Below, in pieces: positions 1 to 64,000 of a DNA stretch of 64,000 nucleotides. Source of the stretch: an uncultured Bacteroidales bacterium (GTDB lineage: Bacteria > Bacteroidota > Bacteroidia > Bacteroidales > VadinHA17). The DNA lies in the NCBI GenBank assembly GCA_963791065.1, contig CAWBQN010000026.1, positions 217-64,216 on the forward strand, read 5' to 3'. Each line of letters starts with the position of its first letter. Position 1 is the first letter of the stretch. Made by a program: the position numbers and the translations under genes. A model generated the notes under the pieces. The model was not told the origin of the DNA. It ran no database searches and saw nothing but the letters and a program-made list of their open reading frames with translations.

Positions 1-1053
1 CCCGTTCGGAAGCCGGAGAACTTTATCCTTTTTTGAAATGATAACCCTGATTTCAAGCTGCTGCGCCGGACGCAAGTTTGAGATATCTCCTTTATCGATC
101 CGTATTATACATTCCATCATTCCCTGGGTGATGGCAGGCATGATATTTTCGATTGTTCCGTTTAAGTCTTTATCCTGGTTTCTGACGTCAACCTCCTGTC
201 CTGAAACTACCCTTCCTGCCCAGGCATTGCTGATAGTTCCTTTAAGTTTATAGCTTGAAATATCTGCGACCCTTGCGATCTGCTGACCTTCTGATACCGA
301 AGCCCCGGGTTGATCAATCACCCAGCTAAGATCACCTTGAAAGGGTGCTTTTACATAAGCCTGGTCAACAAGATCTTTTGCTTTTATGATCTTATTTTTC
401 TGTATATTGATTTCAGTCTCCAGTTCCCTTATTCCGTTATTTTTGGCATTTACCTGATTATTGAAAATGTATTGAGCCTGGCTGTTCTCGAGTTGCTCTA
501 TATCCCATGCCGTTTTTGCTTTTTTTACATTAGAAGCAGGACTGCCTCCCATTTTATTAAGTGTGACCTCCCCTTCATACTCAAGCCTTGCATTTTCAAC
601 TTTAATTTCTTTAATCTTTCGGCTGAATTCAAAATCCTCCCTGAGCTGTTGTAATTCAATCTTAAGTTTATCAATACGAATATTTTCAAGAGCCAGTTCA
701 TTTGTAAGCATGTTCAGATCATTCTCCGCCAGCTTATTATTAAGGATCAGAAGGGTATCTTTCGGAAATACCTTATCACCAGGATTTTTAATGATTCTTA
801 CAATATTGCTCTTGAATGGTGAAGTAATAATCTCCTCATACGCCGGTATCACATTACCTGAACCCTGAACTGTGATCTGGATATCGCCTTTGTCAGAAAT
901 GCCAGTTGAAACCTGGGAAATACTTACAGAAGGAACAAAAACACTTTTAAGGAAAAGAATGATTAAAAGCGGAACAGCTATTATTATTGAAACAACACCG
1001 ATCTGTCTGATAAGTAATTTTCTCTTGTGTTCTTTTGAAACCGGACGATCCAT
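1..1053 (-). CDS. Efflux periplasmic adaptor / membrane-fusion protein (HlyD/MacA-like), 3' end outside the window
   Basis: Not in the ORF track (no stop in window). Manual translation from ATG at 1053: MDRPVSKEHKRKLLIRQIGVVSIIIAVPLLIILF (TM anchor), GDIQITVQGSGNVIP, a long coiled coil, then VKAPFQGDL (lipoyl half-motif). Open to position 1. Confidence 0.8.
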   Translation of the reverse strand, partial: MDRPVSKEHKRKLLIRQIGVVSIIIAVPLLIILFLKSVFVPSVSISQVSTGISDKGDIQITVQGSGNVIPAYEEIITSPFKSNIVRIIKNPGDKVFPKDTLLILNNKLAENDLNMLTNELALENIRIDKLKIELQQLREDFEFSRKIKEIKVENARLEYEGEVTLNKMGGSPASNVKKAKTAWDIEQLENSQAQYIFNNQVNAKNNGIRELETEINIQKNKIIKAKDLVDQAYVKAPFQGDLSWVIDQPGASVSEGQQIARVADISSYKLKGTISNAWAGRVVSGQEVDVRNQDKDLNGTIENIMPAITQGMMECIIRIDKGDISNLRPAQQLEIRVIISKKDKVLRLPNG

Positions 1054-1085
1054 AAATTAGTGCAGATTTTGTATCGGTTATGAGA

Positions 1086-1101
1086 TACAAGACTTATGCC
1101 A
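1086..1101 (-). promoter_or_regulatory. Putative sigma-54 (-24/-12) promoter of the efflux adaptor gene
   Basis: Minus strand reads TGGCATAAGTCTTGTA versus consensus TGGCACG-N4-TTGCW, with correct spacing but GT instead of GC at -12. It lies 33 nt upstream of the ATG. Confidence 0.45.
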
Positions 1102-1245
1102 CTAATATAATGTTCATATTATTAAATATTTAGAAATAGTATGTAATGAATTAGTGTACCAGAATGAGACAGGTGCGGACATATTTATTATAACCCTAAA
1201 CACAAAAGATACAACGGTTGTACACAAGGTAGCACAAAGGTTTTA

Positions 1246-1321
1246 TGTAAGGCCACGCCATGGCGTGGCCCTACAATAACGTTTATAGAGACTGTAGGGA
1301 CATGCCATGGCATGTCCCTGC
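1246..1321. repeat. Pair of GTAG-type REP-like palindromes
   Basis: Perfect palindromes GGCCACGCCA|TGGCGTGGCC (1251-1270, flanked by TGTAA/CTACA) and AGGGACATGCCA|TGGCATGTCCCT (1296-1319, within TGTAGGG...), just downstream of asnB. Confidence 0.7.
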
Positions 1322-1338
1322 TAATACAGAATAAAATT

Positions 1339-3006
1339 TTATTTATATGAATCAATATGCACATTCTTCACCGACCTTCCTGAAGGATCATTCAGGTTTT
1401 TAAATGATGCATCCCAGGCAATAGCTTCAGGAGTGCTGCAGGCCACTGATGGTACTGATGGGACACATAATGCAGCAGAATCTGAAGGGAAATGCTCTGT
1501 AAAAATACATCTGTAGAAATATTCTTCCTTCGACATTGGCGGATTTATCGGGAATCGATATTTTGCATTTGCAAGCTGATCGTCAGTCACTTCATGTGAA
1601 GTAAGTTCTTTCAGCGAATCGATCCAGTTATAACCGACTCCATCTGAGAACTGTTCTTTTTGTCGCCATGCCACACTGGCAGGCAGGTAATCCTCGAAAG
1701 CTTTTCTGAGAACCCATTTTTCAATACGATCCTTGTTTATCATCTTATCTTTAGGATTCAGACGCATCGCAACATCCATAAACTCTTTATCCAGGAAGGG
1801 TACACGGCCTTCCACACCCCATGCAGCCAGAGATTTGTTTGCACGAAGGCAATCATATAAATGAAGTTTGCTGAGTTTCCTTACAGTTTCTTCGTGAAGA
1901 GCTTCGGGAGAAGGAGCCTTGTGGAAATAGAGATAACCTCCGAATATTTCATCGGCTCCTTCACCTGACAGGACCATCTTTACTCCCATTGATTTTATAA
2001 CCCTTGCCAGAAGATACATCGGAGTGGATGCCCTTATTGTCGTAACATCATATGTTTCAATGTGATATATCACATCCCTTAATGCATCAAGTCCCTCCTG
2101 AACAGTAAAATTAATTTCATGATGGATCGTTCCGATATGTTTGGCGACCTTTCGGGCGGCGGCAAGATCTGGAGAACCCTCAAGCCCGACAGCAAATGAG
2201 TGTAATTGTGGCCACCAGGCCTCACTTTTGTCCTCCGATTCAATTCTCTTTGGTGCAAATTTCTTGGCTATAGCTGAGACCACTGATGAATCAAGCCCTC
2301 CCGAAAGCAGAACTCCATATGGCACATCTGACATTAACTGGCGGTGAACTGATGCCTCTAGCGCCAGTCTTAGATCTTCAATGCTTGTGCTGTTATTTTC
2401 AACTGCCGAGTATTTTTCCCAATCACGTTTATACCATCTTGTCATAACACCATCCTTGCTGTAGAGGTAATGACCTGGCAAAAATTCCTCTATTTTATTG
2501 CAGACTCCCTCAAGGGCTTTAAGTTCAGATGCTACATAAAAGTTACCAAACTGATCCCATCCAACGTATAAAGGAACTATTCCTATATGATCACGGGCAA
2601 TAAAATAGCAGTCTTTGACCCTGTCATATAATGCGAAAGCGAATATCCCATTTAATTCTTCGATGAAAGCAGGACCCTTATCCCTGTAAAGCGGGAGGAT
2701 CACTTCGCAATCGGAATGAGTCTGAAATTCGTAAGTCTTTTCATATCGTTTCCTGATCTCCTGATGATTATAGATCTCACCGTTTACTGCAAGTATAAGG
2801 TTGCAATCCTTACTGTACAATGGTTGTTTGCCCGACTGAGGATCAACTATGGATAACCTTTCATGAGCAAGGATAGCTTTCTCGCAATAAAATATACCGG
2901 ACCAGTCAGGACCACGATGTCTTACTTTTTTCGACATTTTCAGAACAGTCGATCTTAATTCCATATGATTGACTTTCAGATCAAATACTCCTATAATTCC
3001 ACACAT
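1339..3006 (-). CDS. asnB: Asparagine synthetase B (glutamine-hydrolysing)
   Basis: N-terminal MCGI Ntn nucleophile, RHRGPDWSG, HERLSIVD, NGEIYNH, LLSGGLDSS, SGEGADEIFGGY, RQKEQFSDGVG. Confidence 0.97.
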   Translation of the reverse strand: MCGIIGVFDLKVNHMELRSTVLKMSKKVRHRGPDWSGIFYCEKAILAHERLSIVDPQSGKQPLYSKDCNLILAVNGEIYNHQEIRKRYEKTYEFQTHSDCEVILPLYRDKGPAFIEELNGIFAFALYDRVKDCYFIARDHIGIVPLYVGWDQFGNFYVASELKALEGVCNKIEEFLPGHYLYSKDGVMTRWYKRDWEKYSAVENNSTSIEDLRLALEASVHRQLMSDVPYGVLLSGGLDSSVVSAIAKKFAPKRIESEDKSEAWWPQLHSFAVGLEGSPDLAAARKVAKHIGTIHHEINFTVQEGLDALRDVIYHIETYDVTTIRASTPMYLLARVIKSMGVKMVLSGEGADEIFGGYLYFHKAPSPEALHEETVRKLSKLHLYDCLRANKSLAAWGVEGRVPFLDKEFMDVAMRLNPKDKMINKDRIEKWVLRKAFEDYLPASVAWRQKEQFSDGVGYNWIDSLKELTSHEVTDDQLANAKYRFPINPPMSKEEYFYRCIFTEHFPSDSAALCVPSVPSVACSTPEAIAWDASFKNLNDPSGRSVKNVHIDSYK

Positions 3007-3270
3007 ATAAATCAGTTTATCAGTTTAATTTCTTTTTAGACTAAAAGGTACAAAGCTAACATTTATTTCAATTCATAAAATCATTTTGTTATTTAATTTA
3101 ATCAAATCAAGATAATATTTAAGCAAATATATAGATTAAGTGAATGAAATATACATATCAGCTTTATTTAATAAATATTATTAATATGACAAAAGTCATA
3201 TTAAGTCTTTCTTTAACATTTATTAATATAATTGAGCTTCATAGTTTTATTGAAGTCTGCAAAATCCTGA

Positions 3271-3278
3271 TAATTTTG
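3271..3278 (+). promoter_or_regulatory. Putative Bacteroidota -7 promoter element for the propeller/Fe-S operon
   Basis: TAATTTTG matches TAnnTTTG, about 25 nt upstream of ATG 3304 in an AT-rich divergent spacer. Confidence 0.4.
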
Positions 3279-3303
3279 TTCCTGAATTTAAATCAATCAC
3301 AAA

Positions 3304-4548
3304 ATGAAAAATTTATTAGCGTCTATCTCCTTAATATTTTGTTTATTACAATTATCTGAGGGTCAAAAAATAAGCGAATGGCGACCGGAAAACAGAACCG
3401 GGGTATCTGCCGAAACCGGATTGCTTAAATCGTGGCCTGAAGCGGGTCCTTCTTTGCTGTGGTTCAACCAGGATCTGGCTCCGGGCTTTTCATCGGTAAC
3501 ATTTGGGCAAAACTCAATATTTTTAACCGGAATGATTGGAAAAAACGATGTATTATTTGCATTAGATACTGTTGGAAAAATCAAATGGCAGGTACCCTAT
3601 GGACGTTCCTGGAAAGGAGCCACTCCTGAAAGCAGATGTACTCCCACTGTCGAAGGGAACAGCGTTTATGTATCCAGCGGATCGGGTGATCTGGCTTGTG
3701 TTGACGCAAATACCGGTAAAATTATCTGGTCGGTCAAAGCCAGTGAAACATACAAAGGAACCTTTGAACAATGGGGCATTGCCGAATCACTTCTCATAGA
3801 TGGAAATAAACTTTATTTCACGCCGGGCGGACCATTGACTATGACTATCGCTCTGGATAAAAAGACAGGTACTTTAATCTGGAAATCTGCAAGCCTTAAG
3901 GATTCTCCCGCGTACGTTTCTCCTATCCTTATAAATTTCAAGGGAAAGAGATTAATAATTAATGTTTCAAGCAGCTATATTTTTGCAGTTGATCCTTCAA
4001 ATGGGAATATAGTATGGAAAATAAAGCATCTTGACATTAACCCCGCAAAAGCTGAAGTAATAAAATGCGTTACCCCTCTTTATTCCGATGGGAAAATTTA
4101 TGTCACCGGGGGTTATGATCATGGAGCCGTAATGCTCAGTTTAACGGATGGCGGTAATAATGCAACAGTAGCATGGACAGATAATGTTCTGGACGTTCAT
4201 CACGGGGGTGTGGTACTTGTTAAAGGTAATATCTACGGGTCAAACTGGTTGAACAATAACGATGGAAACTGGTGTTGCATAGATTGGAATACTGGTAAGA
4301 AAAAATATGAAGAGCACTGGAAATGCAAAGGCTCGATCATTTCTGCTGAAGATATGCTATATATCTATGATGAACGATCAGGTTTTGTGGGTCTGGTTAA
4401 GGCAAATCCTGATAAATTCGATTTAGTAAGCAGCTTTAAAATATCCAAAGGATCAGGACCATACTGGGCACATCCTGTCATACATAATAAAAAGCTTTAT
4501 ATCAGGCATGGAAAGGTTCTGATGGTGTATAATATAAAAAGCGTCTGA
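3304..4548 (+). CDS. Secreted PQQ-binding-like (BamB-like) beta-propeller protein
   Basis: Sec signal cleaved before Gln (SEG|QK), EWRPENRTG N-terminal motif, repeated A(L/V)DxxTGKxxW blades, C-terminal WAHPVIHNKKLYIRH. Confidence 0.85.
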   Translation: MKNLLASISLIFCLLQLSEGQKISEWRPENRTGVSAETGLLKSWPEAGPSLLWFNQDLAPGFSSVTFGQNSIFLTGMIGKNDVLFALDTVGKIKWQVPYGRSWKGATPESRCTPTVEGNSVYVSSGSGDLACVDANTGKIIWSVKASETYKGTFEQWGIAESLLIDGNKLYFTPGGPLTMTIALDKKTGTLIWKSASLKDSPAYVSPILINFKGKRLIINVSSSYIFAVDPSNGNIVWKIKHLDINPAKAEVIKCVTPLYSDGKIYVTGGYDHGAVMLSLTDGGNNATVAWTDNVLDVHHGGVVLVKGNIYGSNWLNNNDGNWCCIDWNTGKKKYEEHWKCKGSIISAEDMLYIYDERSGFVGLVKANPDKFDLVSSFKISKGSGPYWAHPVIHNKKLYIRHGKVLMVYNIKSV

Positions 4549-4618
4549 CAGAATTATATTAAAAAGTGTAATTCTGCGTTTTATTTAATCTGGTGAGTGA
4601 AAATTCCTGAAGGAGCCT

Positions 4619-6070
4619 ATGTTCCCTGATAAAAGAAACATAATCTACATATTTCTGACTATTTTAGTATTTGGAGCAGTATTCCTTTGGTGGATCTTTA
4701 AGAATCAACCTCTGCCGGTCTCCGAAAGAATTCCCGGCATGGACGAACGTCCAAAAATGGCAGTCCGTCCAGATACAGTGAATATCGGAGAATTTTTTGA
4801 TACTCTCTCGGCGATGGATGCAATTGTGCCCGGTGACTGGCCACGTTTCAGGGGCACTGATTTTGATAATATTAATAAAGATACAACTCCGCTATCCGAG
4901 AATTGGGACACTTCCGGACCTTCAATACTCTGGAGAGCAACTCTTGGTGAAGGATATGCCGGACCGGCAGTACATAACGGCAGAGTATACCTTCTCGATT
5001 ATAATGAAAGAAAAAAGGCTGATGTGCTGAGATGTTTTTCACTTTCATCGGGAAAAGAACTCTGGAGGCGGTGGTATTATGTTGATCTGAAACGAAATCA
5101 CGGGTACTCAAGAACGATTCCTGCAGTTACCGACAAATATCTCGTTACAATCGGACCACGATCTCATGTAATGTGTGTTGATCCATACAGCGGAAAAATG
5201 CTGTGGTCAATTGATCTCGAAAAAGAGTTTGGTATCCCGGGGACAGAGAAAGGAAGAATTACTCCCGACTTTTATACGGGACAATGTCCTATGATCGATA
5301 ATGATATAGCTGTTCTTGCACCTGGCGGGAAAGCTCTGATGATAGGTGTGGATTGTGCTTCAGGAAAAATAATCTGGGAAACACCTAATCCTGATTCTTT
5401 GCGAATGTCGCACAACTCTATAATGCCGATGACAATTCTTGGAAAAAGAATGTATGTATATAATGCAGTTGGAGGAGTCTGTGGAGTATCTGCAGAGAAA
5501 CCTGATATAGGCAAGCTAATGTGGGTTACTACAGACTGGAGCCCGGCCACAACTGCTGCCTCACCAATCTTTCTTGGAAATGACGAAATTGCTGTTTTTG
5601 GAAGCTATGGAGCCGGAGGTGCAAGAATCGTTATAAGTAGTGCAGCATCGGGGTATTCTGCCATCGTCAGGGAACAGCACAAAGCTACAAATGGACTCGC
5701 CAGCGATCAACAAACTCCCGTAATCATCGGAAATTATATCTGGAGTGTTCTTCCTGAAAATGCCGGAGCACTGAAAAAGCAGCTTGTCTGCTATAAAAAG
5801 ACAGACCTTTTAACAGCAGTGTGGTCGAGCGGCAAAGAATACAGGTTTGGACGCGGACTGGGACCATATATTGTGAGCGGTGATAAATTATATCTTCTGG
5901 ATGATGACGGAAATCTTTACTTTTATAAGATTCAGGATAACAAAGCCACATTGTTGGCGAGTCATAAAATATTGAAAGGGATTGAGGCATGGGGTCCGAT
6001 GGCTATAGCCGGTAAGTACCTCATTATGAGAGATTCACGAAATTTGCTTTGTTTGAATATTGGTAAATGA
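4619..6070 (+). CDS. Membrane-anchored PQQ-binding-like beta-propeller protein
   Basis: N-terminal TM helix, GDWPRFRG, GEGYAGPAVHNGRVYLLD, SGKELW/SGKMLW/SGKIIW blades, AWGPMAIAGKYLIMRD. Confidence 0.85.
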   Translation: MFPDKRNIIYIFLTILVFGAVFLWWIFKNQPLPVSERIPGMDERPKMAVRPDTVNIGEFFDTLSAMDAIVPGDWPRFRGTDFDNINKDTTPLSENWDTSGPSILWRATLGEGYAGPAVHNGRVYLLDYNERKKADVLRCFSLSSGKELWRRWYYVDLKRNHGYSRTIPAVTDKYLVTIGPRSHVMCVDPYSGKMLWSIDLEKEFGIPGTEKGRITPDFYTGQCPMIDNDIAVLAPGGKALMIGVDCASGKIIWETPNPDSLRMSHNSIMPMTILGKRMYVYNAVGGVCGVSAEKPDIGKLMWVTTDWSPATTAASPIFLGNDEIAVFGSYGAGGARIVISSAASGYSAIVREQHKATNGLASDQQTPVIIGNYIWSVLPENAGALKKQLVCYKKTDLLTAVWSSGKEYRFGRGLGPYIVSGDKLYLLDDDGNLYFYKIQDNKATLLASHKILKGIEAWGPMAIAGKYLIMRDSRNLLCLNIGK

Positions 6071-6077
6071 ACCGAAA

Positions 6078-6998
6078 ATGAAAAAGAATCTGATAACAAT
6101 TTTATCTGTGTTGGTTATACTCGCTTTCATGGGGTATATAGTATTTGATTCCGTTAAGCCGTCTCTGGCTGCTAAAAGTGAACCTGTGACAGTGGAATCT
6201 CACGAGATATCTGATGCCTGGGAGATCTCAAATGTTTTCAAGGTAAGTGAAGGTTCTCTTAAAGCAGTAACAGTGACTCCAAATGGAGAAATATATCTTG
6301 GAGGAACTTCATTCCTGTCGTGTTATGACAAGGATTTGAATCTCGTGTGGAAAAAGAAAACCAAATCGCCTGTAACATCGCTTTCAAACTATGGCGACAC
6401 TATTTATGCATCAACATCAAGTATGATATATGTTTTGAATTTCGCTGGCAGAATATTAAATGAATGGGGACCTTTTGAAGACAGCTCTCTCATTACATCT
6501 TTAAGCTCAAACCGGAAATATGTTGCAGTTGCCGATGCCGGAAATAAAATGGTCTTTATTCTGGATAAAGGTGGCGAGGTTAAAAAAATGATAGGTCAGA
6601 ATAAAAAAGAATTTGTTATCCCAAGTCCTTATTTTGATGTAGCCCTCGATAACGATGATAATCTTTTTGTTGCAAATACAGGGAAACACCGCATTGAAAC
6701 ACGGACAATTGATGGTGCGGTAAAAACCTATTTTGGAGAAGCCGGGACTGCTCCGGGATTATTCTGCGGGTGTTGTGCTCCTCCTCATTTCGCAATCATT
6801 CCTGACGGATTTGTGACTGCTGAGAAAGGAATTAACAGGATCAAGATCCTGAACAAAAAGGGTGAATTCGTTGAGTATGTCAATTCAAAAAATAGCTTTG
6901 TTAAATCCGTCCCTCTGGATGTGGCTTCCAGTGATGGTAAAACTATTTATGCTGCCAATCCGGCTGACTCGAGACTATATATATTTAAAAGAAAATAA
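6078..6998 (+). CDS. Membrane-anchored NHL-repeat beta-propeller protein with CGCC motif
   Basis: Likely start ATG 6078 (track starts at 6060). N-terminal TM, VAVADAGNK, DVALDNDDNLFVANTGKHRI NHL repeats, GLFCGCCAPPHF. Confidence 0.75.
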   Translation: MKKNLITILSVLVILAFMGYIVFDSVKPSLAAKSEPVTVESHEISDAWEISNVFKVSEGSLKAVTVTPNGEIYLGGTSFLSCYDKDLNLVWKKKTKSPVTSLSNYGDTIYASTSSMIYVLNFAGRILNEWGPFEDSSLITSLSSNRKYVAVADAGNKMVFILDKGGEVKKMIGQNKKEFVIPSPYFDVALDNDDNLFVANTGKHRIETRTIDGAVKTYFGEAGTAPGLFCGCCAPPHFAIIPDGFVTAEKGINRIKILNKKGEFVEYVNSKNSFVKSVPLDVASSDGKTIYAANPADSRLYIFKRK

Positions 6999-7029
6999 AT
7001 ATGAAGGATTCAAAACTTTATTTATAAAA

Positions 7030-7124
7030 CCTTTGTGATCCTTAGCGCAAACCTTTGAGCACCTTTGTGGTAAAAAAAATATTCAACCACAAAGGAACAC
7101 AAAGTAATTCACAAAGGAACACGA
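7030..7124. repeat. Hairpin element built from CACAAAG/CTTTGTG ~9-10 nt units
   Basis: CTTTGTGATC CTTAGCGCAAAC CTTTGAGCAC CTTTGTGGT ... ACCACAAAGG AACACAAAGT AATTCACAAAGG AACACGA; the two arms are inverted. Confidence 0.7.
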
Positions 7125-7140
7125 TGGGAAAATGTACAAC

Positions 7141-7168
7141 AAGCAACAAGTAACCAGTAACAAGCAAC
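7141..7168. repeat. Short 7-mer tandem repeat
   Basis: AAGCAAC AAGTAAC CAGTAAC AAGCAAC. Confidence 0.6.
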
Positions 7169-7175
7169 ATATTTT

Positions 7176-7340
7176 ATGACCAGAAATGAATTATTAAAAA
7201 GACTCGGCAGATATATACTGCTTCTGCTGATTGCTATAATTGCCATTTCGCTCGGAAAGAAAGTTGTGGGAACGAACGATTGCACAACCTGTGCCGGTAA
7301 GGGAATTTGCAACGGCAAAACAGACTGTAATAAGTACTAA
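7176..7340 (+). CDS. Small (54 aa) membrane-anchored Cys-rich protein, missed by the ORF track
   Basis: MTRNELLKRLGRYILLLLIAIIAISLGKKVVGTNDCTTCAGKGICNGKTDCNKY*. TAT-like N-terminus, TM helix, CxxC-x5-C-x5-C. Ends 11 nt before the ferredoxin gene. Confidence 0.75.
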   Translation: MTRNELLKRLGRYILLLLIAIIAISLGKKVVGTNDCTTCAGKGICNGKTDCNKY

Positions 7341-7351
7341 ACAGACCATTC

Positions 7352-7921
7352 ATGAAGGCCGGCAAAAATAAATATCAGTCAAGACGCGATTTTGTGAAAG
7401 CTGCAGGGAAGGTGATTGTGGCGGTACCCCTGATAATAATCCCGGCATTTCTTGCAAAAAAAACCTCGGCTTCGGGTTATGTCTGGCAGATCGATCCGTT
7501 CAAATGCACTCAATGCGGTCAGTGCAAAACCAATTGCGTCCTTACTCCTTCTGCCTCAAAATGTGTCCACGCGTTCAGAATGTGTGGTTATTGCGATCTT
7601 TGCGGAGGCTATCTCCGTCAGGGAGTGAAAACTATAAGTACAGGCGCGGAAAACCAGCTATGTCCGACCGGAGCAATTACCCGAAAATTCGTAGAGGAAC
7701 CGTATTTTGAATATACCATCAATGAAAAGCTATGTGACGGTTGCGCTAAATGTGTCAAGGGATGCGGCGATTTCGGGAACGGATCACTTTATATGCAGAT
7801 CCGGCATGACAGGTGCCTGAACTGCAATGAATGTTCAATTGCACGAACCTGCCCTTCGAATGCAATTTCAAGAATTCCTGCCAGGATTGCATATTTACCT
7901 AAAGACGCACCCAAAAAATAA
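7352..7921 (+). CDS. TAT-exported polyferredoxin (multi-[4Fe-4S])
   Basis: SRRDFVK twin-arginine signal plus h-region; CTQCGQCKTNC, CGYCDLC, CPTGAI, CDGCAKCVKGC, CLNCNEC..CP. Confidence 0.85.
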   Translation: MKAGKNKYQSRRDFVKAAGKVIVAVPLIIIPAFLAKKTSASGYVWQIDPFKCTQCGQCKTNCVLTPSASKCVHAFRMCGYCDLCGGYLRQGVKTISTGAENQLCPTGAITRKFVEEPYFEYTINEKLCDGCAKCVKGCGDFGNGSLYMQIRHDRCLNCNECSIARTCPSNAISRIPARIAYLPKDAPKK

Positions 7922-7934
7922 AAAATAAATTCAG

Positions 7935-8022
7935 TAACCGCAAAGTACGCAAAGCGAAATCAAAAAAGAACTTACACAGAGAGACACAGAGAAGCACAGA
8001 GTTACACAGAGAAAAAACACGA
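7935..8022. repeat. One-armed CGCAAAG / CACAGAG unit repeats
   Basis: TAACCGCAAAG TACGCAAAG ... TACACAGAG AGACACAGAG AAGCACAGAG TTACACAGAG. Confidence 0.65.
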
Positions 8023-8034
8023 AACGAAAAACGA

Positions 8035-9303
8035 TTGATGAAGAAAGCCTTACCATATATATTATTTGTACTGCTTTTATGCTGGCATGTGGTTCTCTTT
8101 GCCCAGGACAGGTTTCCCAGGCCTGAATTTGAATCAGGTCATATCTATCCCACCAACCAGATGCCTGTTCCGAGAGCCCGGTTGCTGGAGTATCTTGATG
8201 TTGTAGTATTGATTGGTGCGTTGATAATAACAACCTGGCTTGCATTGAAAAAGCGTTCAAGACAGGGCCTGATATGGATGTCGGTATTTTCCGTGGCATA
8301 TTTCGGTTTTTACAGACAAGGCTGCATCTGTTCGGTAGGTTCGGTTCAGAATGTATCGCTGGCATTGTTTAATACCGGCTACTCTATTCCGGTTACCGCT
8401 CTTCTTTTCTTTATTATTCCACTCCTCTTCGCTCTTGCTTACGGACGTGTATTTTGCGCGGGAGTTTGTCCGCTTGGTGCTATTCAGGAATTAACCGGTT
8501 TAAAACCCGTCAAACTGCCAAAACCAGTGGAAGTGATCCTTGCATTTGTACCATTTATTTATCTCGGGATTGCAATATTGTTCTCAGCCACAAACAGTCA
8601 GTTCATGATCTGCAAATATGATCCTTTTATTGGTATATTCAGACTTGATGCCCCCTATACTATGATAATATTTGGAGCCTTGCTGCTTCTGGCAGGAATA
8701 TTTGTCAACAGGCCATATTGCAGATATCTGTGTCCCTACGGAGTCCTTCTCAATATCTTTTCACGGTTTGCAGGGAAACATCTGACAATAACACCAGCTG
8801 AATGCACGAATTGCCGGCTTTGTGAGGAAGCCTGTCCCTATGATGCCATCCTCCCTGCTGATACTGATCAGACCAGGGAAGAACCTGAGAGATCAAGAAA
8901 AAGGTTTATTCTCTACTTTATTCTTGTGCCAGTCTTTGCATTCAGCGGGGCATTTTTACTTTATAACCTAGCTCCTGCCTTGTCAGGTGCTAATAGTACT
9001 GTCAGACTGGCAAGGGAGATCAGAAGTGAGAAAAAAACCGGAATTGAAACTACCCTGAAAGATGTTGTGGCATTCAAAGAATCGGGCAAAACAGAATCGG
9101 AACTATTTAAAGATGAAGAATTAATAATTAATCGATACATAAAAGGCTCACCCTGGGCAGGTGCATTTCTTGGAATTTCATTCGGTATAGGAATGATCTC
9201 ATTGACAATAAGAAGTAAGAGAAGCGAATATAAGCCACACCAGGGGAAGTGTTATAGTTGCGGTAGATGTTTTAAATATTGTCCAATTCAAGTGAAAGTT
9301 TAA
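8035..9303 (+). CDS. Integral-membrane 4Fe-4S binding protein (NapH/MauN/NosR-C-terminal-like)
   Basis: Multiple TM helices, two CxxxCP motifs (FCAGVCPLG, YCRYLCPYG), GCICSVG, ferredoxin motifs CTNCRLCEEACP and CYSCGRCFKYCP. Confidence 0.85.
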   Translation: MMKKALPYILFVLLLCWHVVLFAQDRFPRPEFESGHIYPTNQMPVPRARLLEYLDVVVLIGALIITTWLALKKRSRQGLIWMSVFSVAYFGFYRQGCICSVGSVQNVSLALFNTGYSIPVTALLFFIIPLLFALAYGRVFCAGVCPLGAIQELTGLKPVKLPKPVEVILAFVPFIYLGIAILFSATNSQFMICKYDPFIGIFRLDAPYTMIIFGALLLLAGIFVNRPYCRYLCPYGVLLNIFSRFAGKHLTITPAECTNCRLCEEACPYDAILPADTDQTREEPERSRKRFILYFILVPVFAFSGAFLLYNLAPALSGANSTVRLAREIRSEKKTGIETTLKDVVAFKESGKTESELFKDEELIINRYIKGSPWAGAFLGISFGIGMISLTIRSKRSEYKPHQGKCYSCGRCFKYCPIQVKV

Positions 9304-9304
9304 A

Positions 9305-10999
9305 ATGAAGATTGCTTTAAATGAAAAAGATATCCGGGTTCTGAAAATTGTCAGTCAGATTGCAGGAGGATTTGCGCTTATCGTTGCTCTGACCATGATC
9401 TTCGCTCTGATCCAGTTAAAAACTGTGAATCCATTGGATAATCCGGTTTTGCTTTCGGTGAAGGAGCAGTATGACAAGGATCCGTCAGATGCTGCAAAAG
9501 CAGCACAGGTCAGAGCCATGGATCTGATGGCCCGGAAAGCCTATTTCAGTTCAAGGTGGCAGGTTGAAGCCGGTTCATACCTTCTGATTGCAGGAGTTAT
9601 TGTATTCATAATATGTCAGAGGCTTATTACAGAAAATGAGAAACTCAATCCGGTGCTCACTGATTCAAAACCCAGCTCCATATTGAATCGCGAGAGGAAC
9701 AGAAAATATCTCATTTCTTCAGTCACTGTGGTTTTTATATTAGCTGTGGCAGCATCTTTTTTTCTCCGGGCGGATCTTCCCGATATATCGGGCAATTCTT
9801 CACGAACAGCTAAGAGTGAAGTTGGAGGAGACAACAAAGCTTCTAAACCTGATAAAACAAACTGGCCATTTTTCCGTGGACAGGATAGTCGTGGTATTGC
9901 AGGCGGCTCAGGTTATCCGACCGAATGGAATGGAGAATCGGGAAAAAATATTGAATGGAAACTGGAGGTGCCAGGGAAAGGGAAGAGTTCTCCTGTTATC
10001 TGGGGTGATAGGATTTTTATTACAGGTGTGAAGGATAAAGTTTGTGAAATATATTGCATCGATAAGAATAGTGGAAAAATTTTGTGGACTGGCTCTGCGT
10101 CCAATGTTCCTGGAGAACCTGCTGTACCACCAAAGACAGATGCCGAAGCTGGTCTGGCTGTATCAACAGCAGCTTCAAATGGCAAAGTTGTGTGTGCTGT
10201 TTTTGCAAATGGCAACCTGGCCTGCTTTGATTTGGATGGAAAACAGATCTGGGCAAAAAATATAGGGGTACCTGAAACCAGTTACGGTTACTCATCATCA
10301 CTGCTCATATATAAAGATATTCTGATCGTCCAATTCGATAGCAATTCCAAAATATCACTTAATGGATTTGACCTCGGAACCGGTGATCAGAAATGGGAAA
10401 CTCCCCGGCAGGGACGTGCAGTATGGTCATCCCCGGTACTCGGGTATTTTAACGGAAAAACTCAGGTAATAATAAACGGTAATCCTTTCGTCAGTGGTTA
10501 TGATCCGGTAACAGGAACCGAACTCTGGGAAATAGAATGTATGAGCGGTGATGTTGCGCCATCAGTAGCAGTTAATAGTACCCTTGCATATGCTGTAACT
10601 GATTATGCAAAGCTGGCAGCAATTAAACCCGGTAACGGAGTCTCGATTGCCTGGGAAGACAATACATATACTCCTGATGTTTCGAGCCCTGTTGCTACAG
10701 ATAAGTTCTTATTCTTATCTACAGGAAATGGAGACGTTGCCTGCTACAATGCATTGAAAGGAGATACAGTATGGACTCATTATTTCCAGGATCCATTCTA
10801 TGCCTCACCAATAATAGCAGATGAAATGGTTTACCTGCTTGACAGAGCTGGTATCATGCATATAGTCAAAGCAGAAGATAAATTCACTCATATCGGTGAT
10901 TCTCCTCTTGGTGAGAGCGCCGATTGCTCTCCTGCCTTTTCTGACAAGAAAATTTATATCAGGGGAACGAAAAACCTCTATTGTATTTCGAAGAATTGA
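9305..10999 (+). CDS. PQQ-binding-like beta-propeller with three N-terminal TM helices
   Basis: Three hydrophobic segments in the first ~155 aa, then NWPFFRG, GKSSPVIWGDRIF, WSSPV, FYASPII, SPAFSDKKIYIRG. Confidence 0.85.
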   Translation: MKIALNEKDIRVLKIVSQIAGGFALIVALTMIFALIQLKTVNPLDNPVLLSVKEQYDKDPSDAAKAAQVRAMDLMARKAYFSSRWQVEAGSYLLIAGVIVFIICQRLITENEKLNPVLTDSKPSSILNRERNRKYLISSVTVVFILAVAASFFLRADLPDISGNSSRTAKSEVGGDNKASKPDKTNWPFFRGQDSRGIAGGSGYPTEWNGESGKNIEWKLEVPGKGKSSPVIWGDRIFITGVKDKVCEIYCIDKNSGKILWTGSASNVPGEPAVPPKTDAEAGLAVSTAASNGKVVCAVFANGNLACFDLDGKQIWAKNIGVPETSYGYSSSLLIYKDILIVQFDSNSKISLNGFDLGTGDQKWETPRQGRAVWSSPVLGYFNGKTQVIINGNPFVSGYDPVTGTELWEIECMSGDVAPSVAVNSTLAYAVTDYAKLAAIKPGNGVSIAWEDNTYTPDVSSPVATDKFLFLSTGNGDVACYNALKGDTVWTHYFQDPFYASPIIADEMVYLLDRAGIMHIVKAEDKFTHIGDSPLGESADCSPAFSDKKIYIRGTKNLYCISKN

Positions 11000-13404
11000 A
11001 AACAGATAAATCAAACATATTGTCCAGCGCCTGTGAATGCGAAAAGAATCCGCAGGTAGATATATCTAAAGTAATAGATGAGGTTCTGGCTATTACGGGC
11101 AGTGAATCTGAGAATGTTATATTGATACTCCAGGAGGTTCAGAAAAGGCTTAACTGGCTGCCCTCAGAGGCTCTTAAATATATATGTAAAGTAACTGATA
11201 TCACACCCGAACAAATATCGGGAGTTTCAACATTTTATACCCAGTTCCGTCATCTCCCTGTTGGCGAGCATACAATCAAAATATGCGCAGGAACAGCATG
11301 TCATGTAAAAGGCAGTCCGTTGATATCCGATGCGTTTAAAAGAGTTCTGAAAATTGATGATTCAAAAAATGCTTCTCCTGATAATCTTTTTTCAATTGAG
11401 GAGGTAGCTTGTTTGGGCTGCTGCACACTGGCTCCGGTTGTTCAGATTGACGGCAAGACATATGGTCATGTGAAAACAACACAAGTTGATGAAATAATTT
11501 ATGATTTTCTGCATCAGGGTAAAATGAGTACCATGATTCAGGAACAAGAAGCCAGCCAGGAAGCAGATGCTGAGATCAGGGTAGGAATCGGTTCATGCTG
11601 TGTTGCCGGAGGAAGTAAGGAAATCGTGTCTGAAATTTTTGAAATTAAACAAAGATATAATCTCAATATCAGATTAAAACAGGTCGGATGTGTCGGCGTT
11701 TGCAACCAGACTCCTTTAATGGAGATTGTTACAAAAGATGAGATCCATTCCAGGTATACAAAAGTGTCTAAAGCAAGGGTGGAAGAGATTCTTCTGAAAC
11801 ATGTTAAGCCCAGGAAATTGAATAAAATGATCAGGTACAAAATAAATGACCTGGTCGATACATTTCTATCTGAAGACAAGCTTACCGGGCAGGTGAATCT
11901 GCCTGTTGAACAAAGAGAGAAATATCTTGATAACTTCCTGAACCACCAGGTTCATCTTGCCACTAAAAACAATGGTATGCTTTCTCCGGAATCCTACAAT
12001 GAATATTGTTTGTCAGGGGGTTATGATGCATTAAAAAAATGTCTTAAGGACTCTGATCGGGGATCGATAATTAAAATTATAACAGAGAGCGGCCTTCGGG
12101 GTCGCGGAGGGGCAGGCTTTCCGACAGGTAAAAAATGGGATATTTCAGCAAATTCAAACGGTGACACAAAATATGTAGTTTGTAACGGTGACGAAGGTGA
12201 TCCCGGGGCGTTCATGGACAGAATGCTTCTTGAATCATTTCCTTACCGCGTTATAGAAGGAATGGTCATTGCAGGTTATGCGACAGGAGCCGGCGAAGGG
12301 ATATTTTATATCAGGGCAGAGTATCCGTTAGCTGTAACGAGGGTAAGGATAGCACTGAAAGCTTGTTATGAAAACGGAATTCTCGGAAAAAATATTTTTG
12401 GCACTTCATTTTCGTTTGACATTAATATTTTTGAGGGTGCCGGTGCTTTTGTTTGCGGAGAGGAAACCGCGCTGATCGCTTCTCTTGAAGGTAAGCGTGG
12501 AACCCCGCATATCAGGCCTCCCTACCCTGCCGTAAAAGGATATAAGAACAAACCTACGCTCGTTAATAATGTTGAGACCCTTTCACTTGTTCCATGGATA
12601 ATCAATAATGGTGCAGCTCCATTTGCATCAATAGGAACTGAAAAAAGCAAGGGGACAAAAGTATTTGCTCTTGCAGGGAAAATTTCAAAAGGTGGTCTGA
12701 TCGAAGTGCCCATGGGAACAACAATCCGGCAAATAGTTGAGAATATCGGAGACGGTGTTGCTGATGGTAAAACTTTTAAAGCCATTCAGATCGGTGGTCC
12801 CTCAGGTGGTTGTATTCCTGCAAGTCTTGCGGATATTGCAATTGACTATGAAGAACTTACAAGGATGGGTGCAATGATGGGCTCAGGTGGAATGGTAGTA
12901 CTTGACAACACTGACTGTATGGTCGATATGGCAAAATACTTCCTTACTTTTACTCATAAACAGTCGTGCGGGAAATGTACCTTTTGCAGAATTGGTACAA
13001 AACAGATGCTCAATATTATTAGTTCATTGTCAGAGGGTAATGCCACTTTAGATGATATTGATGAGCTTGAGAGACTATGCAAATTCGTTAAGGAAGGCAG
13101 CTTATGCGGCCTTGGAAAAACATCCCCCAATCCGGTACTTACAGGTTTGAAATATTTCAGGGAGGAATATGAGGAACATACAAAAGGGATCTGCAGGGCA
13201 AACAAATGCCAGGCTCTCATCAAATATCAAATAAATGATGATTGTACAGGCTGCACAAAATGTTCGCAGGATTGTCCTGTAAAAGCAATTCCGTTTAAAC
13301 CTTATGAAAAACATGAGATAGATCAGCTAATATGCACTAAATGTGATAACTGTAGAACTGTTTGTCCTGAAAAGGCTATTGAAATAGTAAATATTAATGC
13401 TTAG
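10996..13404 (+). CDS. NuoE-NuoF (HydC-HydB-like) fusion: FMN/NAD(H)-binding Fe-S flavoprotein
   Basis: NuoE motifs CAGTACHVKG and ACLGCCTLAP; second thioredoxin-like 2Fe-2S domain (GSCC..GCVGVC); GLRGRGGAGFPTG, CNGDEGDPGAFMDR, GAGAFVCGEETAL; SCGKCTFCR..SLCGLG; C-terminal 2x[4Fe-4S]. TTG at 10996 overlaps the upstream TGA (track start 10981). Confidence 0.92.
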   Translation: MKTDKSNILSSACECEKNPQVDISKVIDEVLAITGSESENVILILQEVQKRLNWLPSEALKYICKVTDITPEQISGVSTFYTQFRHLPVGEHTIKICAGTACHVKGSPLISDAFKRVLKIDDSKNASPDNLFSIEEVACLGCCTLAPVVQIDGKTYGHVKTTQVDEIIYDFLHQGKMSTMIQEQEASQEADAEIRVGIGSCCVAGGSKEIVSEIFEIKQRYNLNIRLKQVGCVGVCNQTPLMEIVTKDEIHSRYTKVSKARVEEILLKHVKPRKLNKMIRYKINDLVDTFLSEDKLTGQVNLPVEQREKYLDNFLNHQVHLATKNNGMLSPESYNEYCLSGGYDALKKCLKDSDRGSIIKIITESGLRGRGGAGFPTGKKWDISANSNGDTKYVVCNGDEGDPGAFMDRMLLESFPYRVIEGMVIAGYATGAGEGIFYIRAEYPLAVTRVRIALKACYENGILGKNIFGTSFSFDINIFEGAGAFVCGEETALIASLEGKRGTPHIRPPYPAVKGYKNKPTLVNNVETLSLVPWIINNGAAPFASIGTEKSKGTKVFALAGKISKGGLIEVPMGTTIRQIVENIGDGVADGKTFKAIQIGGPSGGCIPASLADIAIDYEELTRMGAMMGSGGMVVLDNTDCMVDMAKYFLTFTHKQSCGKCTFCRIGTKQMLNIISSLSEGNATLDDIDELERLCKFVKEGSLCGLGKTSPNPVLTGLKYFREEYEEHTKGICRANKCQALIKYQINDDCTGCTKCSQDCPVKAIPFKPYEKHEIDQLICTKCDNCRTVCPEKAIEIVNINA

Positions 13405-14470
13405 AATTAAAATAGACAATATTGATTTTGAAGCCGCTGAAGGTTTAACCATCATGGATGTTGCCAGAGATGCCGGAATACATATTCCTTCCCTGTGCTT
13501 TTCAGACAGATTACCACACTATTCTTCATGTATGGTTTGCATGGTAAAAGATAAAAGAACAGGCAATTTTTTACCCTCATGTTCTGCGTTGGTACAGGAT
13601 GGCATGGACATTGAATCTACCTCTGAAGATGTAATAACCATAAGAAAAAAATCAGTGGAACTTCTATTGTCTGAGCATCGGGCCGAATGTGAGGCACAAT
13701 GTAAAGTTGTTTGTCCGGAAGGATATGATATTCCTTTGATGAACAGGTTTTTAAGTGCTGATGATTTGGATGGTGCCGTCAATCTTTCTATAAGTCAGAC
13801 AAAATTTTCAGTATTAAAATGCTTTGATTGCAAGGGATATTGTGAGAATGCCTGCCGGAGAAAAAAAGTTGATACTCCTGTATCAATCCGTAATATGCAA
13901 ATGTTTGTCTACGGACAAATCAATAAGGACGATGCATCGCCTGCCCATGAGCTTCCACCGCAAAAAGCACTAAAACGCTTTTCGTCACGTATTGGCACAA
14001 TTGAGCAATATGAACTGAAAGAATGGCTTAAAGAATGCAAAAATGACCTTAGTCGTTTCAGGGAGATTACAAATTTTGAATCTGCAGCCCGGGAGTCTGA
14101 GAGTTGCATGCATTGTGATTGCCGCGCTGGTGTGGATTGTAAACTGCGACTCATGGCCGATGAATTAGCTGTCAAAGATCCGAAAAGGAAACTGATTAAT
14201 GCTCCTATTCAAAAGAAGATTAATATTAAAACAGGACTTATCTTTGAGAACGCAAAATGCATTAAATGCGGTCTTTGTGTGAGACTCTGTGAGGAATTAA
14301 AGGAAGAACCGGCACTTTGCTTTATAAACCGGGGATTTGTCAGTATAATCTCAGAGCCTCTTACTGAGGACTTTGAAAATATACTGAGGACCAGAAGTAT
14401 AGAGGTTGTTGAGATATGCCCGACAGGTGCTTTAAGTTTGCGAACACCGACTGCTAGCGCGGATTTATAA
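13397..14470 (+). CDS. Fe-S protein: NuoG/HydA-like 2Fe-2S domain + GltD-like Fe-S domain + ferredoxin domain, no FAD domain or H-cluster
   Basis: IPSLC..SSCMVC..LPSC; HRAECEAQCKVVCP; CENACRRKKVDTPVSIR; ESESCMHCDCRAGVDCKL; CIKCGLCVRLC..CPTGAL. No GxGxxG motif. Confidence 0.8.
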   Translation: MLRIKIDNIDFEAAEGLTIMDVARDAGIHIPSLCFSDRLPHYSSCMVCMVKDKRTGNFLPSCSALVQDGMDIESTSEDVITIRKKSVELLLSEHRAECEAQCKVVCPEGYDIPLMNRFLSADDLDGAVNLSISQTKFSVLKCFDCKGYCENACRRKKVDTPVSIRNMQMFVYGQINKDDASPAHELPPQKALKRFSSRIGTIEQYELKEWLKECKNDLSRFREITNFESAARESESCMHCDCRAGVDCKLRLMADELAVKDPKRKLINAPIQKKINIKTGLIFENAKCIKCGLCVRLCEELKEEPALCFINRGFVSIISEPLTEDFENILRTRSIEVVEICPTGALSLRTPTASADL

Positions 14471-15597
14471 TGAAGAAAATGCAAAAAAAATATATTTCGA
14501 CAATCATCTTTTCCATAGTTTGTTATTTATCAGCATTTGCCCAAACTGTAAGCAACGACTGGCCATTATTCAGAGGAAAGGCAGATCTGGCAGGAAAGAC
14601 AGAATCGGCATTTCCTCTGTCACCCAGGCTTCTGTGGAGCATCAAAACAGGTGCAACGACGAAATCTTCGCCGGTGATTAGTGAAGGAACCGTCTATTTT
14701 GGAAATGATAAAGGGTCTCTTATAGCGGTCAGCTCCGACGGAAAGATAAAATGGAAATATGAAGCAGGAAGTTCAATTGATGCCGCACCAATGGTATTTG
14801 GAAATAAGGTGGTATTTGGAAACAGCGATGGAATCCTCAGAGCAATTGACAAATTTTCCGGCAACGCAATATGGTCATATACTACTGATAATCAGATTGC
14901 CGGCTCCGCTAATGTATGGACTGAAGGCAACAGGTCAGGAATTGTAACAGGAAGCTATGATTATTACCTTCATTGTGTAGATCCTCACACAGGCAAATCT
15001 CTCTGGAAGGTAGAGACTGAAAACTATATTAACGGGACCCCTGCAATACTGAACGGGAAAATAGTGTTCGGAGGTTGTGACGGGATGTTAAGAGTTGTGG
15101 ATCCTCTGACAGGTAAGGAAAATGATACCATTAATATAGGTGTATATATTGCCTCCTCTCCCGCCCTTTCGGGCAATCTGGCGTATTTCGGGGATTATGA
15201 CGGTACAATATATTGTGTTAACATCAAGACCAGGAAGATCATCTGGAAGATTCAGGGAACCGGAGAAGGAGGCTCGATAATGTCAATTCCGGCAATCGGA
15301 AATAATTCTGTTGTAATAGGCAGTGAGGATAGGTATCTTTATTGTTATAACTCTGCCGATGGTAAGTTGTTATGGAAATTTCGGACAAACGGAAGAATAG
15401 TAAGTTCTGTTGTAATATCATCAACGCAGGTTCTCTTTACAGGAATGGATGGATTCATCTATATACTAAGGCTGTCCGACGGGAAAAAGCTTTGGAGCTT
15501 CAACGCAGGTACCCCTGTAAGCAGCTCTCCGGCGGTGGTTGACGGGAAGTTTTATATTCTGACAGAAGATGGCAGATTAATGGCATTTGGGAGTTAA
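14470..15597 (+). CDS. Secreted PQQ-binding-like (BamB-like) beta-propeller protein
   Basis: Signal AFA|QT, DWPLFRG, very regular SSPxxxxGxVYFGxxDGxxxAxxxxxGKxxW blades. Confidence 0.9.
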   Translation: MKKMQKKYISTIIFSIVCYLSAFAQTVSNDWPLFRGKADLAGKTESAFPLSPRLLWSIKTGATTKSSPVISEGTVYFGNDKGSLIAVSSDGKIKWKYEAGSSIDAAPMVFGNKVVFGNSDGILRAIDKFSGNAIWSYTTDNQIAGSANVWTEGNRSGIVTGSYDYYLHCVDPHTGKSLWKVETENYINGTPAILNGKIVFGGCDGMLRVVDPLTGKENDTINIGVYIASSPALSGNLAYFGDYDGTIYCVNIKTRKIIWKIQGTGEGGSIMSIPAIGNNSVVIGSEDRYLYCYNSADGKLLWKFRTNGRIVSSVVISSTQVLFTGMDGFIYILRLSDGKKLWSFNAGTPVSSSPAVVDGKFYILTEDGRLMAFGS

Positions 15598-15614
15598 ATT
15601 CTCTTTGGCCTCTC

Positions 15615-16634
15615 ATACCTCATCTGTGCCATGATTATATTCCAATTAACTATCATCATGAGTAACTTGAAGTGTAACAGACATAGCCATCGTTGGTACT
15701 TCATTTTGCGAATATGATGTATGCCAAATACTGATTTCCATATCTTGAAGATCAACTCGATTTGCCAGCGCATCCTGTAAAGAGAAGATATAACCTCATC
15801 CGGTAACACCTCTTTGGTCACATTGGTAATGAAGAGATTGAACCGGGCTAGAAACTTATATTCTTCACTGGTTTTATAACCTTTTTTCTTATGTAGTTTG
15901 TGGATTTTTCTCATACTCTCCTCATAGATATCATCAGGCATAAGTTCTATTACCAACCGAACAGGTATCTTTTCTTCGGAATCCAATAAATACATCCTTG
16001 TAGATCCTCGATAGCTTGCCTCTCTTCATCTGATTATAGACAGCTTTAAAATCAAGTTTTTTATAGGTCCCCACAACTCATCTCAAAAACATTTGTTTTG
16101 GCTCCTAGCCTGGAGATAAAGAAGGCTTCCTTTTTTAAGATATTGATAAAAGAATTGAAAGCATAATACCCAAGATCCCTTATGACCAGATCGCCTTTTT
16201 TGACATTGTCCAAGAGCTCCAAAGCATCTTTGACATCTGGTCTGTTGGAAGCTGTAATATCTAGATCTGTGACATGGCCACTTTTTAAATCAAACTCAAA
16301 TTGCAGACATGCTCCTGCAGCTAGAACCACTACCCCCAGAACCAGGAAAATAATCTTTGTATTCTTCCGGAAGGTTAAACCGCGTTCCGTCCTTAATAGT
16401 AACCCTCTTAAATGAACTAAGCCATCCCGCATCAATCTGATGATCTAATTCTACCGACAGTTGCTTTTCAATCAAACTCTTTAAGAACCCAAGAGTATGC
16501 TCATTAAATTTTTTGTCGATCCCTTGTTTAGTAACCCCAATATCATGTTCTGACCTTGCTTCAATGGAAAGCTGGTTCAGGCTTTTGGAGTTGCCTGAAC
16601 TCATGTCATACATCAATAAATCAAAGAACACTGC
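15615..16634 (-). pseudogene. Degraded IS4-family transposase fragment (several frameshifts, both ends missing)
   Basis: Pieces in three ORFs: IKDGTRF (first Asp), IRDLGYY (second Asp) and YRMRWQIELIFKIWK (IS4 Y-x2-R-x3-E-x6-K signature). Confidence 0.85.
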
Positions 16635-16716
16635 CCCCTGCCCCCTTCTCCCAGGTGAGAAGGGGGAACAAGGGAATCCCCCCTGGGTAGAGGGATTTAG
16701 GGAGAGGCAAAGAGAA
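16635..16716. repeat. GC-rich REP-like hairpin repeat
   Basis: CCCCCTTCTC-CCAGGT-GAGAAGGGGG hairpin followed by CCCCCCTGGGTAGAGGGATTTAGGGAGAGGC. A related degenerate motif occurs near 28375-28410. Confidence 0.55.
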
Positions 16717-16743
16717 GAGGTCCTCAGAGGAATATTAAATAAC

Positions 16744-18048
16744 ATGAAAATAGTCTATCTCATCACAGGTTCGGGAGGTTCATTTTATTGCGGCAATTGT
16801 TATCGTGATATGATCTACCTCAGGGCTATCCGAAAGGTCCCGGGGATTAGCGCTTCCGCTATACCATTGTATCTTCCTCCTGATGGTCCGGATAACGAAA
16901 CAGGCATGGATAAAAATGTCTTTTTCGGTGCGATATCGATGTATCTGAGAGAAAAAGTCCCGTTCCTCAAAAATATGCCGGTATTTCTGGAGAAAATGTT
17001 TGATTCCGCACCAATGCTTAAGATGGCCTCTCAGAGAGCCGGTACAACCAGGACAGAGGGTCTTGAAGAAATGACTCTTAATATGATAAAAGGCGAAAAT
17101 GCATTTCCTGAAAAGGAACTGAATCGGCTGGTGGATTATCTGACAAAAGACGGAAAACCTGATATCATTCATCTCTCTAATGCCCTTATAATCGGCCTGG
17201 CACGACAGATCAAGAAGAAGCTTGATGTAAAAATTGTTTGCTCTCTTCTTAATGAAGACGACTGGATAGACGAAATGGCAGAACCTTACCAGTCGGGAGC
17301 ATGGAATCTGATATCTATTGAAGCATCGAATGTTGATGCGTTCCTTACCCCCAGTAATTATTATAAAGAGCTGTTCATTTCAAAAACAGGAATTTCCGGA
17401 GCCAATTTTCACGTTATCCCACTTGGATTTGATCCGGCTGGTCAGATAAATTCTGAAAAGAGAGATAATTATCCCTCTGTAGGATATTTCTGCAGAATAA
17501 GCTCTCAGAACGGTTTTGACAAGCTTGTAGATGCTTTTATTGAGATGAAAACAGCTGATTATCTCCCGGGACTGACCCTTCACGTTTCTGGCGGGTACAC
17601 TGGTGATGATAAACCTTTTATTGCTCAGCAGATAAAGAAAATAAAATCAAGTGGCCTGAAATCTTTTGTAAGAATATATCCGGAATTTCATGGTAACAGC
17701 AAACAGGAGTTTTTCAGGAATATAGATGTGATGAGTGTGCCAGTCAGAAAGCATGATGGTTACGGTTTATACATCCTTGAAGCAAATGCTGCAGGAGTAC
17801 CGGTTGTCCAGCCTGCTACAGGAGCATTTCCGGAAATCATTTCAAGGACCTCGGGAGGATTAACTTATTCACCTGATACCGTATCGGAACTTTCAGCAAA
17901 CCTGCTGAAAATACTGAAAGATAATGAATTACGTATTCAGCTGGGAAAACAGGGAAAAAATAAGGTTCTTTCTGAACTATCACTTGAGAAAATGTCAGAA
18001 AGCTTATCCAAAGTTTATAATTCTTTACCACAAAGGAACACGAAGTAA
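16744..18048 (+). CDS. Glycosyltransferase family 4 (GT-B) with N-terminal CxxC
   Basis: True start is ATG 16744: MKIVYLITGSGGSFYCGNCYRD; PDIIHLSNAL; DGYGLYILEANAAGVPVVQPATGAFPE. The track's upstream extension runs through the IS remnant and repeat. Confidence 0.88.
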   Translation: MKIVYLITGSGGSFYCGNCYRDMIYLRAIRKVPGISASAIPLYLPPDGPDNETGMDKNVFFGAISMYLREKVPFLKNMPVFLEKMFDSAPMLKMASQRAGTTRTEGLEEMTLNMIKGENAFPEKELNRLVDYLTKDGKPDIIHLSNALIIGLARQIKKKLDVKIVCSLLNEDDWIDEMAEPYQSGAWNLISIEASNVDAFLTPSNYYKELFISKTGISGANFHVIPLGFDPAGQINSEKRDNYPSVGYFCRISSQNGFDKLVDAFIEMKTADYLPGLTLHVSGGYTGDDKPFIAQQIKKIKSSGLKSFVRIYPEFHGNSKQEFFRNIDVMSVPVRKHDGYGLYILEANAAGVPVVQPATGAFPEIISRTSGGLTYSPDTVSELSANLLKILKDNELRIQLGKQGKNKVLSELSLEKMSESLSKVYNSLPQRNTK

Positions 18049-18082
18049 ACGTAACAGAGTGACATACATATACCAAAAGTAA

Positions 18083-18757
18083 ATGCTCTCAATTAAAAAT
18101 ATTTCGAAATCCTTTATTCAGCGCGGTTTAGTTCTCGATAATCTTTGCCTTGAGGTGGCCGAGGGAGAGACTATTGCCATAATGGGTCCATCGGGTTCGG
18201 GGAAAACAACCCTTATGAATATCATAGGGTTGCTTGATAAGCCCGATTCAGGTGAAATATCCTTCAGAGGTGCAGCAATAGCGGGATTTTCAGAGGATGA
18301 ATCGGCGGATTACAGGAACAAAAATATTGGTTTTGTATTTCAGGACCATCATCTTCTGCCATATCTTACCGTTTCGGAAAATATATACCTCCCGCTTCTG
18401 GCTTCAAAGCATTCAAAGGAAGACCTTTCTGCCAGTCAGGACTATTTGGAGGAACTGATGGAAAAGACCGGCATTTCTGATCTGAAAGACAAATATCCCT
18501 TCAGGATATCAGGCGGAGAATCTCAAAGGGTTGCGCTTGTCAGGGCACTGGCAAACAAACCTTCAATCATTCTTGCAGATGAACCAACAGGTTCGCTTGA
18601 TGCAAGAAATGCGGAAAATTTGGGCGAGCTCCTTATACGAACGAGTGTAGATTTTGGCAAAACAATCATTCTCGCCACTCATTCAATCAACCTTGCTAAA
18701 AAGATGTCAAAAATATTGTACCTGAAGGAAGGTATCCTTAAAGTCTCAACAGAATAG
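18083..18757 (+). CDS. ABC transporter ATP-binding protein (LolD/MacB-like)
   Basis: Walker A GPSGSGKTT, GFVFQDHHLL, ISGGESQRVALVRAL, ILADEPTGSLD, ATHS. Confidence 0.95.
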   Translation: MLSIKNISKSFIQRGLVLDNLCLEVAEGETIAIMGPSGSGKTTLMNIIGLLDKPDSGEISFRGAAIAGFSEDESADYRNKNIGFVFQDHHLLPYLTVSENIYLPLLASKHSKEDLSASQDYLEELMEKTGISDLKDKYPFRISGGESQRVALVRALANKPSIILADEPTGSLDARNAENLGELLIRTSVDFGKTIILATHSINLAKKMSKILYLKEGILKVSTE

Positions 18758-18775
18758 CAGAATAGAATTACTATC

Positions 18776-21700
18776 ATGCTAAGCATAAAGTTAGCTATAC
18801 AATCAATTAAATTCTATAAAAATCAGGTTGTAAACCAGGTTCTTATCATCGTATTGCTGACAGCCGTAATAACCGGTTCGCTGCTGACGGGAAGTTCTGT
18901 CAAGGAGAGCCTGATAAGGACCGCTTCGCAACGCCTTGGCAACGCTGACATTGTGATTAGTACAGGAAACAGATATTTTAGTCGTGACCTTGGTTTAAGA
19001 ATGCATGAAAAATCAGGTATTTCAAGCACAGGATTGCTGGAAACCAAAGGTTACTGTCAGGTACTGAATAGTCAGAAGGGATCATTCAACACAAATATTT
19101 ACGGTATCACTGAAGATTTTTTTGGTTTCCAGGGATTTGATACAATAAATCTGAGGCCGGGAGAAATTATTATTAACAGCAAGCTGGCCGGAATACTCGG
19201 AGCTAAGGTGGGTGACGACATTATGATACGTTACAAAGAGATAAGCTACATACCCTCTGATGCTCCTTTTGCCCCTTCAAAAGATGAAAGTAAATCGATT
19301 GTAATGAAGATCGGACGTATTCTGCCACCTGATCAGGTTGGCAGCTTTTCATTGTCAATCAGTCAGATCACACCTTCAAATATTTTTGTGAATCTCTCCG
19401 ATCTGGAAGATAATCCGGATAATTCACTGAAGATTAACCGGCTGCTTATAAAGCAAATAAGTTCAAATTCGCTGAAGAAAGTATCGCAGGAATTGAAAAG
19501 CTCATTGAGGCTTTCCGATATAGGACTAAAGTTAAGAAAGGTGTCAAAGACCGGTGAATATGAACTTATATCTGACAGGATATTTATAGATAGATCAATT
19601 ATTAATGAGATCAATAAGATTCTCCCGAATTCCTCGCCTGTCATTACTTACCTTGGAAACAAGTTTGTCGCTGGCTCTGAATTTACTCCGTATTCATTTG
19701 TTTCAGCTTTACCTGCAGCACTTTATCCTGAAATCCCCGGTGATAACGGAATGATAATAAACAGGTGGATGGCAGAAGATCTTTCAGTTGGTGAAGGCGA
19801 TACAATTCAAATGTACTGGTATTCTCCTGATTCCCTGAAAAAGCTTGTTGAAAGAAACAGCAGGTTCATTGTAAAGAAAGTTGTTGACATGAAAGGTATC
19901 TGGTCGGATTCACTGCTGATGCCTGAATTTCCAGGGATCTCAGGAAAAGAATCTTGTTCAGACTGGGATGCTGGCGTAATGATAAAAACCGATGAAATAC
20001 GGAATAAGGATGAGCAATACTGGAAAAGATACAAAGGTACACCGAAAGCCTTTATAGCTTATGAAAAAGGCAGGGAATTATGGGGTAATAATTTTGGACC
20101 TGCTACCGCGCTGCGCTATCCAGCAGGAATGACCGCCATGCAGATCACCGATAAGCTTGAAGGATCGCTTGATCCTGCGGATATGGGTTTTATTATCACC
20201 GATCTGGCTGATGAATCGGTTAAAGCAGCAAATACAGGTGTGGATTTCGGTTCTCTTTTTTTAAGCCTTGGATTCTTTCTCATTGTGGCTTCACTGGTCT
20301 TGTTGTCTTTTGCTGCCTCTTCATATTTCTATGCCAAAAGAGATCATATAAATACATTATTTGCCCTCGGCTTTAAAAACAGTCAGATTTTGCGACTGTT
20401 GTTCATGGAAAGCGGATTGATTGCTCTGACTGGCTGTTTTGCCGGGGCATTCGCCGGATACCTGGTAACTTTAGCAATTGCAGGTGCTCTCAATTCAGTA
20501 TGGAAGGGAGCCGTCCAGACAGATACGATTGGCGCTTTCTTTAACTTACTGCCAATTTGTTATGGCTTTCTCTTGACATTTCTTACGATAATGACCCTCA
20601 TGTTTATTAAGATAAAGCGATATCTCAACCGACTGACCACAGGTCGAATGGAGAAATATACAATTCCCTCAGCAACTCATAATGCCACCCTGGTGTCAGT
20701 TTCAGCAATCATAACAGTTTCACTGTTTATAATGGCGTCAAAATTCAGCAGCCAGCGAATGCTATTTTCTTTTTCCGCCGGTGCCATGCTTCTGGTTACA
20801 CTTATGCTTTCATGGAGACAGTATTTTATCAGCAGGACTGTTAACGCCCGGATTTCAATTAAGAACAGAAAGCAACTGTCACATTTATTCTATTCATTCA
20901 ACCCTTCAGTTGCAATCACTCCTATTCTATTTATCGCTGCCGGCATTTTTACGGTCTTTATAACTGGAGCCAACAGAATGAATTTCAGTGAAAAGCAGAT
21001 GAACAGGTCGGGAGGTACCGGCGGATATTTGCTTTGGTGTGAAAGCTCAATTCCTGTAATGGCAGATCCTAATACCGTACCGGGAAGGAAAACTCTTGGA
21101 TTCGACAGTGATCAGCTTTCCGGAATGAGCTTTGTCCTCCTAAAAAGATCTGCGGGCAACGATGCAAGCTGCCTTAACCTTAATCATATAATGTCACCTC
21201 CTATCCTTGGAGTTGATCCTGAGGTGTTCATAAAAAATAAATCATTCTCATTTGCAGGTTCCGTTGCAGGGAAAAAGCAAGGCAATCCCTGGGATTACCT
21301 GAATCTTCCGCCGGTGCATAATACTATATATGGAATTGCAGATCAGACGGTTCTTGAGTGGGGACTAAAGATAAAAACAGGAGATACATTAGTTATGAGA
21401 GCCGAAAATGGTCAGCTACTGAAAATAATTATTGCAGCAGGTCTGCAATCTTCTGTATTTCAGGGTAATGTATTGATTGCCATGCGCAATTTCACAATAT
21501 TCTACCCTTCCGTGCCGGGAAGTCAGGTGATGCTCGTAGATGGTGACAGGTCATTGATCGATATATACAAAAACTCTCTTGCTGAACGATTGGAGAATTA
21601 TGGAGTGGATATCGAAAAAACATCTGATCGCCTTGCTTCATTTTACCAGGTTACCAATACCTATCTTTCAGTATTTGGAATATTCGGCGCTCTTGGAATG

Positions 21701-22036
21701 GTGATAGGTATCGCCGGACTTGGATTTGTTCTGCTGAGAAATTATAACCAGCGAAAACAAGAATTTGCCCTGCTTCTTGCCACAGGGTTTCGTATAAAAC
21801 AGATACAACAAATGATTCTCAGTGATCAGGTTCTGATACTCTTTGCCGGGGTATCATCCGGCATCATTTCTGCTCTTGCTGCAACTTCGGTTTCGATACA
21901 AAGCAGCCCGGGCATACCATGGCTGTTTCTGATCATCATGATACTGGCAATTCTTGCAACAGGCATAGTTGCCTTGTTATTGTCGGTACGGTCTGTGACA
22001 AGGACTTCCTTAATATCAAGCTTAAAGAATGAATAG
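18776..22036 (+). CDS. Large FtsX/LolE/MacB-type ABC permease (two repeats)
   Basis: Two large periplasmic domains each followed by an FtsX-like TM bundle (KRDHINTLFALGF; QRKQEFALLLATGF). Directly follows the ATPase. Confidence 0.88.
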   Translation: MLSIKLAIQSIKFYKNQVVNQVLIIVLLTAVITGSLLTGSSVKESLIRTASQRLGNADIVISTGNRYFSRDLGLRMHEKSGISSTGLLETKGYCQVLNSQKGSFNTNIYGITEDFFGFQGFDTINLRPGEIIINSKLAGILGAKVGDDIMIRYKEISYIPSDAPFAPSKDESKSIVMKIGRILPPDQVGSFSLSISQITPSNIFVNLSDLEDNPDNSLKINRLLIKQISSNSLKKVSQELKSSLRLSDIGLKLRKVSKTGEYELISDRIFIDRSIINEINKILPNSSPVITYLGNKFVAGSEFTPYSFVSALPAALYPEIPGDNGMIINRWMAEDLSVGEGDTIQMYWYSPDSLKKLVERNSRFIVKKVVDMKGIWSDSLLMPEFPGISGKESCSDWDAGVMIKTDEIRNKDEQYWKRYKGTPKAFIAYEKGRELWGNNFGPATALRYPAGMTAMQITDKLEGSLDPADMGFIITDLADESVKAANTGVDFGSLFLSLGFFLIVASLVLLSFAASSYFYAKRDHINTLFALGFKNSQILRLLFMESGLIALTGCFAGAFAGYLVTLAIAGALNSVWKGAVQTDTIGAFFNLLPICYGFLLTFLTIMTLMFIKIKRYLNRLTTGRMEKYTIPSATHNATLVSVSAIITVSLFIMASKFSSQRMLFSFSAGAMLLVTLMLSWRQYFISRTVNARISIKNRKQLSHLFYSFNPSVAITPILFIAAGIFTVFITGANRMNFSEKQMNRSGGTGGYLLWCESSIPVMADPNTVPGRKTLGFDSDQLSGMSFVLLKRSAGNDASCLNLNHIMSPPILGVDPEVFIKNKSFSFAGSVAGKKQGNPWDYLNLPPVHNTIYGIADQTVLEWGLKIKTGDTLVMRAENGQLLKIIIAAGLQSSVFQGNVLIAMRNFTIFYPSVPGSQVMLVDGDRSLIDIYKNSLAERLENYGVDIEKTSDRLASFYQVTNTYLSVFGIFGALGMVIGIAGLGFVLLRNYNQRKQEFALLLATGFRIKQIQQMILSDQVLILFAGVSSGIISALAATSVSIQSSPGIPWLFLIIMILAILATGIVALLLSVRSVTRTSLISSLKNE

Positions 22037-22042
22037 TGATGA

Positions 22043-23401
22043 TCAATTTTTCCCCACCCCGACAAGATACTTCTGAGTTCTGAAAATAATCATGCCATCA
22101 GTGATCGCAGGTGCTGTCATACAGATATCATTCATTGGAATTTCTGCGAGAAGCTTAAAAGTATCACCATCCTGCACTATATAAATTGTGCCCTCTTCAT
22201 CAACAATATAAATTCTCCCATCCGACGCAACCGGTGATGCTATAAAACTTTTTGTATTTCCGAGCTTTGCATTATAGATTTCTTTTCCTGTAAGAGGGTC
22301 GAGACAAATCAATACCCCATTCCAGTTAACATTATAAAGATGATTTTTATACAGAAGCAACGTATGCATATACGATCCGCCTCGTGGCAGGCTCCATTTT
22401 ATATATTCATTGGATGTTTCTGTTTCCTTCAGAGTAATATCTCCGGCAGCATTTGTCTTAACCGCTATTATGGGAGAATATCGCCCGTGTGCGCTGTTAA
22501 AGTATATCAGGTCATTTCCTATAATTGGCGTCGGTATCTGAATATCTCCGCCACCTGACATTTTCCAGACTTCTTTTCCTGTTTCAAAGTCATATCCGCC
22601 TCTATTTTTATATCCGTTAAGTGCAACATAGGTCTTGCCGGCGTTAGTATAGATATTCGGAGTACACCATCCGGGATACTCATCACGTTGTGTTTTCCAG
22701 AGCTCTTTTCCTGTTTTAACGTTGTAGGCTGCAACAAAAGAGTTCTCAAGAACATCGCACTGAACAATCAGCACACCTTTATATATAACAGGAGAACTGG
22801 CAAACTCCCATTCTGCTGATTTTACTGCAAAGAAAACGGACCGCAGCAGTCCGAAGTTTTTCTGCCATACAAGATTGCCTTTCATGTCATAGCAAAAAAG
22901 GCCTTCAGACCCGAAGAAAGCAACGACATATTTGCCATCAGTGGCTACTGAGGTGTTTGCATGGGTTGATTTTGGATGACGTTTCATTCTGGGTATTCCT
23001 TTAAATGAGGTTCTCTCCCAAAGGGTCTTCCCGGTATTTTTATCAATACAAAATACTTTCCATTCGTGCACTGATGAGTCTTTTACCGGAGTAATGTCGC
23101 CATATATACCGGGCTTGAATCCTGAGTTATCAGCCTGACCGATAGCACTGGTAATGAATATTTTATTATCCCATATCACCGGGCTGGATAGTCCGAGACC
23201 AGGTATTTCCCTCTTCCACCTTACATTGATCATGTTGAGTATGTCGAAGGATTCGGGAAGGTTTGCATTATCCAGGACGCCGGAAGAGAATTTCCCCCGA
23301 TAAGAGGTCCATTGCCTGTCAGGATTAGTCTGACCGGATATCTCAATTACCGAAAAACCTAAAAATGAGAATAATAATATAAATGCCGGGTACTTTTTCA
23401 T
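22043..23401 (-). CDS. Secreted PQQ-binding-like beta-propeller protein (paralogue 1)
   Basis: Signal ISG|QT, QWTSYRG, GLSSPVIW, FASSPVI, ASPVASDGRIY, APAITDGMIIFRT. Confidence 0.87.
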   Translation of the reverse strand: MKKYPAFILLFSFLGFSVIEISGQTNPDRQWTSYRGKFSSGVLDNANLPESFDILNMINVRWKREIPGLGLSSPVIWDNKIFITSAIGQADNSGFKPGIYGDITPVKDSSVHEWKVFCIDKNTGKTLWERTSFKGIPRMKRHPKSTHANTSVATDGKYVVAFFGSEGLFCYDMKGNLVWQKNFGLLRSVFFAVKSAEWEFASSPVIYKGVLIVQCDVLENSFVAAYNVKTGKELWKTQRDEYPGWCTPNIYTNAGKTYVALNGYKNRGGYDFETGKEVWKMSGGGDIQIPTPIIGNDLIYFNSAHGRYSPIIAVKTNAAGDITLKETETSNEYIKWSLPRGGSYMHTLLLYKNHLYNVNWNGVLICLDPLTGKEIYNAKLGNTKSFIASPVASDGRIYIVDEEGTIYIVQDGDTFKLLAEIPMNDICMTAPAITDGMIIFRTQKYLVGVGKN

Positions 23402-23422
23402 GATTAATTATGTAAAGAATGA

Positions 23423-24784
23423 TTAATTGTTTTTGCCTACGGCGACAAGATATTTCTGAGTCCGGAAGAATATCATACCATCAGTAATCGCCGGAGCTGT
23501 TAAGCATACGTCATTCAGAGGTATTTCAGCGAGTTTCATAAAGGTTGAACCATCCTTAATAATATAAACTGTTCCATGTTCGTCAACTATGTACAGTTTT
23601 CCATCTGATGCTACCGGCGAAGCAATAAAGCTTTGCGTATTTCCAAGTTTTGCATTGTAGAGCACTTTACCAGAAACTGCTTCATAACAGTTTACAGTAC
23701 CATTCCAGTTGATGTTATAAAGATGGTCTCTGTAAACCAGTAAGGTATGAATATATGAACCTCCGCGGGGGATACTCCATTTCACATATTCATTCAGGAT
23801 GCCCGTTGGCTTCAGCGTGAGATCACCCACAGCGTTTGTTTTAATGGCATATATTGGTGAAGAAGGACCATGTGCACTGTTGAAAAATATGAGGCCATTA
23901 TCAATTACCGGGGTTGGGATCGGAACATCGCCGCCTCCCGACATCCACCATATAACCCTTCCTGTTTCAAAATCATATCCGCCCCGGTACTTATATCCGT
24001 TCACAGCGATTCGTGTTTTATCCCCGTCTTTATAGATATTTGGTGTACACCAGCCTGGATATTCGTCCCTTTTTGTCTTCCATAATTCTTTTCCGGATTT
24101 CAGGTCATATGCAGCAAGAAATGAATTTTCAAGCACATCACACTGAATTATCAGTACCCCGTTGTATATTATCGGGGAACTGGCAAACTCCCACTCTGCA
24201 GCAACATAATCGTAAGCAACGGATTTGAGAACACCAAAATTCTTTTTCCAGATAAGCTTCCCATCGTAATCATAACAATATAATCCTTCTGACCCGAAAA
24301 AAGCAACAGCATAATTCCCGTCAGTTGTCATTGAGGCATTGGCATGAGTCGACTTGGGATGACGCCGGATTTTTGGAACTCCTGTGTATGCTGTCCGTTC
24401 CCATATGGTCTTTCCAGAGTTTTTATCAATACAGAAGACCTTCCAGTCATGAACCGAACTGTCGGGAACAGGCATTCCATCTCCATAGACACCTGTCTTT
24501 ATTCCCTGATTGTCCGATTTGCTGACAGAGGTAGTGAGGAATAATTTGTCTCCCCAGATAACGGGGCTTGAAAGACCTAATCCGGGAATCCCGGTTTTCC
24601 ACCTCACATTGATCATTTTATTAATGTCGAAGGATTCGGGAAGGTTAGCATTATCCAGGACGCCGGAAGAGAATTTCCCCCGATAAGAGGTCCATTGCCT
24701 GTCAGGATTAACCTGACATGATGCATCATTAATTACAACGGCTAATAAAAATGAAATAAGTATGAGGACCAGATTTTTATTCAT
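23423..24784 (-). CDS. Secreted PQQ-binding-like beta-propeller protein (paralogue 2)
   Basis: Likely start 24784 (track 24808). Colinear with and highly similar to 22043-23401. Confidence 0.87.
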   Translation of the reverse strand: MNKNLVLILISFLLAVVINDASCQVNPDRQWTSYRGKFSSGVLDNANLPESFDINKMINVRWKTGIPGLGLSSPVIWGDKLFLTTSVSKSDNQGIKTGVYGDGMPVPDSSVHDWKVFCIDKNSGKTIWERTAYTGVPKIRRHPKSTHANASMTTDGNYAVAFFGSEGLYCYDYDGKLIWKKNFGVLKSVAYDYVAAEWEFASSPIIYNGVLIIQCDVLENSFLAAYDLKSGKELWKTKRDEYPGWCTPNIYKDGDKTRIAVNGYKYRGGYDFETGRVIWWMSGGGDVPIPTPVIDNGLIFFNSAHGPSSPIYAIKTNAVGDLTLKPTGILNEYVKWSIPRGGSYIHTLLVYRDHLYNINWNGTVNCYEAVSGKVLYNAKLGNTQSFIASPVASDGKLYIVDEHGTVYIIKDGSTFMKLAEIPLNDVCLTAPAITDGMIFFRTQKYLVAVGKNN

Positions 24785-24840
24785 AGGTTCAGGTGTAAAG
24801 ACTCTCAAATAAACTATTTACCGGGACTTTTAATATTATA

Positions 24841-26238
24841 TTATTTTTGGGAGGGCAGACTGCCGTTGTTCATCCATAAAGTTACCCGGCCCATTCTGTC
24901 AAACGGAGGATAGGCATGCATATCTCCTGTTACAAAATCCATTAATCCGTCATTATTAAAGTCAGCCATTTCAAGTGATAATATGTGAGTAGGAGTGTTA
25001 GCAATATCATGAACCACATACTGCATATTCCCTGTGTTCTCCAGCCAGATAAAACTTTGAGATTCAGGCTTATCCCACAAGTTAAATGCGCTTACGCAAA
25101 ATATGTCCAGATCGCCATCATTATCTATATCAACCGGCCGTGCATTATAAGCTCCTATGAAATTGCAGATCCTGTGGAATTCAAACTTAAGGTTACCCTT
25201 GTTTTCAAGCCATTGAACTCCATGCCAGGGTTTACCTCTGGGCGGTATGTAATCAAATGCATCTCCGTTAGTATATAGTATATCGTCATCACCATCTTTA
25301 TCAAGATCGCAGATATAAATCCCGCTGGAACCAAAGTCTTCATTATCAGAGCCCCATATCAGCTTTGATGTAAAATTCCCTTTCCCGTCATTAATAAAAC
25401 CATAAATCTCCTCCCACTCCTGGCTGACAAGTGAAATTATGTCGAGATCACCATCTTTATCAATATCGACAGGAATGACATTAATAGGACCTGAGAGATT
25501 CTGCAGGACATGGCTTTTGAATTGCCAGTTTCCCAGGTTCTCAAGCCATTGTGTTTCACCATCATCATATCCGAATTGTGCGAGTGCAAGATCAAGATCT
25601 CCATCCTTATCAAAATCCCCTGCCCTGACATCGGAAACACGGGCCGTCTTTTCGATAGCTACATGTTTTTTAAAGTGATTCTTCCCATCATTTTCGAGAA
25701 TAACAACTGAGCCTATTTTATCATTACTTGGAAATATCAGTCCCAGAACTGCAACCAGGATATCGTTATCACCATCCTTGTCAAAATCAATTACCTGAAC
25801 ATGAGCCGGGGCATTCAGGCTATCTGCAATGACTGTTTCTGTGAATACGCCGGCCGGATATTGTCTTATCCAGTTAACCGAGTTACTTCTGCAATCACAA
25901 ACGATTATGTCCATTAAACCGTCTTTATCAAGGTCGGCTGCTTCAACATTCGATATCATAGGAGCTTCAGTAAACTTCTGACCTACAGGCATCGGGTTTA
26001 GAAAATCAATTTTTGCTCCCACAGTGTTGGCTTTGAGCTCTACAGATTCCTTGTTTTTTGCACCTGATTTATTTATAATCCGGTTTATGACTTCCCTCCG
26101 GGTCATACCTTTTTGTTTGGCCTGGTAACTGATCAACAGATACGGGATTCCAATAATAAGAAATAACACTATAACTAATAAAATAAGGTTTTTCAGACCC
26201 TTTTTACGATTTCCCGGAGAAGGTTTATTTTTTGCCAT
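24841..26238 (-). CDS. FG-GAP/VCBS-repeat protein with N-terminal membrane anchor
   Basis: Seven DxDxDG(D)xD repeats (DLDKDGLMD, DFDKDGDND, DFDKDGDLD, DIDKDGDLD, DLDKDGDDD, DIDNDGDLD, DFNNDGLMD) and WLENxG motifs. Confidence 0.88.
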   Translation of the reverse strand: MAKNKPSPGNRKKGLKNLILLVIVLFLIIGIPYLLISYQAKQKGMTRREVINRIINKSGAKNKESVELKANTVGAKIDFLNPMPVGQKFTEAPMISNVEAADLDKDGLMDIIVCDCRSNSVNWIRQYPAGVFTETVIADSLNAPAHVQVIDFDKDGDNDILVAVLGLIFPSNDKIGSVVILENDGKNHFKKHVAIEKTARVSDVRAGDFDKDGDLDLALAQFGYDDGETQWLENLGNWQFKSHVLQNLSGPINVIPVDIDKDGDLDIISLVSQEWEEIYGFINDGKGNFTSKLIWGSDNEDFGSSGIYICDLDKDGDDDILYTNGDAFDYIPPRGKPWHGVQWLENKGNLKFEFHRICNFIGAYNARPVDIDNDGDLDIFCVSAFNLWDKPESQSFIWLENTGNMQYVVHDIANTPTHILSLEMADFNNDGLMDFVTGDMHAYPPFDRMGRVTLWMNNGSLPSQK

Positions 26239-26278
26239 AAGCTGTATTTAGTATTTAGGGAGAAGAAAATATTAACTT

Positions 26279-26286
26279 CAAAAATA
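26279..26286 (-). promoter_or_regulatory. Putative Bacteroidota -7 element for the FG-GAP/PQQ genes
   Basis: Minus strand TATTTTTG, about 40 nt upstream of ATG 26238. Confidence 0.35.
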
Positions 26287-26401
26287 ATCTAAATGTGCTT
26301 TATGACAGCATCGTATTGAAATAAATTAATTATTATTGAAAATTGAAGAATTCTCTTTTCTGAGTTGTGAAAATCAGAATATTTTATGTTATTGTTCTAA
26401 T

Positions 26402-28348
26402 ATGAAAGTTACCGGAAGGCATTTTCTTAATCTCTTAATAATCTTTGGGTTTGGACTGGTTGCAGCTTTGATATGTCAGTCATTCACAGAAAGACCAACC
26501 AGCCGCCATATTCATATAAGAAGTTTCCGGTATGGAAAGGATCCGTATGTAATAAAATGCAACAGGGGTGATACGCTAATTCTGACCTTTTCAACTGATG
26601 ACACCGGGCATTCGTTTTTTCTTCAGGAATTTGATAAAGATGTTAAGATCACTCCCTCCAGTGATGAAGTAGCAGTTTTCAAGACAAGTGATCCTTCTGC
26701 TCAACCTCTTCTTGAAAAAGAAGTTACAATTGTAGCCAGGCATCCTGGTATTAATAACTATATAGTATCGAAAAGCAATTACCGCTGTCATGTATGGTGT
26801 GGTCCCATGCATGCTTTTGAACAGGGCAAGCTTATAATATTACCCAATACTTTGCTTGTCTTCAGTCTGGGCAGTCTCTTCGGAATATTATTTATCTGGC
26901 TGGTATCTGTATTCAGAAATGCAGCTCCGGAAACAAGCAGCAATGATGAGAAAGCCGGCTACAAAGATTTACTAAAAAAATCAGGTTTCTTAAAAGGAGT
27001 TGCAACGTCAAGATATACACAGGCAACGCTTACCATTATTACTATGGTAATGATTTATATAGTAATTCTGACATCGGTTTTTGGTACCAAAGTTTCAGGC
27101 AGGAACCTCGGAGTGCTTTTAATGTGGGCGGTCTGGTTATTTGCCCTGGTAGCAATTATTACCCCATTTTTTGGAAGATTCTGGTGTACGATCTGTCCTT
27201 TGCCTTTTTTCGGAGATCTGATTCAGCGTAAATCATTCTTTAATCCTCTGAAAGGAAAAACCAGAAGCTATAACAATAAATTTTCAGGTCTCTTCCTCAA
27301 ATGGCCCGATTGGTTAAAAAATGACTGGTTGAGATTGCTGGTCTTTCTGGTTCTTGCAACTTTTTCCACAACACTTGTTGCAACTCCATTTATATCTGGC
27401 ATCACAGTGCTGATGTTAATGATTGTACCTACAATAATGTCGGGGATCTGGGAACTGAGAGCATTCTGCCGGTACGTGTGTCCGGTGAGTGTTTTTGTGG
27501 CACCTTTTTCGAGGGTGAGTACTTTATCTCTCCGGAATAAGTCACAGGAAGTATGCAATCAGTGCAAACCGCATTATTGCGAGAATGGTAATACAAACGG
27601 CTGGGCATGCCCTTATGGATTGAATGTCGGTGAGATTAAAGAAAATACGGACTGCGGCCTTTGTCTCGAATGTATACGAAGCTGCTCATATAATAATGTC
27701 TCACTTTTTGCACGACCGTTTGCATCTGAGATTGGAACCCGTAATCTGAGTGAGGCATGGATGTCAATGGCAACGTTTACAATATCAATCATTTATAGTA
27801 TATTATATCTTGGACCCTGGCCCGTGGTTCGCGATTATGTGAATATACTTGACAAGCATAACTGGGGTTTATTCGGAATATATTCACTGTTAATGTGGAC
27901 CTCAGTACTGATCATCATTCCAGGAATTATATATTTTCTTTCCCGGCTTGGCCTCATGCTGGCAGGAATTAAGGTTGGTGCAAAGGAACTATTTCTGGAA
28001 TACGCGGGATCTCTTCTTCCTTTTGCTATGATGAACTGGATAGCTTTTGTGATACCGATGCTCTTTGTAAATGTCACCTTCATAAAGCAATCTATATCTG
28101 ATCCTTTTGGCTGGGGATGGGATTTCTTTGGTACGGCTAATACTCCCTGGCATCAGTTCCTGCCGCAGTTTGTTCCATGGTTTCAGGCATTTGCAGTATT
28201 AACTGGATTATACCTTAGTTTAAGGAATATAAGAAGGTCCGGAAAATTTTTGGATTTGAATCAGACTCAGGTTTTAAAGATCAGCTTACCAATCAGTTTG
28301 TTTCTATCGGGAGTGGCTGCAGCAATGCTTTTCTTCTTTACAAACTAA
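26402..28348 (+). CDS. Cupredoxin-like domain fused to a NapH-type membrane 4Fe-4S protein
   Basis: Likely start ATG 26402. N-terminal TM; GDTLILTFSTDDTGHSFF and YRCHVWCGPMH (CuA-like); FWCTICP, FCRYVCP, CNQC..C..CP, CGLCLECIRSC; many TM helices. Confidence 0.8.
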   Translation: MKVTGRHFLNLLIIFGFGLVAALICQSFTERPTSRHIHIRSFRYGKDPYVIKCNRGDTLILTFSTDDTGHSFFLQEFDKDVKITPSSDEVAVFKTSDPSAQPLLEKEVTIVARHPGINNYIVSKSNYRCHVWCGPMHAFEQGKLIILPNTLLVFSLGSLFGILFIWLVSVFRNAAPETSSNDEKAGYKDLLKKSGFLKGVATSRYTQATLTIITMVMIYIVILTSVFGTKVSGRNLGVLLMWAVWLFALVAIITPFFGRFWCTICPLPFFGDLIQRKSFFNPLKGKTRSYNNKFSGLFLKWPDWLKNDWLRLLVFLVLATFSTTLVATPFISGITVLMLMIVPTIMSGIWELRAFCRYVCPVSVFVAPFSRVSTLSLRNKSQEVCNQCKPHYCENGNTNGWACPYGLNVGEIKENTDCGLCLECIRSCSYNNVSLFARPFASEIGTRNLSEAWMSMATFTISIIYSILYLGPWPVVRDYVNILDKHNWGLFGIYSLLMWTSVLIIIPGIIYFLSRLGLMLAGIKVGAKELFLEYAGSLLPFAMMNWIAFVIPMLFVNVTFIKQSISDPFGWGWDFFGTANTPWHQFLPQFVPWFQAFAVLTGLYLSLRNIRRSGKFLDLNQTQVLKISLPISLFLSGVAAAMLFFFTN

Positions 28349-28517
28349 TTACTGCGTAGAAATTAATATTTGGGTCCTCCCCAGCCTTCCTTCATGGGAG
28401 AAGGAGAATCTAAACCTTTCACCCTTTAGGTGAAATCTACCCTTTATAGATATCTTTAATTTAGATGGAATTATCAGAATTAATTACCTGAAGTAATTAG
28501 AATTACTGGTCATCAGC

Positions 28518-28684
28518 AGGAGATTCCTCACTTCGTTCGGAATGACAATGTTTGCTTAGTTTCGGAGAGAAGAAGTGGCGATTCGCGACACCAATTGGCA
28601 TAAAAATTCTGTTGCGAATCGCCACTTCTTCCCTCAATCTCCATCATATGACTCTGTCATTCCGAACGAAGTGAGGAATCTCCT
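28518..28684. repeat. 167-bp nested inverted-repeat element (REPIN/MITE-like)
   Basis: Perfect 30-bp IR at 28518-28547 / 28655-28684 (AGGAGATTCCTCACTTCGTTCGGAATGACA). Inner 21-bp IR at 28570-28590 / 28610-28630 with one mismatch. Confidence 0.8.
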
Positions 28685-28857
28685 TCTCCCAATCTATGCA
28701 ATTTCTGATCATCTCTGATAGACTTGTAATAAAGATTTACTAAATAAATGTGTATAAAGGTAGGGGTAAAATGAAAGGGGGGGAAACTCATGACTGAAAC
28801 AAATACAATCTGTTACTTGATTTAGAAGCATTACAGGGCTGGAAGGTTTGCGGTTAC

Positions 28858-29562
28858 TTAAAATTTGATTTTATAATTAACCGATATAATGTTAATGTCA
28901 GACATATGAGGCTGATAATCCCTCTGAAAAATATACTCGATCTCAACTGAATGCCGCTTCGTAATTTTGAGTTCTGCCCCTGCAGAAAACCGGTTTTTGC
29001 CTGCTGTTCCGGAGTTCTCTGAAAACATAGGCAGGAAAGTTTCTGCATATACATAAGGATCAATAGGGAAAGTGGGAGTCTTATAGATGGCTTTTAATTT
29101 TATTATGCCGGTATAATCAGGGTAGTTATCGTTACTGTCCTTAATATAAGTCTTCATCCTGGTCTGAAATCTAAACCGGCTTGAAAAACTAAAATTCCCT
29201 GCCGGAAGGATTCCTTTTACATCAAAGAACAGCTTATGCTGGAAGAAGTAAGAATTGTTATCCTCCAGGTTCTTATTAAGCCGGTACGTCACGGCTATTG
29301 TAAGGTATTTCCTGATGCTGTATCCCACTCCGCCTTCGAGAAAAGCCTCTTCAATTTTAGCCGCGTTATTAAATGTCCGGATATCAGTGGAAAGATTGAC
29401 TTCCAGTTTTTTGGATAATTTATATTCTGCTGAAATCCCGTACCAGATCCCAAAATCTTTTTTCTGGGAAGAAGCAACCAGTGTTATAAAAAAGGAAAGC
29501 AGAATAACAAATAGCTTTCTAATCATCATCATCATCGTCTCTGCCATTTTTATAATTGTCAT
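28858..29562 (-). CDS. DUF2490-like outer-membrane beta-barrel protein
   Basis: Signal peptide (ASS|QK), DFGIWY, RFRFQTR, PYVYAETF, C-terminal Phe. Exact start among several Met codons is uncertain. Confidence 0.7.
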   Translation of the reverse strand: MTIIKMAETMMMMIRKLFVILLSFFITLVASSQKKDFGIWYGISAEYKLSKKLEVNLSTDIRTFNNAAKIEEAFLEGGVGYSIRKYLTIAVTYRLNKNLEDNNSYFFQHKLFFDVKGILPAGNFSFSSRFRFQTRMKTYIKDSNDNYPDYTGIIKLKAIYKTPTFPIDPYVYAETFLPMFSENSGTAGKNRFSAGAELKITKRHSVEIEYIFQRDYQPHMSDINIISVNYKIKF

Positions 29563-30227
29563 TCAGGCCGATAGTATTTACCATGAGGACCGCTAACGTC
29601 GTAAAAGATCTGAAGTGTACACGTATCTTTCAGGAAATCAATCTTACCTATCTCGACCCTTTTGATTGTCTTAATTCCAGTGCGATCCTGCAGATCATTC
29701 AGCAATTCCTGATTATTTTCCGGCTTGATCAGATCAATTTTTTCATAGATAATGATTTTTGATAATTCATGCTTCTGCAGCCATATTTTCTCCATACAAA
29801 AAGTGATGGCAATTATCACAAAGTTTGTAAATAGAACCTCCGCAACACTGGTCTTGGTGTCAGCAAGTGCGTTTATGATCGAGACGCCGATTATCAGAAA
29901 CAAGTAGGTCATCTCTTTAATGGGAATTGAACTTGTCCTGTAGCGGATAATGCCGAAGATTGCGAACAGACCTAATGCAAACCCTATCTGAAGCTTCACA
30001 CTAGCCAGAAGATAACATAAACTGAAGATAAGGCTGGAGATCAGAATATAGGTAAACAGATAATCTTTCCGTTTAGTTGTTGAATAGTACAACCACCTCA
30101 CCAGTATCAAGACTACGGCCATGTTCAGGGTAAAACGTCCAAGGAGTTCAAGAAAACTCGGGATATCTATAATTTCTATGCCTGCCAAATTTATCTTGTC
30201 AGGTTCGAGCAGATCTAGTGTATTCAT
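29559..30227 (-). CDS. DUF4956 family membrane protein
   Basis: IGFALGLFAIFGIIRYRTSSIPIKEMTYLF signature; adjacent to a VTC-domain gene. Confidence 0.85.
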   Translation of the reverse strand: MNTLDLLEPDKINLAGIEIIDIPSFLELLGRFTLNMAVVLILVRWLYYSTTKRKDYLFTYILISSLIFSLCYLLASVKLQIGFALGLFAIFGIIRYRTSSIPIKEMTYLFLIIGVSIINALADTKTSVAEVLFTNFVIIAITFCMEKIWLQKHELSKIIIYEKIDLIKPENNQELLNDLQDRTGIKTIKRVEIGKIDFLKDTCTLQIFYDVSGPHGKYYRPE

Positions 30228-30921
30228 TTTCAATCTTATTTATTAAAAGCAAATCAGGCTTTAATATGTTCTTCCGGGGCATATCCCTTATAAATGTGCT
30301 GCCGATGCAATATTTGCTGAAACTGCAAGGCTGAATGCCAGCTTCCCGCATGATCTTATATACTGGTGTCTGACAATTATGAATTTCTCTTTTTAATTCA
30401 GCAATTGCTAAAAAGGGTAATTGGGAATTATTGCCTTCAGGACTTGTGAAACTCAGGTTGTAATCAAGTGTGATCCGCTCCTTTGCCTCCAGTCCGACCA
30501 GTGTGATCCTGGTGAATTCATTGATCAGTACAGGCATTAGACCTGTTAAACTGAAATTTAGATATTCTCTTATAAATGCTGTTGCATTCCGGTCAGGTGA
30601 ATTGGGACTTAATTTGTTTTCAATGCGCCATTTAATGGTTCTGTGCTTGTTTGTCCTTTTTTTTATCTCAAGAAATGAAACGCCGGTCGATTCATACCAT
30701 CTGTATCTGATTTTGTACCTGTTAAGCTTGCCTCTTACCTGCTGGTTGTAAAATAAAAGCTCAGGGGTGTCAAGGTAAGTAGTATAATACGGAAAAGCCC
30801 TCAGTGTACCAATGTCAAGTACCTTATAGTTTTCTGATAAATGATTAAGTAAAACTGCCAGTTTCATAGTTGAAAATACATATTTTGTCTCAATCCTGTT
30901 CATTAAGGTAACCCCTTCCAT
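30199..30921 (-). CDS. VTC (polyphosphate polymerase-like, CYTH fold) domain protein; probable full start at 30982 via a frameshift
   Basis: LMNRIETKY, TTYLDT, RYKIRYRWY, FLEIKKR, ERITLD, IAELKR, FSKYCIG. Confidence 0.85.
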   Translation of the reverse strand: MEGVTLMNRIETKYVFSTMKLAVLLNHLSENYKVLDIGTLRAFPYYTTYLDTPELLFYNQQVRGKLNRYKIRYRWYESTGVSFLEIKKRTNKHRTIKWRIENKLSPNSPDRNATAFIREYLNFSLTGLMPVLINEFTRITLVGLEAKERITLDYNLSFTSPEGNNSQLPFLAIAELKREIHNCQTPVYKIMREAGIQPCSFSKYCIGSTFIRDMPRKNILKPDLLLINKIENEYTRSART

Positions 30922-30985
30922 TTCACTTAAGCCTATCGGACTTAAAAGAGCTCAAAACCGTTTGAATCTCAGAAGTGTACATAAT

Positions 30986-31393
30986 TCAGAATGTTGTATA
31001 TACATAAGTCTTTTTAGACTTTATCTTCTTGTTTGGATCATAAACTGTTTTTTCAGTCCTTAATCCGTTTTCATATTTGTACTCAGATGATTCCTTCAGT
31101 CTGCCGGAAGCATCAAATTCCTGTTCTTTAATCTTGTTATTATCTGAATCATACTCGTATTTGAAATGCTTATTCACTTTACCCTGCTTATAGGTAATAT
31201 TTTCAGTGATATTGCCTTTTCTATCATAGTATGTTTCAGATTCCTTATATTGTTTATTGACAAGCATATCATATTTCTCTTCTGAAACTACCAGGCTTTT
31301 AATATTGCCGGTTGAATTGGCTTTCTGACCCTCTGCTGACAAGGTACCACCTAATATCAGGATAATTAATACTGTTGTCTTAAGTGTTTTCAT
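30986..31393 (-). CDS. Small secreted protein with YD-like repeats
   Basis: Signal AEG|QK; YYDRKGN, YEYDSDNN, FDASGRL, YKYENGL, YDPNKK. Confidence 0.65.
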   Translation of the reverse strand: MKTLKTTVLIILILGGTLSAEGQKANSTGNIKSLVVSEEKYDMLVNKQYKESETYYDRKGNITENITYKQGKVNKHFKYEYDSDNNKIKEQEFDASGRLKESSEYKYENGLRTEKTVYDPNKKIKSKKTYVYTTF

Positions 31394-31649
31394 TTTGTAA
31401 AATTAATTGGTGATTAAAAGCATATAGATCGGGTAAAAAGGTTAAAAGTCGTGTTTCCAAATGTACATTTACTTCAAGTCAGTAAAAAATATTTTTAGCG
31501 AATAATTGAACCGGTTCACAGTTATGACCTTTTATATGTTAAAAACCCTCATTTACTGAATATTATTTTGTTAATCAGGTGATAAGGGATTTTATCCTGA
31601 ATCCTTCATCCGGCATGTAATCATCGTTTGTGAGAAAAAAAATATAAAA

Positions 31650-31691
31650 CTGACCATTTGAACAACAAAGTCAGACCGATTGTTATCTTTG
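31650..31691 (+). promoter_or_regulatory. Promoter (-7 TATCTTTG) and possible TetR operator
   Basis: TATCTTTG at 31684-31691. An imperfect inverted repeat CTGAC...GTCAG (31650-31674) lies just upstream. Confidence 0.45.
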
Positions 31692-31706
31692 CATCTTTTT
31701 ATTGAA

Positions 31707-32330
31707 ATGAATAGTACAGGAACAGGTTCTGCAAGGAACGAGAAAGTGCAAATGATAATCGAAGCCTCACAAAGGCGGTTTGGATTATATGGAATTGAGA
31801 AGACCTCGATGCGCGAAATAGCCGATGATCTCAAATTATCGAAAGCATCATTATATTACTATTTTCCCGACAAAGAAAGTCTGTATAAAGCTGTTGTTGA
31901 GAAAGAGCAGGCTGAGTTTATAGCTAAGATATCCGAAAGGATTTTCAGTATAAAGCAACCGGAACAATTGCTCCTGGAATATGCCAATACACGTCTCTCG
32001 TATTTTCGTTCTCTCCTGAATCTGAGCAGACTTAGGTTAGATACCTATTCAGGTCTTAAGCCCGGGTTTCTTGCCGCCAGCCAGATCTTCAAGGAAAAAG
32101 AAAAAGAGATAATAAAAAAGATTTTTAAAAAAGGGATAGCCAGCGGCATTTTCTTTATAAAAGATACCGATCAGATGGCTACCCTGTATCTCGACCTGCT
32201 AAGGGGATTAAGGATTACGCTGATCAATGAAAAGGAGACCCTTTTCATAGAACAGCCAGAATACGATCTGCTCCTTGAAAAAACCATTTCTTTTACGAAT
32301 TTTTTCATAAAAGGGCTAAAGTGTAAATAA
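31707..32330 (+). CDS. TetR/AcrR family transcriptional regulator
   Basis: HTH: GIEKTSMREIADDLKLSKASLYYYFPDKESLY. Likely start ATG 31707. Confidence 0.93.
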   Translation: MNSTGTGSARNEKVQMIIEASQRRFGLYGIEKTSMREIADDLKLSKASLYYYFPDKESLYKAVVEKEQAEFIAKISERIFSIKQPEQLLLEYANTRLSYFRSLLNLSRLRLDTYSGLKPGFLAASQIFKEKEKEIIKKIFKKGIASGIFFIKDTDQMATLYLDLLRGLRITLINEKETLFIEQPEYDLLLEKTISFTNFFIKGLKCK

Positions 32331-32377
32331 CTATATACATCATTAATTAACGATATAATTAAATTCAGAACTTTTGT

Positions 32378-33385
32378 ATGAAAGAAGAAACAAAGAAAAA
32401 CCGCCTCAGGATCTACATTCCGCTTGCTATAGTTATTCTGATTGTTTTGGCAGGCGCATGGTACTGGTATAGAGATTATTCCATGTATATTACCACTGAT
32501 GATGCACATGTTGATGCTGACAACATCAGTGTCGGATCAAAGATATTAGGAAGAATATCCTCGGTTTATGCTAAAGAAGGGGATCTTGTTAAGCAGGGGG
32601 TTCTCCTTGCTGACCTTGACAGTACGGATTTATTTGCCCAGAGAACGCAGACCTCAGCGCTAATGGCACAGTCGCAGGCTAACCTTGTACAATCAGAAGT
32701 TAAATTCAGTTCTGATCAGAAGAGTATCAGAGTGCTCGAGATAAATCTGGAAAGAGCCAATGAAGATATGAACAGGGCAAAAAATCAATCTGAGGGAGGC
32801 GTAATAACTGCTGAACAATTTGACCATATAAAGAAAGCTTATGAGACAGCTTCGGCCCAGCTGGATGCGGCCAAAGCTCAACTACTCGTATCGAAATCAA
32901 TGATCTCAAGCGCATCTGCATCAGTCGAGACTGCAAAGGCGCAGGTAAAGGTACTTGATACACAGCTTAAGAATACGAGGCTCTACGCGCCAGCCGACGG
33001 GATCGTAGCAAAAAGGTGGTTACTTCCCGGCGATGTTGTTCAGCCGGGTCAGTCAGTTTTTACTCTTACCCTGAGTAGAAATCTATGGGTCGTAGCTTAT
33101 ATTGAAGAGACAAATATTTCAGAAATTCATCCGGGACAAAATGTGAAGTTTACTATTGATGCCTTTCCCGATGTACAATTCAGTGGTAAAGTATTTCTGC
33201 TAGGTTCCAGTACGGCATCAGTTTTCTCATTGATCCCGGCAAATAATGCTGCAGGCAATTTTACAAAAGTGACGCAACGGATACCTGTCAGGATATCTAT
33301 TGATAGCGCAGATAATAATAAGGAAATATCCTCATTCAACATTTTATCAGGAATGTCAGTTGTTGTAAAGATCATTAAAAAATAA
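32378..33385 (+). CDS. EmrA/HlyD-family efflux adaptor
   Basis: TTDDAHVD, LYAPADGIVAKR, FSLIPANNAAGNFTKVTQRIPVRI. Confidence 0.93.
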   Translation: MKEETKKNRLRIYIPLAIVILIVLAGAWYWYRDYSMYITTDDAHVDADNISVGSKILGRISSVYAKEGDLVKQGVLLADLDSTDLFAQRTQTSALMAQSQANLVQSEVKFSSDQKSIRVLEINLERANEDMNRAKNQSEGGVITAEQFDHIKKAYETASAQLDAAKAQLLVSKSMISSASASVETAKAQVKVLDTQLKNTRLYAPADGIVAKRWLLPGDVVQPGQSVFTLTLSRNLWVVAYIEETNISEIHPGQNVKFTIDAFPDVQFSGKVFLLGSSTASVFSLIPANNAAGNFTKVTQRIPVRISIDSADNNKEISSFNILSGMSVVVKIIKK

Positions 33386-33386
33386 G

Positions 33387-35009
33387 ATGGAAAGAAGAAG
33401 AACACCATCTCACCGTATCAGGTACTTTGTCAGGAACAGTAATTCATCGTTTCATCCCAAACATTTGTCATACAAATGGTTCCTGCTTGCAAATGTTATG
33501 CTTGGAACCTTTATGGCAGTTCTTGACGCTACTATTGTAAATGTAGGGCTGCCAAAAATCATGGCATCATTCGGAGTAGGGCTTGATAAAATTGAATGGG
33601 TCGTTACAGCATATATGCTTGCGATGGCGGTCGCCCTTCCTACTTCCGGCTGGCTCGCTGATAAATTTGGTTACAAGCGTCTGTACTTCATCGGATTATT
33701 CCTTTTCACGTTAGGATCAATGTTATGCGGAAGGTCATCGGATGAAAACATGCTTATCGCTTCAAGAGTCATTCAGGGTTTTGGAGCCGGGACAATACAA
33801 CCGCTCGGCATGGCGATTATTTCAAGGGAATTTCCTCCTCATCAGAGGGGAATAGCTCTTGGATTCTGGGGTATTTCTGCTGCCGCATCAGTCTCATTCG
33901 GACCGATAATCGGAGGTTTTCTGATAGACCGTTTCAGCTGGCCTCTGATTTTTGATGTGAATATACCGATAGGGATCTTAGCCATGTTGTTTACAATTAT
34001 CATCCAAAGTGAGTATATAAACAGAAGTGTAAGAAAATTTGATCTTATCGGATTCATTTCCGTTACTATATTTCTGCCTCTTACGCTCTACGTTCTTTCC
34101 CAGGGCAATGCAGCTACCAATTCTCAAGGATGGCATGCCCCTTTTATACTGGCTTTCGGAGCTATTGCCTTAATTGCGTTTGCTGTTTTTATAACTGCAG
34201 AATTAACTGTAAAGGAACCGCTTCTCGATCTGAGGCTCTTAAATAATCATAATTTCGGTATAGCTAATATTATCCTGTTAATATTCAGTCTCGGTATGTT
34301 TGGAAGTACATTCCTTTTACCAATTTATCTTCAGAATTCTTTGGGCTATACAGCTCTGCAGGCAGGTTCAGTTTTTTTGCCTGTAGGTATAATACAGGGA
34401 ACAATTGCACCCATCTCCGGCAGGATATCGGATAAGCTGAATCCAAAGCTTCCGTTGTTTATAGGTGTGGTACTTTTTGCCTTTAGCTTCTGGCTCAACT
34501 CAAAATTGTCATGGCTTACCGAGCTGAATTTCATTATGTTATCATTATATCTGAGGGGAGTGGCTATGGGCCTGATGTTCACTGCTCTGACAACTGTCTC
34601 TCTGTCTGAGATACCTCGTGAAAAGATGGCTCAGGCATCAGCTATAACCAACTCAATCAGGCAACTTGGCGGAAGTCTGGGCGTGGCCCTTCTTGCCACC
34701 TTGTTGACTACCAGGGTCAATTTTCATGCACAGGTTTTTGGCGGTGCAGTAAAACCCGGTTCTGAGATCTATAAACAGACGACAGCTAAAATAAAATATT
34801 ACTTACAGGATGAAGCTGGCAGTTCGCCAGTCAGTTCTACGATGCAAAGTCAGGCTTTGCTTTTTTCAAATCTTAGCAAACAAGCTTATATACAAGGTAT
34901 TGACGACGATTTTCTTCTTGCAGGCATTATAACCCTTATAGGAGGTATCCCGATAATATTCCTGCATACTAAAAAATTAAAAAATAAAAATCTTCCTGCA
35001 CATGAATAG
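33387..35009 (+). CDS. DHA2 (EmrB/QacA) MFS efflux permease
   Basis: FMAVLDATIVNVGLP, GWLADKFGYKR, RVIQGFGAG, EPLLDLRLL, RQLGGSLGVA. Confidence 0.93.
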   Translation: MERRRTPSHRIRYFVRNSNSSFHPKHLSYKWFLLANVMLGTFMAVLDATIVNVGLPKIMASFGVGLDKIEWVVTAYMLAMAVALPTSGWLADKFGYKRLYFIGLFLFTLGSMLCGRSSDENMLIASRVIQGFGAGTIQPLGMAIISREFPPHQRGIALGFWGISAAASVSFGPIIGGFLIDRFSWPLIFDVNIPIGILAMLFTIIIQSEYINRSVRKFDLIGFISVTIFLPLTLYVLSQGNAATNSQGWHAPFILAFGAIALIAFAVFITAELTVKEPLLDLRLLNNHNFGIANIILLIFSLGMFGSTFLLPIYLQNSLGYTALQAGSVFLPVGIIQGTIAPISGRISDKLNPKLPLFIGVVLFAFSFWLNSKLSWLTELNFIMLSLYLRGVAMGLMFTALTTVSLSEIPREKMAQASAITNSIRQLGGSLGVALLATLLTTRVNFHAQVFGGAVKPGSEIYKQTTAKIKYYLQDEAGSSPVSSTMQSQALLFSNLSKQAYIQGIDDDFLLAGIITLIGGIPIIFLHTKKLKNKNLPAHE

Positions 35010-36342
35010 TCAAACAAGCAAAAAATCAATTTTTCTCATCTTCTCACTGGTAATAATTTTTAACAGCACCTTTTTTGGACAGAATGCGACTGATAAAGAC
35101 AAACCCTCCGGTGATTCCTTATCGCTTAAGAGTGTCATTCAACAGGTTATATCATCTTATCCTACGGTCAGGGTTGCGGAAGAGTCTATAAGGAATGCGG
35201 ATTCTAAAATTGCATTAGCGAAAACAGGCTATAATCCTGTTGTGGATTTGGAAGCCAGCTTTGCTGACCTTGCGCCGGTTACAAAGCTTTCTTTTCCCGA
35301 CCTTGGAACTTTTCAACTTTACCCCCAGTACAACTATTCCGCTTCACTTAATGTGAATCAGCTTGTATATGATTTTGGCAGAACCCGCCAGAATGTGGCG
35401 CTTGAAAATGAAAACAAAGCAATTGGCGAACAGAGCCTTGAGCAGGTTAAACAGAAGTTGTCTCTTTATACCGTAAATAATTTTTATGCTCTGCTTTTTC
35501 TACAGGCTGCTATAAAAATTAAGGATGAACAGCTTGCAACACTCAATGAGCATCTTCAGTACGTTGAAAAAGTACTGGCTACAGGTTCCGCTACAGAGTA
35601 CCAGGTTCTTTCTACAAAAGTCAGGATTTCAACTGTTGAGAGTCAGAAAGTTGACCTGGAGGCTTCCCTGAAGTCGCAACAGGCAACTCTTAACTCGTTG
35701 CTAGGTAAAGATCAGGTGAATATTCCTGTTGTAAGAAACGAAGTCGATATTGAGCCTCCTGTAATTCCTTCCGATTCAGTCCTCTCCTATGCATTTCATA
35801 ATCGTGACGAGGTAAAAATAAATCAAAAGAGAACATCGCTTGCCGAGCTGAAATTTGGAATGACAAAGTTGCAGAATAAACCGTTTTTAAACCTTGAAGC
35901 ATCTGGTGGAGCCAAAAACGGATATATCCCTGACCTGGCTAAATTTACTCCGAACTATGTAGTAGGAATTGGACTCAAAGTTCCAATATTTGACGGGATG
36001 AAAAAAGAGTACAACCTTGCCCAGGCTCAATCAGCAATAACTTCGTTATCATTTGAATCGGATCTTACAAAAAGAAACATATCAAACGAGGTTTATGAAT
36101 CAGAGGCATTAATGTTCGCAGCGCAAAAGAAAGTCAGCCAGTCAGAGCTTCAATTGAAGCAGGCTTTGAAGGCGTATTCTCTGGCTGAGACCAGCTTTAA
36201 ATCAGGAATGATAACAAACCTCGATCTGCTGGATGCAAATACTTCCGTGTCGGAAAGCAGCTTAATGCTTCTTAAAGCAAGAATAGACTATGCTGCAAGC
36301 ATTTATAAACTCAAAGCAGCGCTTGGTCAAAGGATTTATTAG
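35002..36342 (+). CDS. TolC-family outer-membrane efflux protein
   Basis: Signal peptide, two OEP repeats (QLVYDFG; LKVPIFDG; FKSGMITNLDLLDA), operon context. Confidence 0.9.
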   Translation: MNSQTSKKSIFLIFSLVIIFNSTFFGQNATDKDKPSGDSLSLKSVIQQVISSYPTVRVAEESIRNADSKIALAKTGYNPVVDLEASFADLAPVTKLSFPDLGTFQLYPQYNYSASLNVNQLVYDFGRTRQNVALENENKAIGEQSLEQVKQKLSLYTVNNFYALLFLQAAIKIKDEQLATLNEHLQYVEKVLATGSATEYQVLSTKVRISTVESQKVDLEASLKSQQATLNSLLGKDQVNIPVVRNEVDIEPPVIPSDSVLSYAFHNRDEVKINQKRTSLAELKFGMTKLQNKPFLNLEASGGAKNGYIPDLAKFTPNYVVGIGLKVPIFDGMKKEYNLAQAQSAITSLSFESDLTKRNISNEVYESEALMFAAQKKVSQSELQLKQALKAYSLAETSFKSGMITNLDLLDANTSVSESSLMLLKARIDYAASIYKLKAALGQRIY

Positions 36343-36347
36343 TCCGA

Positions 36348-36860
36348 TTATTTAGTATCATTTGATCGGCCGAAGCTTGGAGCCTGCCATTTAAAAGGCC
36401 CTTTGCCATTAGGAACTCTTGAATACGATAATTCTAATGTTTGCCCCGGATATATAATTTTATCCGTGTTTGTACCATCGGGCCTGGTCAGTAAAACTTC
36501 TTCACCGAGGGATGAAAGCTTAAAGTTTGCATGCAATCCGGTCTGGGTAGTGTCTTTATCAGCCCATACAATAACATATCCATTTGCTCCGATAGATGTA
36601 CCCTGAGGTATTTTCCATTTCAGAAGATCCTTCTTACTGTCTGATAGAAAATAACCCGACAGATCAATGTCAACATTGGCAAGGTTGTATAATTCGATCC
36701 AGTCATCATATTCCCCATCCTGATCAGTAACCGTTGTTATGTTTACCGGCATCAGCTCGTTGATTACTATATTTCCTGGTACCGTTTCATAAGTTTTTTT
36801 ACATGAGTACAATACAATAAGGATCAGAAGGATATAGTAGTATACTATTTTTTTCAACAT
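36348..36860 (-). CDS. Lamin-tail domain lipoprotein
   Basis: Lipobox VLYS|C; IVINELMP, DDWIELYN, DLSGYFLSD, HANFKLS, SYSRVPNG. Confidence 0.82.
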   Translation of the reverse strand: MLKKIVYYYILLILIVLYSCKKTYETVPGNIVINELMPVNITTVTDQDGEYDDWIELYNLANVDIDLSGYFLSDSKKDLLKWKIPQGTSIGANGYVIVWADKDTTQTGLHANFKLSSLGEEVLLTRPDGTNTDKIIYPGQTLELSYSRVPNGKGPFKWQAPSFGRSNDTK

Positions 36861-36882
36861 GATCTATTTGCTAATTTTAAAG

Positions 36883-38235
36883 TCAGATTTTGCATCTGGT
36901 GAGTCCAAGGTTCAGGGAAGACTTTGAACCTGAAACAACCAGGGCTGCTCCAAGTGCTGATCCATTTGCAATTTCAGATGTATATACAAATTTCGAGGGG
37001 AACGCTTTTGTAATCAGATTCAGGAAGAGCGCATTACCTGAAAAACCGCCGGTTATGTAAATGTTTTCAGTATCATCATTTGCAGGGAGAACAAGATTGA
37101 TTGCTTCTAATAACAGATCGCCTAATTCATTCATTAACTGATGATAAGCTTCCTCAAAAGTATTGAACTCATAAAGGTCTATATATTCCTTCAGCTCGCG
37201 GGAATAGGGACCGGTCTGAAAGAAAATTTTTTTACCTCCGTATTTCAGCTTTAATGAAGAGGACAACTGATCGTCGGCTTTGATTTTTTTATAGTAATCG
37301 TCTGGCTTTCTGAAATGATCACATACGTGTTTTAGTGCAGTTTCGTGCATATGCCCGATAAACAGCCTTGAAGATTTTACAGGTTGCCTGGTTATGCTCA
37401 TATAACAGAGGCAATCTTTATCAAGCTGATCTGCCGTTAATTTCTCCTTATTAAAAGGATTCATATTGATGCACCATGTTCCGGTGGATATCAGGAAAAA
37501 CATACCCTGGCTGCCGGCGAAATATGGAGCAAGAGAGGCAGAACTATCGTGAATTCCTATTCCAATCTGAATTTTTTTTCCGTCGATTTCCACTTCATTC
37601 AAAGTATCAACAGGCACAGGATCAGGCAGGTTCAATCCATAGTATTTGGTCCAGGGATGATAATTCATATTATCAAAATCCCACAAAGCAGTATGACATC
37701 CGATGGAAGTGTGTTCGGAATATATCTTTCCTGTTACCAGGTATGAGAGATATTGTGGAAAATGAAGGATATGCTTTATTTTAGAATAGACGTCCGGCCG
37801 TGTTGACTTAAGCCACAGGGGCTGGATCCCGGAGTTAAGCATACCTAGGGCTGGCGAAGCTGTCCGCCTGCAGAACTCATCTCGTCCGCCGTTTCTCTTG
37901 TACAGACTTTCAGAGATCTTATCTTCTACAGGTTTGAGATAATTATAAAGTGGAGTAAGTCTTTTGCCATTCTCATCGAGATAAACCAGTGTAGCTCCGT
38001 AAGTTGTAAAGTTAACAGCCTTAAGGTCATACACGTTTGAATGAACCAGGCTGGTCAGCGAATCCTTAATCCAACTCTCAATATGTTCAATATCATCACA
38101 TTCAAAGCCATCATCATCCAGAATTTCAGCAAAATGCTCCTCAATTTCTGAGACAATCTTAAAGTCTTCATTAAAAAGAATTATCTTTTTATTAGTTTTT
38201 CCAATATCATAAATTGCAATAACCGTCTCTTTCAT
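36883..38235 (-). CDS. FGGY-family sugar kinase (probable rhamnulokinase)
   Basis: Start MKETVIAIYDIGKTNKK at 38235 (the track's extension lies in a repeat); LNSGIQ, TSIGCHTALWD, GIHDSSASL, STGTW; located in the rha cluster. Confidence 0.8.
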   Translation of the reverse strand: MKETVIAIYDIGKTNKKIILFNEDFKIVSEIEEHFAEILDDDGFECDDIEHIESWIKDSLTSLVHSNVYDLKAVNFTTYGATLVYLDENGKRLTPLYNYLKPVEDKISESLYKRNGGRDEFCRRTASPALGMLNSGIQPLWLKSTRPDVYSKIKHILHFPQYLSYLVTGKIYSEHTSIGCHTALWDFDNMNYHPWTKYYGLNLPDPVPVDTLNEVEIDGKKIQIGIGIHDSSASLAPYFAGSQGMFFLISTGTWCINMNPFNKEKLTADQLDKDCLCYMSITRQPVKSSRLFIGHMHETALKHVCDHFRKPDDYYKKIKADDQLSSSLKLKYGGKKIFFQTGPYSRELKEYIDLYEFNTFEEAYHQLMNELGDLLLEAINLVLPANDDTENIYITGGFSGNALFLNLITKAFPSKFVYTSEIANGSALGAALVVSGSKSSLNLGLTRCKI

Positions 38236-38272
38236 TTTACCCCCCAATCGGGGATGTTGAAATATTTCCAAT

Positions 38273-38384
38273 TTAACCGCAAAGGTCGCAAAGATTTTAC
38301 GCAAAGGACGCAAAGAACTGATTTATAATATCTTGACTTTGCGCACTTTGCGCATCCTTAGCGTGCTTTGCAGTTAATGGATTT
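38273..38384. repeat. CGCAAAG-unit hairpin element, copy 1
   Basis: TTAACCGCAAAG (GTCGCAAAG...) spacer (CTTTGCG)n GCAGTTAATGGATTT. Confidence 0.8.
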
Positions 38385-38450
38385 TGACATTTCAACACCC
38401 CACTTTAGAAAATTCTTATCAATATACTTATTTTACTTTGTCTGAATTAA

Positions 38451-39716
38451 TCATCTTTTCAAAAGCACTTCTTTCTCGTACTTTACAATATCATCGATAT
38501 AGTCCTGCCCGGCCGGAACTTTATTCTTCATACAATAGTAATCATATACAGCGCCAAAAGGTTTAGTTTTCAGCAGTTCAAGGTAGCCGAGCCTCTCAAA
38601 ATTCCTTCCCTCCTCTTCAAACTTAACAAGTTTTTCATGAGGTTCAAGAAGTGCATACATAAATGCCATCTGAGCGGATCGTGTTCCAATTACATATGCG
38701 CCAATACGATTGAGACTGGCATCGAAAAAATCCAAACCGACATTTACCCTTCCCAGGGCTTTTGCCCTGACTATTTCCTGAGTAATAAGCAACAGTTCTT
38801 CATTGAAGGTGAGAACATGATCACTATCCCAGCGCACACCACGTGTCAGGTGCAGCAACAACTCATCAACATACTGAAGGATAGATGATACCTTATCACC
38901 TACCTGCTCAGTGGGATGAAAATGACCATTATCCAGGGTAATCATAATATTGTTTCTGACAGCGTAGCCAAGATAGAAGTCGTGAGATCCTACAACCATA
39001 GATTCAGATCCGATGCCGAACAATTTGCTCTCAACTGAATCCTTCAGCTGTTCTTTGGGATATTTAACCGAAAAGATCTCATCAAGAGATTTCTTCAATA
39101 GTTTCCGCAGAGTATTCCTGTCAACCGGGGAATCCTTCATACCGTCAGGGATCCAGATATTATGAACTGCCGGGGTTCCGAGTTGTTTTCCCATTTCAGC
39201 TCCGATTGCCCTGCAACGTTTTGTATGTTCAACCCAGAATTTCCTGATTTTCTCATTTTTACTTGAAAGAGTAAAGCCTTCGTCAGCCAGGGGATGTGAG
39301 AAACAGGTACAGTTGAAATCAAGTCCAATGCCGCGTTGCTTAGCCCAGTCGATCCATCCCTGAAAATGTTTTGGCTCGATCTGATCGCGATCAATCAGTT
39401 TTCCACCAAATTCACCATAAATTGCATGCAGATTTAATCTCTGTTTGCCTGGAAGAAGCGACATAACCTTATCAAGATCAGATCTCATCTGTTCTATTGT
39501 TCTTGCTTTGCCAGGGAAATTTCCGGTAGCCTGAATACCTCCACCTCCAAGGACTGAGCCGGGTTTTTCAAAACCACCAACATCATCTGTCTGCCAGCAA
39601 TGCAAGCTGATAATTATCTTATCCATTTCAGAAATTACTCTGTCGGTGTCAACTCCCAGTTCGGCATATTGTTCCTTTGCCAGCTGATATGCTTTTTCGA
39701 TGATCTCCTTTTTCAT
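38451..39716 (-). CDS. rhaA: L-rhamnose isomerase
   Basis: ISLHCWQTDDVGGFE, TGNFPGKAR, RLNLHAIY, NIWIPDG, VESKLFGIGSES, GHFHPTE, GVRWDSDHV, GLDFFDASLNR. Confidence 0.96.
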   Translation of the reverse strand: MKKEIIEKAYQLAKEQYAELGVDTDRVISEMDKIIISLHCWQTDDVGGFEKPGSVLGGGGIQATGNFPGKARTIEQMRSDLDKVMSLLPGKQRLNLHAIYGEFGGKLIDRDQIEPKHFQGWIDWAKQRGIGLDFNCTCFSHPLADEGFTLSSKNEKIRKFWVEHTKRCRAIGAEMGKQLGTPAVHNIWIPDGMKDSPVDRNTLRKLLKKSLDEIFSVKYPKEQLKDSVESKLFGIGSESMVVGSHDFYLGYAVRNNIMITLDNGHFHPTEQVGDKVSSILQYVDELLLHLTRGVRWDSDHVLTFNEELLLITQEIVRAKALGRVNVGLDFFDASLNRIGAYVIGTRSAQMAFMYALLEPHEKLVKFEEEGRNFERLGYLELLKTKPFGAVYDYYCMKNKVPAGQDYIDDIVKYEKEVLLKR

Positions 39717-39848
39717 ATTCGAGATTATTAAAACTACTTATTACTACTTATTAAGACTTTATACTTTTACTACCTTATTCTCTTTCTTTTCTTGCCATTG
39801 TTACCGCTTAGGCGGGACAAATTAAAATTTATTAGATGTATGGTTTTT

Positions 39849-39949
39849 CCTTTGTGTTCCTTTGTGATGTACTTTGTGGTTCTATGTTTTAAATTTTACC
39901 ACAAAGGCACTCAATCCCGAGTACTCGGGATCACAAAGGCCACAAAGGA
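39849..39949. repeat. CACAAAG-unit hairpin element with an embedded 18-bp palindrome
   Basis: (CTTTGTG)x3 ... (CACAAAGG)x3, with ATCCCGAGTACTCGGGAT at 39914-39931. Confidence 0.7.
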
Positions 39950-39985
39950 CTTTTTCAACATCCCCACCGTTCAACGGAGGGGGCT

Positions 39986-40306
39986 TTACTCCATATAAAA
40001 AACCTGTTCCAGAGGAATTGTAACCGGAGAACTATCTTCATTTATCTCCATAATATCTGCCATATACTTCCACCACTTCTTAACAGTTTCGGTATTCCCG
40101 AGATCCTGAGAAGAACTTTCACCCGATTGTTCCTGATAGGCAAAAAGAGTATTGGTCTCCTCATCAAGGAATATTGAATAGTTCCCGATACCTTCATTTT
40201 TCAAAAGCCGCACAAGTTCGGGCCATATATCGCTATGCCGTTTCTTGTACTCCTCCCTGAAACCCGGAAGCATTTTCATTTTAAAGCCAAATCTCTTTGT
40301 TTCCAT
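39986..40306 (-). CDS. rhaM: L-rhamnose mutarotase
   Basis: EYKKRHSDIWPEL, NYSIFLDE, KKWWKYMADIME, PLEQVFYME. Confidence 0.95.
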   Translation of the reverse strand: METKRFGFKMKMLPGFREEYKKRHSDIWPELVRLLKNEGIGNYSIFLDEETNTLFAYQEQSGESSSQDLGNTETVKKWWKYMADIMEINEDSSPVTIPLEQVFYME

Positions 40307-40311
40307 ATTAT

Positions 40312-41340
40312 CTAGCCCAATTTTACAACAAAGGTGGAAAGAATAAGGATCATAATACCCACAGACAATACAATCAGAGTTTTCCTTTTAGCCCCTTTCC
40401 ATTCATTCAGGAAGATTCCCCATATATTGCTTATCGCGATGTTAAGTGCCATCAATATACTCCACCCAAAAACGGCCATTCCCTGCGGAAGCTTACTTGA
40501 TCCCATTCCGAAAAAATGAAACTGCAGGAACCACAGGAATCCTGCCAGGAAGGTAAAGAAGAGATTATTCAGCAGAACACTGCCAGAGACAGAAAAATAA
40601 TCCCGGTAGGTTTTATTTTTGATATTCAGGAACCCGCAGTAAACCAGGTTAGTAATAAAGCCTCCCAGGAGAATAAAAATGAGAGTGGGATTTTTTTGAA
40701 ATAGCGGATTCGTACCATGAGCCAATGCCACAGCTTCTATGGGTTTACCCGATTCAAAACCGAAGTTAAAACACGCGCTCATCACACCTGCGAAGACGGC
40801 AATAAAAATTCCTTTCTTCAAAGCAAATTCCTTGACCGCTGCTCTCTTCTCTTCCTCAGTCATTTCCCTTCCCTTAAGTGCGCCTGCATATCCAATGACT
40901 GCAATTCCGACGACCGTAATAGACACCCCGATAATTGTTAATATCCCTGCTGTGGACGAAAAAAGATTGTCCCCGGCAATTACAGGAGGAATTAAAGTTC
41001 CGAATGCAGCACATAACCCCAGCGCAATACTCTGCCCCAAAGCAACTCCCAGGAATCGTATACTTAATCCGAACGTTAATCCGCCGAAACCCCACAGAGC
41101 ACCAAAAAACATAGCCATAAGCTTGGCCCTGGAAGGTGCTTCGTGAATTATTGAAAAGAGTTCTCCTCTTGGAACAAAAATAAATGCAAACAAAACAGGT
41201 GCTATCAGCCATGCTGCAACTCCCTGAGTTATCCAGTACGATTCCCAGGCCCAGGACTTTACTTTCTTAAACGGTACATAAAAACTTGCGGCGCCAATGC
41301 TGCCCAGAGCAATAAGTAAGATACCGGTAAATGGATTCAT
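40312..41340 (-). CDS. rhaT: L-rhamnose/proton symporter
   Basis: ASFYVPFKKVKSWAWESYW, GALWGFGGLTFGL, FGTLIPP, GVMSACF, WGIFLNEWKG. Confidence 0.95.
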   Translation of the reverse strand: MNPFTGILLIALGSIGAASFYVPFKKVKSWAWESYWITQGVAAWLIAPVLFAFIFVPRGELFSIIHEAPSRAKLMAMFFGALWGFGGLTFGLSIRFLGVALGQSIALGLCAAFGTLIPPVIAGDNLFSSTAGILTIIGVSITVVGIAVIGYAGALKGREMTEEEKRAAVKEFALKKGIFIAVFAGVMSACFNFGFESGKPIEAVALAHGTNPLFQKNPTLIFILLGGFITNLVYCGFLNIKNKTYRDYFSVSGSVLLNNLFFTFLAGFLWFLQFHFFGMGSSKLPQGMAVFGWSILMALNIAISNIWGIFLNEWKGAKRKTLIVLSVGIMILILSTFVVKLG

Positions 41341-41466
41341 TAAAAATATTTAATAAGAGTGATCTGCAATTTATAAACTTTCAGCCATGAAAAAGACATT
41401 TCAGATATTTTTTTATTATGACAATTTTTTATATCCTTGATATTAATTACCAATCCTTCTGAAATC

Positions 41467-44193
41467 ATGAAATCAATCAGGCTCACGCTTATTTTACTAT
41501 CCCTTTTCGGAGTTGCTGCTGCCCAGGATCTGTCATTAAAAGACCTGACAGTGGAGCATAAGATAAATCCTGTCGGGATCGGTAATAAACAGCCACGATT
41601 CTCCTGGAAGATTACCGCTACCGGGAATAATATATTTCAAACCGGATATTTTTTGAAAGTTGCGACGGACAATAAATTTTCAAATATTGTCTGGCAATCG
41701 GGAAAGATTATTTCCGAAGAATCTGTACTTCAACCCTATCTCGGCCCTGACCTTCAGTCATCACAGAGATATTTCTGGCAGGTAAAAATATGGGATAACA
41801 GTGGAAAAGAATCTAAATGGTCTGAAACAGCCTATTGGGAAATGGGCTTGCTCTCACAATCTGAGTGGAAGGCAAAATGGATTGAACTGGCAAACGATAC
41901 TGCCAGATATTCCCCTTCACCGTATTTCAGAAAAGAATTCCCGGTAACCCGGAAAATTGCAGCTGCAAGAATATATGTAACGTCTCATGGCTTTTATGAA
42001 CTACAGCTGAACGGTAAAAAGGTCGGAGACCAGGTGCTTACTCCGGGGTGGACCTCTTATAGCAAAAGACTTCAGTATCAGGTATATGATGTAACTAATC
42101 TGCTCATAAACGGTAATAATGCAGTTGGTGCGGTACTTGGCGATGGCTGGTACCGGGGAACATTGGCCTGGGGAGATAACTGGGCAGTTTATGGAAAAAG
42201 GTCCGGCCTCCTCTTTCAGTTGAAGATCACCTATACGGATGGTTCCTCATCTCTCATTGTAAGCGATGAATCATGGAAAGTTTCCCTCAATGGACCTGTC
42301 AGAATGAATGATATTTATAACGGGGAGACATTCGACGCAACGAAAATACTTACCGGATGGGATAAACCGGGGTATGATGATAAAAACTGGCTGGCTGTTA
42401 ATACGGGAGATTACAATAACATCAACCTGATAGCTTCTGAAGGTTCACCGGTAAGAAAAATTCAGGAAATAAAGCCAGTAAGAATATTCAGGACTCCTAA
42501 AGGAGATCTCGTTGCTGATATGGGTCAGAACATGGTTGGCTGGATACGGCTCAGGGTTTCGGGTGATAAAGGAACTGTTGTCACTTTAAGGCACGCAGAA
42601 GTACTGGATAAATACGGTGAATTTTATACTACAAACCTTCGTGCAGCAAAATGCCAGCTCACTTATACTCTTGCCGGTACAGGCGAAGAAATCTATGAAC
42701 CCATGTTTACTTTTATGGGATTCAGATTTGTCGAAGTCACCGGATTTCCAGGTGAACTTAAACCTGATGATCTTACAGGTGTGGTCGTTCATTCAGATAT
42801 GCCTGTTACGGGAAAGTTTGAGTGCTCCAATCCACTTGTCAATCAGCTGCAGCATAACATACAATGGGGTCAAAAGGGCAATTTTGTTGATGTTCCGACT
42901 GATTGTCCGCAGAGGGACGAGCGTCTTGGCTGGACCGGAGATGCCCAGGCATTCTGCAGAACAGCAGCATTTAACATGGATGTATCATCATTTTTTACAA
43001 AGTGGTTAAAGGATGTTGCAGCTGACCAGAAACCCGGGGGGGAGGTGCCTGATGTTATACCCGACATCCTGAACAGACAGGATGCTGTAACTGTGCAGCC
43101 ATCAGCTGGCTGGGGCGATGTTTCAGTTATTGCGCCATGGACCATGTACACGGTATACGGTGATAAAAATTTTCTTGAAAATCAATATAAAAGCATGAAA
43201 TCATGGGTCGAGTACATAAGAAAAAAGGCCGGAGACAGCTATATATGGAAAGACGGTAGCAAATACGGAGACTGGTTATTCTATCATCCGCCCGTTAATA
43301 ATCACACTGAACATGATGGTTATACTGATCACGATTTTATTGCAACGGCATTTTATGCATATTCAACAAGTATCCTTGCAGAAGCCGCAACGGCTCTGGG
43401 TAAGACCGATGATGCACAAATGTACTCGGACCTTTTCAACAAAATCAAAGAAGTCTTTATAAATGAATATGTCACAGACGCCGGCAGAGTCGGTACAAAT
43501 TCGCAGACATCGTATGTACTTGCTCTGAAGTTCAAACTTTTACCTGAACTTCTTCGCAGCAAAGCTGCCGGATTTCTTGCAAAGGATATAAGAGAGAGAG
43601 GCAATCACCTCTCGACTGGTTTTCTGGGCACACCCTACCTGTGCTTTATATTATCCGATAATGGATATACTGACCTTGCTTATGACCTGTTGCTGCAGGA
43701 AGAATACCCCTCGTGGCTGTATCCGGTAACTATGGGTGCCACTACGATATGGGAAAGATGGGACGGAGAAAAGACCGACAGCACTTTCCAGGACCCGGGG
43801 ATGAATTCCTTTAACCATTATGCCTATGGCGCAATCGGTGATTGGATGTATAGAGTATCAGCAGGTGTTGAGACGATGGGACCGGGATATAAGCATATCA
43901 TTATTCAGCCGCATCCGTCTCAGAAACTTACGTATTCCAAAGCTTCTTTTGAAAGCTCATATGGTACTATTGCTTCAGGCTGGGAAAGAAAAGACGGGAA
44001 AATAATCGTGAAAGTGAAAATACCTGCTAATACGACGGCTACAATTTTATTGCCAGTGTCGGATCAGAATAAAGTAACTGAAAATGGTAAGGTACTTTCA
44101 GCGAACCCTTATCTGAAAGATATAAAATTCTCTGACAATAAACTTTCACTGCAAACGGGTTCAGGTGAGTATAGTTTTGAAATAACAGATTAA
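41467..44193 (+). CDS. Secreted alpha-L-rhamnosidase (GH78)
   Basis: Signal AAA|QD; PRFSWK, DMGQNMVGW, PTDCPQRDERLGWTGDAQ, GATTIWERWD, SFNHYAYG. Likely start 41467. Confidence 0.94.
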   Translation: MKSIRLTLILLSLFGVAAAQDLSLKDLTVEHKINPVGIGNKQPRFSWKITATGNNIFQTGYFLKVATDNKFSNIVWQSGKIISEESVLQPYLGPDLQSSQRYFWQVKIWDNSGKESKWSETAYWEMGLLSQSEWKAKWIELANDTARYSPSPYFRKEFPVTRKIAAARIYVTSHGFYELQLNGKKVGDQVLTPGWTSYSKRLQYQVYDVTNLLINGNNAVGAVLGDGWYRGTLAWGDNWAVYGKRSGLLFQLKITYTDGSSSLIVSDESWKVSLNGPVRMNDIYNGETFDATKILTGWDKPGYDDKNWLAVNTGDYNNINLIASEGSPVRKIQEIKPVRIFRTPKGDLVADMGQNMVGWIRLRVSGDKGTVVTLRHAEVLDKYGEFYTTNLRAAKCQLTYTLAGTGEEIYEPMFTFMGFRFVEVTGFPGELKPDDLTGVVVHSDMPVTGKFECSNPLVNQLQHNIQWGQKGNFVDVPTDCPQRDERLGWTGDAQAFCRTAAFNMDVSSFFTKWLKDVAADQKPGGEVPDVIPDILNRQDAVTVQPSAGWGDVSVIAPWTMYTVYGDKNFLENQYKSMKSWVEYIRKKAGDSYIWKDGSKYGDWLFYHPPVNNHTEHDGYTDHDFIATAFYAYSTSILAEAATALGKTDDAQMYSDLFNKIKEVFINEYVTDAGRVGTNSQTSYVLALKFKLLPELLRSKAAGFLAKDIRERGNHLSTGFLGTPYLCFILSDNGYTDLAYDLLLQEEYPSWLYPVTMGATTIWERWDGEKTDSTFQDPGMNSFNHYAYGAIGDWMYRVSAGVETMGPGYKHIIIQPHPSQKLTYSKASFESSYGTIASGWERKDGKIIVKVKIPANTTATILLPVSDQNKVTENGKVLSANPYLKDIKFSDNKLSLQTGSGEYSFEITD

Positions 44194-44221
44194 TTAATTG
44201 TAGAGACGCCCATTCCTATTA

Positions 44222-44524
44222 TTATACTTGGACGCTGTGAATCTTTTTTAATATATCTATTACCTCAAAATTCGGACGGATTTTATCAGCGAATCCCAGG
44301 TATCGTTTCGCTCCGCCACATTTAACTGATTCGGCACTGAAAGCCAGGGATTCTCCAGATCGGACTTTTTGAAGCTGACAAATAATGCAGCTCCATTTCC
44401 CGGATGGTGAGACAACTGTTGCATTCCCCGGATCGTCTGTATAATAGAATGTTATCGGAAGAAAAGCATTGTTAAAATACTTCTTCCATTTCTCAATAAA
44501 ACGATCTCTGATTTCAACATTCAT
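44222..44524 (-). pseudogene. Truncated DUF169-like protein (N-terminal part only)
   Basis: KWKKYF..LPITFYY, CIICQL..VRSG..LAF, CGGAKRYLGF...PNFE resembles the DUF169 N-terminus but ends after 100 aa next to a REP remnant (GTAGAGACGCC, ~44200). Confidence 0.55.
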
Positions 44525-44549
44525 AAGTTGATTCTATTAATAATATTTT

Positions 44550-44689
44550 TTAACCGCAAAGAACGCAAAGCTCACATTTAATAAAACTTTCGCTTATCAA
44601 ACTGCAAAGAACGCAAAGTTAAAGCCAAATCTCTTAACCCTTTGCGAACTTTGTACAAAATCTTTGCGAACTCTGCGGTTAATGGATTT
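44550..44689. repeat. CGCAAAG-unit hairpin element, copy 2
   Basis: TTAACCGCAAAGAACGCAAAG ... CTTTGCGAACTCTGCGGTTAATGGATTT. Confidence 0.8.
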
Positions 44690-44740
44690 CGTTTTATATT
44701 TTTAAGGCCTTTAAAGATAATCAGGTATATCCTAATATAA

Positions 44741-45643
44741 ATGAGTTTTTTCAATAATCATATTGGTGAATTTGCCGCCCTTCTAACTGCATTTTTCTGG
44801 ACTATTACATCACTTTCATTTGAATCGGCAAGCAACAGGATCGGCTCGGTAGCTGTTAATGTTCTCCGGCTTGTCATTGGCCTGGCCTTCCTGAGTATAT
44901 ATACGCTTATTCGCCGGGGCTTGTTACTGCCTGTTGATGCCTCTTCAGAAAACTGGATATGGCTGTCATTGTCGGGACTGGTCGGATTTGTATTCGGAGA
45001 TCTTTTTCTTTTTAAATCATATACTGTGATTGGCTCGAGGTTCTCAATGCTGATCATGACCCTGGTCCCTCCCATAACTGCGTTCTTCAGCTTCATCATT
45101 CTGGGGGAACGGCTTACACTGTTCCATTATCTGGGTATGGCTCTGACCTTTATCGGAATCGCAATGGCAATTTTCAGTCGTCCCTCTAAAGGAGAAAAGC
45201 TTTCGTTGAAACTCGCACCAAGGGGAATCCTGTATGCCTTCGGCGGTGCGGTCGGACAGGCGCTTGGACTTGTTCTGAGCAAGTTTGGAATGAAGAATTA
45301 CGATCCGTTTGCCGCTACCCAGATAAGGATCATCGCAGGAGTGATCGGATATTCTCTCCTGGTTACAATTTTGTCAAGATGGATATATGTAAAAAAGGCA
45401 ACCGGGAATAAATCAGCTATGATACAAACCAGTGTGGGAGCATTTTTTGGACCTTTTCTGGGTGTATCATTTTCACTTATAGCGGTCAAATATACGGAGG
45501 CTGGAATTGCATCAACGATCATGGCCCTGGTTCCGGTTTTCATAATACTCCCGGCTGTTATATTATATAAGCAGAAAGTTACGGTTCCTGAAGTATTGGG
45601 AGCAATAGTGAGTGTTGCGGGCGTTGCCTTATTTTTTCTTTAG
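44741..45643 (+). CDS. DMT/EamA family transporter
   Basis: About 10 TM helices in two EamA repeats; LSGLVGFVFGDLFLF, ILGERL. Confidence 0.9.
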   Translation: MSFFNNHIGEFAALLTAFFWTITSLSFESASNRIGSVAVNVLRLVIGLAFLSIYTLIRRGLLLPVDASSENWIWLSLSGLVGFVFGDLFLFKSYTVIGSRFSMLIMTLVPPITAFFSFIILGERLTLFHYLGMALTFIGIAMAIFSRPSKGEKLSLKLAPRGILYAFGGAVGQALGLVLSKFGMKNYDPFAATQIRIIAGVIGYSLLVTILSRWIYVKKATGNKSAMIQTSVGAFFGPFLGVSFSLIAVKYTEAGIASTIMALVPVFIILPAVILYKQKVTVPEVLGAIVSVAGVALFFL

Positions 45644-45660
45644 TTCAACTACAGAAAGCT

Positions 45661-46086
45661 ATGAACTCAGAAGAGCTTAAAAACCGCGGTATCGAAAATG
45701 AATTTATCTATTCAACCTCCAGGAGCAGCGGCCCGGGCGGACAAAACGTCAATAAGGTCAGCACAAAGGTTGAGTTACGGTTTAACCTTTTTTTATCACC
45801 TGGTTTTTCTGAACACGAAAAAGAGATACTATTTAAAAAATTTAAGAACAGGATCAATAAGCAAAGTGAAATTATACTTGTCTCACAATCAGAGAGAACG
45901 CAGTTAAAGAATAAGCTGGCTGTAACTGAAAAGTTCTACGATCTTGTTTCAAAGGCGCTTACCACGCAAAAAAAGCGCACTTCGACCCGGCCCACATTGT
46001 CATCAAAAATCAGGCGACTCGAAGGAAAGCGCATCAGGGGAATAATTAAAAAGATGCGAAAAAACTCGGGGGAGTCAGCAGATTAG
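45661..46086 (+). CDS. arfB: Alternative ribosome rescue factor B (peptidyl-tRNA hydrolase)
   Basis: SRSSGPGGQNVNKVSTKVELRF, SERTQLKNK, basic tail KRTSTRPTLSSKIRRLEGK. Confidence 0.93.
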   Translation: MNSEELKNRGIENEFIYSTSRSSGPGGQNVNKVSTKVELRFNLFLSPGFSEHEKEILFKKFKNRINKQSEIILVSQSERTQLKNKLAVTEKFYDLVSKALTTQKKRTSTRPTLSSKIRRLEGKRIRGIIKKMRKNSGESAD

Positions 46087-46101
46087 ACTTCAGGAACATA
46101 A

Positions 46102-46230
46102 TTTAGGAGGCTGTCTCAAAAGTTCTCTGTGAAACTCAGTGGTCTCAGTGTAAGTTCTTAATTATTTGTTACACAGAGTGACACAGAGAAATCAGTACTT
46201 CAATTTATGCTTTTAAGACACCCTCCTAAA
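46102..46230. mobile_element. 129-bp MITE-like element with 21-bp terminal inverted repeats
   Basis: TTTAGGAGGCTGTCTCAAAAG (46102-46122) versus the reverse complement of 46210-46230, TTTAGGAGGGTGTCTTAAAAG (19/21 match). The interior carries CTCTGTG/CACAGAG units. Confidence 0.6.
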
Positions 46231-46251
46231 GGTTACTTCCGGAAGCTTTTA

Positions 46252-47676
46252 CTAAACATCTTTGAGTTTCCATTTTCCTCTCCTGAAAACCAGCCAGGCA
46301 ATAATTGTCATCAGAGATTCAGCTACTACGATGGCGATAAATACTCCTTCTTCCCTGAACCCTGCTTTTATTGCCAGCAGCCATGCAAGGGAAATTTCAA
46401 TAACCCAGAACGCCAAAATATTTATTTTTAAGGGAGTGGATGTGTCACCGGCACCATTGAAAGAATTCACCAGGACCATTCCAAGTCCATATGCTACAAA
46501 ACCGATGCTTAAGATCCGAAGGCCAAGTACACCCGTTTTTATTACGTTCTCGTTCTCAATGAAAATCCGTATGAATGTTTCAGGAAAAAGGAATAGGATC
46601 AAGCCTATAATGCCAAGTAAGATCATGTTTATCCAACCAGTCACCCAGACAGCTCTTTCCGCCCTGTCAGGTTTTTTTGCTCCAAGATTCTGACCGACAA
46701 GTGTTGAAGCAGCATTACTTATCCCCCATGAAGGCAATAATGTAAATCCTATGATCCTGATTGCGATTGTATAACCGGCAACCACTTCACTGCCATAGAT
46801 TGAAAGAATTCGTACCAGGGCTATCCAGCTTGTTGTCCCGATAAGGTTCTGACCTATACTGCCAAATGATAGTTTTAACAGCTTTAGCATTATTTTGAAG
46901 TTTACTGAAAGGTGCTTTATTGAAAGCCGTATCCGTTTCTTCCCGAAAAACAGAAGATAGAACTGGACAAGTACCGCAGTTCCTCTTCCAACGTTGGTAG
47001 CAATAGCAGCTCCGGTAACTCCCATATGGGGAAATGGCCCGATTCCAAAGATCAGGCACGGATCAAGAATTATATTGATTATATTTCCGATCCACAGTAC
47101 CTTCATTGCTACAGCTGCATCACCGGCACTTCTGAATATGGCATTAATAATAAAAAGCATCATTATGACTATATTGCCACCAAGCATTATCATGGTGTAG
47201 CCCGACATATTATCAATAATTAGCTTTGAGGCACCCATCATCTCAAGAAGTTTTTTCGAGAATAATGCTCCGGGTAATCCTATCAGAACTGAAACAACTA
47301 TGCCGGTCAGAATAGCCTGAATGGCTGTGACAGATGCCGCGTCAGGATTCTTTTCACCTATCCTCCGGGAAACCATTGACGTAGTGGCTGTACCCAGACC
47401 AATAGCAATTGCATATATTACTGTTACAATCGATTCCGTCAGACCGACAGTTGCGACTGCATTAGCTCCGAGTTTGGATACAAAATATATATCAACTATA
47501 ACGAAAACAGATTCCATTACCATTTCAAGAACGGCAGGTATTGAAAGCAGCAGGATTGCGCGGCTCAGTTTGCCTTCAGTAAAATCCTGTTCTGATCCTG
47601 ATACTGCCTCAGCGACATCCCTGAAAAAGGATTTTAATCTGCTCCCAATTATACTATGTGTATTTTCAGAATTCAT
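46252..47676 (-). CDS. MATE family efflux transporter
   Basis: 12 TM pattern; AILLLSIPAVLEM, VDIYFVSKLG, NIILDPCLIFG..GVTGAAIAT, GQNLGAKKPDRAE. Likely start 47676. Confidence 0.94.
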   Translation of the reverse strand: MNSENTHSIIGSRLKSFFRDVAEAVSGSEQDFTEGKLSRAILLLSIPAVLEMVMESVFVIVDIYFVSKLGANAVATVGLTESIVTVIYAIAIGLGTATTSMVSRRIGEKNPDAASVTAIQAILTGIVVSVLIGLPGALFSKKLLEMMGASKLIIDNMSGYTMIMLGGNIVIMMLFIINAIFRSAGDAAVAMKVLWIGNIINIILDPCLIFGIGPFPHMGVTGAAIATNVGRGTAVLVQFYLLFFGKKRIRLSIKHLSVNFKIMLKLLKLSFGSIGQNLIGTTSWIALVRILSIYGSEVVAGYTIAIRIIGFTLLPSWGISNAASTLVGQNLGAKKPDRAERAVWVTGWINMILLGIIGLILFLFPETFIRIFIENENVIKTGVLGLRILSIGFVAYGLGMVLVNSFNGAGDTSTPLKINILAFWVIEISLAWLLAIKAGFREEGVFIAIVVAESLMTIIAWLVFRRGKWKLKDV

Positions 47677-48349
47677 AAGCAATATTCAGATGACCGGTAA
47701 TTGAATCGTAATCCCTTTCAAAAAAGCCTCGCAGTTTAAATATCTTACTTAAAGAAAGTGAAGTTTAAAAAAACTCAAAATTATCAAAAAGGATCACAAA
47801 ATACATCATGTTCAATTTGTGAAGTTCATGAACAGCTTAAGTAAGAATAATCCGGAAATTCGAAAGAAAGTTGATTCAAATCAAACATTTTTCTACTTTT
47901 CTCGTTAAAGGACAATTAATTTGGATGTCGATTCCTGGTTATGGAAAGTCAGTAAAATAAGTTATTGAAGCTGATATTATTTAGGAAGGATAATTTTATA
48001 AGCTTTCGCAAAAGAATCGAGATGTAGAAATGAGAAGGCTTTAAAGCAAATATGATGATAGTTTTACTTAGATTCGAAAAATTTATATCAAAAAAGTACC
48101 AGATTGAATTTAATTACTGTCATGAATTCAAATCGACTTATAATATTATTAATCAGTTATTTAGACTAAGAGGAGACCAGGCTGAAAATATCGATTGTTA
48201 ATAAAATGCTAATAGTGTTAATATTTCTGGCGGTCGAATGATACTTTGTATTTATAGATTATATATTTTCGTGACTAATTATTTTAAATAAACAGTATTA
48301 ATTTAAAAAATCAAATTAAAAGAAAAGGTGAAAATTTTCATCATCCGTT

Positions 48350-49591
48350 ATGAACGCTAACAATAATGAGGCTACGACTCTCCACGGAGAGAGTCGCCTC
48401 GTGGGTTGCTCTTCTGATGAAGAGCCTGGCGCGAAAACCACGATTTTTTCGCAAAACGAAATCCCAATTCCGTTAGTTAGCAACCGAAGTTCGGAGTTCA
48501 TGCACCGCTACTTCCCCCTAACGACTATCGATTCCTGGAATGATTGGAAATGGCAACTTCGGAATGCATTCACAAGCATTGAAGACCTAAAGAAAATCAT
48601 GAAATTATCCGAAAAGGAGATTCTGGCTATTAATAATCTAAAGGGCCGCCTTCCGCTCAGGATCACTCCCTATTTTGCTTCATTGATCTACAACAGCAGA
48701 CCCTCTGACCCTTTGCGGCGGAATGTAATCCCTGTTGTTGAGGAATTGCTTGAAACAAGTAGTGAACAGTCTGATCCTCTGCACGAAAAGTCATTCTCCC
48801 CGGTTAAAGGAATTGTTCATAGATACCCCGACAGGGTATTATTTACAGTAACCCAGGTATGTTCGAATTATTGCAGGTATTGTACGCGTTCACATTCAGT
48901 CGGAAGGCTTGATAAGCTCGGAAGACAGGATTTTGAAAGAGCATTTAATTATATCGCCACTCATAAGGAAGTGCGTGATGTATTGATAAGCGGTGGAGAT
49001 CCGCTGACATTAAGTGATGAAACTCTCGATTATATCCTTTCAAATATCCGAAGTATCGAGCATGTTGAGATAATAAGAATCGGAACCAGGATTCCTGTAG
49101 TACTTCCACAGAGAGTTACTGATAATTTGATAAGCATTCTAAGAAAATATCACCCGTTGTTCATCAGCCTGCATTTTTCTCATCCCGATGAGATAACGAG
49201 TGAATGTGCTAAGGCCTGTAACAAACTGGCTGATGGCGGATTTCCGCTTGGAAGTCAGACAGTTCTGCTTAAAGGTATAAATGATAATGTTCCTGTGATG
49301 ACGGAACTCATGCACCGTTTGCTGAAGATCAGGGTAAGACCCTATTATCTTTATCAATGTGATTTGATACCAGGATCAGGTCATTTCAGAACTACCGTCA
49401 AAAAAGGTCTTGAAATAATAAAAGGGCTCAGAGGCTTCACGAGCGGTTATGCTGTACCTACATTTGTTATTGATGCTCCCGGTGGCGGCGGTAAGATACC
49501 ATTGCTTCCAAACTATGTTGTAGAGCACAATGACGAACGGATAGTGTTGCGTAACTACAAAGGTGCTTTGTGCGAATATCCTGAAAAATAG
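48350..49591 (+). CDS. KamA-family radical SAM aminomutase (lysine 2,3-aminomutase-like)
   Basis: WNDWKWQL, ITPYF, DPLHE, HRYPDRVLF, CSNYCRYCTR, SGGDPL, RIGTR, QTVLLKGIND, PYYLYQCD, DAPGGGGKIP. Substrate not assignable. Confidence 0.92.
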   Translation: MNANNNEATTLHGESRLVGCSSDEEPGAKTTIFSQNEIPIPLVSNRSSEFMHRYFPLTTIDSWNDWKWQLRNAFTSIEDLKKIMKLSEKEILAINNLKGRLPLRITPYFASLIYNSRPSDPLRRNVIPVVEELLETSSEQSDPLHEKSFSPVKGIVHRYPDRVLFTVTQVCSNYCRYCTRSHSVGRLDKLGRQDFERAFNYIATHKEVRDVLISGGDPLTLSDETLDYILSNIRSIEHVEIIRIGTRIPVVLPQRVTDNLISILRKYHPLFISLHFSHPDEITSECAKACNKLADGGFPLGSQTVLLKGINDNVPVMTELMHRLLKIRVRPYYLYQCDLIPGSGHFRTTVKKGLEIIKGLRGFTSGYAVPTFVIDAPGGGGKIPLLPNYVVEHNDERIVLRNYKGALCEYPEK

Positions 49592-49600
49592 GGCTTATAG

Positions 49601-50569
49601 ATGAAAGTTGGCTTGACGTATGATCTTCGGTCATGGTATATTGACCGTGGATATTCCATGGATGAAACTGCCGAATTCGACAAGCAGGAAACAGTCGATG
49701 CAATAGAAAATTCACTGAGACAGATGGGGCATGAGCCTGAACCTGTAGGCAATACATTTCAACTTATTGAAGCTCTTGCAGCAGGTAAAAGGTGGGATAT
49801 TGTATTTAATATAGCCGAAGGTTTGTATGGTGATGGCAGAGAGTCTGTTGTGCCTGCTATACTTGACCAGTACAAAATACCATACGTCTTCAGTGGTCCC
49901 GTAATTATGGGTTTGTCGCTTAATAAGCATCTGGCCAAATTAGTGGCTGCATCGGCAGGAGTTCCTGTCAGTCCCGGATGTCTGATAACCGAATTTAAAG
50001 ATCTCGACAAATGCAATCTTAATTATCCTCTCTTCGTTAAACCGGTATCAGAGGGAACAGGTAAGGGAATTACTGAAAATAGTCTGGTACGTTCCTCAGA
50101 AGAATTGTCTAAAATGGTCAAATGGATCCTTTCAGAATTCCATCAGCCTGCCCTGGTTGAAGAGTATTTACCGGGACGGGAATTCACGGTCGGATTGGTC
50201 GGATATGGTGATGAAGCAGTTGTGATTGGCGGAATGGAAGTAATATGTGCCAATAATCTGCCATATTCGGTTGAAGTAAAAGAGAATTATCAGGATTACT
50301 GCAAGTACAAACCTCTTGATGGTGATATTATTGGTGAATGCAAGGATGTCGCCCTGGGCGCATGGAAAGCATTAGATGCAGTTGATGCAGGAAGAGTTGA
50401 TCTGAAAGCAGACCGCAATGGAAAAATATGCTTCATCGAAGCAAATCCCCTTGCCGGCCTTAACCCCATTCATTCCGATCTGCCTATTTTAGCACGAATG
50501 TATGGTACAGAATACCAGACATTACTCGAAATGATCATGGAGTCAGCCATCAAAAGGATGAAGCGGTAA
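49601..50569 (+). CDS. D-Ala-D-Ala ligase-like ATP-grasp enzyme 1
   Basis: VFNIAEG, YPLFVKPVSEGTGKGI, LVEEYLPGREFTVG, GRVDLK, FIEANPLAGL. Confidence 0.87.
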   Translation: MKVGLTYDLRSWYIDRGYSMDETAEFDKQETVDAIENSLRQMGHEPEPVGNTFQLIEALAAGKRWDIVFNIAEGLYGDGRESVVPAILDQYKIPYVFSGPVIMGLSLNKHLAKLVAASAGVPVSPGCLITEFKDLDKCNLNYPLFVKPVSEGTGKGITENSLVRSSEELSKMVKWILSEFHQPALVEEYLPGREFTVGLVGYGDEAVVIGGMEVICANNLPYSVEVKENYQDYCKYKPLDGDIIGECKDVALGAWKALDAVDAGRVDLKADRNGKICFIEANPLAGLNPIHSDLPILARMYGTEYQTLLEMIMESAIKRMKR

Positions 50570-50609
50570 TAATACTTAAATTAAAATTAAAGTTCAGAGC
50601 ACAGGAGCT

Positions 50610-51575
50610 ATGCAGAGATGTTGTATTATCTATAATGAACCGCGGCAGGATGCTTTAGCTGATGAACTCGATGTATTGGACCAGGTGGCACATATTGAAA
50701 AACACCTGGTTGATCTTGGAATATCGGTCTATAGAAAAGGTATCACGGAGAGGTTTATGTTTGAGATTGGAGAACTGGTCAAAGAAAAGCCGGACTTCGT
50801 TTTTAACCTGGTTGAATCAATAAATAATAAAGGGGAACTTATATATTTTGTTCCTGCCCTGCTGAATTTATACTCTATCCCATACTCAGGTAATTCCCTT
50901 GAATCGATATTCCTGACAACAAATAAAACTATCTGCAGTAAAAGCCTGAAGCAGGCAGGAATTAATAATCCGCAATTATACCTGCCTTCTCAGTTTAAAT
51001 CGCTGACAGCAGGAAAAAAGTATATTGTGAAGCCAATATGGGAAGACGGTTCTCTTGGAATTACAAGTGAATCAGTTTTTGAATGCAAACCAGGGTTTGA
51101 GGAACGATTAAAAGGACTTGATGATTCACACTGGTTTATTGAAGATTATATTGACGGAAGAGAGTTCAATATAAGTGTTCTTGCAGGGAAGGATGGTCCT
51201 GAAGTTATGCCTCCCGCTGAAATAGTTTTTGTGAATTATGATGAAAACAGGCCAAGGATCATCGATTTTAAGGCAAAGTGGGAGATAGAGAGCTTCGAGT
51301 ACATAAATACAGTCCGCGAATTTCCCGGAAATAAACTTAATTCGAAGCTGGCAGCAAATCTTAAAAATGCAGCCCTCTCCTGCTGGCATTTATTTGGACT
51401 TAAAGGGTATGTAAGAGTCGATGTCAGAACCGACAGTGAGGATAATGTATATGTGATAGAGATAAACGGTAATCCATGTATTTCGCCTGACGGTGGATTT
51501 GTAGCTGCTACCAGAGAAGCAGGATATCCGTTTACCGAAGTCCTGACACGGATCATCACGGATTTGAACAAGTGA
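50610..51575 (+). CDS. D-Ala-D-Ala ligase-like ATP-grasp enzyme 2
   Basis: FVFNLVES, YIVKPIWEDGSLGI, FIEDYIDGREFNIS, YVRVDVR, IEINGNPCISPD. Confidence 0.87.
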   Translation: MQRCCIIYNEPRQDALADELDVLDQVAHIEKHLVDLGISVYRKGITERFMFEIGELVKEKPDFVFNLVESINNKGELIYFVPALLNLYSIPYSGNSLESIFLTTNKTICSKSLKQAGINNPQLYLPSQFKSLTAGKKYIVKPIWEDGSLGITSESVFECKPGFEERLKGLDDSHWFIEDYIDGREFNISVLAGKDGPEVMPPAEIVFVNYDENRPRIIDFKAKWEIESFEYINTVREFPGNKLNSKLAANLKNAALSCWHLFGLKGYVRVDVRTDSEDNVYVIEINGNPCISPDGGFVAATREAGYPFTEVLTRIITDLNK

Positions 51576-51609
51576 TTATTTTACTTGTTTTTCTTATTTT
51601 CCAATTTTA

Positions 51610-51978
51610 ATGAAAGGTTTATATACAGTTCTGTTGCTGGTGATGTCAAATACTTTTATGACTGTTGCATGGTATGGACATCTGAAACTCCGGACCATGA
51701 GTCGGTTTGAGAACATTAGCTTGTTTGCCGTAATTTTAATGAGTTGGGGAATAGCTTTTTTTGAGTACTCCCTTCAGGTTCCGGCGAACAGGATTGGCTT
51801 CAAAGCAAATGGCGGTCCATTCTCACTCATCGAGTTAAAGGTTATCCAGGAAGTGATATCAATAATGGTCTTTACGGGATTTACACTCATTGTCTTCAAA
51901 AACGAACATTTCAGGTTAAATCACGTGATCGGATTCATATTTCTGATACTGGCAGTATATTTTATTTTTAAGAAGTAA
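51610..51978 (+). CDS. Small DMT-family membrane protein (DUF486-like)
   Basis: SNTFMTVAWYGHLK, SWGIAFFEYSLQVPANRIG, LKVIQEVI. Confidence 0.85.
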   Translation: MKGLYTVLLLVMSNTFMTVAWYGHLKLRTMSRFENISLFAVILMSWGIAFFEYSLQVPANRIGFKANGGPFSLIELKVIQEVISIMVFTGFTLIVFKNEHFRLNHVIGFIFLILAVYFIFKK

Positions 51979-51981
51979 CTT

Positions 51982-52440
51982 TTATTTAATCAGATTGGCA
52001 TTATAATACTGAGGTAAACCGGTCACTTCTTCTCCCAGCCATCCGGGTTTTTCAAAATATTCATCATCTGAAGTAAGCTCGATTTCAGCAATTATCAGAC
52101 CTTCGTTCTTATCATGAAAAACATCGATCTCGAAAGTATGTTTCCCGGAGGGTACCAGGTATCGTGTTTTGACCACCTTTCCCGGAATTCCAATTGACAT
52201 CATTTCCTCTGCGTCCGTGACCGGGATCTGAACTTGCCATTCATTTCTGGTAATTGAGTTTTCTACGGGTCTCGATTTAATAGTAAGATATGCTATTGAG
52301 TCGGCTATCCGGAGTCGTATGGTTTTATCGGGATCAATAGTAAGGTAAGACTGTACAATTTTTATCTCCCTTACTGCCAGATGTCTGAATTCTCCTTTAA
52401 CAAGGAATTTACGTTCCGTTTCAGTTGCCATTTTTGCCAT
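51982..52440 (-). CDS. CYTH domain protein
   Basis: ETERKFLV, IRLRI, YLTIK, KTRY, FEIDVF, AEIEL, WLGEEVTG..YYN. Start 52440 or 52431. Confidence 0.9.
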   Translation of the reverse strand: MAKMATETERKFLVKGEFRHLAVREIKIVQSYLTIDPDKTIRLRIADSIAYLTIKSRPVENSITRNEWQVQIPVTDAEEMMSIGIPGKVVKTRYLVPSGKHTFEIDVFHDKNEGLIIAEIELTSDDEYFEKPGWLGEEVTGLPQYYNANLIK

Positions 52441-52463
52441 AAAGTTAGAGTTTTTTCGTTTTC

Positions 52464-52568
52464 TGACCGCAAAGCACGCAAAGAAGGCGCAAAGCACGTG
52501 AAGTCAGACTATTGCATACCTTTGCGACCTTTGCGTGAAACTTTGCGACCTTTGCGGTTAATGGATTT
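52464..52568. repeat. CGCAAAG-unit hairpin element, copy 3
   Basis: TGACCGCAAAGCACGCAAAGAAGGCGCAAAG ... CTTTGCGACCTTTGCGTGAAACTTTGCGACCTTTGCGGTTAATGGATTT. Confidence 0.8.
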
Positions 52569-52617
52569 CTTTAAATTCCTTACTTTTATCTTTGTTTTTT
52601 ACTTTTATCTTTTACCA

Positions 52618-53283
52618 ATGGATGTTAAGATTGAACCAACCTGGAAGATGAAGCTTCAGGAAGAATTTGAGAAAGAATATTTCACAAGACTTACCGCATA
52701 CATAAAGGAAGAATACAGACTAAAGACAATTTATCCCCCCGGAAGCCTGATCTTTAATGCTTTCAACCTCTGCCCCTTCCAGAATGTGAAAGCGGTTATA
52801 ATCGGTCAGGATCCTTACCACGGACCAGGACAGGCACATGGTCTATGTTTTTCCGTCAGAGAGGGCATTGATTTTCCTCCGAGCCTGATCAATATCTTTA
52901 AAGAAATAGAATCCGATCTGGGTGTTCAAAAGGGGAAAAGCGGGAATCTGGAGAGGTGGGCAGCTCAGGGGGTATTGCTTCTGAACGCAACACTAACCGT
53001 AAGAGCCCATCAAGCCGGGTCGCACCAGAAAAAAGGATGGGAAGAATTTACCGACAGGGTAATTACTATCCTTAACGGTGAGAAAAAGAACGTTGTTTTT
53101 TTCCTTTGGGGAGCCTATGCACAAAAAAAAGGTGAAGCTATTGACCGGTCAAAACATCTGGTACTGGAATCTGTTCACCCCTCTCCTCTTTCTGCTTCAA
53201 GAGGCTTCTTTGGGAATAAGCATTTCAGCAAATGCAATGAATATTTGTTGGCAAATGGAATTGAACCGATAAACTGGCAGTAA
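52618..53283 (+). CDS. ung: Uracil-DNA glycosylase
   Basis: GQDPYHG, QAHGLCFSV, PPSLINI, GVLLLNATLTV, HPSPLS. Start ATG 52618, with a -7 box TATCTTTG at 52587-52594. Confidence 0.97.
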   Translation: MDVKIEPTWKMKLQEEFEKEYFTRLTAYIKEEYRLKTIYPPGSLIFNAFNLCPFQNVKAVIIGQDPYHGPGQAHGLCFSVREGIDFPPSLINIFKEIESDLGVQKGKSGNLERWAAQGVLLLNATLTVRAHQAGSHQKKGWEEFTDRVITILNGEKKNVVFFLWGAYAQKKGEAIDRSKHLVLESVHPSPLSASRGFFGNKHFSKCNEYLLANGIEPINWQ

Positions 53284-53285
53284 TT

Positions 53286-53394
53286 AAATCCATTAACCGC
53301 AAAGAACGCAAAGAATAGCAAAGTACGCAAAGTTGAAATCTTGATAATAAAATCTTTGCGACCTTTGCAAAAATTTTGCGATCTCTGCGGTTAA
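53286..53394. repeat. CGCAAAG-unit hairpin element, copy 4 (opposite orientation)
   Basis: AAATCCATTAACCGCAAAGAACGCAAAG ... CTTTGCGACC ... CTCTGCGGTTAA, between convergent genes. Confidence 0.8.
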
Positions 53395-53411
53395 AAAAAG
53401 CTTTAAACCGA

Positions 53412-54593
53412 TCATTTGTTATCTAATTTGTCCAATGCTTTTTTTATGGTATCCTCAAGTTCACTATACTCTTCGAAGCCGACAGACAGCCTTATCATTC
53501 CCGGTTCGGGATATTTAGTTCCCCACACAGCTTCAACAGGCATGAGTATAGTATGAGGATCACCCAGTGTGGGAATAAGCTTGATCTTACCGGAAACCAG
53601 ACTTATGAATTTATCCCTCCTGCTCCTCTTCTCGTCCCTGTCCTTCCCGTCAAAATTAAAGGTTATCATGCCTCCAAAGCCTTTTCCCCGGAACAGCTTA
53701 TCTGCAACTTTGTGGGTGTTGTGACTTTTTAGTCCCGGATACCATACCTCTTTGATTGAAGGTATCCCGACAAGGTATTCAGCTAACCTGAATGCATTCT
53801 CGCATTGACGCGAAAACCTGAGTTCAAAAGATTGAATCTGGGTCTGCAACCTGTATGCATCGTCGGGAGATAACATATGTCCCACGAATTTTCTATACTC
53901 GATTGCAGATTTCATTATTTCTTCATCATTTCCGCAAATTACTCCTGCTGAAAGGTTTCCATGACCAGAGAAATATTTTGTCACACTGTGAATTACTATA
54001 TCTGCTTCCTCTTTTAAGGGCATATATAGAAATGGTGTAGCAAATGTGTTATCAATTATGACCCTGGTTCCCTTTTTCTTTGCTATACTGATTATCTCCG
54101 ATACATCAGCTACGATCAGCATCGGATTTGATATTGTCTCAATATAGACGAATTCAGGTTTTAATGCAGATAAAACATCTTCAAATTTTGTAAGGTCATA
54201 GTTCCCATTGTCAGGCGTAAAATATTGAATGTCGAGACCTCGTCTGTTCTTCAGGACCGACTCTATAAATGAAATTGTACCTCCATAGATTTCGGTAAAA
54301 AATAACCATGGTCTGGTATCTTTTCCGCGTTGAAAGACTGATAGAGCAGTATCAATTGCCGACATTCCCGACTGTGTGAGCAGGGCCCATTTACAACCTT
54401 CGAGACGCATTATTTCCTCTTCTGCAGAAACAACAGTAGGATTCCTGTAACGCGAATAAATATACATATCAGGTTCACGAAAGTGATCAGTCTCTTTTTT
54501 GAAAGCGTCTGCTGTTGTTTGTGCGTCATATAGTTCAAAACCTGCGTCCCTGTAAACCGGCATCCTGGAACTGTTAACTTCTTTTCTTTTCAT
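53412..54593 (-). CDS. PLP-dependent trans-sulfuration family enzyme (cystathionine/methionine lyase-like)
   Basis: YSRYRNPT, SGMSAI, IYGGT, ETISNP, DNTFATP, HSVTKYFSGH (PLP lysine), IRLSVGFE. Confidence 0.9.
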   Translation of the reverse strand: MKRKEVNSSRMPVYRDAGFELYDAQTTADAFKKETDHFREPDMYIYSRYRNPTVVSAEEEIMRLEGCKWALLTQSGMSAIDTALSVFQRGKDTRPWLFFTEIYGGTISFIESVLKNRRGLDIQYFTPDNGNYDLTKFEDVLSALKPEFVYIETISNPMLIVADVSEIISIAKKKGTRVIIDNTFATPFLYMPLKEEADIVIHSVTKYFSGHGNLSAGVICGNDEEIMKSAIEYRKFVGHMLSPDDAYRLQTQIQSFELRFSRQCENAFRLAEYLVGIPSIKEVWYPGLKSHNTHKVADKLFRGKGFGGMITFNFDGKDRDEKRSRRDKFISLVSGKIKLIPTLGDPHTILMPVEAVWGTKYPEPGMIRLSVGFEEYSELEDTIKKALDKLDNK

Positions 54594-55893
54594 TTCTCTC
54601 AGAATTTAGTTGTTGGTCAATCAATTTATAAATATTCAATGGATTGAAATCTATATAAAAAAGTATCCGGTCAAAAAGTTCACCAATTAAAAACAAGGAT
54701 ACTATAAAAAGATCCGGATACGAAATATCTGAAACCATGCTGATGCCTGAAACGATGAGAAAAGCTATCCGCAGGAATCTCAGACCAAAATTCTGTTTAT
54801 ATACCTGATTAACTGACAGTCTGTAGAAAGATGATATCAGTTTAATTAAAGCCGTAAAAAGAAATGGAAGCGTACTGTCACTAAAAAATGAAATTATCAG
54901 CAATGCAGATATGAAAGTCTGTCCGCTATGCAGAACGACCGGAAAGCGTTTGTCTGCAGAGACATATACATTATCTATCAGAAGCAGGAATGCCATACCT
55001 ATAATTGACGAAACGATGATAAGACCCGGAATGTGAAACATAACAGTCAGTGCAGAGACTGTGGCAAACGCTAAAAAAGCTGCTATCTCACGGCTTAAAG
55101 CCGAGTGACTCAGATTGGCAACTGATCTCCATGCCCTTGTTTTTTGTCCAAGGTGGTAAAAGGAGACCGCTCCGGTAAGCATAAGGACCGGAAGGAAAAT
55201 CATTGCCGGGGGAAATACTCCTTTTATGAAAGACGAAGAAATTGCTGAAACTGAGAGTGTCGCCAGATAACTAAATGCGATCAGGCTCCATTCATCTGAT
55301 ATGTTAGTACCAGGATTTGAGGGAACCTTATCAACAGGTCCATAAATATTTTCAGGAATGATTTTTAAAGTGGTGCTGTCAGATTTCGCTGTAAACTCAA
55401 TTGCCGGATTCAGTTCCTTATCGGGGAACCAGGAATATACCAGACCGGGATCATGTTCAGTGAATTCACCAAATCTTAAAGCACCCGTCGGACAGCCCGA
55501 AGAACATGCAGGCTGACGACCCTCAATCAGCAAGGAATAGCAAAGGTTACATTTAATTATGCTCCTTGTTTCAGAATCATATTTTGGTGCATCATAGGGG
55601 CAGTTCCATTGGCAGTACCTGCATCCTATGCATCTGGTTTCGTCGAGTATTATTGCTCCGGTAACAGGTTCGCGGCTGTAAGCTGATGTCGGGCAGCCAT
55701 CCATGCAGGCAGCTGATTCACAATGGTTACAGGCCAGGGAAAGATGAAGCAGCGGAAATCCGGGTTCAGCTTGCGAATTATAAGTATAAATATTCCTAGG
55801 ATGGCCTTTCCATCCGTTCTCAAGAATACAGGCTGCATTACAGGCGTTACAGTTAACGCATCTTGTATGATCAAAAATAAAGCCTTTGCGCAT
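54574..55893 (-). CDS. DmsB-like 4Fe-4S subunit fused to a DmsC-like membrane anchor
   Basis: CVNCNACNAAC, ACNHCESAACMDGCP, CIGCRYCQWNCPY, KCNLC..PACSSGCPTGAL; then EWSLIAFS, SFYHLG..RAW....NL..S.LSREI and TM helices. Confidence 0.88.
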   Translation of the reverse strand: MRKGFIFDHTRCVNCNACNAACILENGWKGHPRNIYTYNSQAEPGFPLLHLSLACNHCESAACMDGCPTSAYSREPVTGAIILDETRCIGCRYCQWNCPYDAPKYDSETRSIIKCNLCYSLLIEGRQPACSSGCPTGALRFGEFTEHDPGLVYSWFPDKELNPAIEFTAKSDSTTLKIIPENIYGPVDKVPSNPGTNISDEWSLIAFSYLATLSVSAISSSFIKGVFPPAMIFLPVLMLTGAVSFYHLGQKTRAWRSVANLSHSALSREIAAFLAFATVSALTVMFHIPGLIIVSSIIGMAFLLLIDNVYVSADKRFPVVLHSGQTFISALLIISFFSDSTLPFLFTALIKLISSFYRLSVNQVYKQNFGLRFLRIAFLIVSGISMVSDISYPDLFIVSLFLIGELFDRILFYIDFNPLNIYKLIDQQLNSERNEKKRS

Positions 55894-55895
55894 AA

Positions 55896-57925
55896 CTATT
55901 CAACTCTTTCAATTTCAACCCTGTTATCATGAAATGCGGCGCCATATCCAATATCGGTTTCCACACCGGCAACCAGTTTATTGCCACCGCCCTGTTCATT
56001 TAACCATATCCCGTTTGGCAAGACTACCAGTCCTTTTGGAACTCTTGCAGAAATTTCAGCTCTGCTTACAAGTTCTCCTGTCTGGTTGAATATCCTTATT
56101 GTCTGACCGGTTTGTATATTTCGCTTCCCGGCATCAGCTGAAGATATTTTAACATGCGGTTCAGTGCAGGTCTCCCTGATTATTTTCAGATTACCAAATT
56201 GTGAATGGATGCGGCTACCGGCATTTGGTGTAATGAATACCAACGGGAATTTTTTTTCATCCTGAGAAGGAATTATTGCACAGTAATCAGGTAATGGAGA
56301 TATTCCCCATTTCTCCGATGCAACTTCGGAATATATTTCTATTTTTCCTGAAGGTGTCTCAAATTTCAGGTCTTCCCAGGCAATTTGTTGCAGGCCGGGA
56401 GCCAGAACCGGAGACTCTCTAAGCTGGCTCATGTTTATTGCCGGATATCCACTGATCCGTTTTTCAAGCCATTTCTCAATGTTCTGTTTCCAGGCTGTGG
56501 AATAAGATCGCTGCCCGGATCGAGGTTCAGCTTCTTAGCCAGGTGAAAGTAAATTTCACTTTCCGGCATGACTTCTCCGGGTGAGTGAATCACTTTAGGC
56601 TTAAACTGCACGTATGGAGACCAGTATGAACCTATAATATCAGATTGCTCAAACATATCCTTTGCTGGCAGAATAATATCAGCAAGAGTTGCGGTATCAG
56701 TCATGAATTGTTCAATGACTACTATAAACTTCAGCTTTGAGAAGGCATTTCTTATGGCATTTGTATCAGGCGACTGCAGAAGTGGATTTCCTCTTTCAAC
56801 CCAGGCAGCTTTGAGCTCAGGGTCGCTGGCATTCAGCATATCAGAGCCCAGTTTTGCCATGGAGATTGATCGCCGGAATGGTATATCCTTTTCAGGATCA
56901 GGATAATATGATAGCGGCTCTTTAATGTCATCGAAGACATAGCTCTGGAGGTTTGCATAGTTAAAGCCTGAACCAGGTTTCCCAATATTTCCCGTCAGCA
57001 CTGATAGCAACAGGATCGCTCGTATGGTCTGGCCACCGTTCTGATGGCGCTGTAATCCATATCCGGGCAGGATGGTCATTGGTCCGTTCTGTCCTATCAA
57101 ACAGGCCAGCTCATTGATATTTTCTGCGGGAATACCTGTAATTAATTCAGCCACAGCCGGAGAAATATGGAGTGACTGTTTTAATTCATTATATCCCTTT
57201 ACATTTCTTGCAATGAATTCATGATCAATCAGGTCATTGTCAATGAGCGACTTAGCTAATGCAAGTGCCAGCGCCCCATCTGTTCCGGGTTTAGGGCTTA
57301 ACAGAATATCTGCTTTATCTGCTGTAGGTGTCCTTAAGGGATCAATAACTATGATCCTGCACCCTTTTTCCCTGGCTGCAGCAATAAAAGAAATCTCCTG
57401 AATATTGGTTTCAGCGGGATTTTTGCCCCAGATAATGATCGTCTTTGCATTGACCAGATCCCATGGAACATTATGCTTCACTGAACCCAATGTAAGTCTT
57501 ACAGCTTCAAGTCCTGCAGGCCAGCAAAGGTTGCCGTAGGTAATTGTCGTACCTCCGAATGCTTTCCAGAATGTATTTCCAATTTCATTTGTAAGACCTG
57601 ACATTCCGCTGCCTCTGTACCAGAGTATGCTGTGAGGTCCCCATTTTTCTTTTATAAGAGAGAGCTCATTTGCTATAATATCAAGAGCCTTTTCACTACT
57701 GATTTCTTCAAATTGTCCTGATGAATTTTTTCGCAAAGGATGAATGATCCTTTCAGGTGAATATGTTCTTTCGATATATGATAATCCTTTGATACATGGT
57801 CCTTCGGGAGTTGCCAGGTTCCCCGAATAGGGAAGTATCCTTCTGATCCGGTTGTTCTCAACCTGCACTCTGAATGTACATGTGCTATAGCAGTTTCTCG
57901 GACAAGCAGTTACGAATTCTTCCAT
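55896..57925 (-). CDS. Molybdopterin (Mo/W-bisPGD) oxidoreductase catalytic subunit, split by a 1-nt frameshift (ORFs 56435-57925 and 55896-56432)
   Basis: TACPRNCYSTC..CIKG, WGKNP, VIDP.RT.TA, PGTDGALAL, GYGLQRH, EQFMTDTATLADIILPA; second ORF has FETPSGKIEIYS, IHSQF and the dinucleotide-binding domain. Confidence 0.88.
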
Positions 57926-57942
57926 TATTCAATTGATAATGG

Positions 57943-57950
57943 CAAATGTA
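57943..57950 (-). promoter_or_regulatory. Putative -7 promoter element of the Mo-oxidoreductase operon
   Basis: Minus strand TACATTTG, 17 nt upstream of ATG 57925. Confidence 0.45.
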
Positions 57951-58043
57951 TCAATATAACAATTAATATGAAAGCGGTAAAAAATTTCCCGCCGATGCCG
58001 CAGACTTGCCTTCCGGCACGCAGGTTTATGCAGATTGTGGAAA

Positions 58044-58463
58044 CTATTTTAATACAAGTGGTTCTTCGAGAATAACATTACTTATAGTAAGCTCCCTATT
58101 TGGCACGCTGGAAATATATACTTCATAAGTAATCCTGTCCCGACCGATATATTGCATATAGGTATAACTTACAGCACCAGTGGAGAATGTCACAGGGGAG
58201 CCGCCTATATTTATTTTTGCGGTGATTTCCGCCTTCGGATATGCTTTTTTATAACGGAAATAGTCAGATACTGATCCGCTGGGGATATTCCCTATAGTAT
58301 CAACATCTTCGGGCTTTTCTGAAGTACTTACGATCACCTCCCCGAATGTCATGTCCGATATGTTTCTGATTCTTACATCTGTCGGACCTTCCGGTGAAAA
58401 TTCCTTCTTTTTACAGCTGAATATTGTTAAAAGCAAAAGCGAAACTATAATAATCTTTTTCAT
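58044..58463 (-). CDS. Hypothetical lipoprotein
   Basis: MKKIIIVSLLLLTIFS|CKK lipobox followed by a beta-rich mature domain. Confidence 0.75.
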   Translation of the reverse strand: MKKIIIVSLLLLTIFSCKKKEFSPEGPTDVRIRNISDMTFGEVIVSTSEKPEDVDTIGNIPSGSVSDYFRYKKAYPKAEITAKINIGGSPVTFSTGAVSYTYMQYIGRDRITYEVYISSVPNRELTISNVILEEPLVLK

Positions 58464-58522
58464 GATCAGACAGGTTTACTACTTAATCTGACCGGAAATA
58501 TAGCAAATTTGCTGCAAGAAGA

Positions 58523-59293
58523 TCAGATATTAACCAAACTATTGACAGGCACCCATCCTTTATTTCCATCAGAAAGCCTTATTTCGAGCCACTCTCCGAC
58601 TTTATCATCGATTGTAACTTTGGTGCCTTCATGTAAGACAAACAGATCCTTACCACTGGTATCAGGAGAACTTTTTCCGTTAACTAACGGGCTGGTTATT
58701 ATTGCTTTATGACTATCATAAACCAATGCATTATTCCTCAGGGTAAAAGCTAAGGAAGTTATGGAAAGAACCATAAACAATATTGCGAACCAGAATCCTA
58801 TCACTTTATAACGATACCTGGGGGAATAGATGTACAACGACACTAACAAAAGGCAGAGAACAAAAGAAATTATACTGATTTTTGCCCACGTGTTAGTCGA
58901 CAGGAACAGTGAAACAAAATTGTACCATTTTATGAAAAATAGTTCGGGAATTTCCTGAAAACGATCTACGGTCAGGGTTTTTGCTACCTGGAGATTATAA
59001 TTAATATCCTCATCAGCAGGTTTAAGCAGATAAGCTCTTTCGTAAAACAAGATCGCGTAAGGAATATTATTAAGCTTGAAATAAGCATTCCCGAGGTTAT
59101 AGTCGAGGTTTGCCGACCGGTATCCGGTATTATAAATATCTGTCCATACCTGAACTGCCTCTTTGTAACTGCCAGCTGTAAAATATGTAACGCCCTGATA
59201 GAATTTGTCCTTATTTGTATTCTGCGAATCTGCCTTCCAGTTCAATAGCAAGAGTAAAATCAGAATTAGTGTATATGTTTTTGCCGATCTCAT
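58523..59293 (-). CDS. batE: BatE (TPR + SH3-like domain)
   Basis: YNLGNAYFK..AILFYERA TPR, two TM helices, LFVLHEGTKV..W.EIRLSDGNKGWV. Confidence 0.9.
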   Translation of the reverse strand: MRSAKTYTLILILLLLLNWKADSQNTNKDKFYQGVTYFTAGSYKEAVQVWTDIYNTGYRSANLDYNLGNAYFKLNNIPYAILFYERAYLLKPADEDINYNLQVAKTLTVDRFQEIPELFFIKWYNFVSLFLSTNTWAKISIISFVLCLLLVSLYIYSPRYRYKVIGFWFAILFMVLSITSLAFTLRNNALVYDSHKAIITSPLVNGKSSPDTSGKDLFVLHEGTKVTIDDKVGEWLEIRLSDGNKGWVPVNSLVNI

Positions 59294-59296
59294 GTT

Positions 59297-61111
59297 CTAT
59301 CCTATTATGTTTTCAACCGACTTGATAAATTGTGACGCGCCTTCATATACTGATGCAGCCTCCGTGTCGGATGATGCAGGGGCATATCTCGCAAATTCGC
59401 ATGTATCAAGAATGTCAGAAAGACTCTTGATCTGGTCTTCTTCAATTCCACACTCCTGCAGTGAAGCAAAGGCATTAGTTCTTGTGAGATCCGACACCGG
59501 AATATTCAGCTTATCGCTCAGATAACCCCATAACGCTTTTAGAATCTCATCGTAGAATTGATCTTTCTCATCATTTTTCAGACATACTGATGCCCCATGA
59601 AGTCTCTTTATGGCAACCTTGCCTGCTTTTCTGTTTCTGACAAGAGATACGTCTGAATTGCGTCTTATATGCTCTCTCCTGACAAACAGTACCAGAAGAA
59701 ATGCTAAAAGTGAGAATCCGTAAGCACTATAAAACACCTGCGATGACACTAAAACATCTCCTGTTATTTCAAGATTTCCCGGATCAGATTTTAAAAACCT
59801 TATATCTTTCCCAAGATATTTTACATCTTCCTTTGATACTCCTCCATAAACGGTAGCGCCCGTATTCTGTCCGCTTACTTTACGGGCAGTGATATGATAC
59901 TCCTGTGAAGTCAGTTTTTCATATTTGCCGGTTGCGATATTGAAATACGAGTATGTGATGGGCGGAATAGTAAAATCACCATCATGCCTCGGGATCATTA
60001 CGTACTCAAAGCTTTTTTGTCCGGTTGTTCCATTTGGTCCGTTCTTAAGATCATCCGTAATTTTAGGATCATAGACTTCAATATCGGGAGGCAGCTTAAG
60101 CACCGGAGCAGATGCTATCTTCAGGTTACCGTTACCCGATATTGTCACCTTTAGATTTATAGCATCATTAACATCCACAGCCTCCTTGTTCAGCGTGGCT
60201 TTAAGGTCGAGTTTTCCAACAATTCCTGAAAAATCTGCAGGCTGAACTCCCGGCAGCGGCTTAACTTTAATCCTGACCGGCCGGCTTGCAGCAGCTTTAG
60301 GTACTGTCTGATATGAGGAGAAGAAATCACCAAAAAACGGATCGGACTCCCTTCTGGTTTTTTGTTGAACAAGAACCGATATCTGAACGGGATCAATGGT
60401 GATTTCGCCAGTGACCTGCGGATACAGAAGGAACTGCTGAATTACACCTGATCCATATATTGTCCCATTTACATTTTCCTGCCTGAGAGAATTAAGCGGA
60501 GGTGTCTCAATATCAGATCGAAGAAAACTATCAAATGCCGGATCCTTTACTTCATTAATCCCTGCGATGTTCAGACGGGAATAGATCTTTACGGTGGCGA
60601 CAATAGGTTCCCCCAGATAGACTTCCTTCCGGTTAACTGAGAGATTTACGAAGAAATCATTTCCCGCGGATTCTACTTCCGAGTCGTTTGAAGTGTTATT
60701 ATTTCCTGATGGGGCATTTTGTTTTTGTGAAGTGGACCCGATTACTTCTATGTGCATAGAGTCGGATGCATATGTTTTATTCTTAAGAGTAAATTCAGCC
60801 GGAGGAATGACATATTTTCCTTCCTTGACGGCCTGAAGATAATAGACATAAGAATAGGAAGTCGAATTTGATACTTTTCCGTTTATTATCTGGGTATTGG
60901 AACTGTAAGATGTCTGAGGACCCATCAGCTTATAGAATCCGTTGAATGATGGAGCTGAAAAATCCCCTCCCCCGGCATTAACGGTCCACATTATAGTAAA
61001 TTGCTGGCCTGCATTCACAACCGCAGGATACTCGGCTTTAACGAAAACGTCCTGTGCGGAAACGCTCAATGAAATAAAGAATATTAACTGATATAATAAT
61101 AGTTTTTTCAT
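59297..61111 (-). CDS. batD: BatD family protein
   Basis: Signal VSA|QD, QIINGK, YLGEPIV, ISGNGNLK, FTIPPITYSYFN, YLSDKLNIP, CEFARYAP. Confidence 0.9.
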   Translation of the reverse strand: MKKLLLYQLIFFISLSVSAQDVFVKAEYPAVVNAGQQFTIMWTVNAGGGDFSAPSFNGFYKLMGPQTSYSSNTQIINGKVSNSTSYSYVYYLQAVKEGKYVIPPAEFTLKNKTYASDSMHIEVIGSTSQKQNAPSGNNNTSNDSEVESAGNDFFVNLSVNRKEVYLGEPIVATVKIYSRLNIAGINEVKDPAFDSFLRSDIETPPLNSLRQENVNGTIYGSGVIQQFLLYPQVTGEITIDPVQISVLVQQKTRRESDPFFGDFFSSYQTVPKAAASRPVRIKVKPLPGVQPADFSGIVGKLDLKATLNKEAVDVNDAINLKVTISGNGNLKIASAPVLKLPPDIEVYDPKITDDLKNGPNGTTGQKSFEYVMIPRHDGDFTIPPITYSYFNIATGKYEKLTSQEYHITARKVSGQNTGATVYGGVSKEDVKYLGKDIRFLKSDPGNLEITGDVLVSSQVFYSAYGFSLLAFLLVLFVRREHIRRNSDVSLVRNRKAGKVAIKRLHGASVCLKNDEKDQFYDEILKALWGYLSDKLNIPVSDLTRTNAFASLQECGIEEDQIKSLSDILDTCEFARYAPASSDTEAASVYEGASQFIKSVENIIG

Positions 61112-61126
61112 TTTACTTTATGCGAA

Positions 61127-61882
61127 TTACCAGTTTATCCTTGATCTTACTTTTGCCTTGGCCGCTTTCTCGAGCTTTACCTTTTGCTCCACGTTTTTTT
61201 CATCATTTGCCAGAGCATTCAGCAGCCGCTGGGCATCATCCTTTGAGATTTCCTGCTGCTTTGGCTGTTGCTTCTGATCCTGATTCTTATTCTGATCTTT
61301 TTGCTGATCCTTGTTTTTATCGTTCTGATCCTTTTTATCCTGCTTCTGATTCTTATTTTTGTCCTTGTTCTGATCCTGCTTATTCTTTTCCTGCTGCTGT
61401 TTTTGCTGTTGCTCCTGTTGCTTCTTCAATAAATCCTGAGCATATGAGAGATTGTATTTTGCTTCCATATTATCGGGACGGAGCTTAAGTGAGTTTTCAT
61501 AGGCATCAATACTTTCCTGAAGTTTATTCGCCTTAAGCAAAGAGTTACCCAGATTGTACAGCCCTGATGATTTCTTATTATTGTTATCAGTCTGGTTTGC
61601 ATTCTCAACAAATTGTTTGCCTGCCTCATCAAACTTGTTCTGTCTATACAGTGCGTCACCCACATTAAATACAGCATCGGGAGAAAGCTTATTTTCATCA
61701 GCAGCTTTCCTGTAGGAAATCTCTGAATCTACGAATTTACTTTTCCCGTACTCCTTATTGCCTTTCCGGATATATTTCTTATACGCCTGGCCGTTCAGAG
61801 AAACAGAAACAAGCATAAATATACAAAGTAAAAGACTTTTGAATATAGACCTGTTCTTCATTATTTGATTAACTACCGACAT
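61127..61882 (-). CDS. batC: BatC (TPR protein with Q/K/D/N-rich linker)
   Basis: TPRs (FNVGDALY, YNLGNSL, YNLSYA), low-complexity linker, ISKDDAQRLLNAL..DEK. Start may be 61861. Confidence 0.88.
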   Translation of the reverse strand: MSVVNQIMKNRSIFKSLLLCIFMLVSVSLNGQAYKKYIRKGNKEYGKSKFVDSEISYRKAADENKLSPDAVFNVGDALYRQNKFDEAGKQFVENANQTDNNNKKSSGLYNLGNSLLKANKLQESIDAYENSLKLRPDNMEAKYNLSYAQDLLKKQQEQQQKQQQEKNKQDQNKDKNKNQKQDKKDQNDKNKDQQKDQNKNQDQKQQPKQQEISKDDAQRLLNALANDEKNVEQKVKLEKAAKAKVRSRINW

Positions 61883-61900
61883 ATCACTTAATGTGCCAGA

Positions 61901-62941
61901 TTAAACTTTAAATTTAAATAACCGTATGTTTGCCAGTCTCCTGTTTTTTCTTTCCATGATAATAAAATCGCCCAGAAGCATCAGTAGTGTTATAGCTGCA
62001 AATATCTGGAACTGATCATTATACTCAGTGAACATGGTACTTTCAAGATCTTGTTTTTTCATTTTTTTAATTGCGCTGAATATCTCATCCAGACCTACGT
62101 TTGAATTGTTTGCCCTTACATAATTACCATTTGTACTCAGGGCAATTTTCTTCAGGATATCTTCATCTAGCTTCGTTATAACAGTATTGCCATCAGCATC
62201 TTTCAGATAATCACGCTTACCATTATTCATTATAGGTATGGGAACTCCTTCCGTTGATCCTATTCCCACTGTATGTATTACGATTCCTGCTTTTGCTGCT
62301 TCTTCAGCTTCTTTGACGGGGTCATCTTCATGATTTTCTCCATCTGTGATTATTATCATAGCTTTACTTTTGCCCTCACCCGGACTGAAAGATCTCATTC
62401 CAAGGCTTATTGCAGCTCCAATCGCTGTTCCCTGTTTTGGTACCATATTAGGACTTATCGTTGAGAGGAACATTTTTGCAGAGACATAATCTGTAGTGAT
62501 CGGGATCTGGACATAGGCATCACCTGCGAATATAATCAACCCAATTTTATCATTATCAAGGTCATCAACCAGGCGGGAAATAGCCTGTTTTGCCCTGGTG
62601 AGCCTGTCAGGCTGGATATCTTCGGCAAGCATGGAGTTGCTGACATCCAATGCAATTATCACCTCAACCCCCTGTTTTTTTACATCCTCGATCTTCGATC
62701 CAAACTGTGGTCTGGAAAGCATTATTATTCCTGCAGTAAGAGCGGTTAATTGCAGTAAGAATTTTACAGACGGACGAACTCTCGACATTTCAGGAACAAG
62801 CCTGCTGACGAGGTTTCCATCACCCAGGCGTTTAAGCGCATTCCTTTTCCTTATTAAATTAATAATATATAAAGCTACAATTACCGGAAGCAGTAGCAAC
62901 AGGTATAAGTAAACCGGATTTGCAAACCTGAACAATTGCAT
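61901..62941 (-). CDS. batB: BatB (VWA domain protein)
   Basis: RPQFG, ALDVSNSMLAEDIQPDRL, IITDGENHE. Confidence 0.92.
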   Translation of the reverse strand: MQLFRFANPVYLYLLLLLPVIVALYIINLIRKRNALKRLGDGNLVSRLVPEMSRVRPSVKFLLQLTALTAGIIMLSRPQFGSKIEDVKKQGVEVIIALDVSNSMLAEDIQPDRLTRAKQAISRLVDDLDNDKIGLIIFAGDAYVQIPITTDYVSAKMFLSTISPNMVPKQGTAIGAAISLGMRSFSPGEGKSKAMIIITDGENHEDDPVKEAEEAAKAGIVIHTVGIGSTEGVPIPIMNNGKRDYLKDADGNTVITKLDEDILKKIALSTNGNYVRANNSNVGLDEIFSAIKKMKKQDLESTMFTEYNDQFQIFAAITLLMLLGDFIIMERKNRRLANIRLFKFKV

Positions 62942-62954
62942 TTTATCTCCTTGT

Positions 62955-63947
62955 TTAAGTAAGATTTTTATATACAGTGTTCCTGGCTATTATCTCAATA
63001 GCCAGCAGACAAAACGCTATTAAAGCAAGTACCAGATATTCTTCTTCCTTCCTGCTGAACTGTCTGACATCAATTTTGGATTTCTCAAGTTTATCAATTT
63101 CTTTATAGACCTGAGTAAGCTTATCATTATCAGTTGCCCTGAAGTATTTACCACCCGTTGTCTGGGCAATCTCCTTCAGAATATCCTCATCAATTTCAAC
63201 AGGCATATCCTCATATTGTATACCAAAAGCTGTCTGAACAGGATACGGAGCAGTTCCCTGTGTGCCAACACCTATTGTATAAACCCTTATTCCAAAGGTT
63301 TTTGCAATTCCTGCTGCGGTAATAGGTGCAATCTCGCCCCTGTTGTTTACACCATCAGTGAGGAGGATAATCACTTTACTTTTTACTTTGGAATCTTTTA
63401 GTCTGTTGACAGCGGTTGCCAGACCCATACCGATTGCAGTTCCATCCTCAATCATTCCGCTCTGGATCTCGTGAAGCAGATTTATCAATACGGCATGATC
63501 GGTTGTTATAGGGCATTGTGTAAATGCTTCCCCGCTGAAAACAACAAGTCCGATCCTGTCGTAGGGACGCCCGGAAATAAACTCAGTAGCAATATTTTTT
63601 GCAGCTTCCAGCCTGTCAGGCTTAAAATCACGGGCAAGCATGCTTCCGGAAATATCCTGTGCAAGCACTATATCAATACCTTCAGTTGAAACATCCTGAA
63701 ATTTGTCAGTCTTCTGCGGCCGGGCAAGAACCAGAATCAGAAGAGTAATGGCAATTGTCCGAAGGGCAAAGAGAATATGCCGGAGGTAGTGCCTGAATGT
63801 TTTTCCTGATCCGGCAAAAGCCTGCAGGCCAGGCATTCTAAGTGAAGCCGTTACCTTTTGCTGCTTCAGTACATAAAAGGCTATCATTGCCGGCACTAAA
63901 ATCAGCAAGTACAGAAAAAACGGCTCAGCAAATTTTATCCCGTTCAT
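62955..63947 (-). CDS. batA: BatA (VWA domain protein)
   Basis: LARPQ, DISGSMLARDFKPDRL, DGTAIG, ILLTDGVNN, GGKYFRATD. Confidence 0.93.
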   Translation of the reverse strand: MNGIKFAEPFFLYLLILVPAMIAFYVLKQQKVTASLRMPGLQAFAGSGKTFRHYLRHILFALRTIAITLLILVLARPQKTDKFQDVSTEGIDIVLAQDISGSMLARDFKPDRLEAAKNIATEFISGRPYDRIGLVVFSGEAFTQCPITTDHAVLINLLHEIQSGMIEDGTAIGMGLATAVNRLKDSKVKSKVIILLTDGVNNRGEIAPITAAGIAKTFGIRVYTIGVGTQGTAPYPVQTAFGIQYEDMPVEIDEDILKEIAQTTGGKYFRATDNDKLTQVYKEIDKLEKSKIDVRQFSRKEEEYLVLALIAFCLLAIEIIARNTVYKNLT

Positions 63948-64000
63948 ACAACTTCCTCCTGTATACTAATTTTTTCTTCAACTGAATTTTCAGCCAATTT
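63944..64000 (-). CDS. 3' end of an upstream gene of the bat operon (partial)
   Basis: KLAENSVEEKISIQEEVV* with TGA overlapping the batA ATG (ATGA overlap). Confidence 0.55.
   Translation of the reverse strand, partial: KLAENSVEEKISIQEEVV

What the first reader, a model, noticed from the sequence alone, without database searches (positions are those of the whole stretch)
3304..22036. Candidate undescribed envelope redox/glycosylation/export system: propellers + trans-membrane Fe-S chain + NADH module + GT4 + ABC
Seen: 13 co-directional genes, many overlapping or a few nt apart (9303/9305, 10996/10999, 13397/13404, 14470/14470). They encode four PQQ-like propellers, a CGCC NHL propeller, a Cys-rich microprotein, a TAT polyferredoxin, a membrane Fe-S protein, a NuoEF fusion, an Fe-S subunit, a CxxC GT4 and a LolD/FtsX-type ABC pair. 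Known: NuoEF/HydBC modules exchange electrons with NAD(H); NapH-type proteins relay electrons at the membrane; LolCDE/MacB-type ABCs act on periplasmic substrates. Inference: one machine wires cytoplasmic NAD(H)/ferredoxin across the inner membrane to periplasmic propeller proteins, coupled to synthesis and extraction of a glycosylated or lipid-linked product or cofactor. No catalytic terminal subunit (hydrogenase, formate dehydrogenase, reductase) is recognisable, so the propellers may be the catalysts. I know of no characterised pathway with this composition.
Basis: partly seen in the sequence, partly recalled or inferred. Interest (0 to 1): 0.85.

Follow-up and report, generated by a model that had tools for sequence, protein, structure and literature searches.

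The report
Conserved Bacteroidales envelope redox-ABC gene system
A 13-gene set that joins iron-sulfur electron carriers, periplasmic propeller proteins, a sugar transferase and a membrane ABC machine is real, is kept together across many anaerobic Bacteroidales and matches no described system, but what it does is still unknown.

Summary
All 13 co-directional genes are at 3304-22036 with the stated domains and overlaps.

The set is a conserved unit. Gene order is kept in every related locus with enough flank (GT4 51/51, P10 54/54, P7 72/72). In 301 genomes of the order, P6, P3 and GT4 co-occur (48 with both P6 and GT4, 6 P6 only, 2 GT4 only). All parts are retained even where scattered. P6 was not found in 300 other genomes of the phylum.

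New details:
- The "NuoEF" protein is a BfuC-BfuB fusion of the bifurcating type, closest to NfnB, and its partner is a BfuA without a catalytic domain. This module is optional.
- The GT4 is also dispensable in some genomes.
- The permease folds like YbbP.
- The NHL protein carries an invariant GCCNP motif.

No literature or curated family describes the set. The electron path and the substrate remain inferences.

The parts
3304..4548 (+). P1: secreted PQQ_2/BamB-like beta-propeller. Its copy number varies from 0 to 4 in relatives.
   Evidence: Pfam PF13360 scores 78.5 bits. A signal peptide is visible. Present in 47/58 loci with enough flank. BamB and PQQ-dehydrogenase NCBIfam scores are far below their cut-offs.
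4619..6070 (+). P2: membrane-anchored periplasmic PQQ_2 propeller.
   Evidence: PF13360 scores 70.5 bits. One N-terminal TM helix at residues 8-26. Present in 62/62 loci. C139, C186, C223 and C391 are kept in 71-74/74 sequences.
6060..6998 (+). P3: membrane-anchored six-bladed NHL propeller with an invariant vicinal Cys-Cys (GCCNP). Orthologues suggest the Met at 6078 is the likely start.
   Evidence: The AF2 model has pLDDT 89.9. Foldseek top hits are NHL domains of Thin, TRIM2 and Brat. C238 and C239 are kept in 60/60 sequences and 33/33. GCC[NAS]P is present in 133 of 135 single-domain representatives. Present in 65/68 loci.
7176..7340 (+). P4: 54-aa membrane-anchored microprotein with four conserved Cys (CxxCx5Cx5C). 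It has an MxRxxF N-terminus, which is a full RR twin-arginine motif in distant orthologues.
   Evidence: Read from the sequence. The four Cys are kept in 49/49 sequences. Alignment A5 covers it. The L095 orthologue begins MDRRSF. No Pfam or NCBIfam hit. Detected by tblastn in 48/71 loci.
7352..7921 (+). P5: TAT-exported polyferredoxin of NapG type, with 16 conserved Cys, enough for four [4Fe-4S] clusters.
   Evidence: SRRDF motif. Fer4 Pfam hits. The 16 Cys are kept in 71-72/72 sequences. Present in 71/71 loci.
8035..9303 (+). P6: polytopic NapH/NosR-type Fe-S membrane protein. It has two CX3CP motifs, a CxC motif, and two CxxCxxCxxxCP motifs (one central, one at the extreme C-terminus).
   Evidence: PF12801 Fer4_5 scores 58.8 bits. 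TIGR02163 scores 62.6 against a cut-off of 213. Invariant Cys are listed in alignment A1. About 7-8 TM helices. Found in 54/301 genomes of the order.
9305..10999 (+). P7: three TM helices plus a periplasmic PQQ_2 propeller. The gene abuts P6 and overlaps P8.
   Evidence: PF13360 scores 88.2 bits. TM segments at 18-36, 86-104 and 136-154. Present in 72/72 loci.
10981..13404 (+). P8: cytoplasmic BfuC-BfuB fusion (NuoE-like 2Fe-2S, second 2Fe-2S domain, FMN/NADH site, [4Fe-4S], C-terminal 2x[4Fe-4S]). An alternative start is the TTG at 10996.
   Evidence: Pfam architecture. Residues 199-804 align to residues 7-596 of NfnB in PDB 9n5u_B, E 3e-205. Present in 54/61 loci.
13397..14470 (+). P9: BfuA-like Fe-S protein without a catalytic domain. 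Distant orthologues keep part of a GltD-type FAD/NAD(P) domain.
   Evidence: Pfam finds Fer2_4, Fer4_20 and Fer4_Nqo3. Residues 1-190 match the N-termini of 9bov_A, NfnA 9n5u_A and 8oh5_C. The 515-aa L095 orthologue has a Pyr_redox_2 piece. All cluster Cys are kept in 36/36 sequences.
14470..15597 (+). P10: secreted PQQ_2/ACSF4-type propeller. In split clusters it travels with the P9, GT4 or ABC side.
   Evidence: PF13570 scores 194 bits and PF13360 scores 156 bits. Present in 54/54 loci. Split clusters are mapped.
15598..16743 (-). Decayed IS (DDE_Tnp_1 transposase in three frame-shifted ORF fragments) inserted between P10 and GT4. It is not part of the system.
   Evidence: ORFs 15594-15995 and 16061-16435 match DDE_Tnp_1. 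It is the only copy in the genome. It was not seen in any of the 12 + 80 related loci mapped with the three IS fragments as queries.
16744..18048 (+). GT4 glycosyltransferase with conserved C16, C19, H143 and C166 in its N-terminal half.
   Evidence: PF00534 scores 62.8 bits. These residues are kept in 48-49/49 sequences. Present in 51/51 loci and 50/301 order genomes. Missing from the clusters of G217 and G274.
18083..18757 (+). P12: LolD/MacB-type ABC ATPase.
   Evidence: PF00005 scores 122 bits. LolD TIGR02211 scores 211.6 against a cut-off of 307.75. Present in 48/50 loci.
18776..22036 (+). P13: fused, duplicated type VII ABC permease. About 10 TM helices, two FtsX domains and two large periplasmic loops with invariant C394 and C799.
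   Evidence: PF02687 matches twice. TM map. Alignment A6. The AF2 model has pLDDT 81.9. Foldseek ranks E. coli YbbP 9ge7_A (E 1e-14) first, then BceB, LolCDE and MacB. The Atlas lead for loop 1 is MacB_PCD. Present in 44/47 loci.

Best explanation
Window 3304-22036 encodes one conserved envelope system that, in the samples searched, is found only in the order Bacteroidales. In this genome a dead IS element interrupts it.

**Core (always present)**
- A NapG/NapH-type pair: P5, a TAT-exported ferredoxin with four predicted [4Fe-4S] clusters, and P6, a polytopic Fe-S membrane protein.
- Periplasmic propellers. P2, P3 and P7 are tethered to the inner membrane. P1 and P10 are soluble.
- P4, a small anchored protein with four Cys.
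- P12/P13, a YbbAP-like type VII ABC machine.

**Accessory (lost in some lineages)**
- P8/P9, a Bfu-type NADH/ferredoxin module.
- A GT4 glycosyltransferase carrying Cys and His residues.

**Most likely mechanism**
1. Electrons move between the cell's reducing pools and the periplasmic ferredoxin P5. Where the Bfu module exists, NADH and ferredoxin feed through P8 and P9 to the cytoplasmic clusters of P6. Otherwise quinol or another donor acts at P6.
2. P5 serves a redox site built on the membrane-tethered propellers. The best candidate is the invariant vicinal dithiol (GCCNP) of the NHL protein P3.
3. The substrate is a hydrophobic or lipid-linked envelope molecule, glycosylated by the GT4 where that gene is present. 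The ABC machine lifts it out of the inner membrane and presents it to the propellers.

**Shown:** gene content, cofactor motifs, topology, conservation, co-occurrence, and co-retention of the parts when they are unlinked.

**Inferred:** physical assembly, the electron path and its direction, the redox role of P3, and the nature of the substrate.
For: **One unit**
- Gene order 1-2-3-(4)-5-6-7-(8-9)-10-GT-ABC-X recurs in the 80 best public loci. Counts among loci with enough flank: P2 62/62, P3 65/68, P5 71/71, P7 72/72, P10 54/54, GT4 51/51, ABC 48/50, P13 44/47.
- In an even draw of 301 genomes of the order: P6 54, GT4 50, P3 52 strong. Of these, 48 have both P6 and GT4, 6 have P6 only, and 2 have GT4 only (70% and 82% complete). 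All 52 strong P3 genomes are among the 54 P6 genomes.
- Where the cluster is split (G260, G050, G223), every part is still present as a single strong match.

**Electron module**
- P5 has a twin-arginine signal and 16 invariant Cys.
- P6 has Fer4_5 CX3CP motifs and two ferredoxin motifs.
- P8 aligns at full length with NfnB of the solved NfnABC, including the N-terminal 2Fe-2S and C-terminal double 4Fe-4S domains that non-bifurcating homologues lack (definition from passages of PMC9304861).
- P9 is BfuA-like without a catalytic domain.

**Periplasmic side**
- Signal peptides or anchors are present on all propellers.
- GCCNP is invariant in P3.
- The four Cys of P4 are kept in 49/49 sequences, and distant P4 orthologues have an RR motif.

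**ABC**
- The best structural match of P13 is YbbP. YbbP belongs to a type VII system reported to extract hydrophobic compounds from the inner membrane (PMC12646458, title and start of abstract from the search listing).
Against: - No result shows that these proteins touch each other or that electrons cross the membrane.
- P6 scores far below the NapH and NosR cut-offs (62.6 vs 213; 52.7 vs 1000), so analogy with NapGH is by architecture only.
- The Bfu module is absent from 8 loci. It has no orthologue elsewhere in three same-genus genomes. NADH therefore cannot be the universal donor.
- The GT4 is absent from complete clusters in G217 and G274, so a glycosylated substrate cannot be universal either.
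- The conserved single Cys residues of the PQQ_2 propellers lie in repeat positions and need not be catalytic.
- No metal or cofactor ligand set is recognisable in any propeller.
- The IS relic between P10 and GT4 is tolerated here, so co-transcription of the two halves is not required in this genome.
- Expression was not observed.
Confidence: 0.45

Rival explanations
1. Maturation machine. The propellers, or one of them, are the only enzymes. P5/P6, P4, the ABC machine and the GT4 are accessory factors that build or insert a protein-derived or exported cofactor. This would parallel nos clusters (NosGH/NosR plus the NosDFY ABC serving the NosZ propeller) and mau clusters (MauM/MauN serving a propeller heavy chain and a Cys-rich light chain). 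Both comparisons are recalled knowledge.
For: - The architecture parallels the nos and mau clusters: a NapH/MauN-family protein (the name of TIGR02163), a TAT ferredoxin, propellers, a small Cys-rich protein and an ABC system.
- P3 carries an invariant vicinal Cys pair.
- There are several propeller paralogues of variable copy number.
Against: - There is no cupredoxin domain and no set of conserved His ligands, and no copper chaperones.
- The ABC is type VII (FtsX), not the ABC-2 type of NosFY.
- P4 is only 54 aa.
- No radical-SAM or other modifying enzyme is in the cluster.
- A Bfu-type NADH/ferredoxin module would be a heavy investment for biogenesis alone.
Confidence: 0.2
2. Fermentative electron sink. 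The system is a haem-free respiratory or electron-dumping branch. It passes surplus NADH and ferredoxin electrons through P6 and P5 to an external or periplasmic acceptor such as sulfur species, humic quinones or metals. The propellers act as binding scaffolds. The ABC and GT4 genes only build a surface structure that the process needs.
For: - A bifurcating-type Bfu core is joined to a membrane and periplasmic Fe-S chain.
- The carriers are MAGs labelled as coming from peat, fen, sediment and digester samples (record titles; run labels).
- No terminal reductase is recognisable.
Against: - There is no outer-membrane conduit and no multihaem cytochrome (no CxxCH motif in the translations).
- The Bfu module is optional.
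- Nothing ties the propellers to any acceptor.
Confidence: 0.15
3. Two or three independent systems that merely travel together: a redox operon (P1-P10), and an envelope-biogenesis pair or trio (GT4, ABC) with its own function.
For: - The GT4 is absent from two complete clusters.
- The cluster is split into two or three loci in G260, G050 and G223.
- In 18 of the 48 genomes with both genes, P6 and GT4 are not within about 12 kb on one contig.
- An IS sits between the halves here.
Against: - 48 of 50 GT4-positive genomes also have P6, and the two exceptions are 70% and 82% complete.
- The scattered parts are all retained.
- P10 sits at the junction and moves with either side.
- The ABC stays attached to P10 even where the GT4 is lost.
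- Neither half turned up without the other in the 301 + 300 + 150 genomes sampled, apart from the cases listed.
Confidence: 0.12
4. Envelope thiol or oxidative-damage repair. NAD(P)H or quinol electrons are exported to keep periplasmic thiols or methionines reduced, or to detoxify peroxides. P3 and P4 would act as thiol relays.
For: - P3 has a vicinal Cys-Cys, P4 has four Cys, and the periplasmic loops of P13 have conserved Cys residues.
- The carriers belong to the order Bacteroidales. That its members are anaerobes needing envelope protection is recalled general knowledge, not tested here.
Against: - No thioredoxin, DsbD/CcdA, Msr or peroxidase fold was detected.
- Five or more propellers and a type VII ABC have no role in known repair systems.
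- The system is present in only 54/301 genomes of the order.
Confidence: 0.08

Closest known systems
NapGH / NosGH quinol-dehydrogenase modules: a TAT polyferredoxin plus a NapH-type membrane Fe-S protein. Their function is recalled knowledge.
   Same: - P5 has a twin-arginine signal and 16 Cys, enough for four clusters.
- P6 has Fer4_5 CX3CP motifs and ferredoxin motifs.
- The best NCBIfam names for P6 are NapH/MauN, NosR and NapH.
- The two genes are adjacent.
   Different: - P6 is far below the family cut-offs.
- P6 has an extra N-terminal segment with an invariant RFP(R/K)PEFE motif, a CxC motif, two extra TM helices and a second ferredoxin motif at the extreme C-terminus.
- No Nap or Nos catalytic genes are present.
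- Its partners are PQQ_2 and NHL propellers, and in most lineages a Bfu module.
Bfu family of electron-bifurcating enzymes (HydABC, NfnABC and others; passages of PMC9304861).
   Same: - P8 aligns at full length to the solved NfnB (9n5u_B, 686.8 bits for the whole sequence), with the N-terminal 2Fe-2S and C-terminal 2x[4Fe-4S] domains.
- P8 carries a NuoE/BfuC domain fused in front.
- P9 matches BfuA N-termini.
   Different: - BfuC and BfuB are fused.
- BfuA has no H-cluster, pterin or complete FAD/NADP domain.
- The module sits inside a membrane and periplasmic cluster.
- It is dispensable.
- The passages read from that paper name Mbh-Bfu and Nuo-Bfu as the membrane-bound types. The words 'periplasm' and 'NapH' do not occur in its main text. 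Its supplements were not seen.
E. coli YbbAP(-TesA) and other type VII ABC systems: BceAB, LolCDE, MacB, FtsEX.
   Same: - P13 is a single-chain permease of about 10 TM helices with two FtsX domains and two periplasmic domains.
- Foldseek ranks YbbP first (E 1e-14, 871-907 aligned columns), then BceB, LolCDE and MacB.
- P12 is LolD-like.
   Different: - 14% identity and a low TM-score (0.30-0.45).
- No sequence-level PDB match.
- 1086 aa against 804 aa.
- Conserved Cys residues in both loops.
- No TesA-like hydrolase, LolA, MacA or sensor kinase is in the cluster. The neighbouring genes are propellers.
nos (NosZ, NosGH/NosR, NosDFY) and mau (MauB propeller, Cys-rich MauA, MauM/MauN) clusters. 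These are system-level analogies recalled from knowledge and were not tested here.
   Same: Periplasmic propeller proteins are served by a NapGH-like pair. The nos cluster also has an ABC system, and the mau cluster also has a small Cys-rich subunit.
   Different: - The propellers are unrelated (PQQ_2 and NHL families).
- There are no Cu or TTQ signatures.
- The ABC class is different.
- A Bfu module and a GT4 are present.
PQQ-dependent dehydrogenases and BamB.
   Same: The propeller repeat family is the same (PF13360, PF01011).
   Different: - NCBIfam scores are 18-75 bits against a cut-off of 480 for PQQ dehydrogenases.
- Scores are 26-141 bits against a cut-off of 285 for BamB.
- There are several paralogues, some of them membrane-anchored.

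Membership tests
NapH/MauN family (TIGR02163) and NapH equivalog (NF007013) | Whole-protein score over the curated cut-off | tested here: not met
   P6 scores 62.6 against 213.05, and 51.3 against 234.
NapH/NosR-type membrane Fe-S proteins (Pfam Fer4_5) | Fer4_5 CX3CP motifs in a polytopic membrane protein, plus cytoplasmic ferredoxin motifs | tested here: met
   PF12801 scores 58.8 bits against a cut-off of 22, with two stretches. The invariant Cys residues are C141/C145, C229/C233, C257/C260/C263/C267 and C406/C409/C412/C416. TM helices are mapped.
NapG-type periplasmic polyferredoxin | Twin-arginine signal and four CxxCxxCxxxC-type clusters | tested here: met
   SRRDF motif. R11 and R12 are invariant. 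The 16 Cys are kept in 71-72/72 sequences. No NapG-specific model was scored above its cut-off.
Bfu family (PMC9304861) | BfuBC core: FMN plus six Fe-S clusters, including the extra BfuB clusters that non-bifurcating NuoF homologues lack | tested here: met
   Pfam finds a NuoE domain, Complex1_51K, NADH_4Fe-4S and a C-terminal dicluster domain. An end-to-end alignment to NfnB 9n5u_B includes the N-terminal 2Fe-2S and C-terminal 2x4Fe-4S regions. Individual cluster ligands were not counted one by one.
Bfu family | Electron bifurcation with NAD(H), ferredoxin and a third substrate delivered through BfuA | not testable with these tools
   This is an activity assay. P9 is BfuA-like but has no catalytic domain.
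NADH:quinone oxidoreductase NuoF and NuoE equivalogs | Score over the curated cut-off | tested here: not met
   TIGR01959 scores 453.1 against 558.65. NuoE NF005722 scores 128.7 against 141.
Type VII (MacB/FtsX) ABC transporters | FtsX domain permease with periplasmic domains, and a LolD/MacB-type ATPase | tested here: met
   PF02687 scores 68.1 bits with two stretches, and PF00005 scores 122 bits. The fold matches YbbP, BceB, LolCDE and MacB. The Atlas lead is MacB_PCD.
LolCDE lipoprotein release system | LolD and LolC/E equivalog scores over the cut-offs | tested here: not met
   LolD scores 211.6 against 307.75. lolCE scores 19.3 against 362.45.
GT4 glycosyltransferases | Glycos_transf_1 C-terminal domain and a GT4 N-terminal domain | tested here: met
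   PF00534 scores 62.8, PF13692 scores 55.9 and PF13439 scores 36.3, all over their cut-offs. No specific NCBIfam equivalog is reached: MshA scores 50.3 against 462.5, and BshA scores 45.7 against 273.7.
PQQ-dependent alcohol/glucose dehydrogenases | Score over the TIGR03075 or TIGR03074 cut-off | tested here: not met
   Scores are 17.8-75.5 against 480. PQQ biosynthesis genes were not searched for.
BamB | Score over the TIGR03300 cut-off | tested here: not met
   Scores are 26.5-140.7 against 285.2.
NHL-repeat six-bladed propellers | NHL repeat match and a six-bladed fold | tested here: met
   PF01436 scores 22.5 against 20. The AF2 model has pLDDT 89.9. Foldseek gives NHL domains at E 1e-15, TM 0.71-0.79.

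The most novel reading that the evidence does not exclude
The cluster encodes a new class of periplasmic redox enzyme with no haem, pterin or copper. A NapGH-like conduit wires a bifurcating-type NADH/ferredoxin (Bfu) core across the inner membrane to membrane-tethered propellers. The catalytic centre would be the invariant vicinal dithiol (GCCNP) of the NHL protein, possibly together with the 4-Cys microprotein. This centre would act on a glycolipid or other hydrophobic envelope molecule that a YbbAP-like ABC machine extracts for it. That would make it the first Bfu enzyme whose third substrate lies outside the cytoplasm.
Probability: 0.2. Interest if true: 0.9.

Novelty: new variant of a known kind. 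Interest (0 to 1): 0.7.

Why it matters
About one in six sampled genomes of the order carries this system (54 of 301 genomes, 44 of 208 genera). Its GT4 alone has thousands of close relatives in public metagenome proteins. It is therefore a common but unannotated trait of anaerobic Bacteroidales, whose related MAGs are labelled as coming from peat, sediment and digester samples (record titles).

If the inferred wiring is right, three things follow:
- The Bfu family of bifurcating enzymes gains a membrane and periplasmic output.
- NapH-type proteins gain a cytoplasmic electron partner. As far as I recall, the role of their cytoplasmic clusters is unsettled.
- Type VII ABC machines are linked to redox chemistry.

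A cultured carrier exists, Perlabentimonas gracilis M08_MB (L091), so the questions are open to experiment. Even if the function proves mundane, six protein families would gain a context: the four propeller types, the GCCNP NHL protein and the 4-Cys microprotein.

Tried and rejected
**Expression.** The look-up of sequencing runs listed no RNA holder. Laying four metatranscriptome contig sets on 3000-22100 gave only short pieces at 90-95% likeness, mostly over repeats and the IS. Nothing can be said about transcription.

**Complex prediction.** P5 (residues 41-189) + P4 + P3 (residues 45-312), with P3 as the partner, gave no verdict (scores 0.34, 0.17, 0.16 against a mark of 0.32). This counts neither for nor against binding.

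**Rfam.** A scan of the whole window found no family at gathering score, so no riboswitch hints at a ligand.

**Fold search of P3.** It returned only generic NHL and WD40 propellers and gave no functional lead.

**ESM Atlas for P3.** It returned uncharacterised Bacteroidota clusters and generic NHL/SGL families.

**PDB sequence searches.**
- Nothing for P13.
- Only ferredoxin motifs for P6.
- Only generic GT4 enzymes (PimB', BshA, MshA) for the GT4.

**Source names.** Names given to GT4 relatives by their sources are generic.

**Literature.** Searches found no paper describing this gene set.
- The library holds open-access papers and preprints only.
- Supplementary tables of PMC9304861 list Bfu clades, including Bacteroidetes members, and could bear on whether P8 was catalogued. 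They could not be seen.
- The Bfu cluster of Perlabentimonas in PMC11406978 is described in the passage read as a different, hydrogenase-type cluster.

**Promoters and terminators.** The scan was not run, because its sigma-70 consensus does not fit Bacteroidota promoters (recalled).

**Ideas rejected.**
- Selenocysteine in P8 of L022 and L023: the stops are TAA/TAG from a local frameshift and from a wrong start choice.
- Lipoprotein status of P1 and P10: the candidate Cys is kept in only 2/77 and 1/51 sequences.
- Presence outside Bacteroidales: 0 of 300 and 0 of 150 further genomes have a P6 orthologue. The one 'Chlorobiota' record (L098) lies on a 9-kb contig, and no GT4 was found in that genome.

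Full report
**What is in the sequence**

| Gene | Coordinates | What it is |
|---|---|---|
| P1 | 3304-4548 | Secreted PQQ_2 propeller |
| P2 | 4619-6070 | PQQ_2 propeller on one TM anchor |
| P3 | 6060-6998 | NHL-type propeller on a TM anchor, with CGCC |
| P4 | 7176-7340 | 54 aa, TM anchor plus four Cys |
| P5 | 7352-7921 | SRRDF twin-arginine signal, 16 Cys |
| P6 | 8035-9303 | Fer4_5/NapH-type polytopic Fe-S protein |
| P7 | 9305-10999 | Three TM helices plus a PQQ_2 propeller |
| P8 | 10981 or 10996-13404 | NuoE + 2Fe-2S + NuoF + 2x[4Fe-4S] |
| P9 | 13397-14470 | Fer2_4 + Fer4_20 + Fer4_Nqo3 |
| P10 | 14470-15597 | Secreted propeller |
| GT4 | 16744-18048 | Glycosyltransferase |
| P12 | 18083-18757 | LolD-like ATPase |
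| P13 | 18776-22036 | 1086 aa, two FtsX domains |

The quoted overlaps are there. A hydropathy scan puts P1-P5, P7 and P10 outside the cytoplasm and P8, P9, GT4 and P12 inside. P6 has about 7-8 TM helices. P13 has about 10 TM helices and two large external loops.

No protein reaches the curated cut-off of any specific NCBIfam family. No hydrogenase, formate dehydrogenase, molybdopterin or haem subunit is present.

Between P10 and the GT4, on the minus strand, lie three ORF fragments (15594-15995, 16061-16435, 16296-16745). Two of them match different parts of the DDE_Tnp_1 transposase profile.

This is a decayed insertion sequence. It has no second copy in the genome. Only a repeat of about 40 nt near its end recurs elsewhere.

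None of the 12 + 80 related loci mapped with these fragments as queries has it. In a close relative the P10-GT4 gap is about 100 nt (used informally).

Orthologues start at the Met at 16744. P10 and the GT4 are both intact.

**Is it one unit?**

*Same genus.* P6 orthologues occur in all 24 other sampled genomes of the genus. Twelve fetched regions show the same order, P1..P13.

It returned the 80 best loci.
- All are Bacteroidota records: Bacteroidales, 'Rikenellaceae', Lentimicrobiaceae, 'Saprospiraceae', one 'Chlorobiota' MAG, and the isolate Perlabentimonas gracilis M08_MB.
- Some of these loci are the same contigs as the G handles, so the two sets are not independent.
- tblastn with the window's proteins shows the order 1-2-3-(4)-5-6-7-(8-9)-10-GT-ABC-X throughout, down to 46% (P6), 39% (GT4) and 31% (P13) identity.

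*Counts.* These cover only loci whose flank reaches the expected position:

| Gene | Present / judged |
|---|---|
| P2 | 62/62 |
| P3 | 65/68 |
| P5 | 71/71 |
| P7 | 72/72 |
| P8 | 54/61 |
| P9 | 50/56 |
| P10 | 54/54 |
| GT4 | 51/51 |
| ABC ATPase | 48/50 |
| P13 | 44/47 |
| P1 | 47/58 |
| P4 | 48/71 |

P4 is a 54-aa query, and at least one 'miss', L095, has a P4 by direct reading. A few misses of the ABC and P13 (for example L091) may only reflect longer clusters running off the locus.

*Anchors other than P6.* An even draw of 301 genomes of the order (G000 included) gave these counts:
- GT4 in 50.
- P6 in 54.
- The P3 profile in 54. Of these, 52 are strong. Two (G176, G287) are weak partial hits in 533-558-aa frames.
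- 48 genomes have both GT4 and P6.
- 6 have P6 only (G039, G085, G172, G217, G274, G304).
- 2 have GT4 only (G040, 70% complete; G295, 82% complete).
- All 52 strong P3 genomes are P6 genomes. The two P6 genomes without P3 (G301, G304) are 82% and 78% complete.

*Linkage of P6 and GT4.* In 30 of the 48 genomes with both, the two genes lie within about 12 kb on one contig. In 17 they are on different contigs, and in one (G260) they are 272 kb apart.

I looked at three good assemblies:
- G260 has [2,3,5,6,7,8,9] and [10,GT].
- G050 has [1,2,3,5,6,7] and [8,9,10,GT].
- G223 has [1,2,3,1,5,6] and [9,10 ... GT,ABC ... X].

P13 is still present as one strong match in each. In G260 it lies about 35 kb from P6, and in G050 about 145 kb from the GT4. 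Keeping every part without linkage is what a functional dependency predicts. It is hard to square with mere neighbourhood.

*Outside the order.* P6 orthologues were not found in 300 other genomes drawn from the phylum. They were also not found in 150 genomes drawn around the 'Chlorobiota' record.

**Which parts are optional?**

*The P8/P9 module.*
- Eight loci go from P7 straight to P10 (L062-L065, L067, L072, L073, L075). So do three same-genus regions (L017-L019).
- In those three genomes the best P9-like match anywhere is E 1e-13 to 1e-15, over about 100 residues of hydrogenase-sized frames.
- Genomes that have the module give E 1e-137 to 1e-144.

*The GT4.* G217 and G274 have complete clusters in which P10 is followed directly by the ABC genes, with no GT4. 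No GT4 orthologue was found in them at E 1e-40.

*P1.* Its copy number ranges from 0 to 4.

The constant core is therefore P2, P3, P5, P6, P7, P10 and P12/P13, probably with P4.

**The cytoplasmic redox module**

P8 is more specific than 'NuoEF'.
- Residues 199-804 align end to end with NfnB of the solved NfnABC (9n5u_B, E 3e-205).
- The alignment includes the N-terminal 2Fe-2S domain and the C-terminal pair of [4Fe-4S] motifs.
- The next best matches are the B subunits of other bifurcating complexes (9bov, 8oh5, 7t2r, 7q4v, 8a6t, 7p5h). Plain NuoF chains score about half as much.
- A NuoE/BfuC domain is fused in front.

According to the passages I read in PMC9304861, a conserved BfuBC core with FMN and six clusters defines the Bfu family, and non-bifurcating homologues lack clusters B2-B5. 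P8 has that architecture.

P9 matches the N-terminal Fe-S part of BfuA-type subunits (9bov_A, NfnA 9n5u_A, 8oh5_C) and ends in an Nqo3-type ferredoxin domain. It has no catalytic domain.
- The distant orthologue in L095 is 515 aa and keeps part of a GltD-type FAD/NAD(P) domain.
- It aligns to 8oh5_C residues 4-287 and 449-671.
- One reading is that the flavin domain was eroded in the window's lineage. No tree or rooting was made to test this order of events.

A Bfu core whose BfuA carries no catalytic site must pass electrons to something else. The adjacent candidates are the cytoplasmic clusters of P6. This is inference.

**The membrane and periplasmic redox module**

*P5.* It has an invariant RR and 16 Cys kept in 71-72 of 72 orthologues.

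*P6.* It has two CX3CP motifs, an invariant CxC, and two CxxCxxCxxxCP motifs, one central and one at the extreme C-terminus. Its best family names are NapH/MauN, NosR and NapH, but at 52-63 bits against cut-offs of 213-1000. It works like a NapH-type protein by architecture, and it fails the membership test for NapH proper. No solved structure matches it beyond the ferredoxin motifs.

*P4.* It has four Cys kept in 49 of 49 sequences and an MxRxxF start, which is a full RR motif in L079 and L095. This suggests a TAT-targeted, membrane-anchored mini Cys protein. Whether it binds metal is unknown.

**The propellers**

P3 is a confident six-bladed NHL fold (pLDDT 89.9; Foldseek NHL domains). Its hallmark is GCCNP.
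- C238 and C239 are invariant in 60/60 and 33/33 orthologues.
- A profile search of 1.84 billion representatives gave 1964 proteins at E 1e-30.
- Of the 150 best, 135 are single-domain proteins of at most 400 aa. Of those, 133 carry GCC[NAS]P, and the other two still have CC.
- The 15 giant NHL-repeat proteins among the best 150 lack the motif.

A vicinal Cys pair can form a strained redox-active disulfide, as I recall from methanol dehydrogenase, or bind metal. It is the only candidate redox feature I could find on any propeller.

The PQQ_2 propellers P1, P2, P7 and P10 score far below the PQQ-dehydrogenase and BamB cut-offs. Their conserved residues are mostly the Gly, Trp and Cys of the repeat itself.

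**The ABC machine and the GT4**

*P13.*
- It has no sequence-level PDB match.
- Its AF2 model (pLDDT 81.9) is ranked by Foldseek next to E. coli YbbP (9ge7_A, 9ge6_A; E 1e-14 to 8e-14; 871-907 aligned columns; TM only 0.30-0.45). BceB, LolCDE, MacB and HrtB follow.
- The language-model lead for loop 1 is MacB_PCD.
- Both loops have an invariant Cys, in SCSDWD and DASCLNLN.

Type VII ABC systems act on periplasmic partners. YbbAP-TesA is described as extracting hydrophobic compounds from the inner membrane (PMC12646458; title and start of abstract only).

*The GT4.* It is an ordinary GT4 by Pfam with no specific equivalog. Its nearest solved relatives are PimB', BshA and MshA, only over the C-terminal domain. 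C16, C19, H143 and C166 are kept in 48-49 of 49 orthologues. This suggests a metal or redox site in the acceptor-binding half.

**Mechanism, with its status**

*Shown:* composition, cofactor motifs, topology, conservation, co-occurrence and co-retention.

*Inferred, in order of decreasing confidence:*
1. The 13 genes serve one function (about 0.8).
2. P5/P6 carry electrons between the membrane or cytoplasm and the periplasm, as NapGH-type pairs do (about 0.6).
3. Where present, P8/P9 connect NADH and ferredoxin to P6 (about 0.5). Elsewhere quinol or another donor acts.
4. The acceptor or donor site sits on the tethered propellers, with the Cys pair of P3 as the best candidate (about 0.3).
5. 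The ABC machine extracts a hydrophobic or lipid-linked molecule, made or decorated by the GT4 where present, and hands it to the propellers (about 0.3).

The direction of electron flow is open.

**Comparison and novelty**

The modules belong to known kinds: NapGH-like, Bfu, type VII ABC, GT4, and PQQ_2 and NHL propellers.

I found the combination in no curated HMM library. I also found it in none of seven literature searches aimed at it.

The Bfu survey names Mbh- and Nuo-linked membrane forms in the passages read. It never uses the words 'periplasm' or 'NapH' in its main text.

I therefore file the cluster as a new variant of known kinds of periplasmic electron-transfer system. The terminal chemistry is possibly of a new kind.

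**Limits**

- No expression data were obtained.
- The one complex prediction gave no verdict.
- Genomes outside Bacteroidota were not sampled.
- Kin are not independent, so the counts describe distribution, not statistics.

Noticed in passing
window 15594-16745 (minus strand): A decayed DDE_Tnp_1 insertion sequence sits in three frame-shifted pieces between P10 and the GT4. It is the only copy in the genome and is absent from all relatives mapped. It may uncouple transcription of GT4 and the ABC genes from the upstream genes in this organism.
   Followed up: yes
window 22043-28348: Next door there is a second pairing of a NapH-like protein with propellers. Two more PQQ_2 propellers (22043-23401, 23423-24808) and an FG-GAP protein (24841-26238) lie on the minus strand. 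They face a 670-aa Fer4_5 membrane protein (26336-28348). Its N-terminal external domain has a Cys/His/Met pattern that looks cupredoxin-like to my eye; this was not tested. The first propeller is a conserved neighbour of P13 within the genus.
   Followed up: partly
window 7053-7104, 7975-8011, 18029-18045, 39850-39866, 46172-46188: The short motif CACA(A/G)AG repeats at a 10-nt period in intergenic gaps. There are 8 matches against 0.05 expected. Two of the sites are the P3-P4 and P5-P6 gaps inside the cluster. The function is unknown. Spurious ORFs such as 7931-8365 (minus strand) run through them.
   Followed up: partly
window 16677-16720: A stretch of about 40 nt at the GT4-proximal end of the IS relic recurs at nine or more other places in the genome at 87-94% identity. 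It is probably a small dispersed repeat.
   Followed up: no
L024 (G004:C4:575000-594999): In one same-genus genome, nearly every gene of the cluster is broken into two to four tblastn pieces, and P6 has an internal TAG. This is either a pseudogenised cluster or indel errors in a five-contig, probably long-read, assembly.
   Followed up: no
L022 8196-10619: The P8 orthologue of G018 has a local frameshift with TAA and TAG stops nine codons apart. It is an assembly error or a recent inactivation.
   Followed up: partly
window 28858-30921 (minus strand): Three adjacent genes encode DUF2490, DUF4956 and VTC-domain proteins. They appear unrelated to the finding.
   Followed up: no
L095 3986-4363 (minus strand): A DoxX/MauE-family membrane protein lies about 1 kb upstream of the cluster in one distant locus. 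The family name echoes the mau analogy, but conservation of this neighbour was not checked.
   Followed up: no
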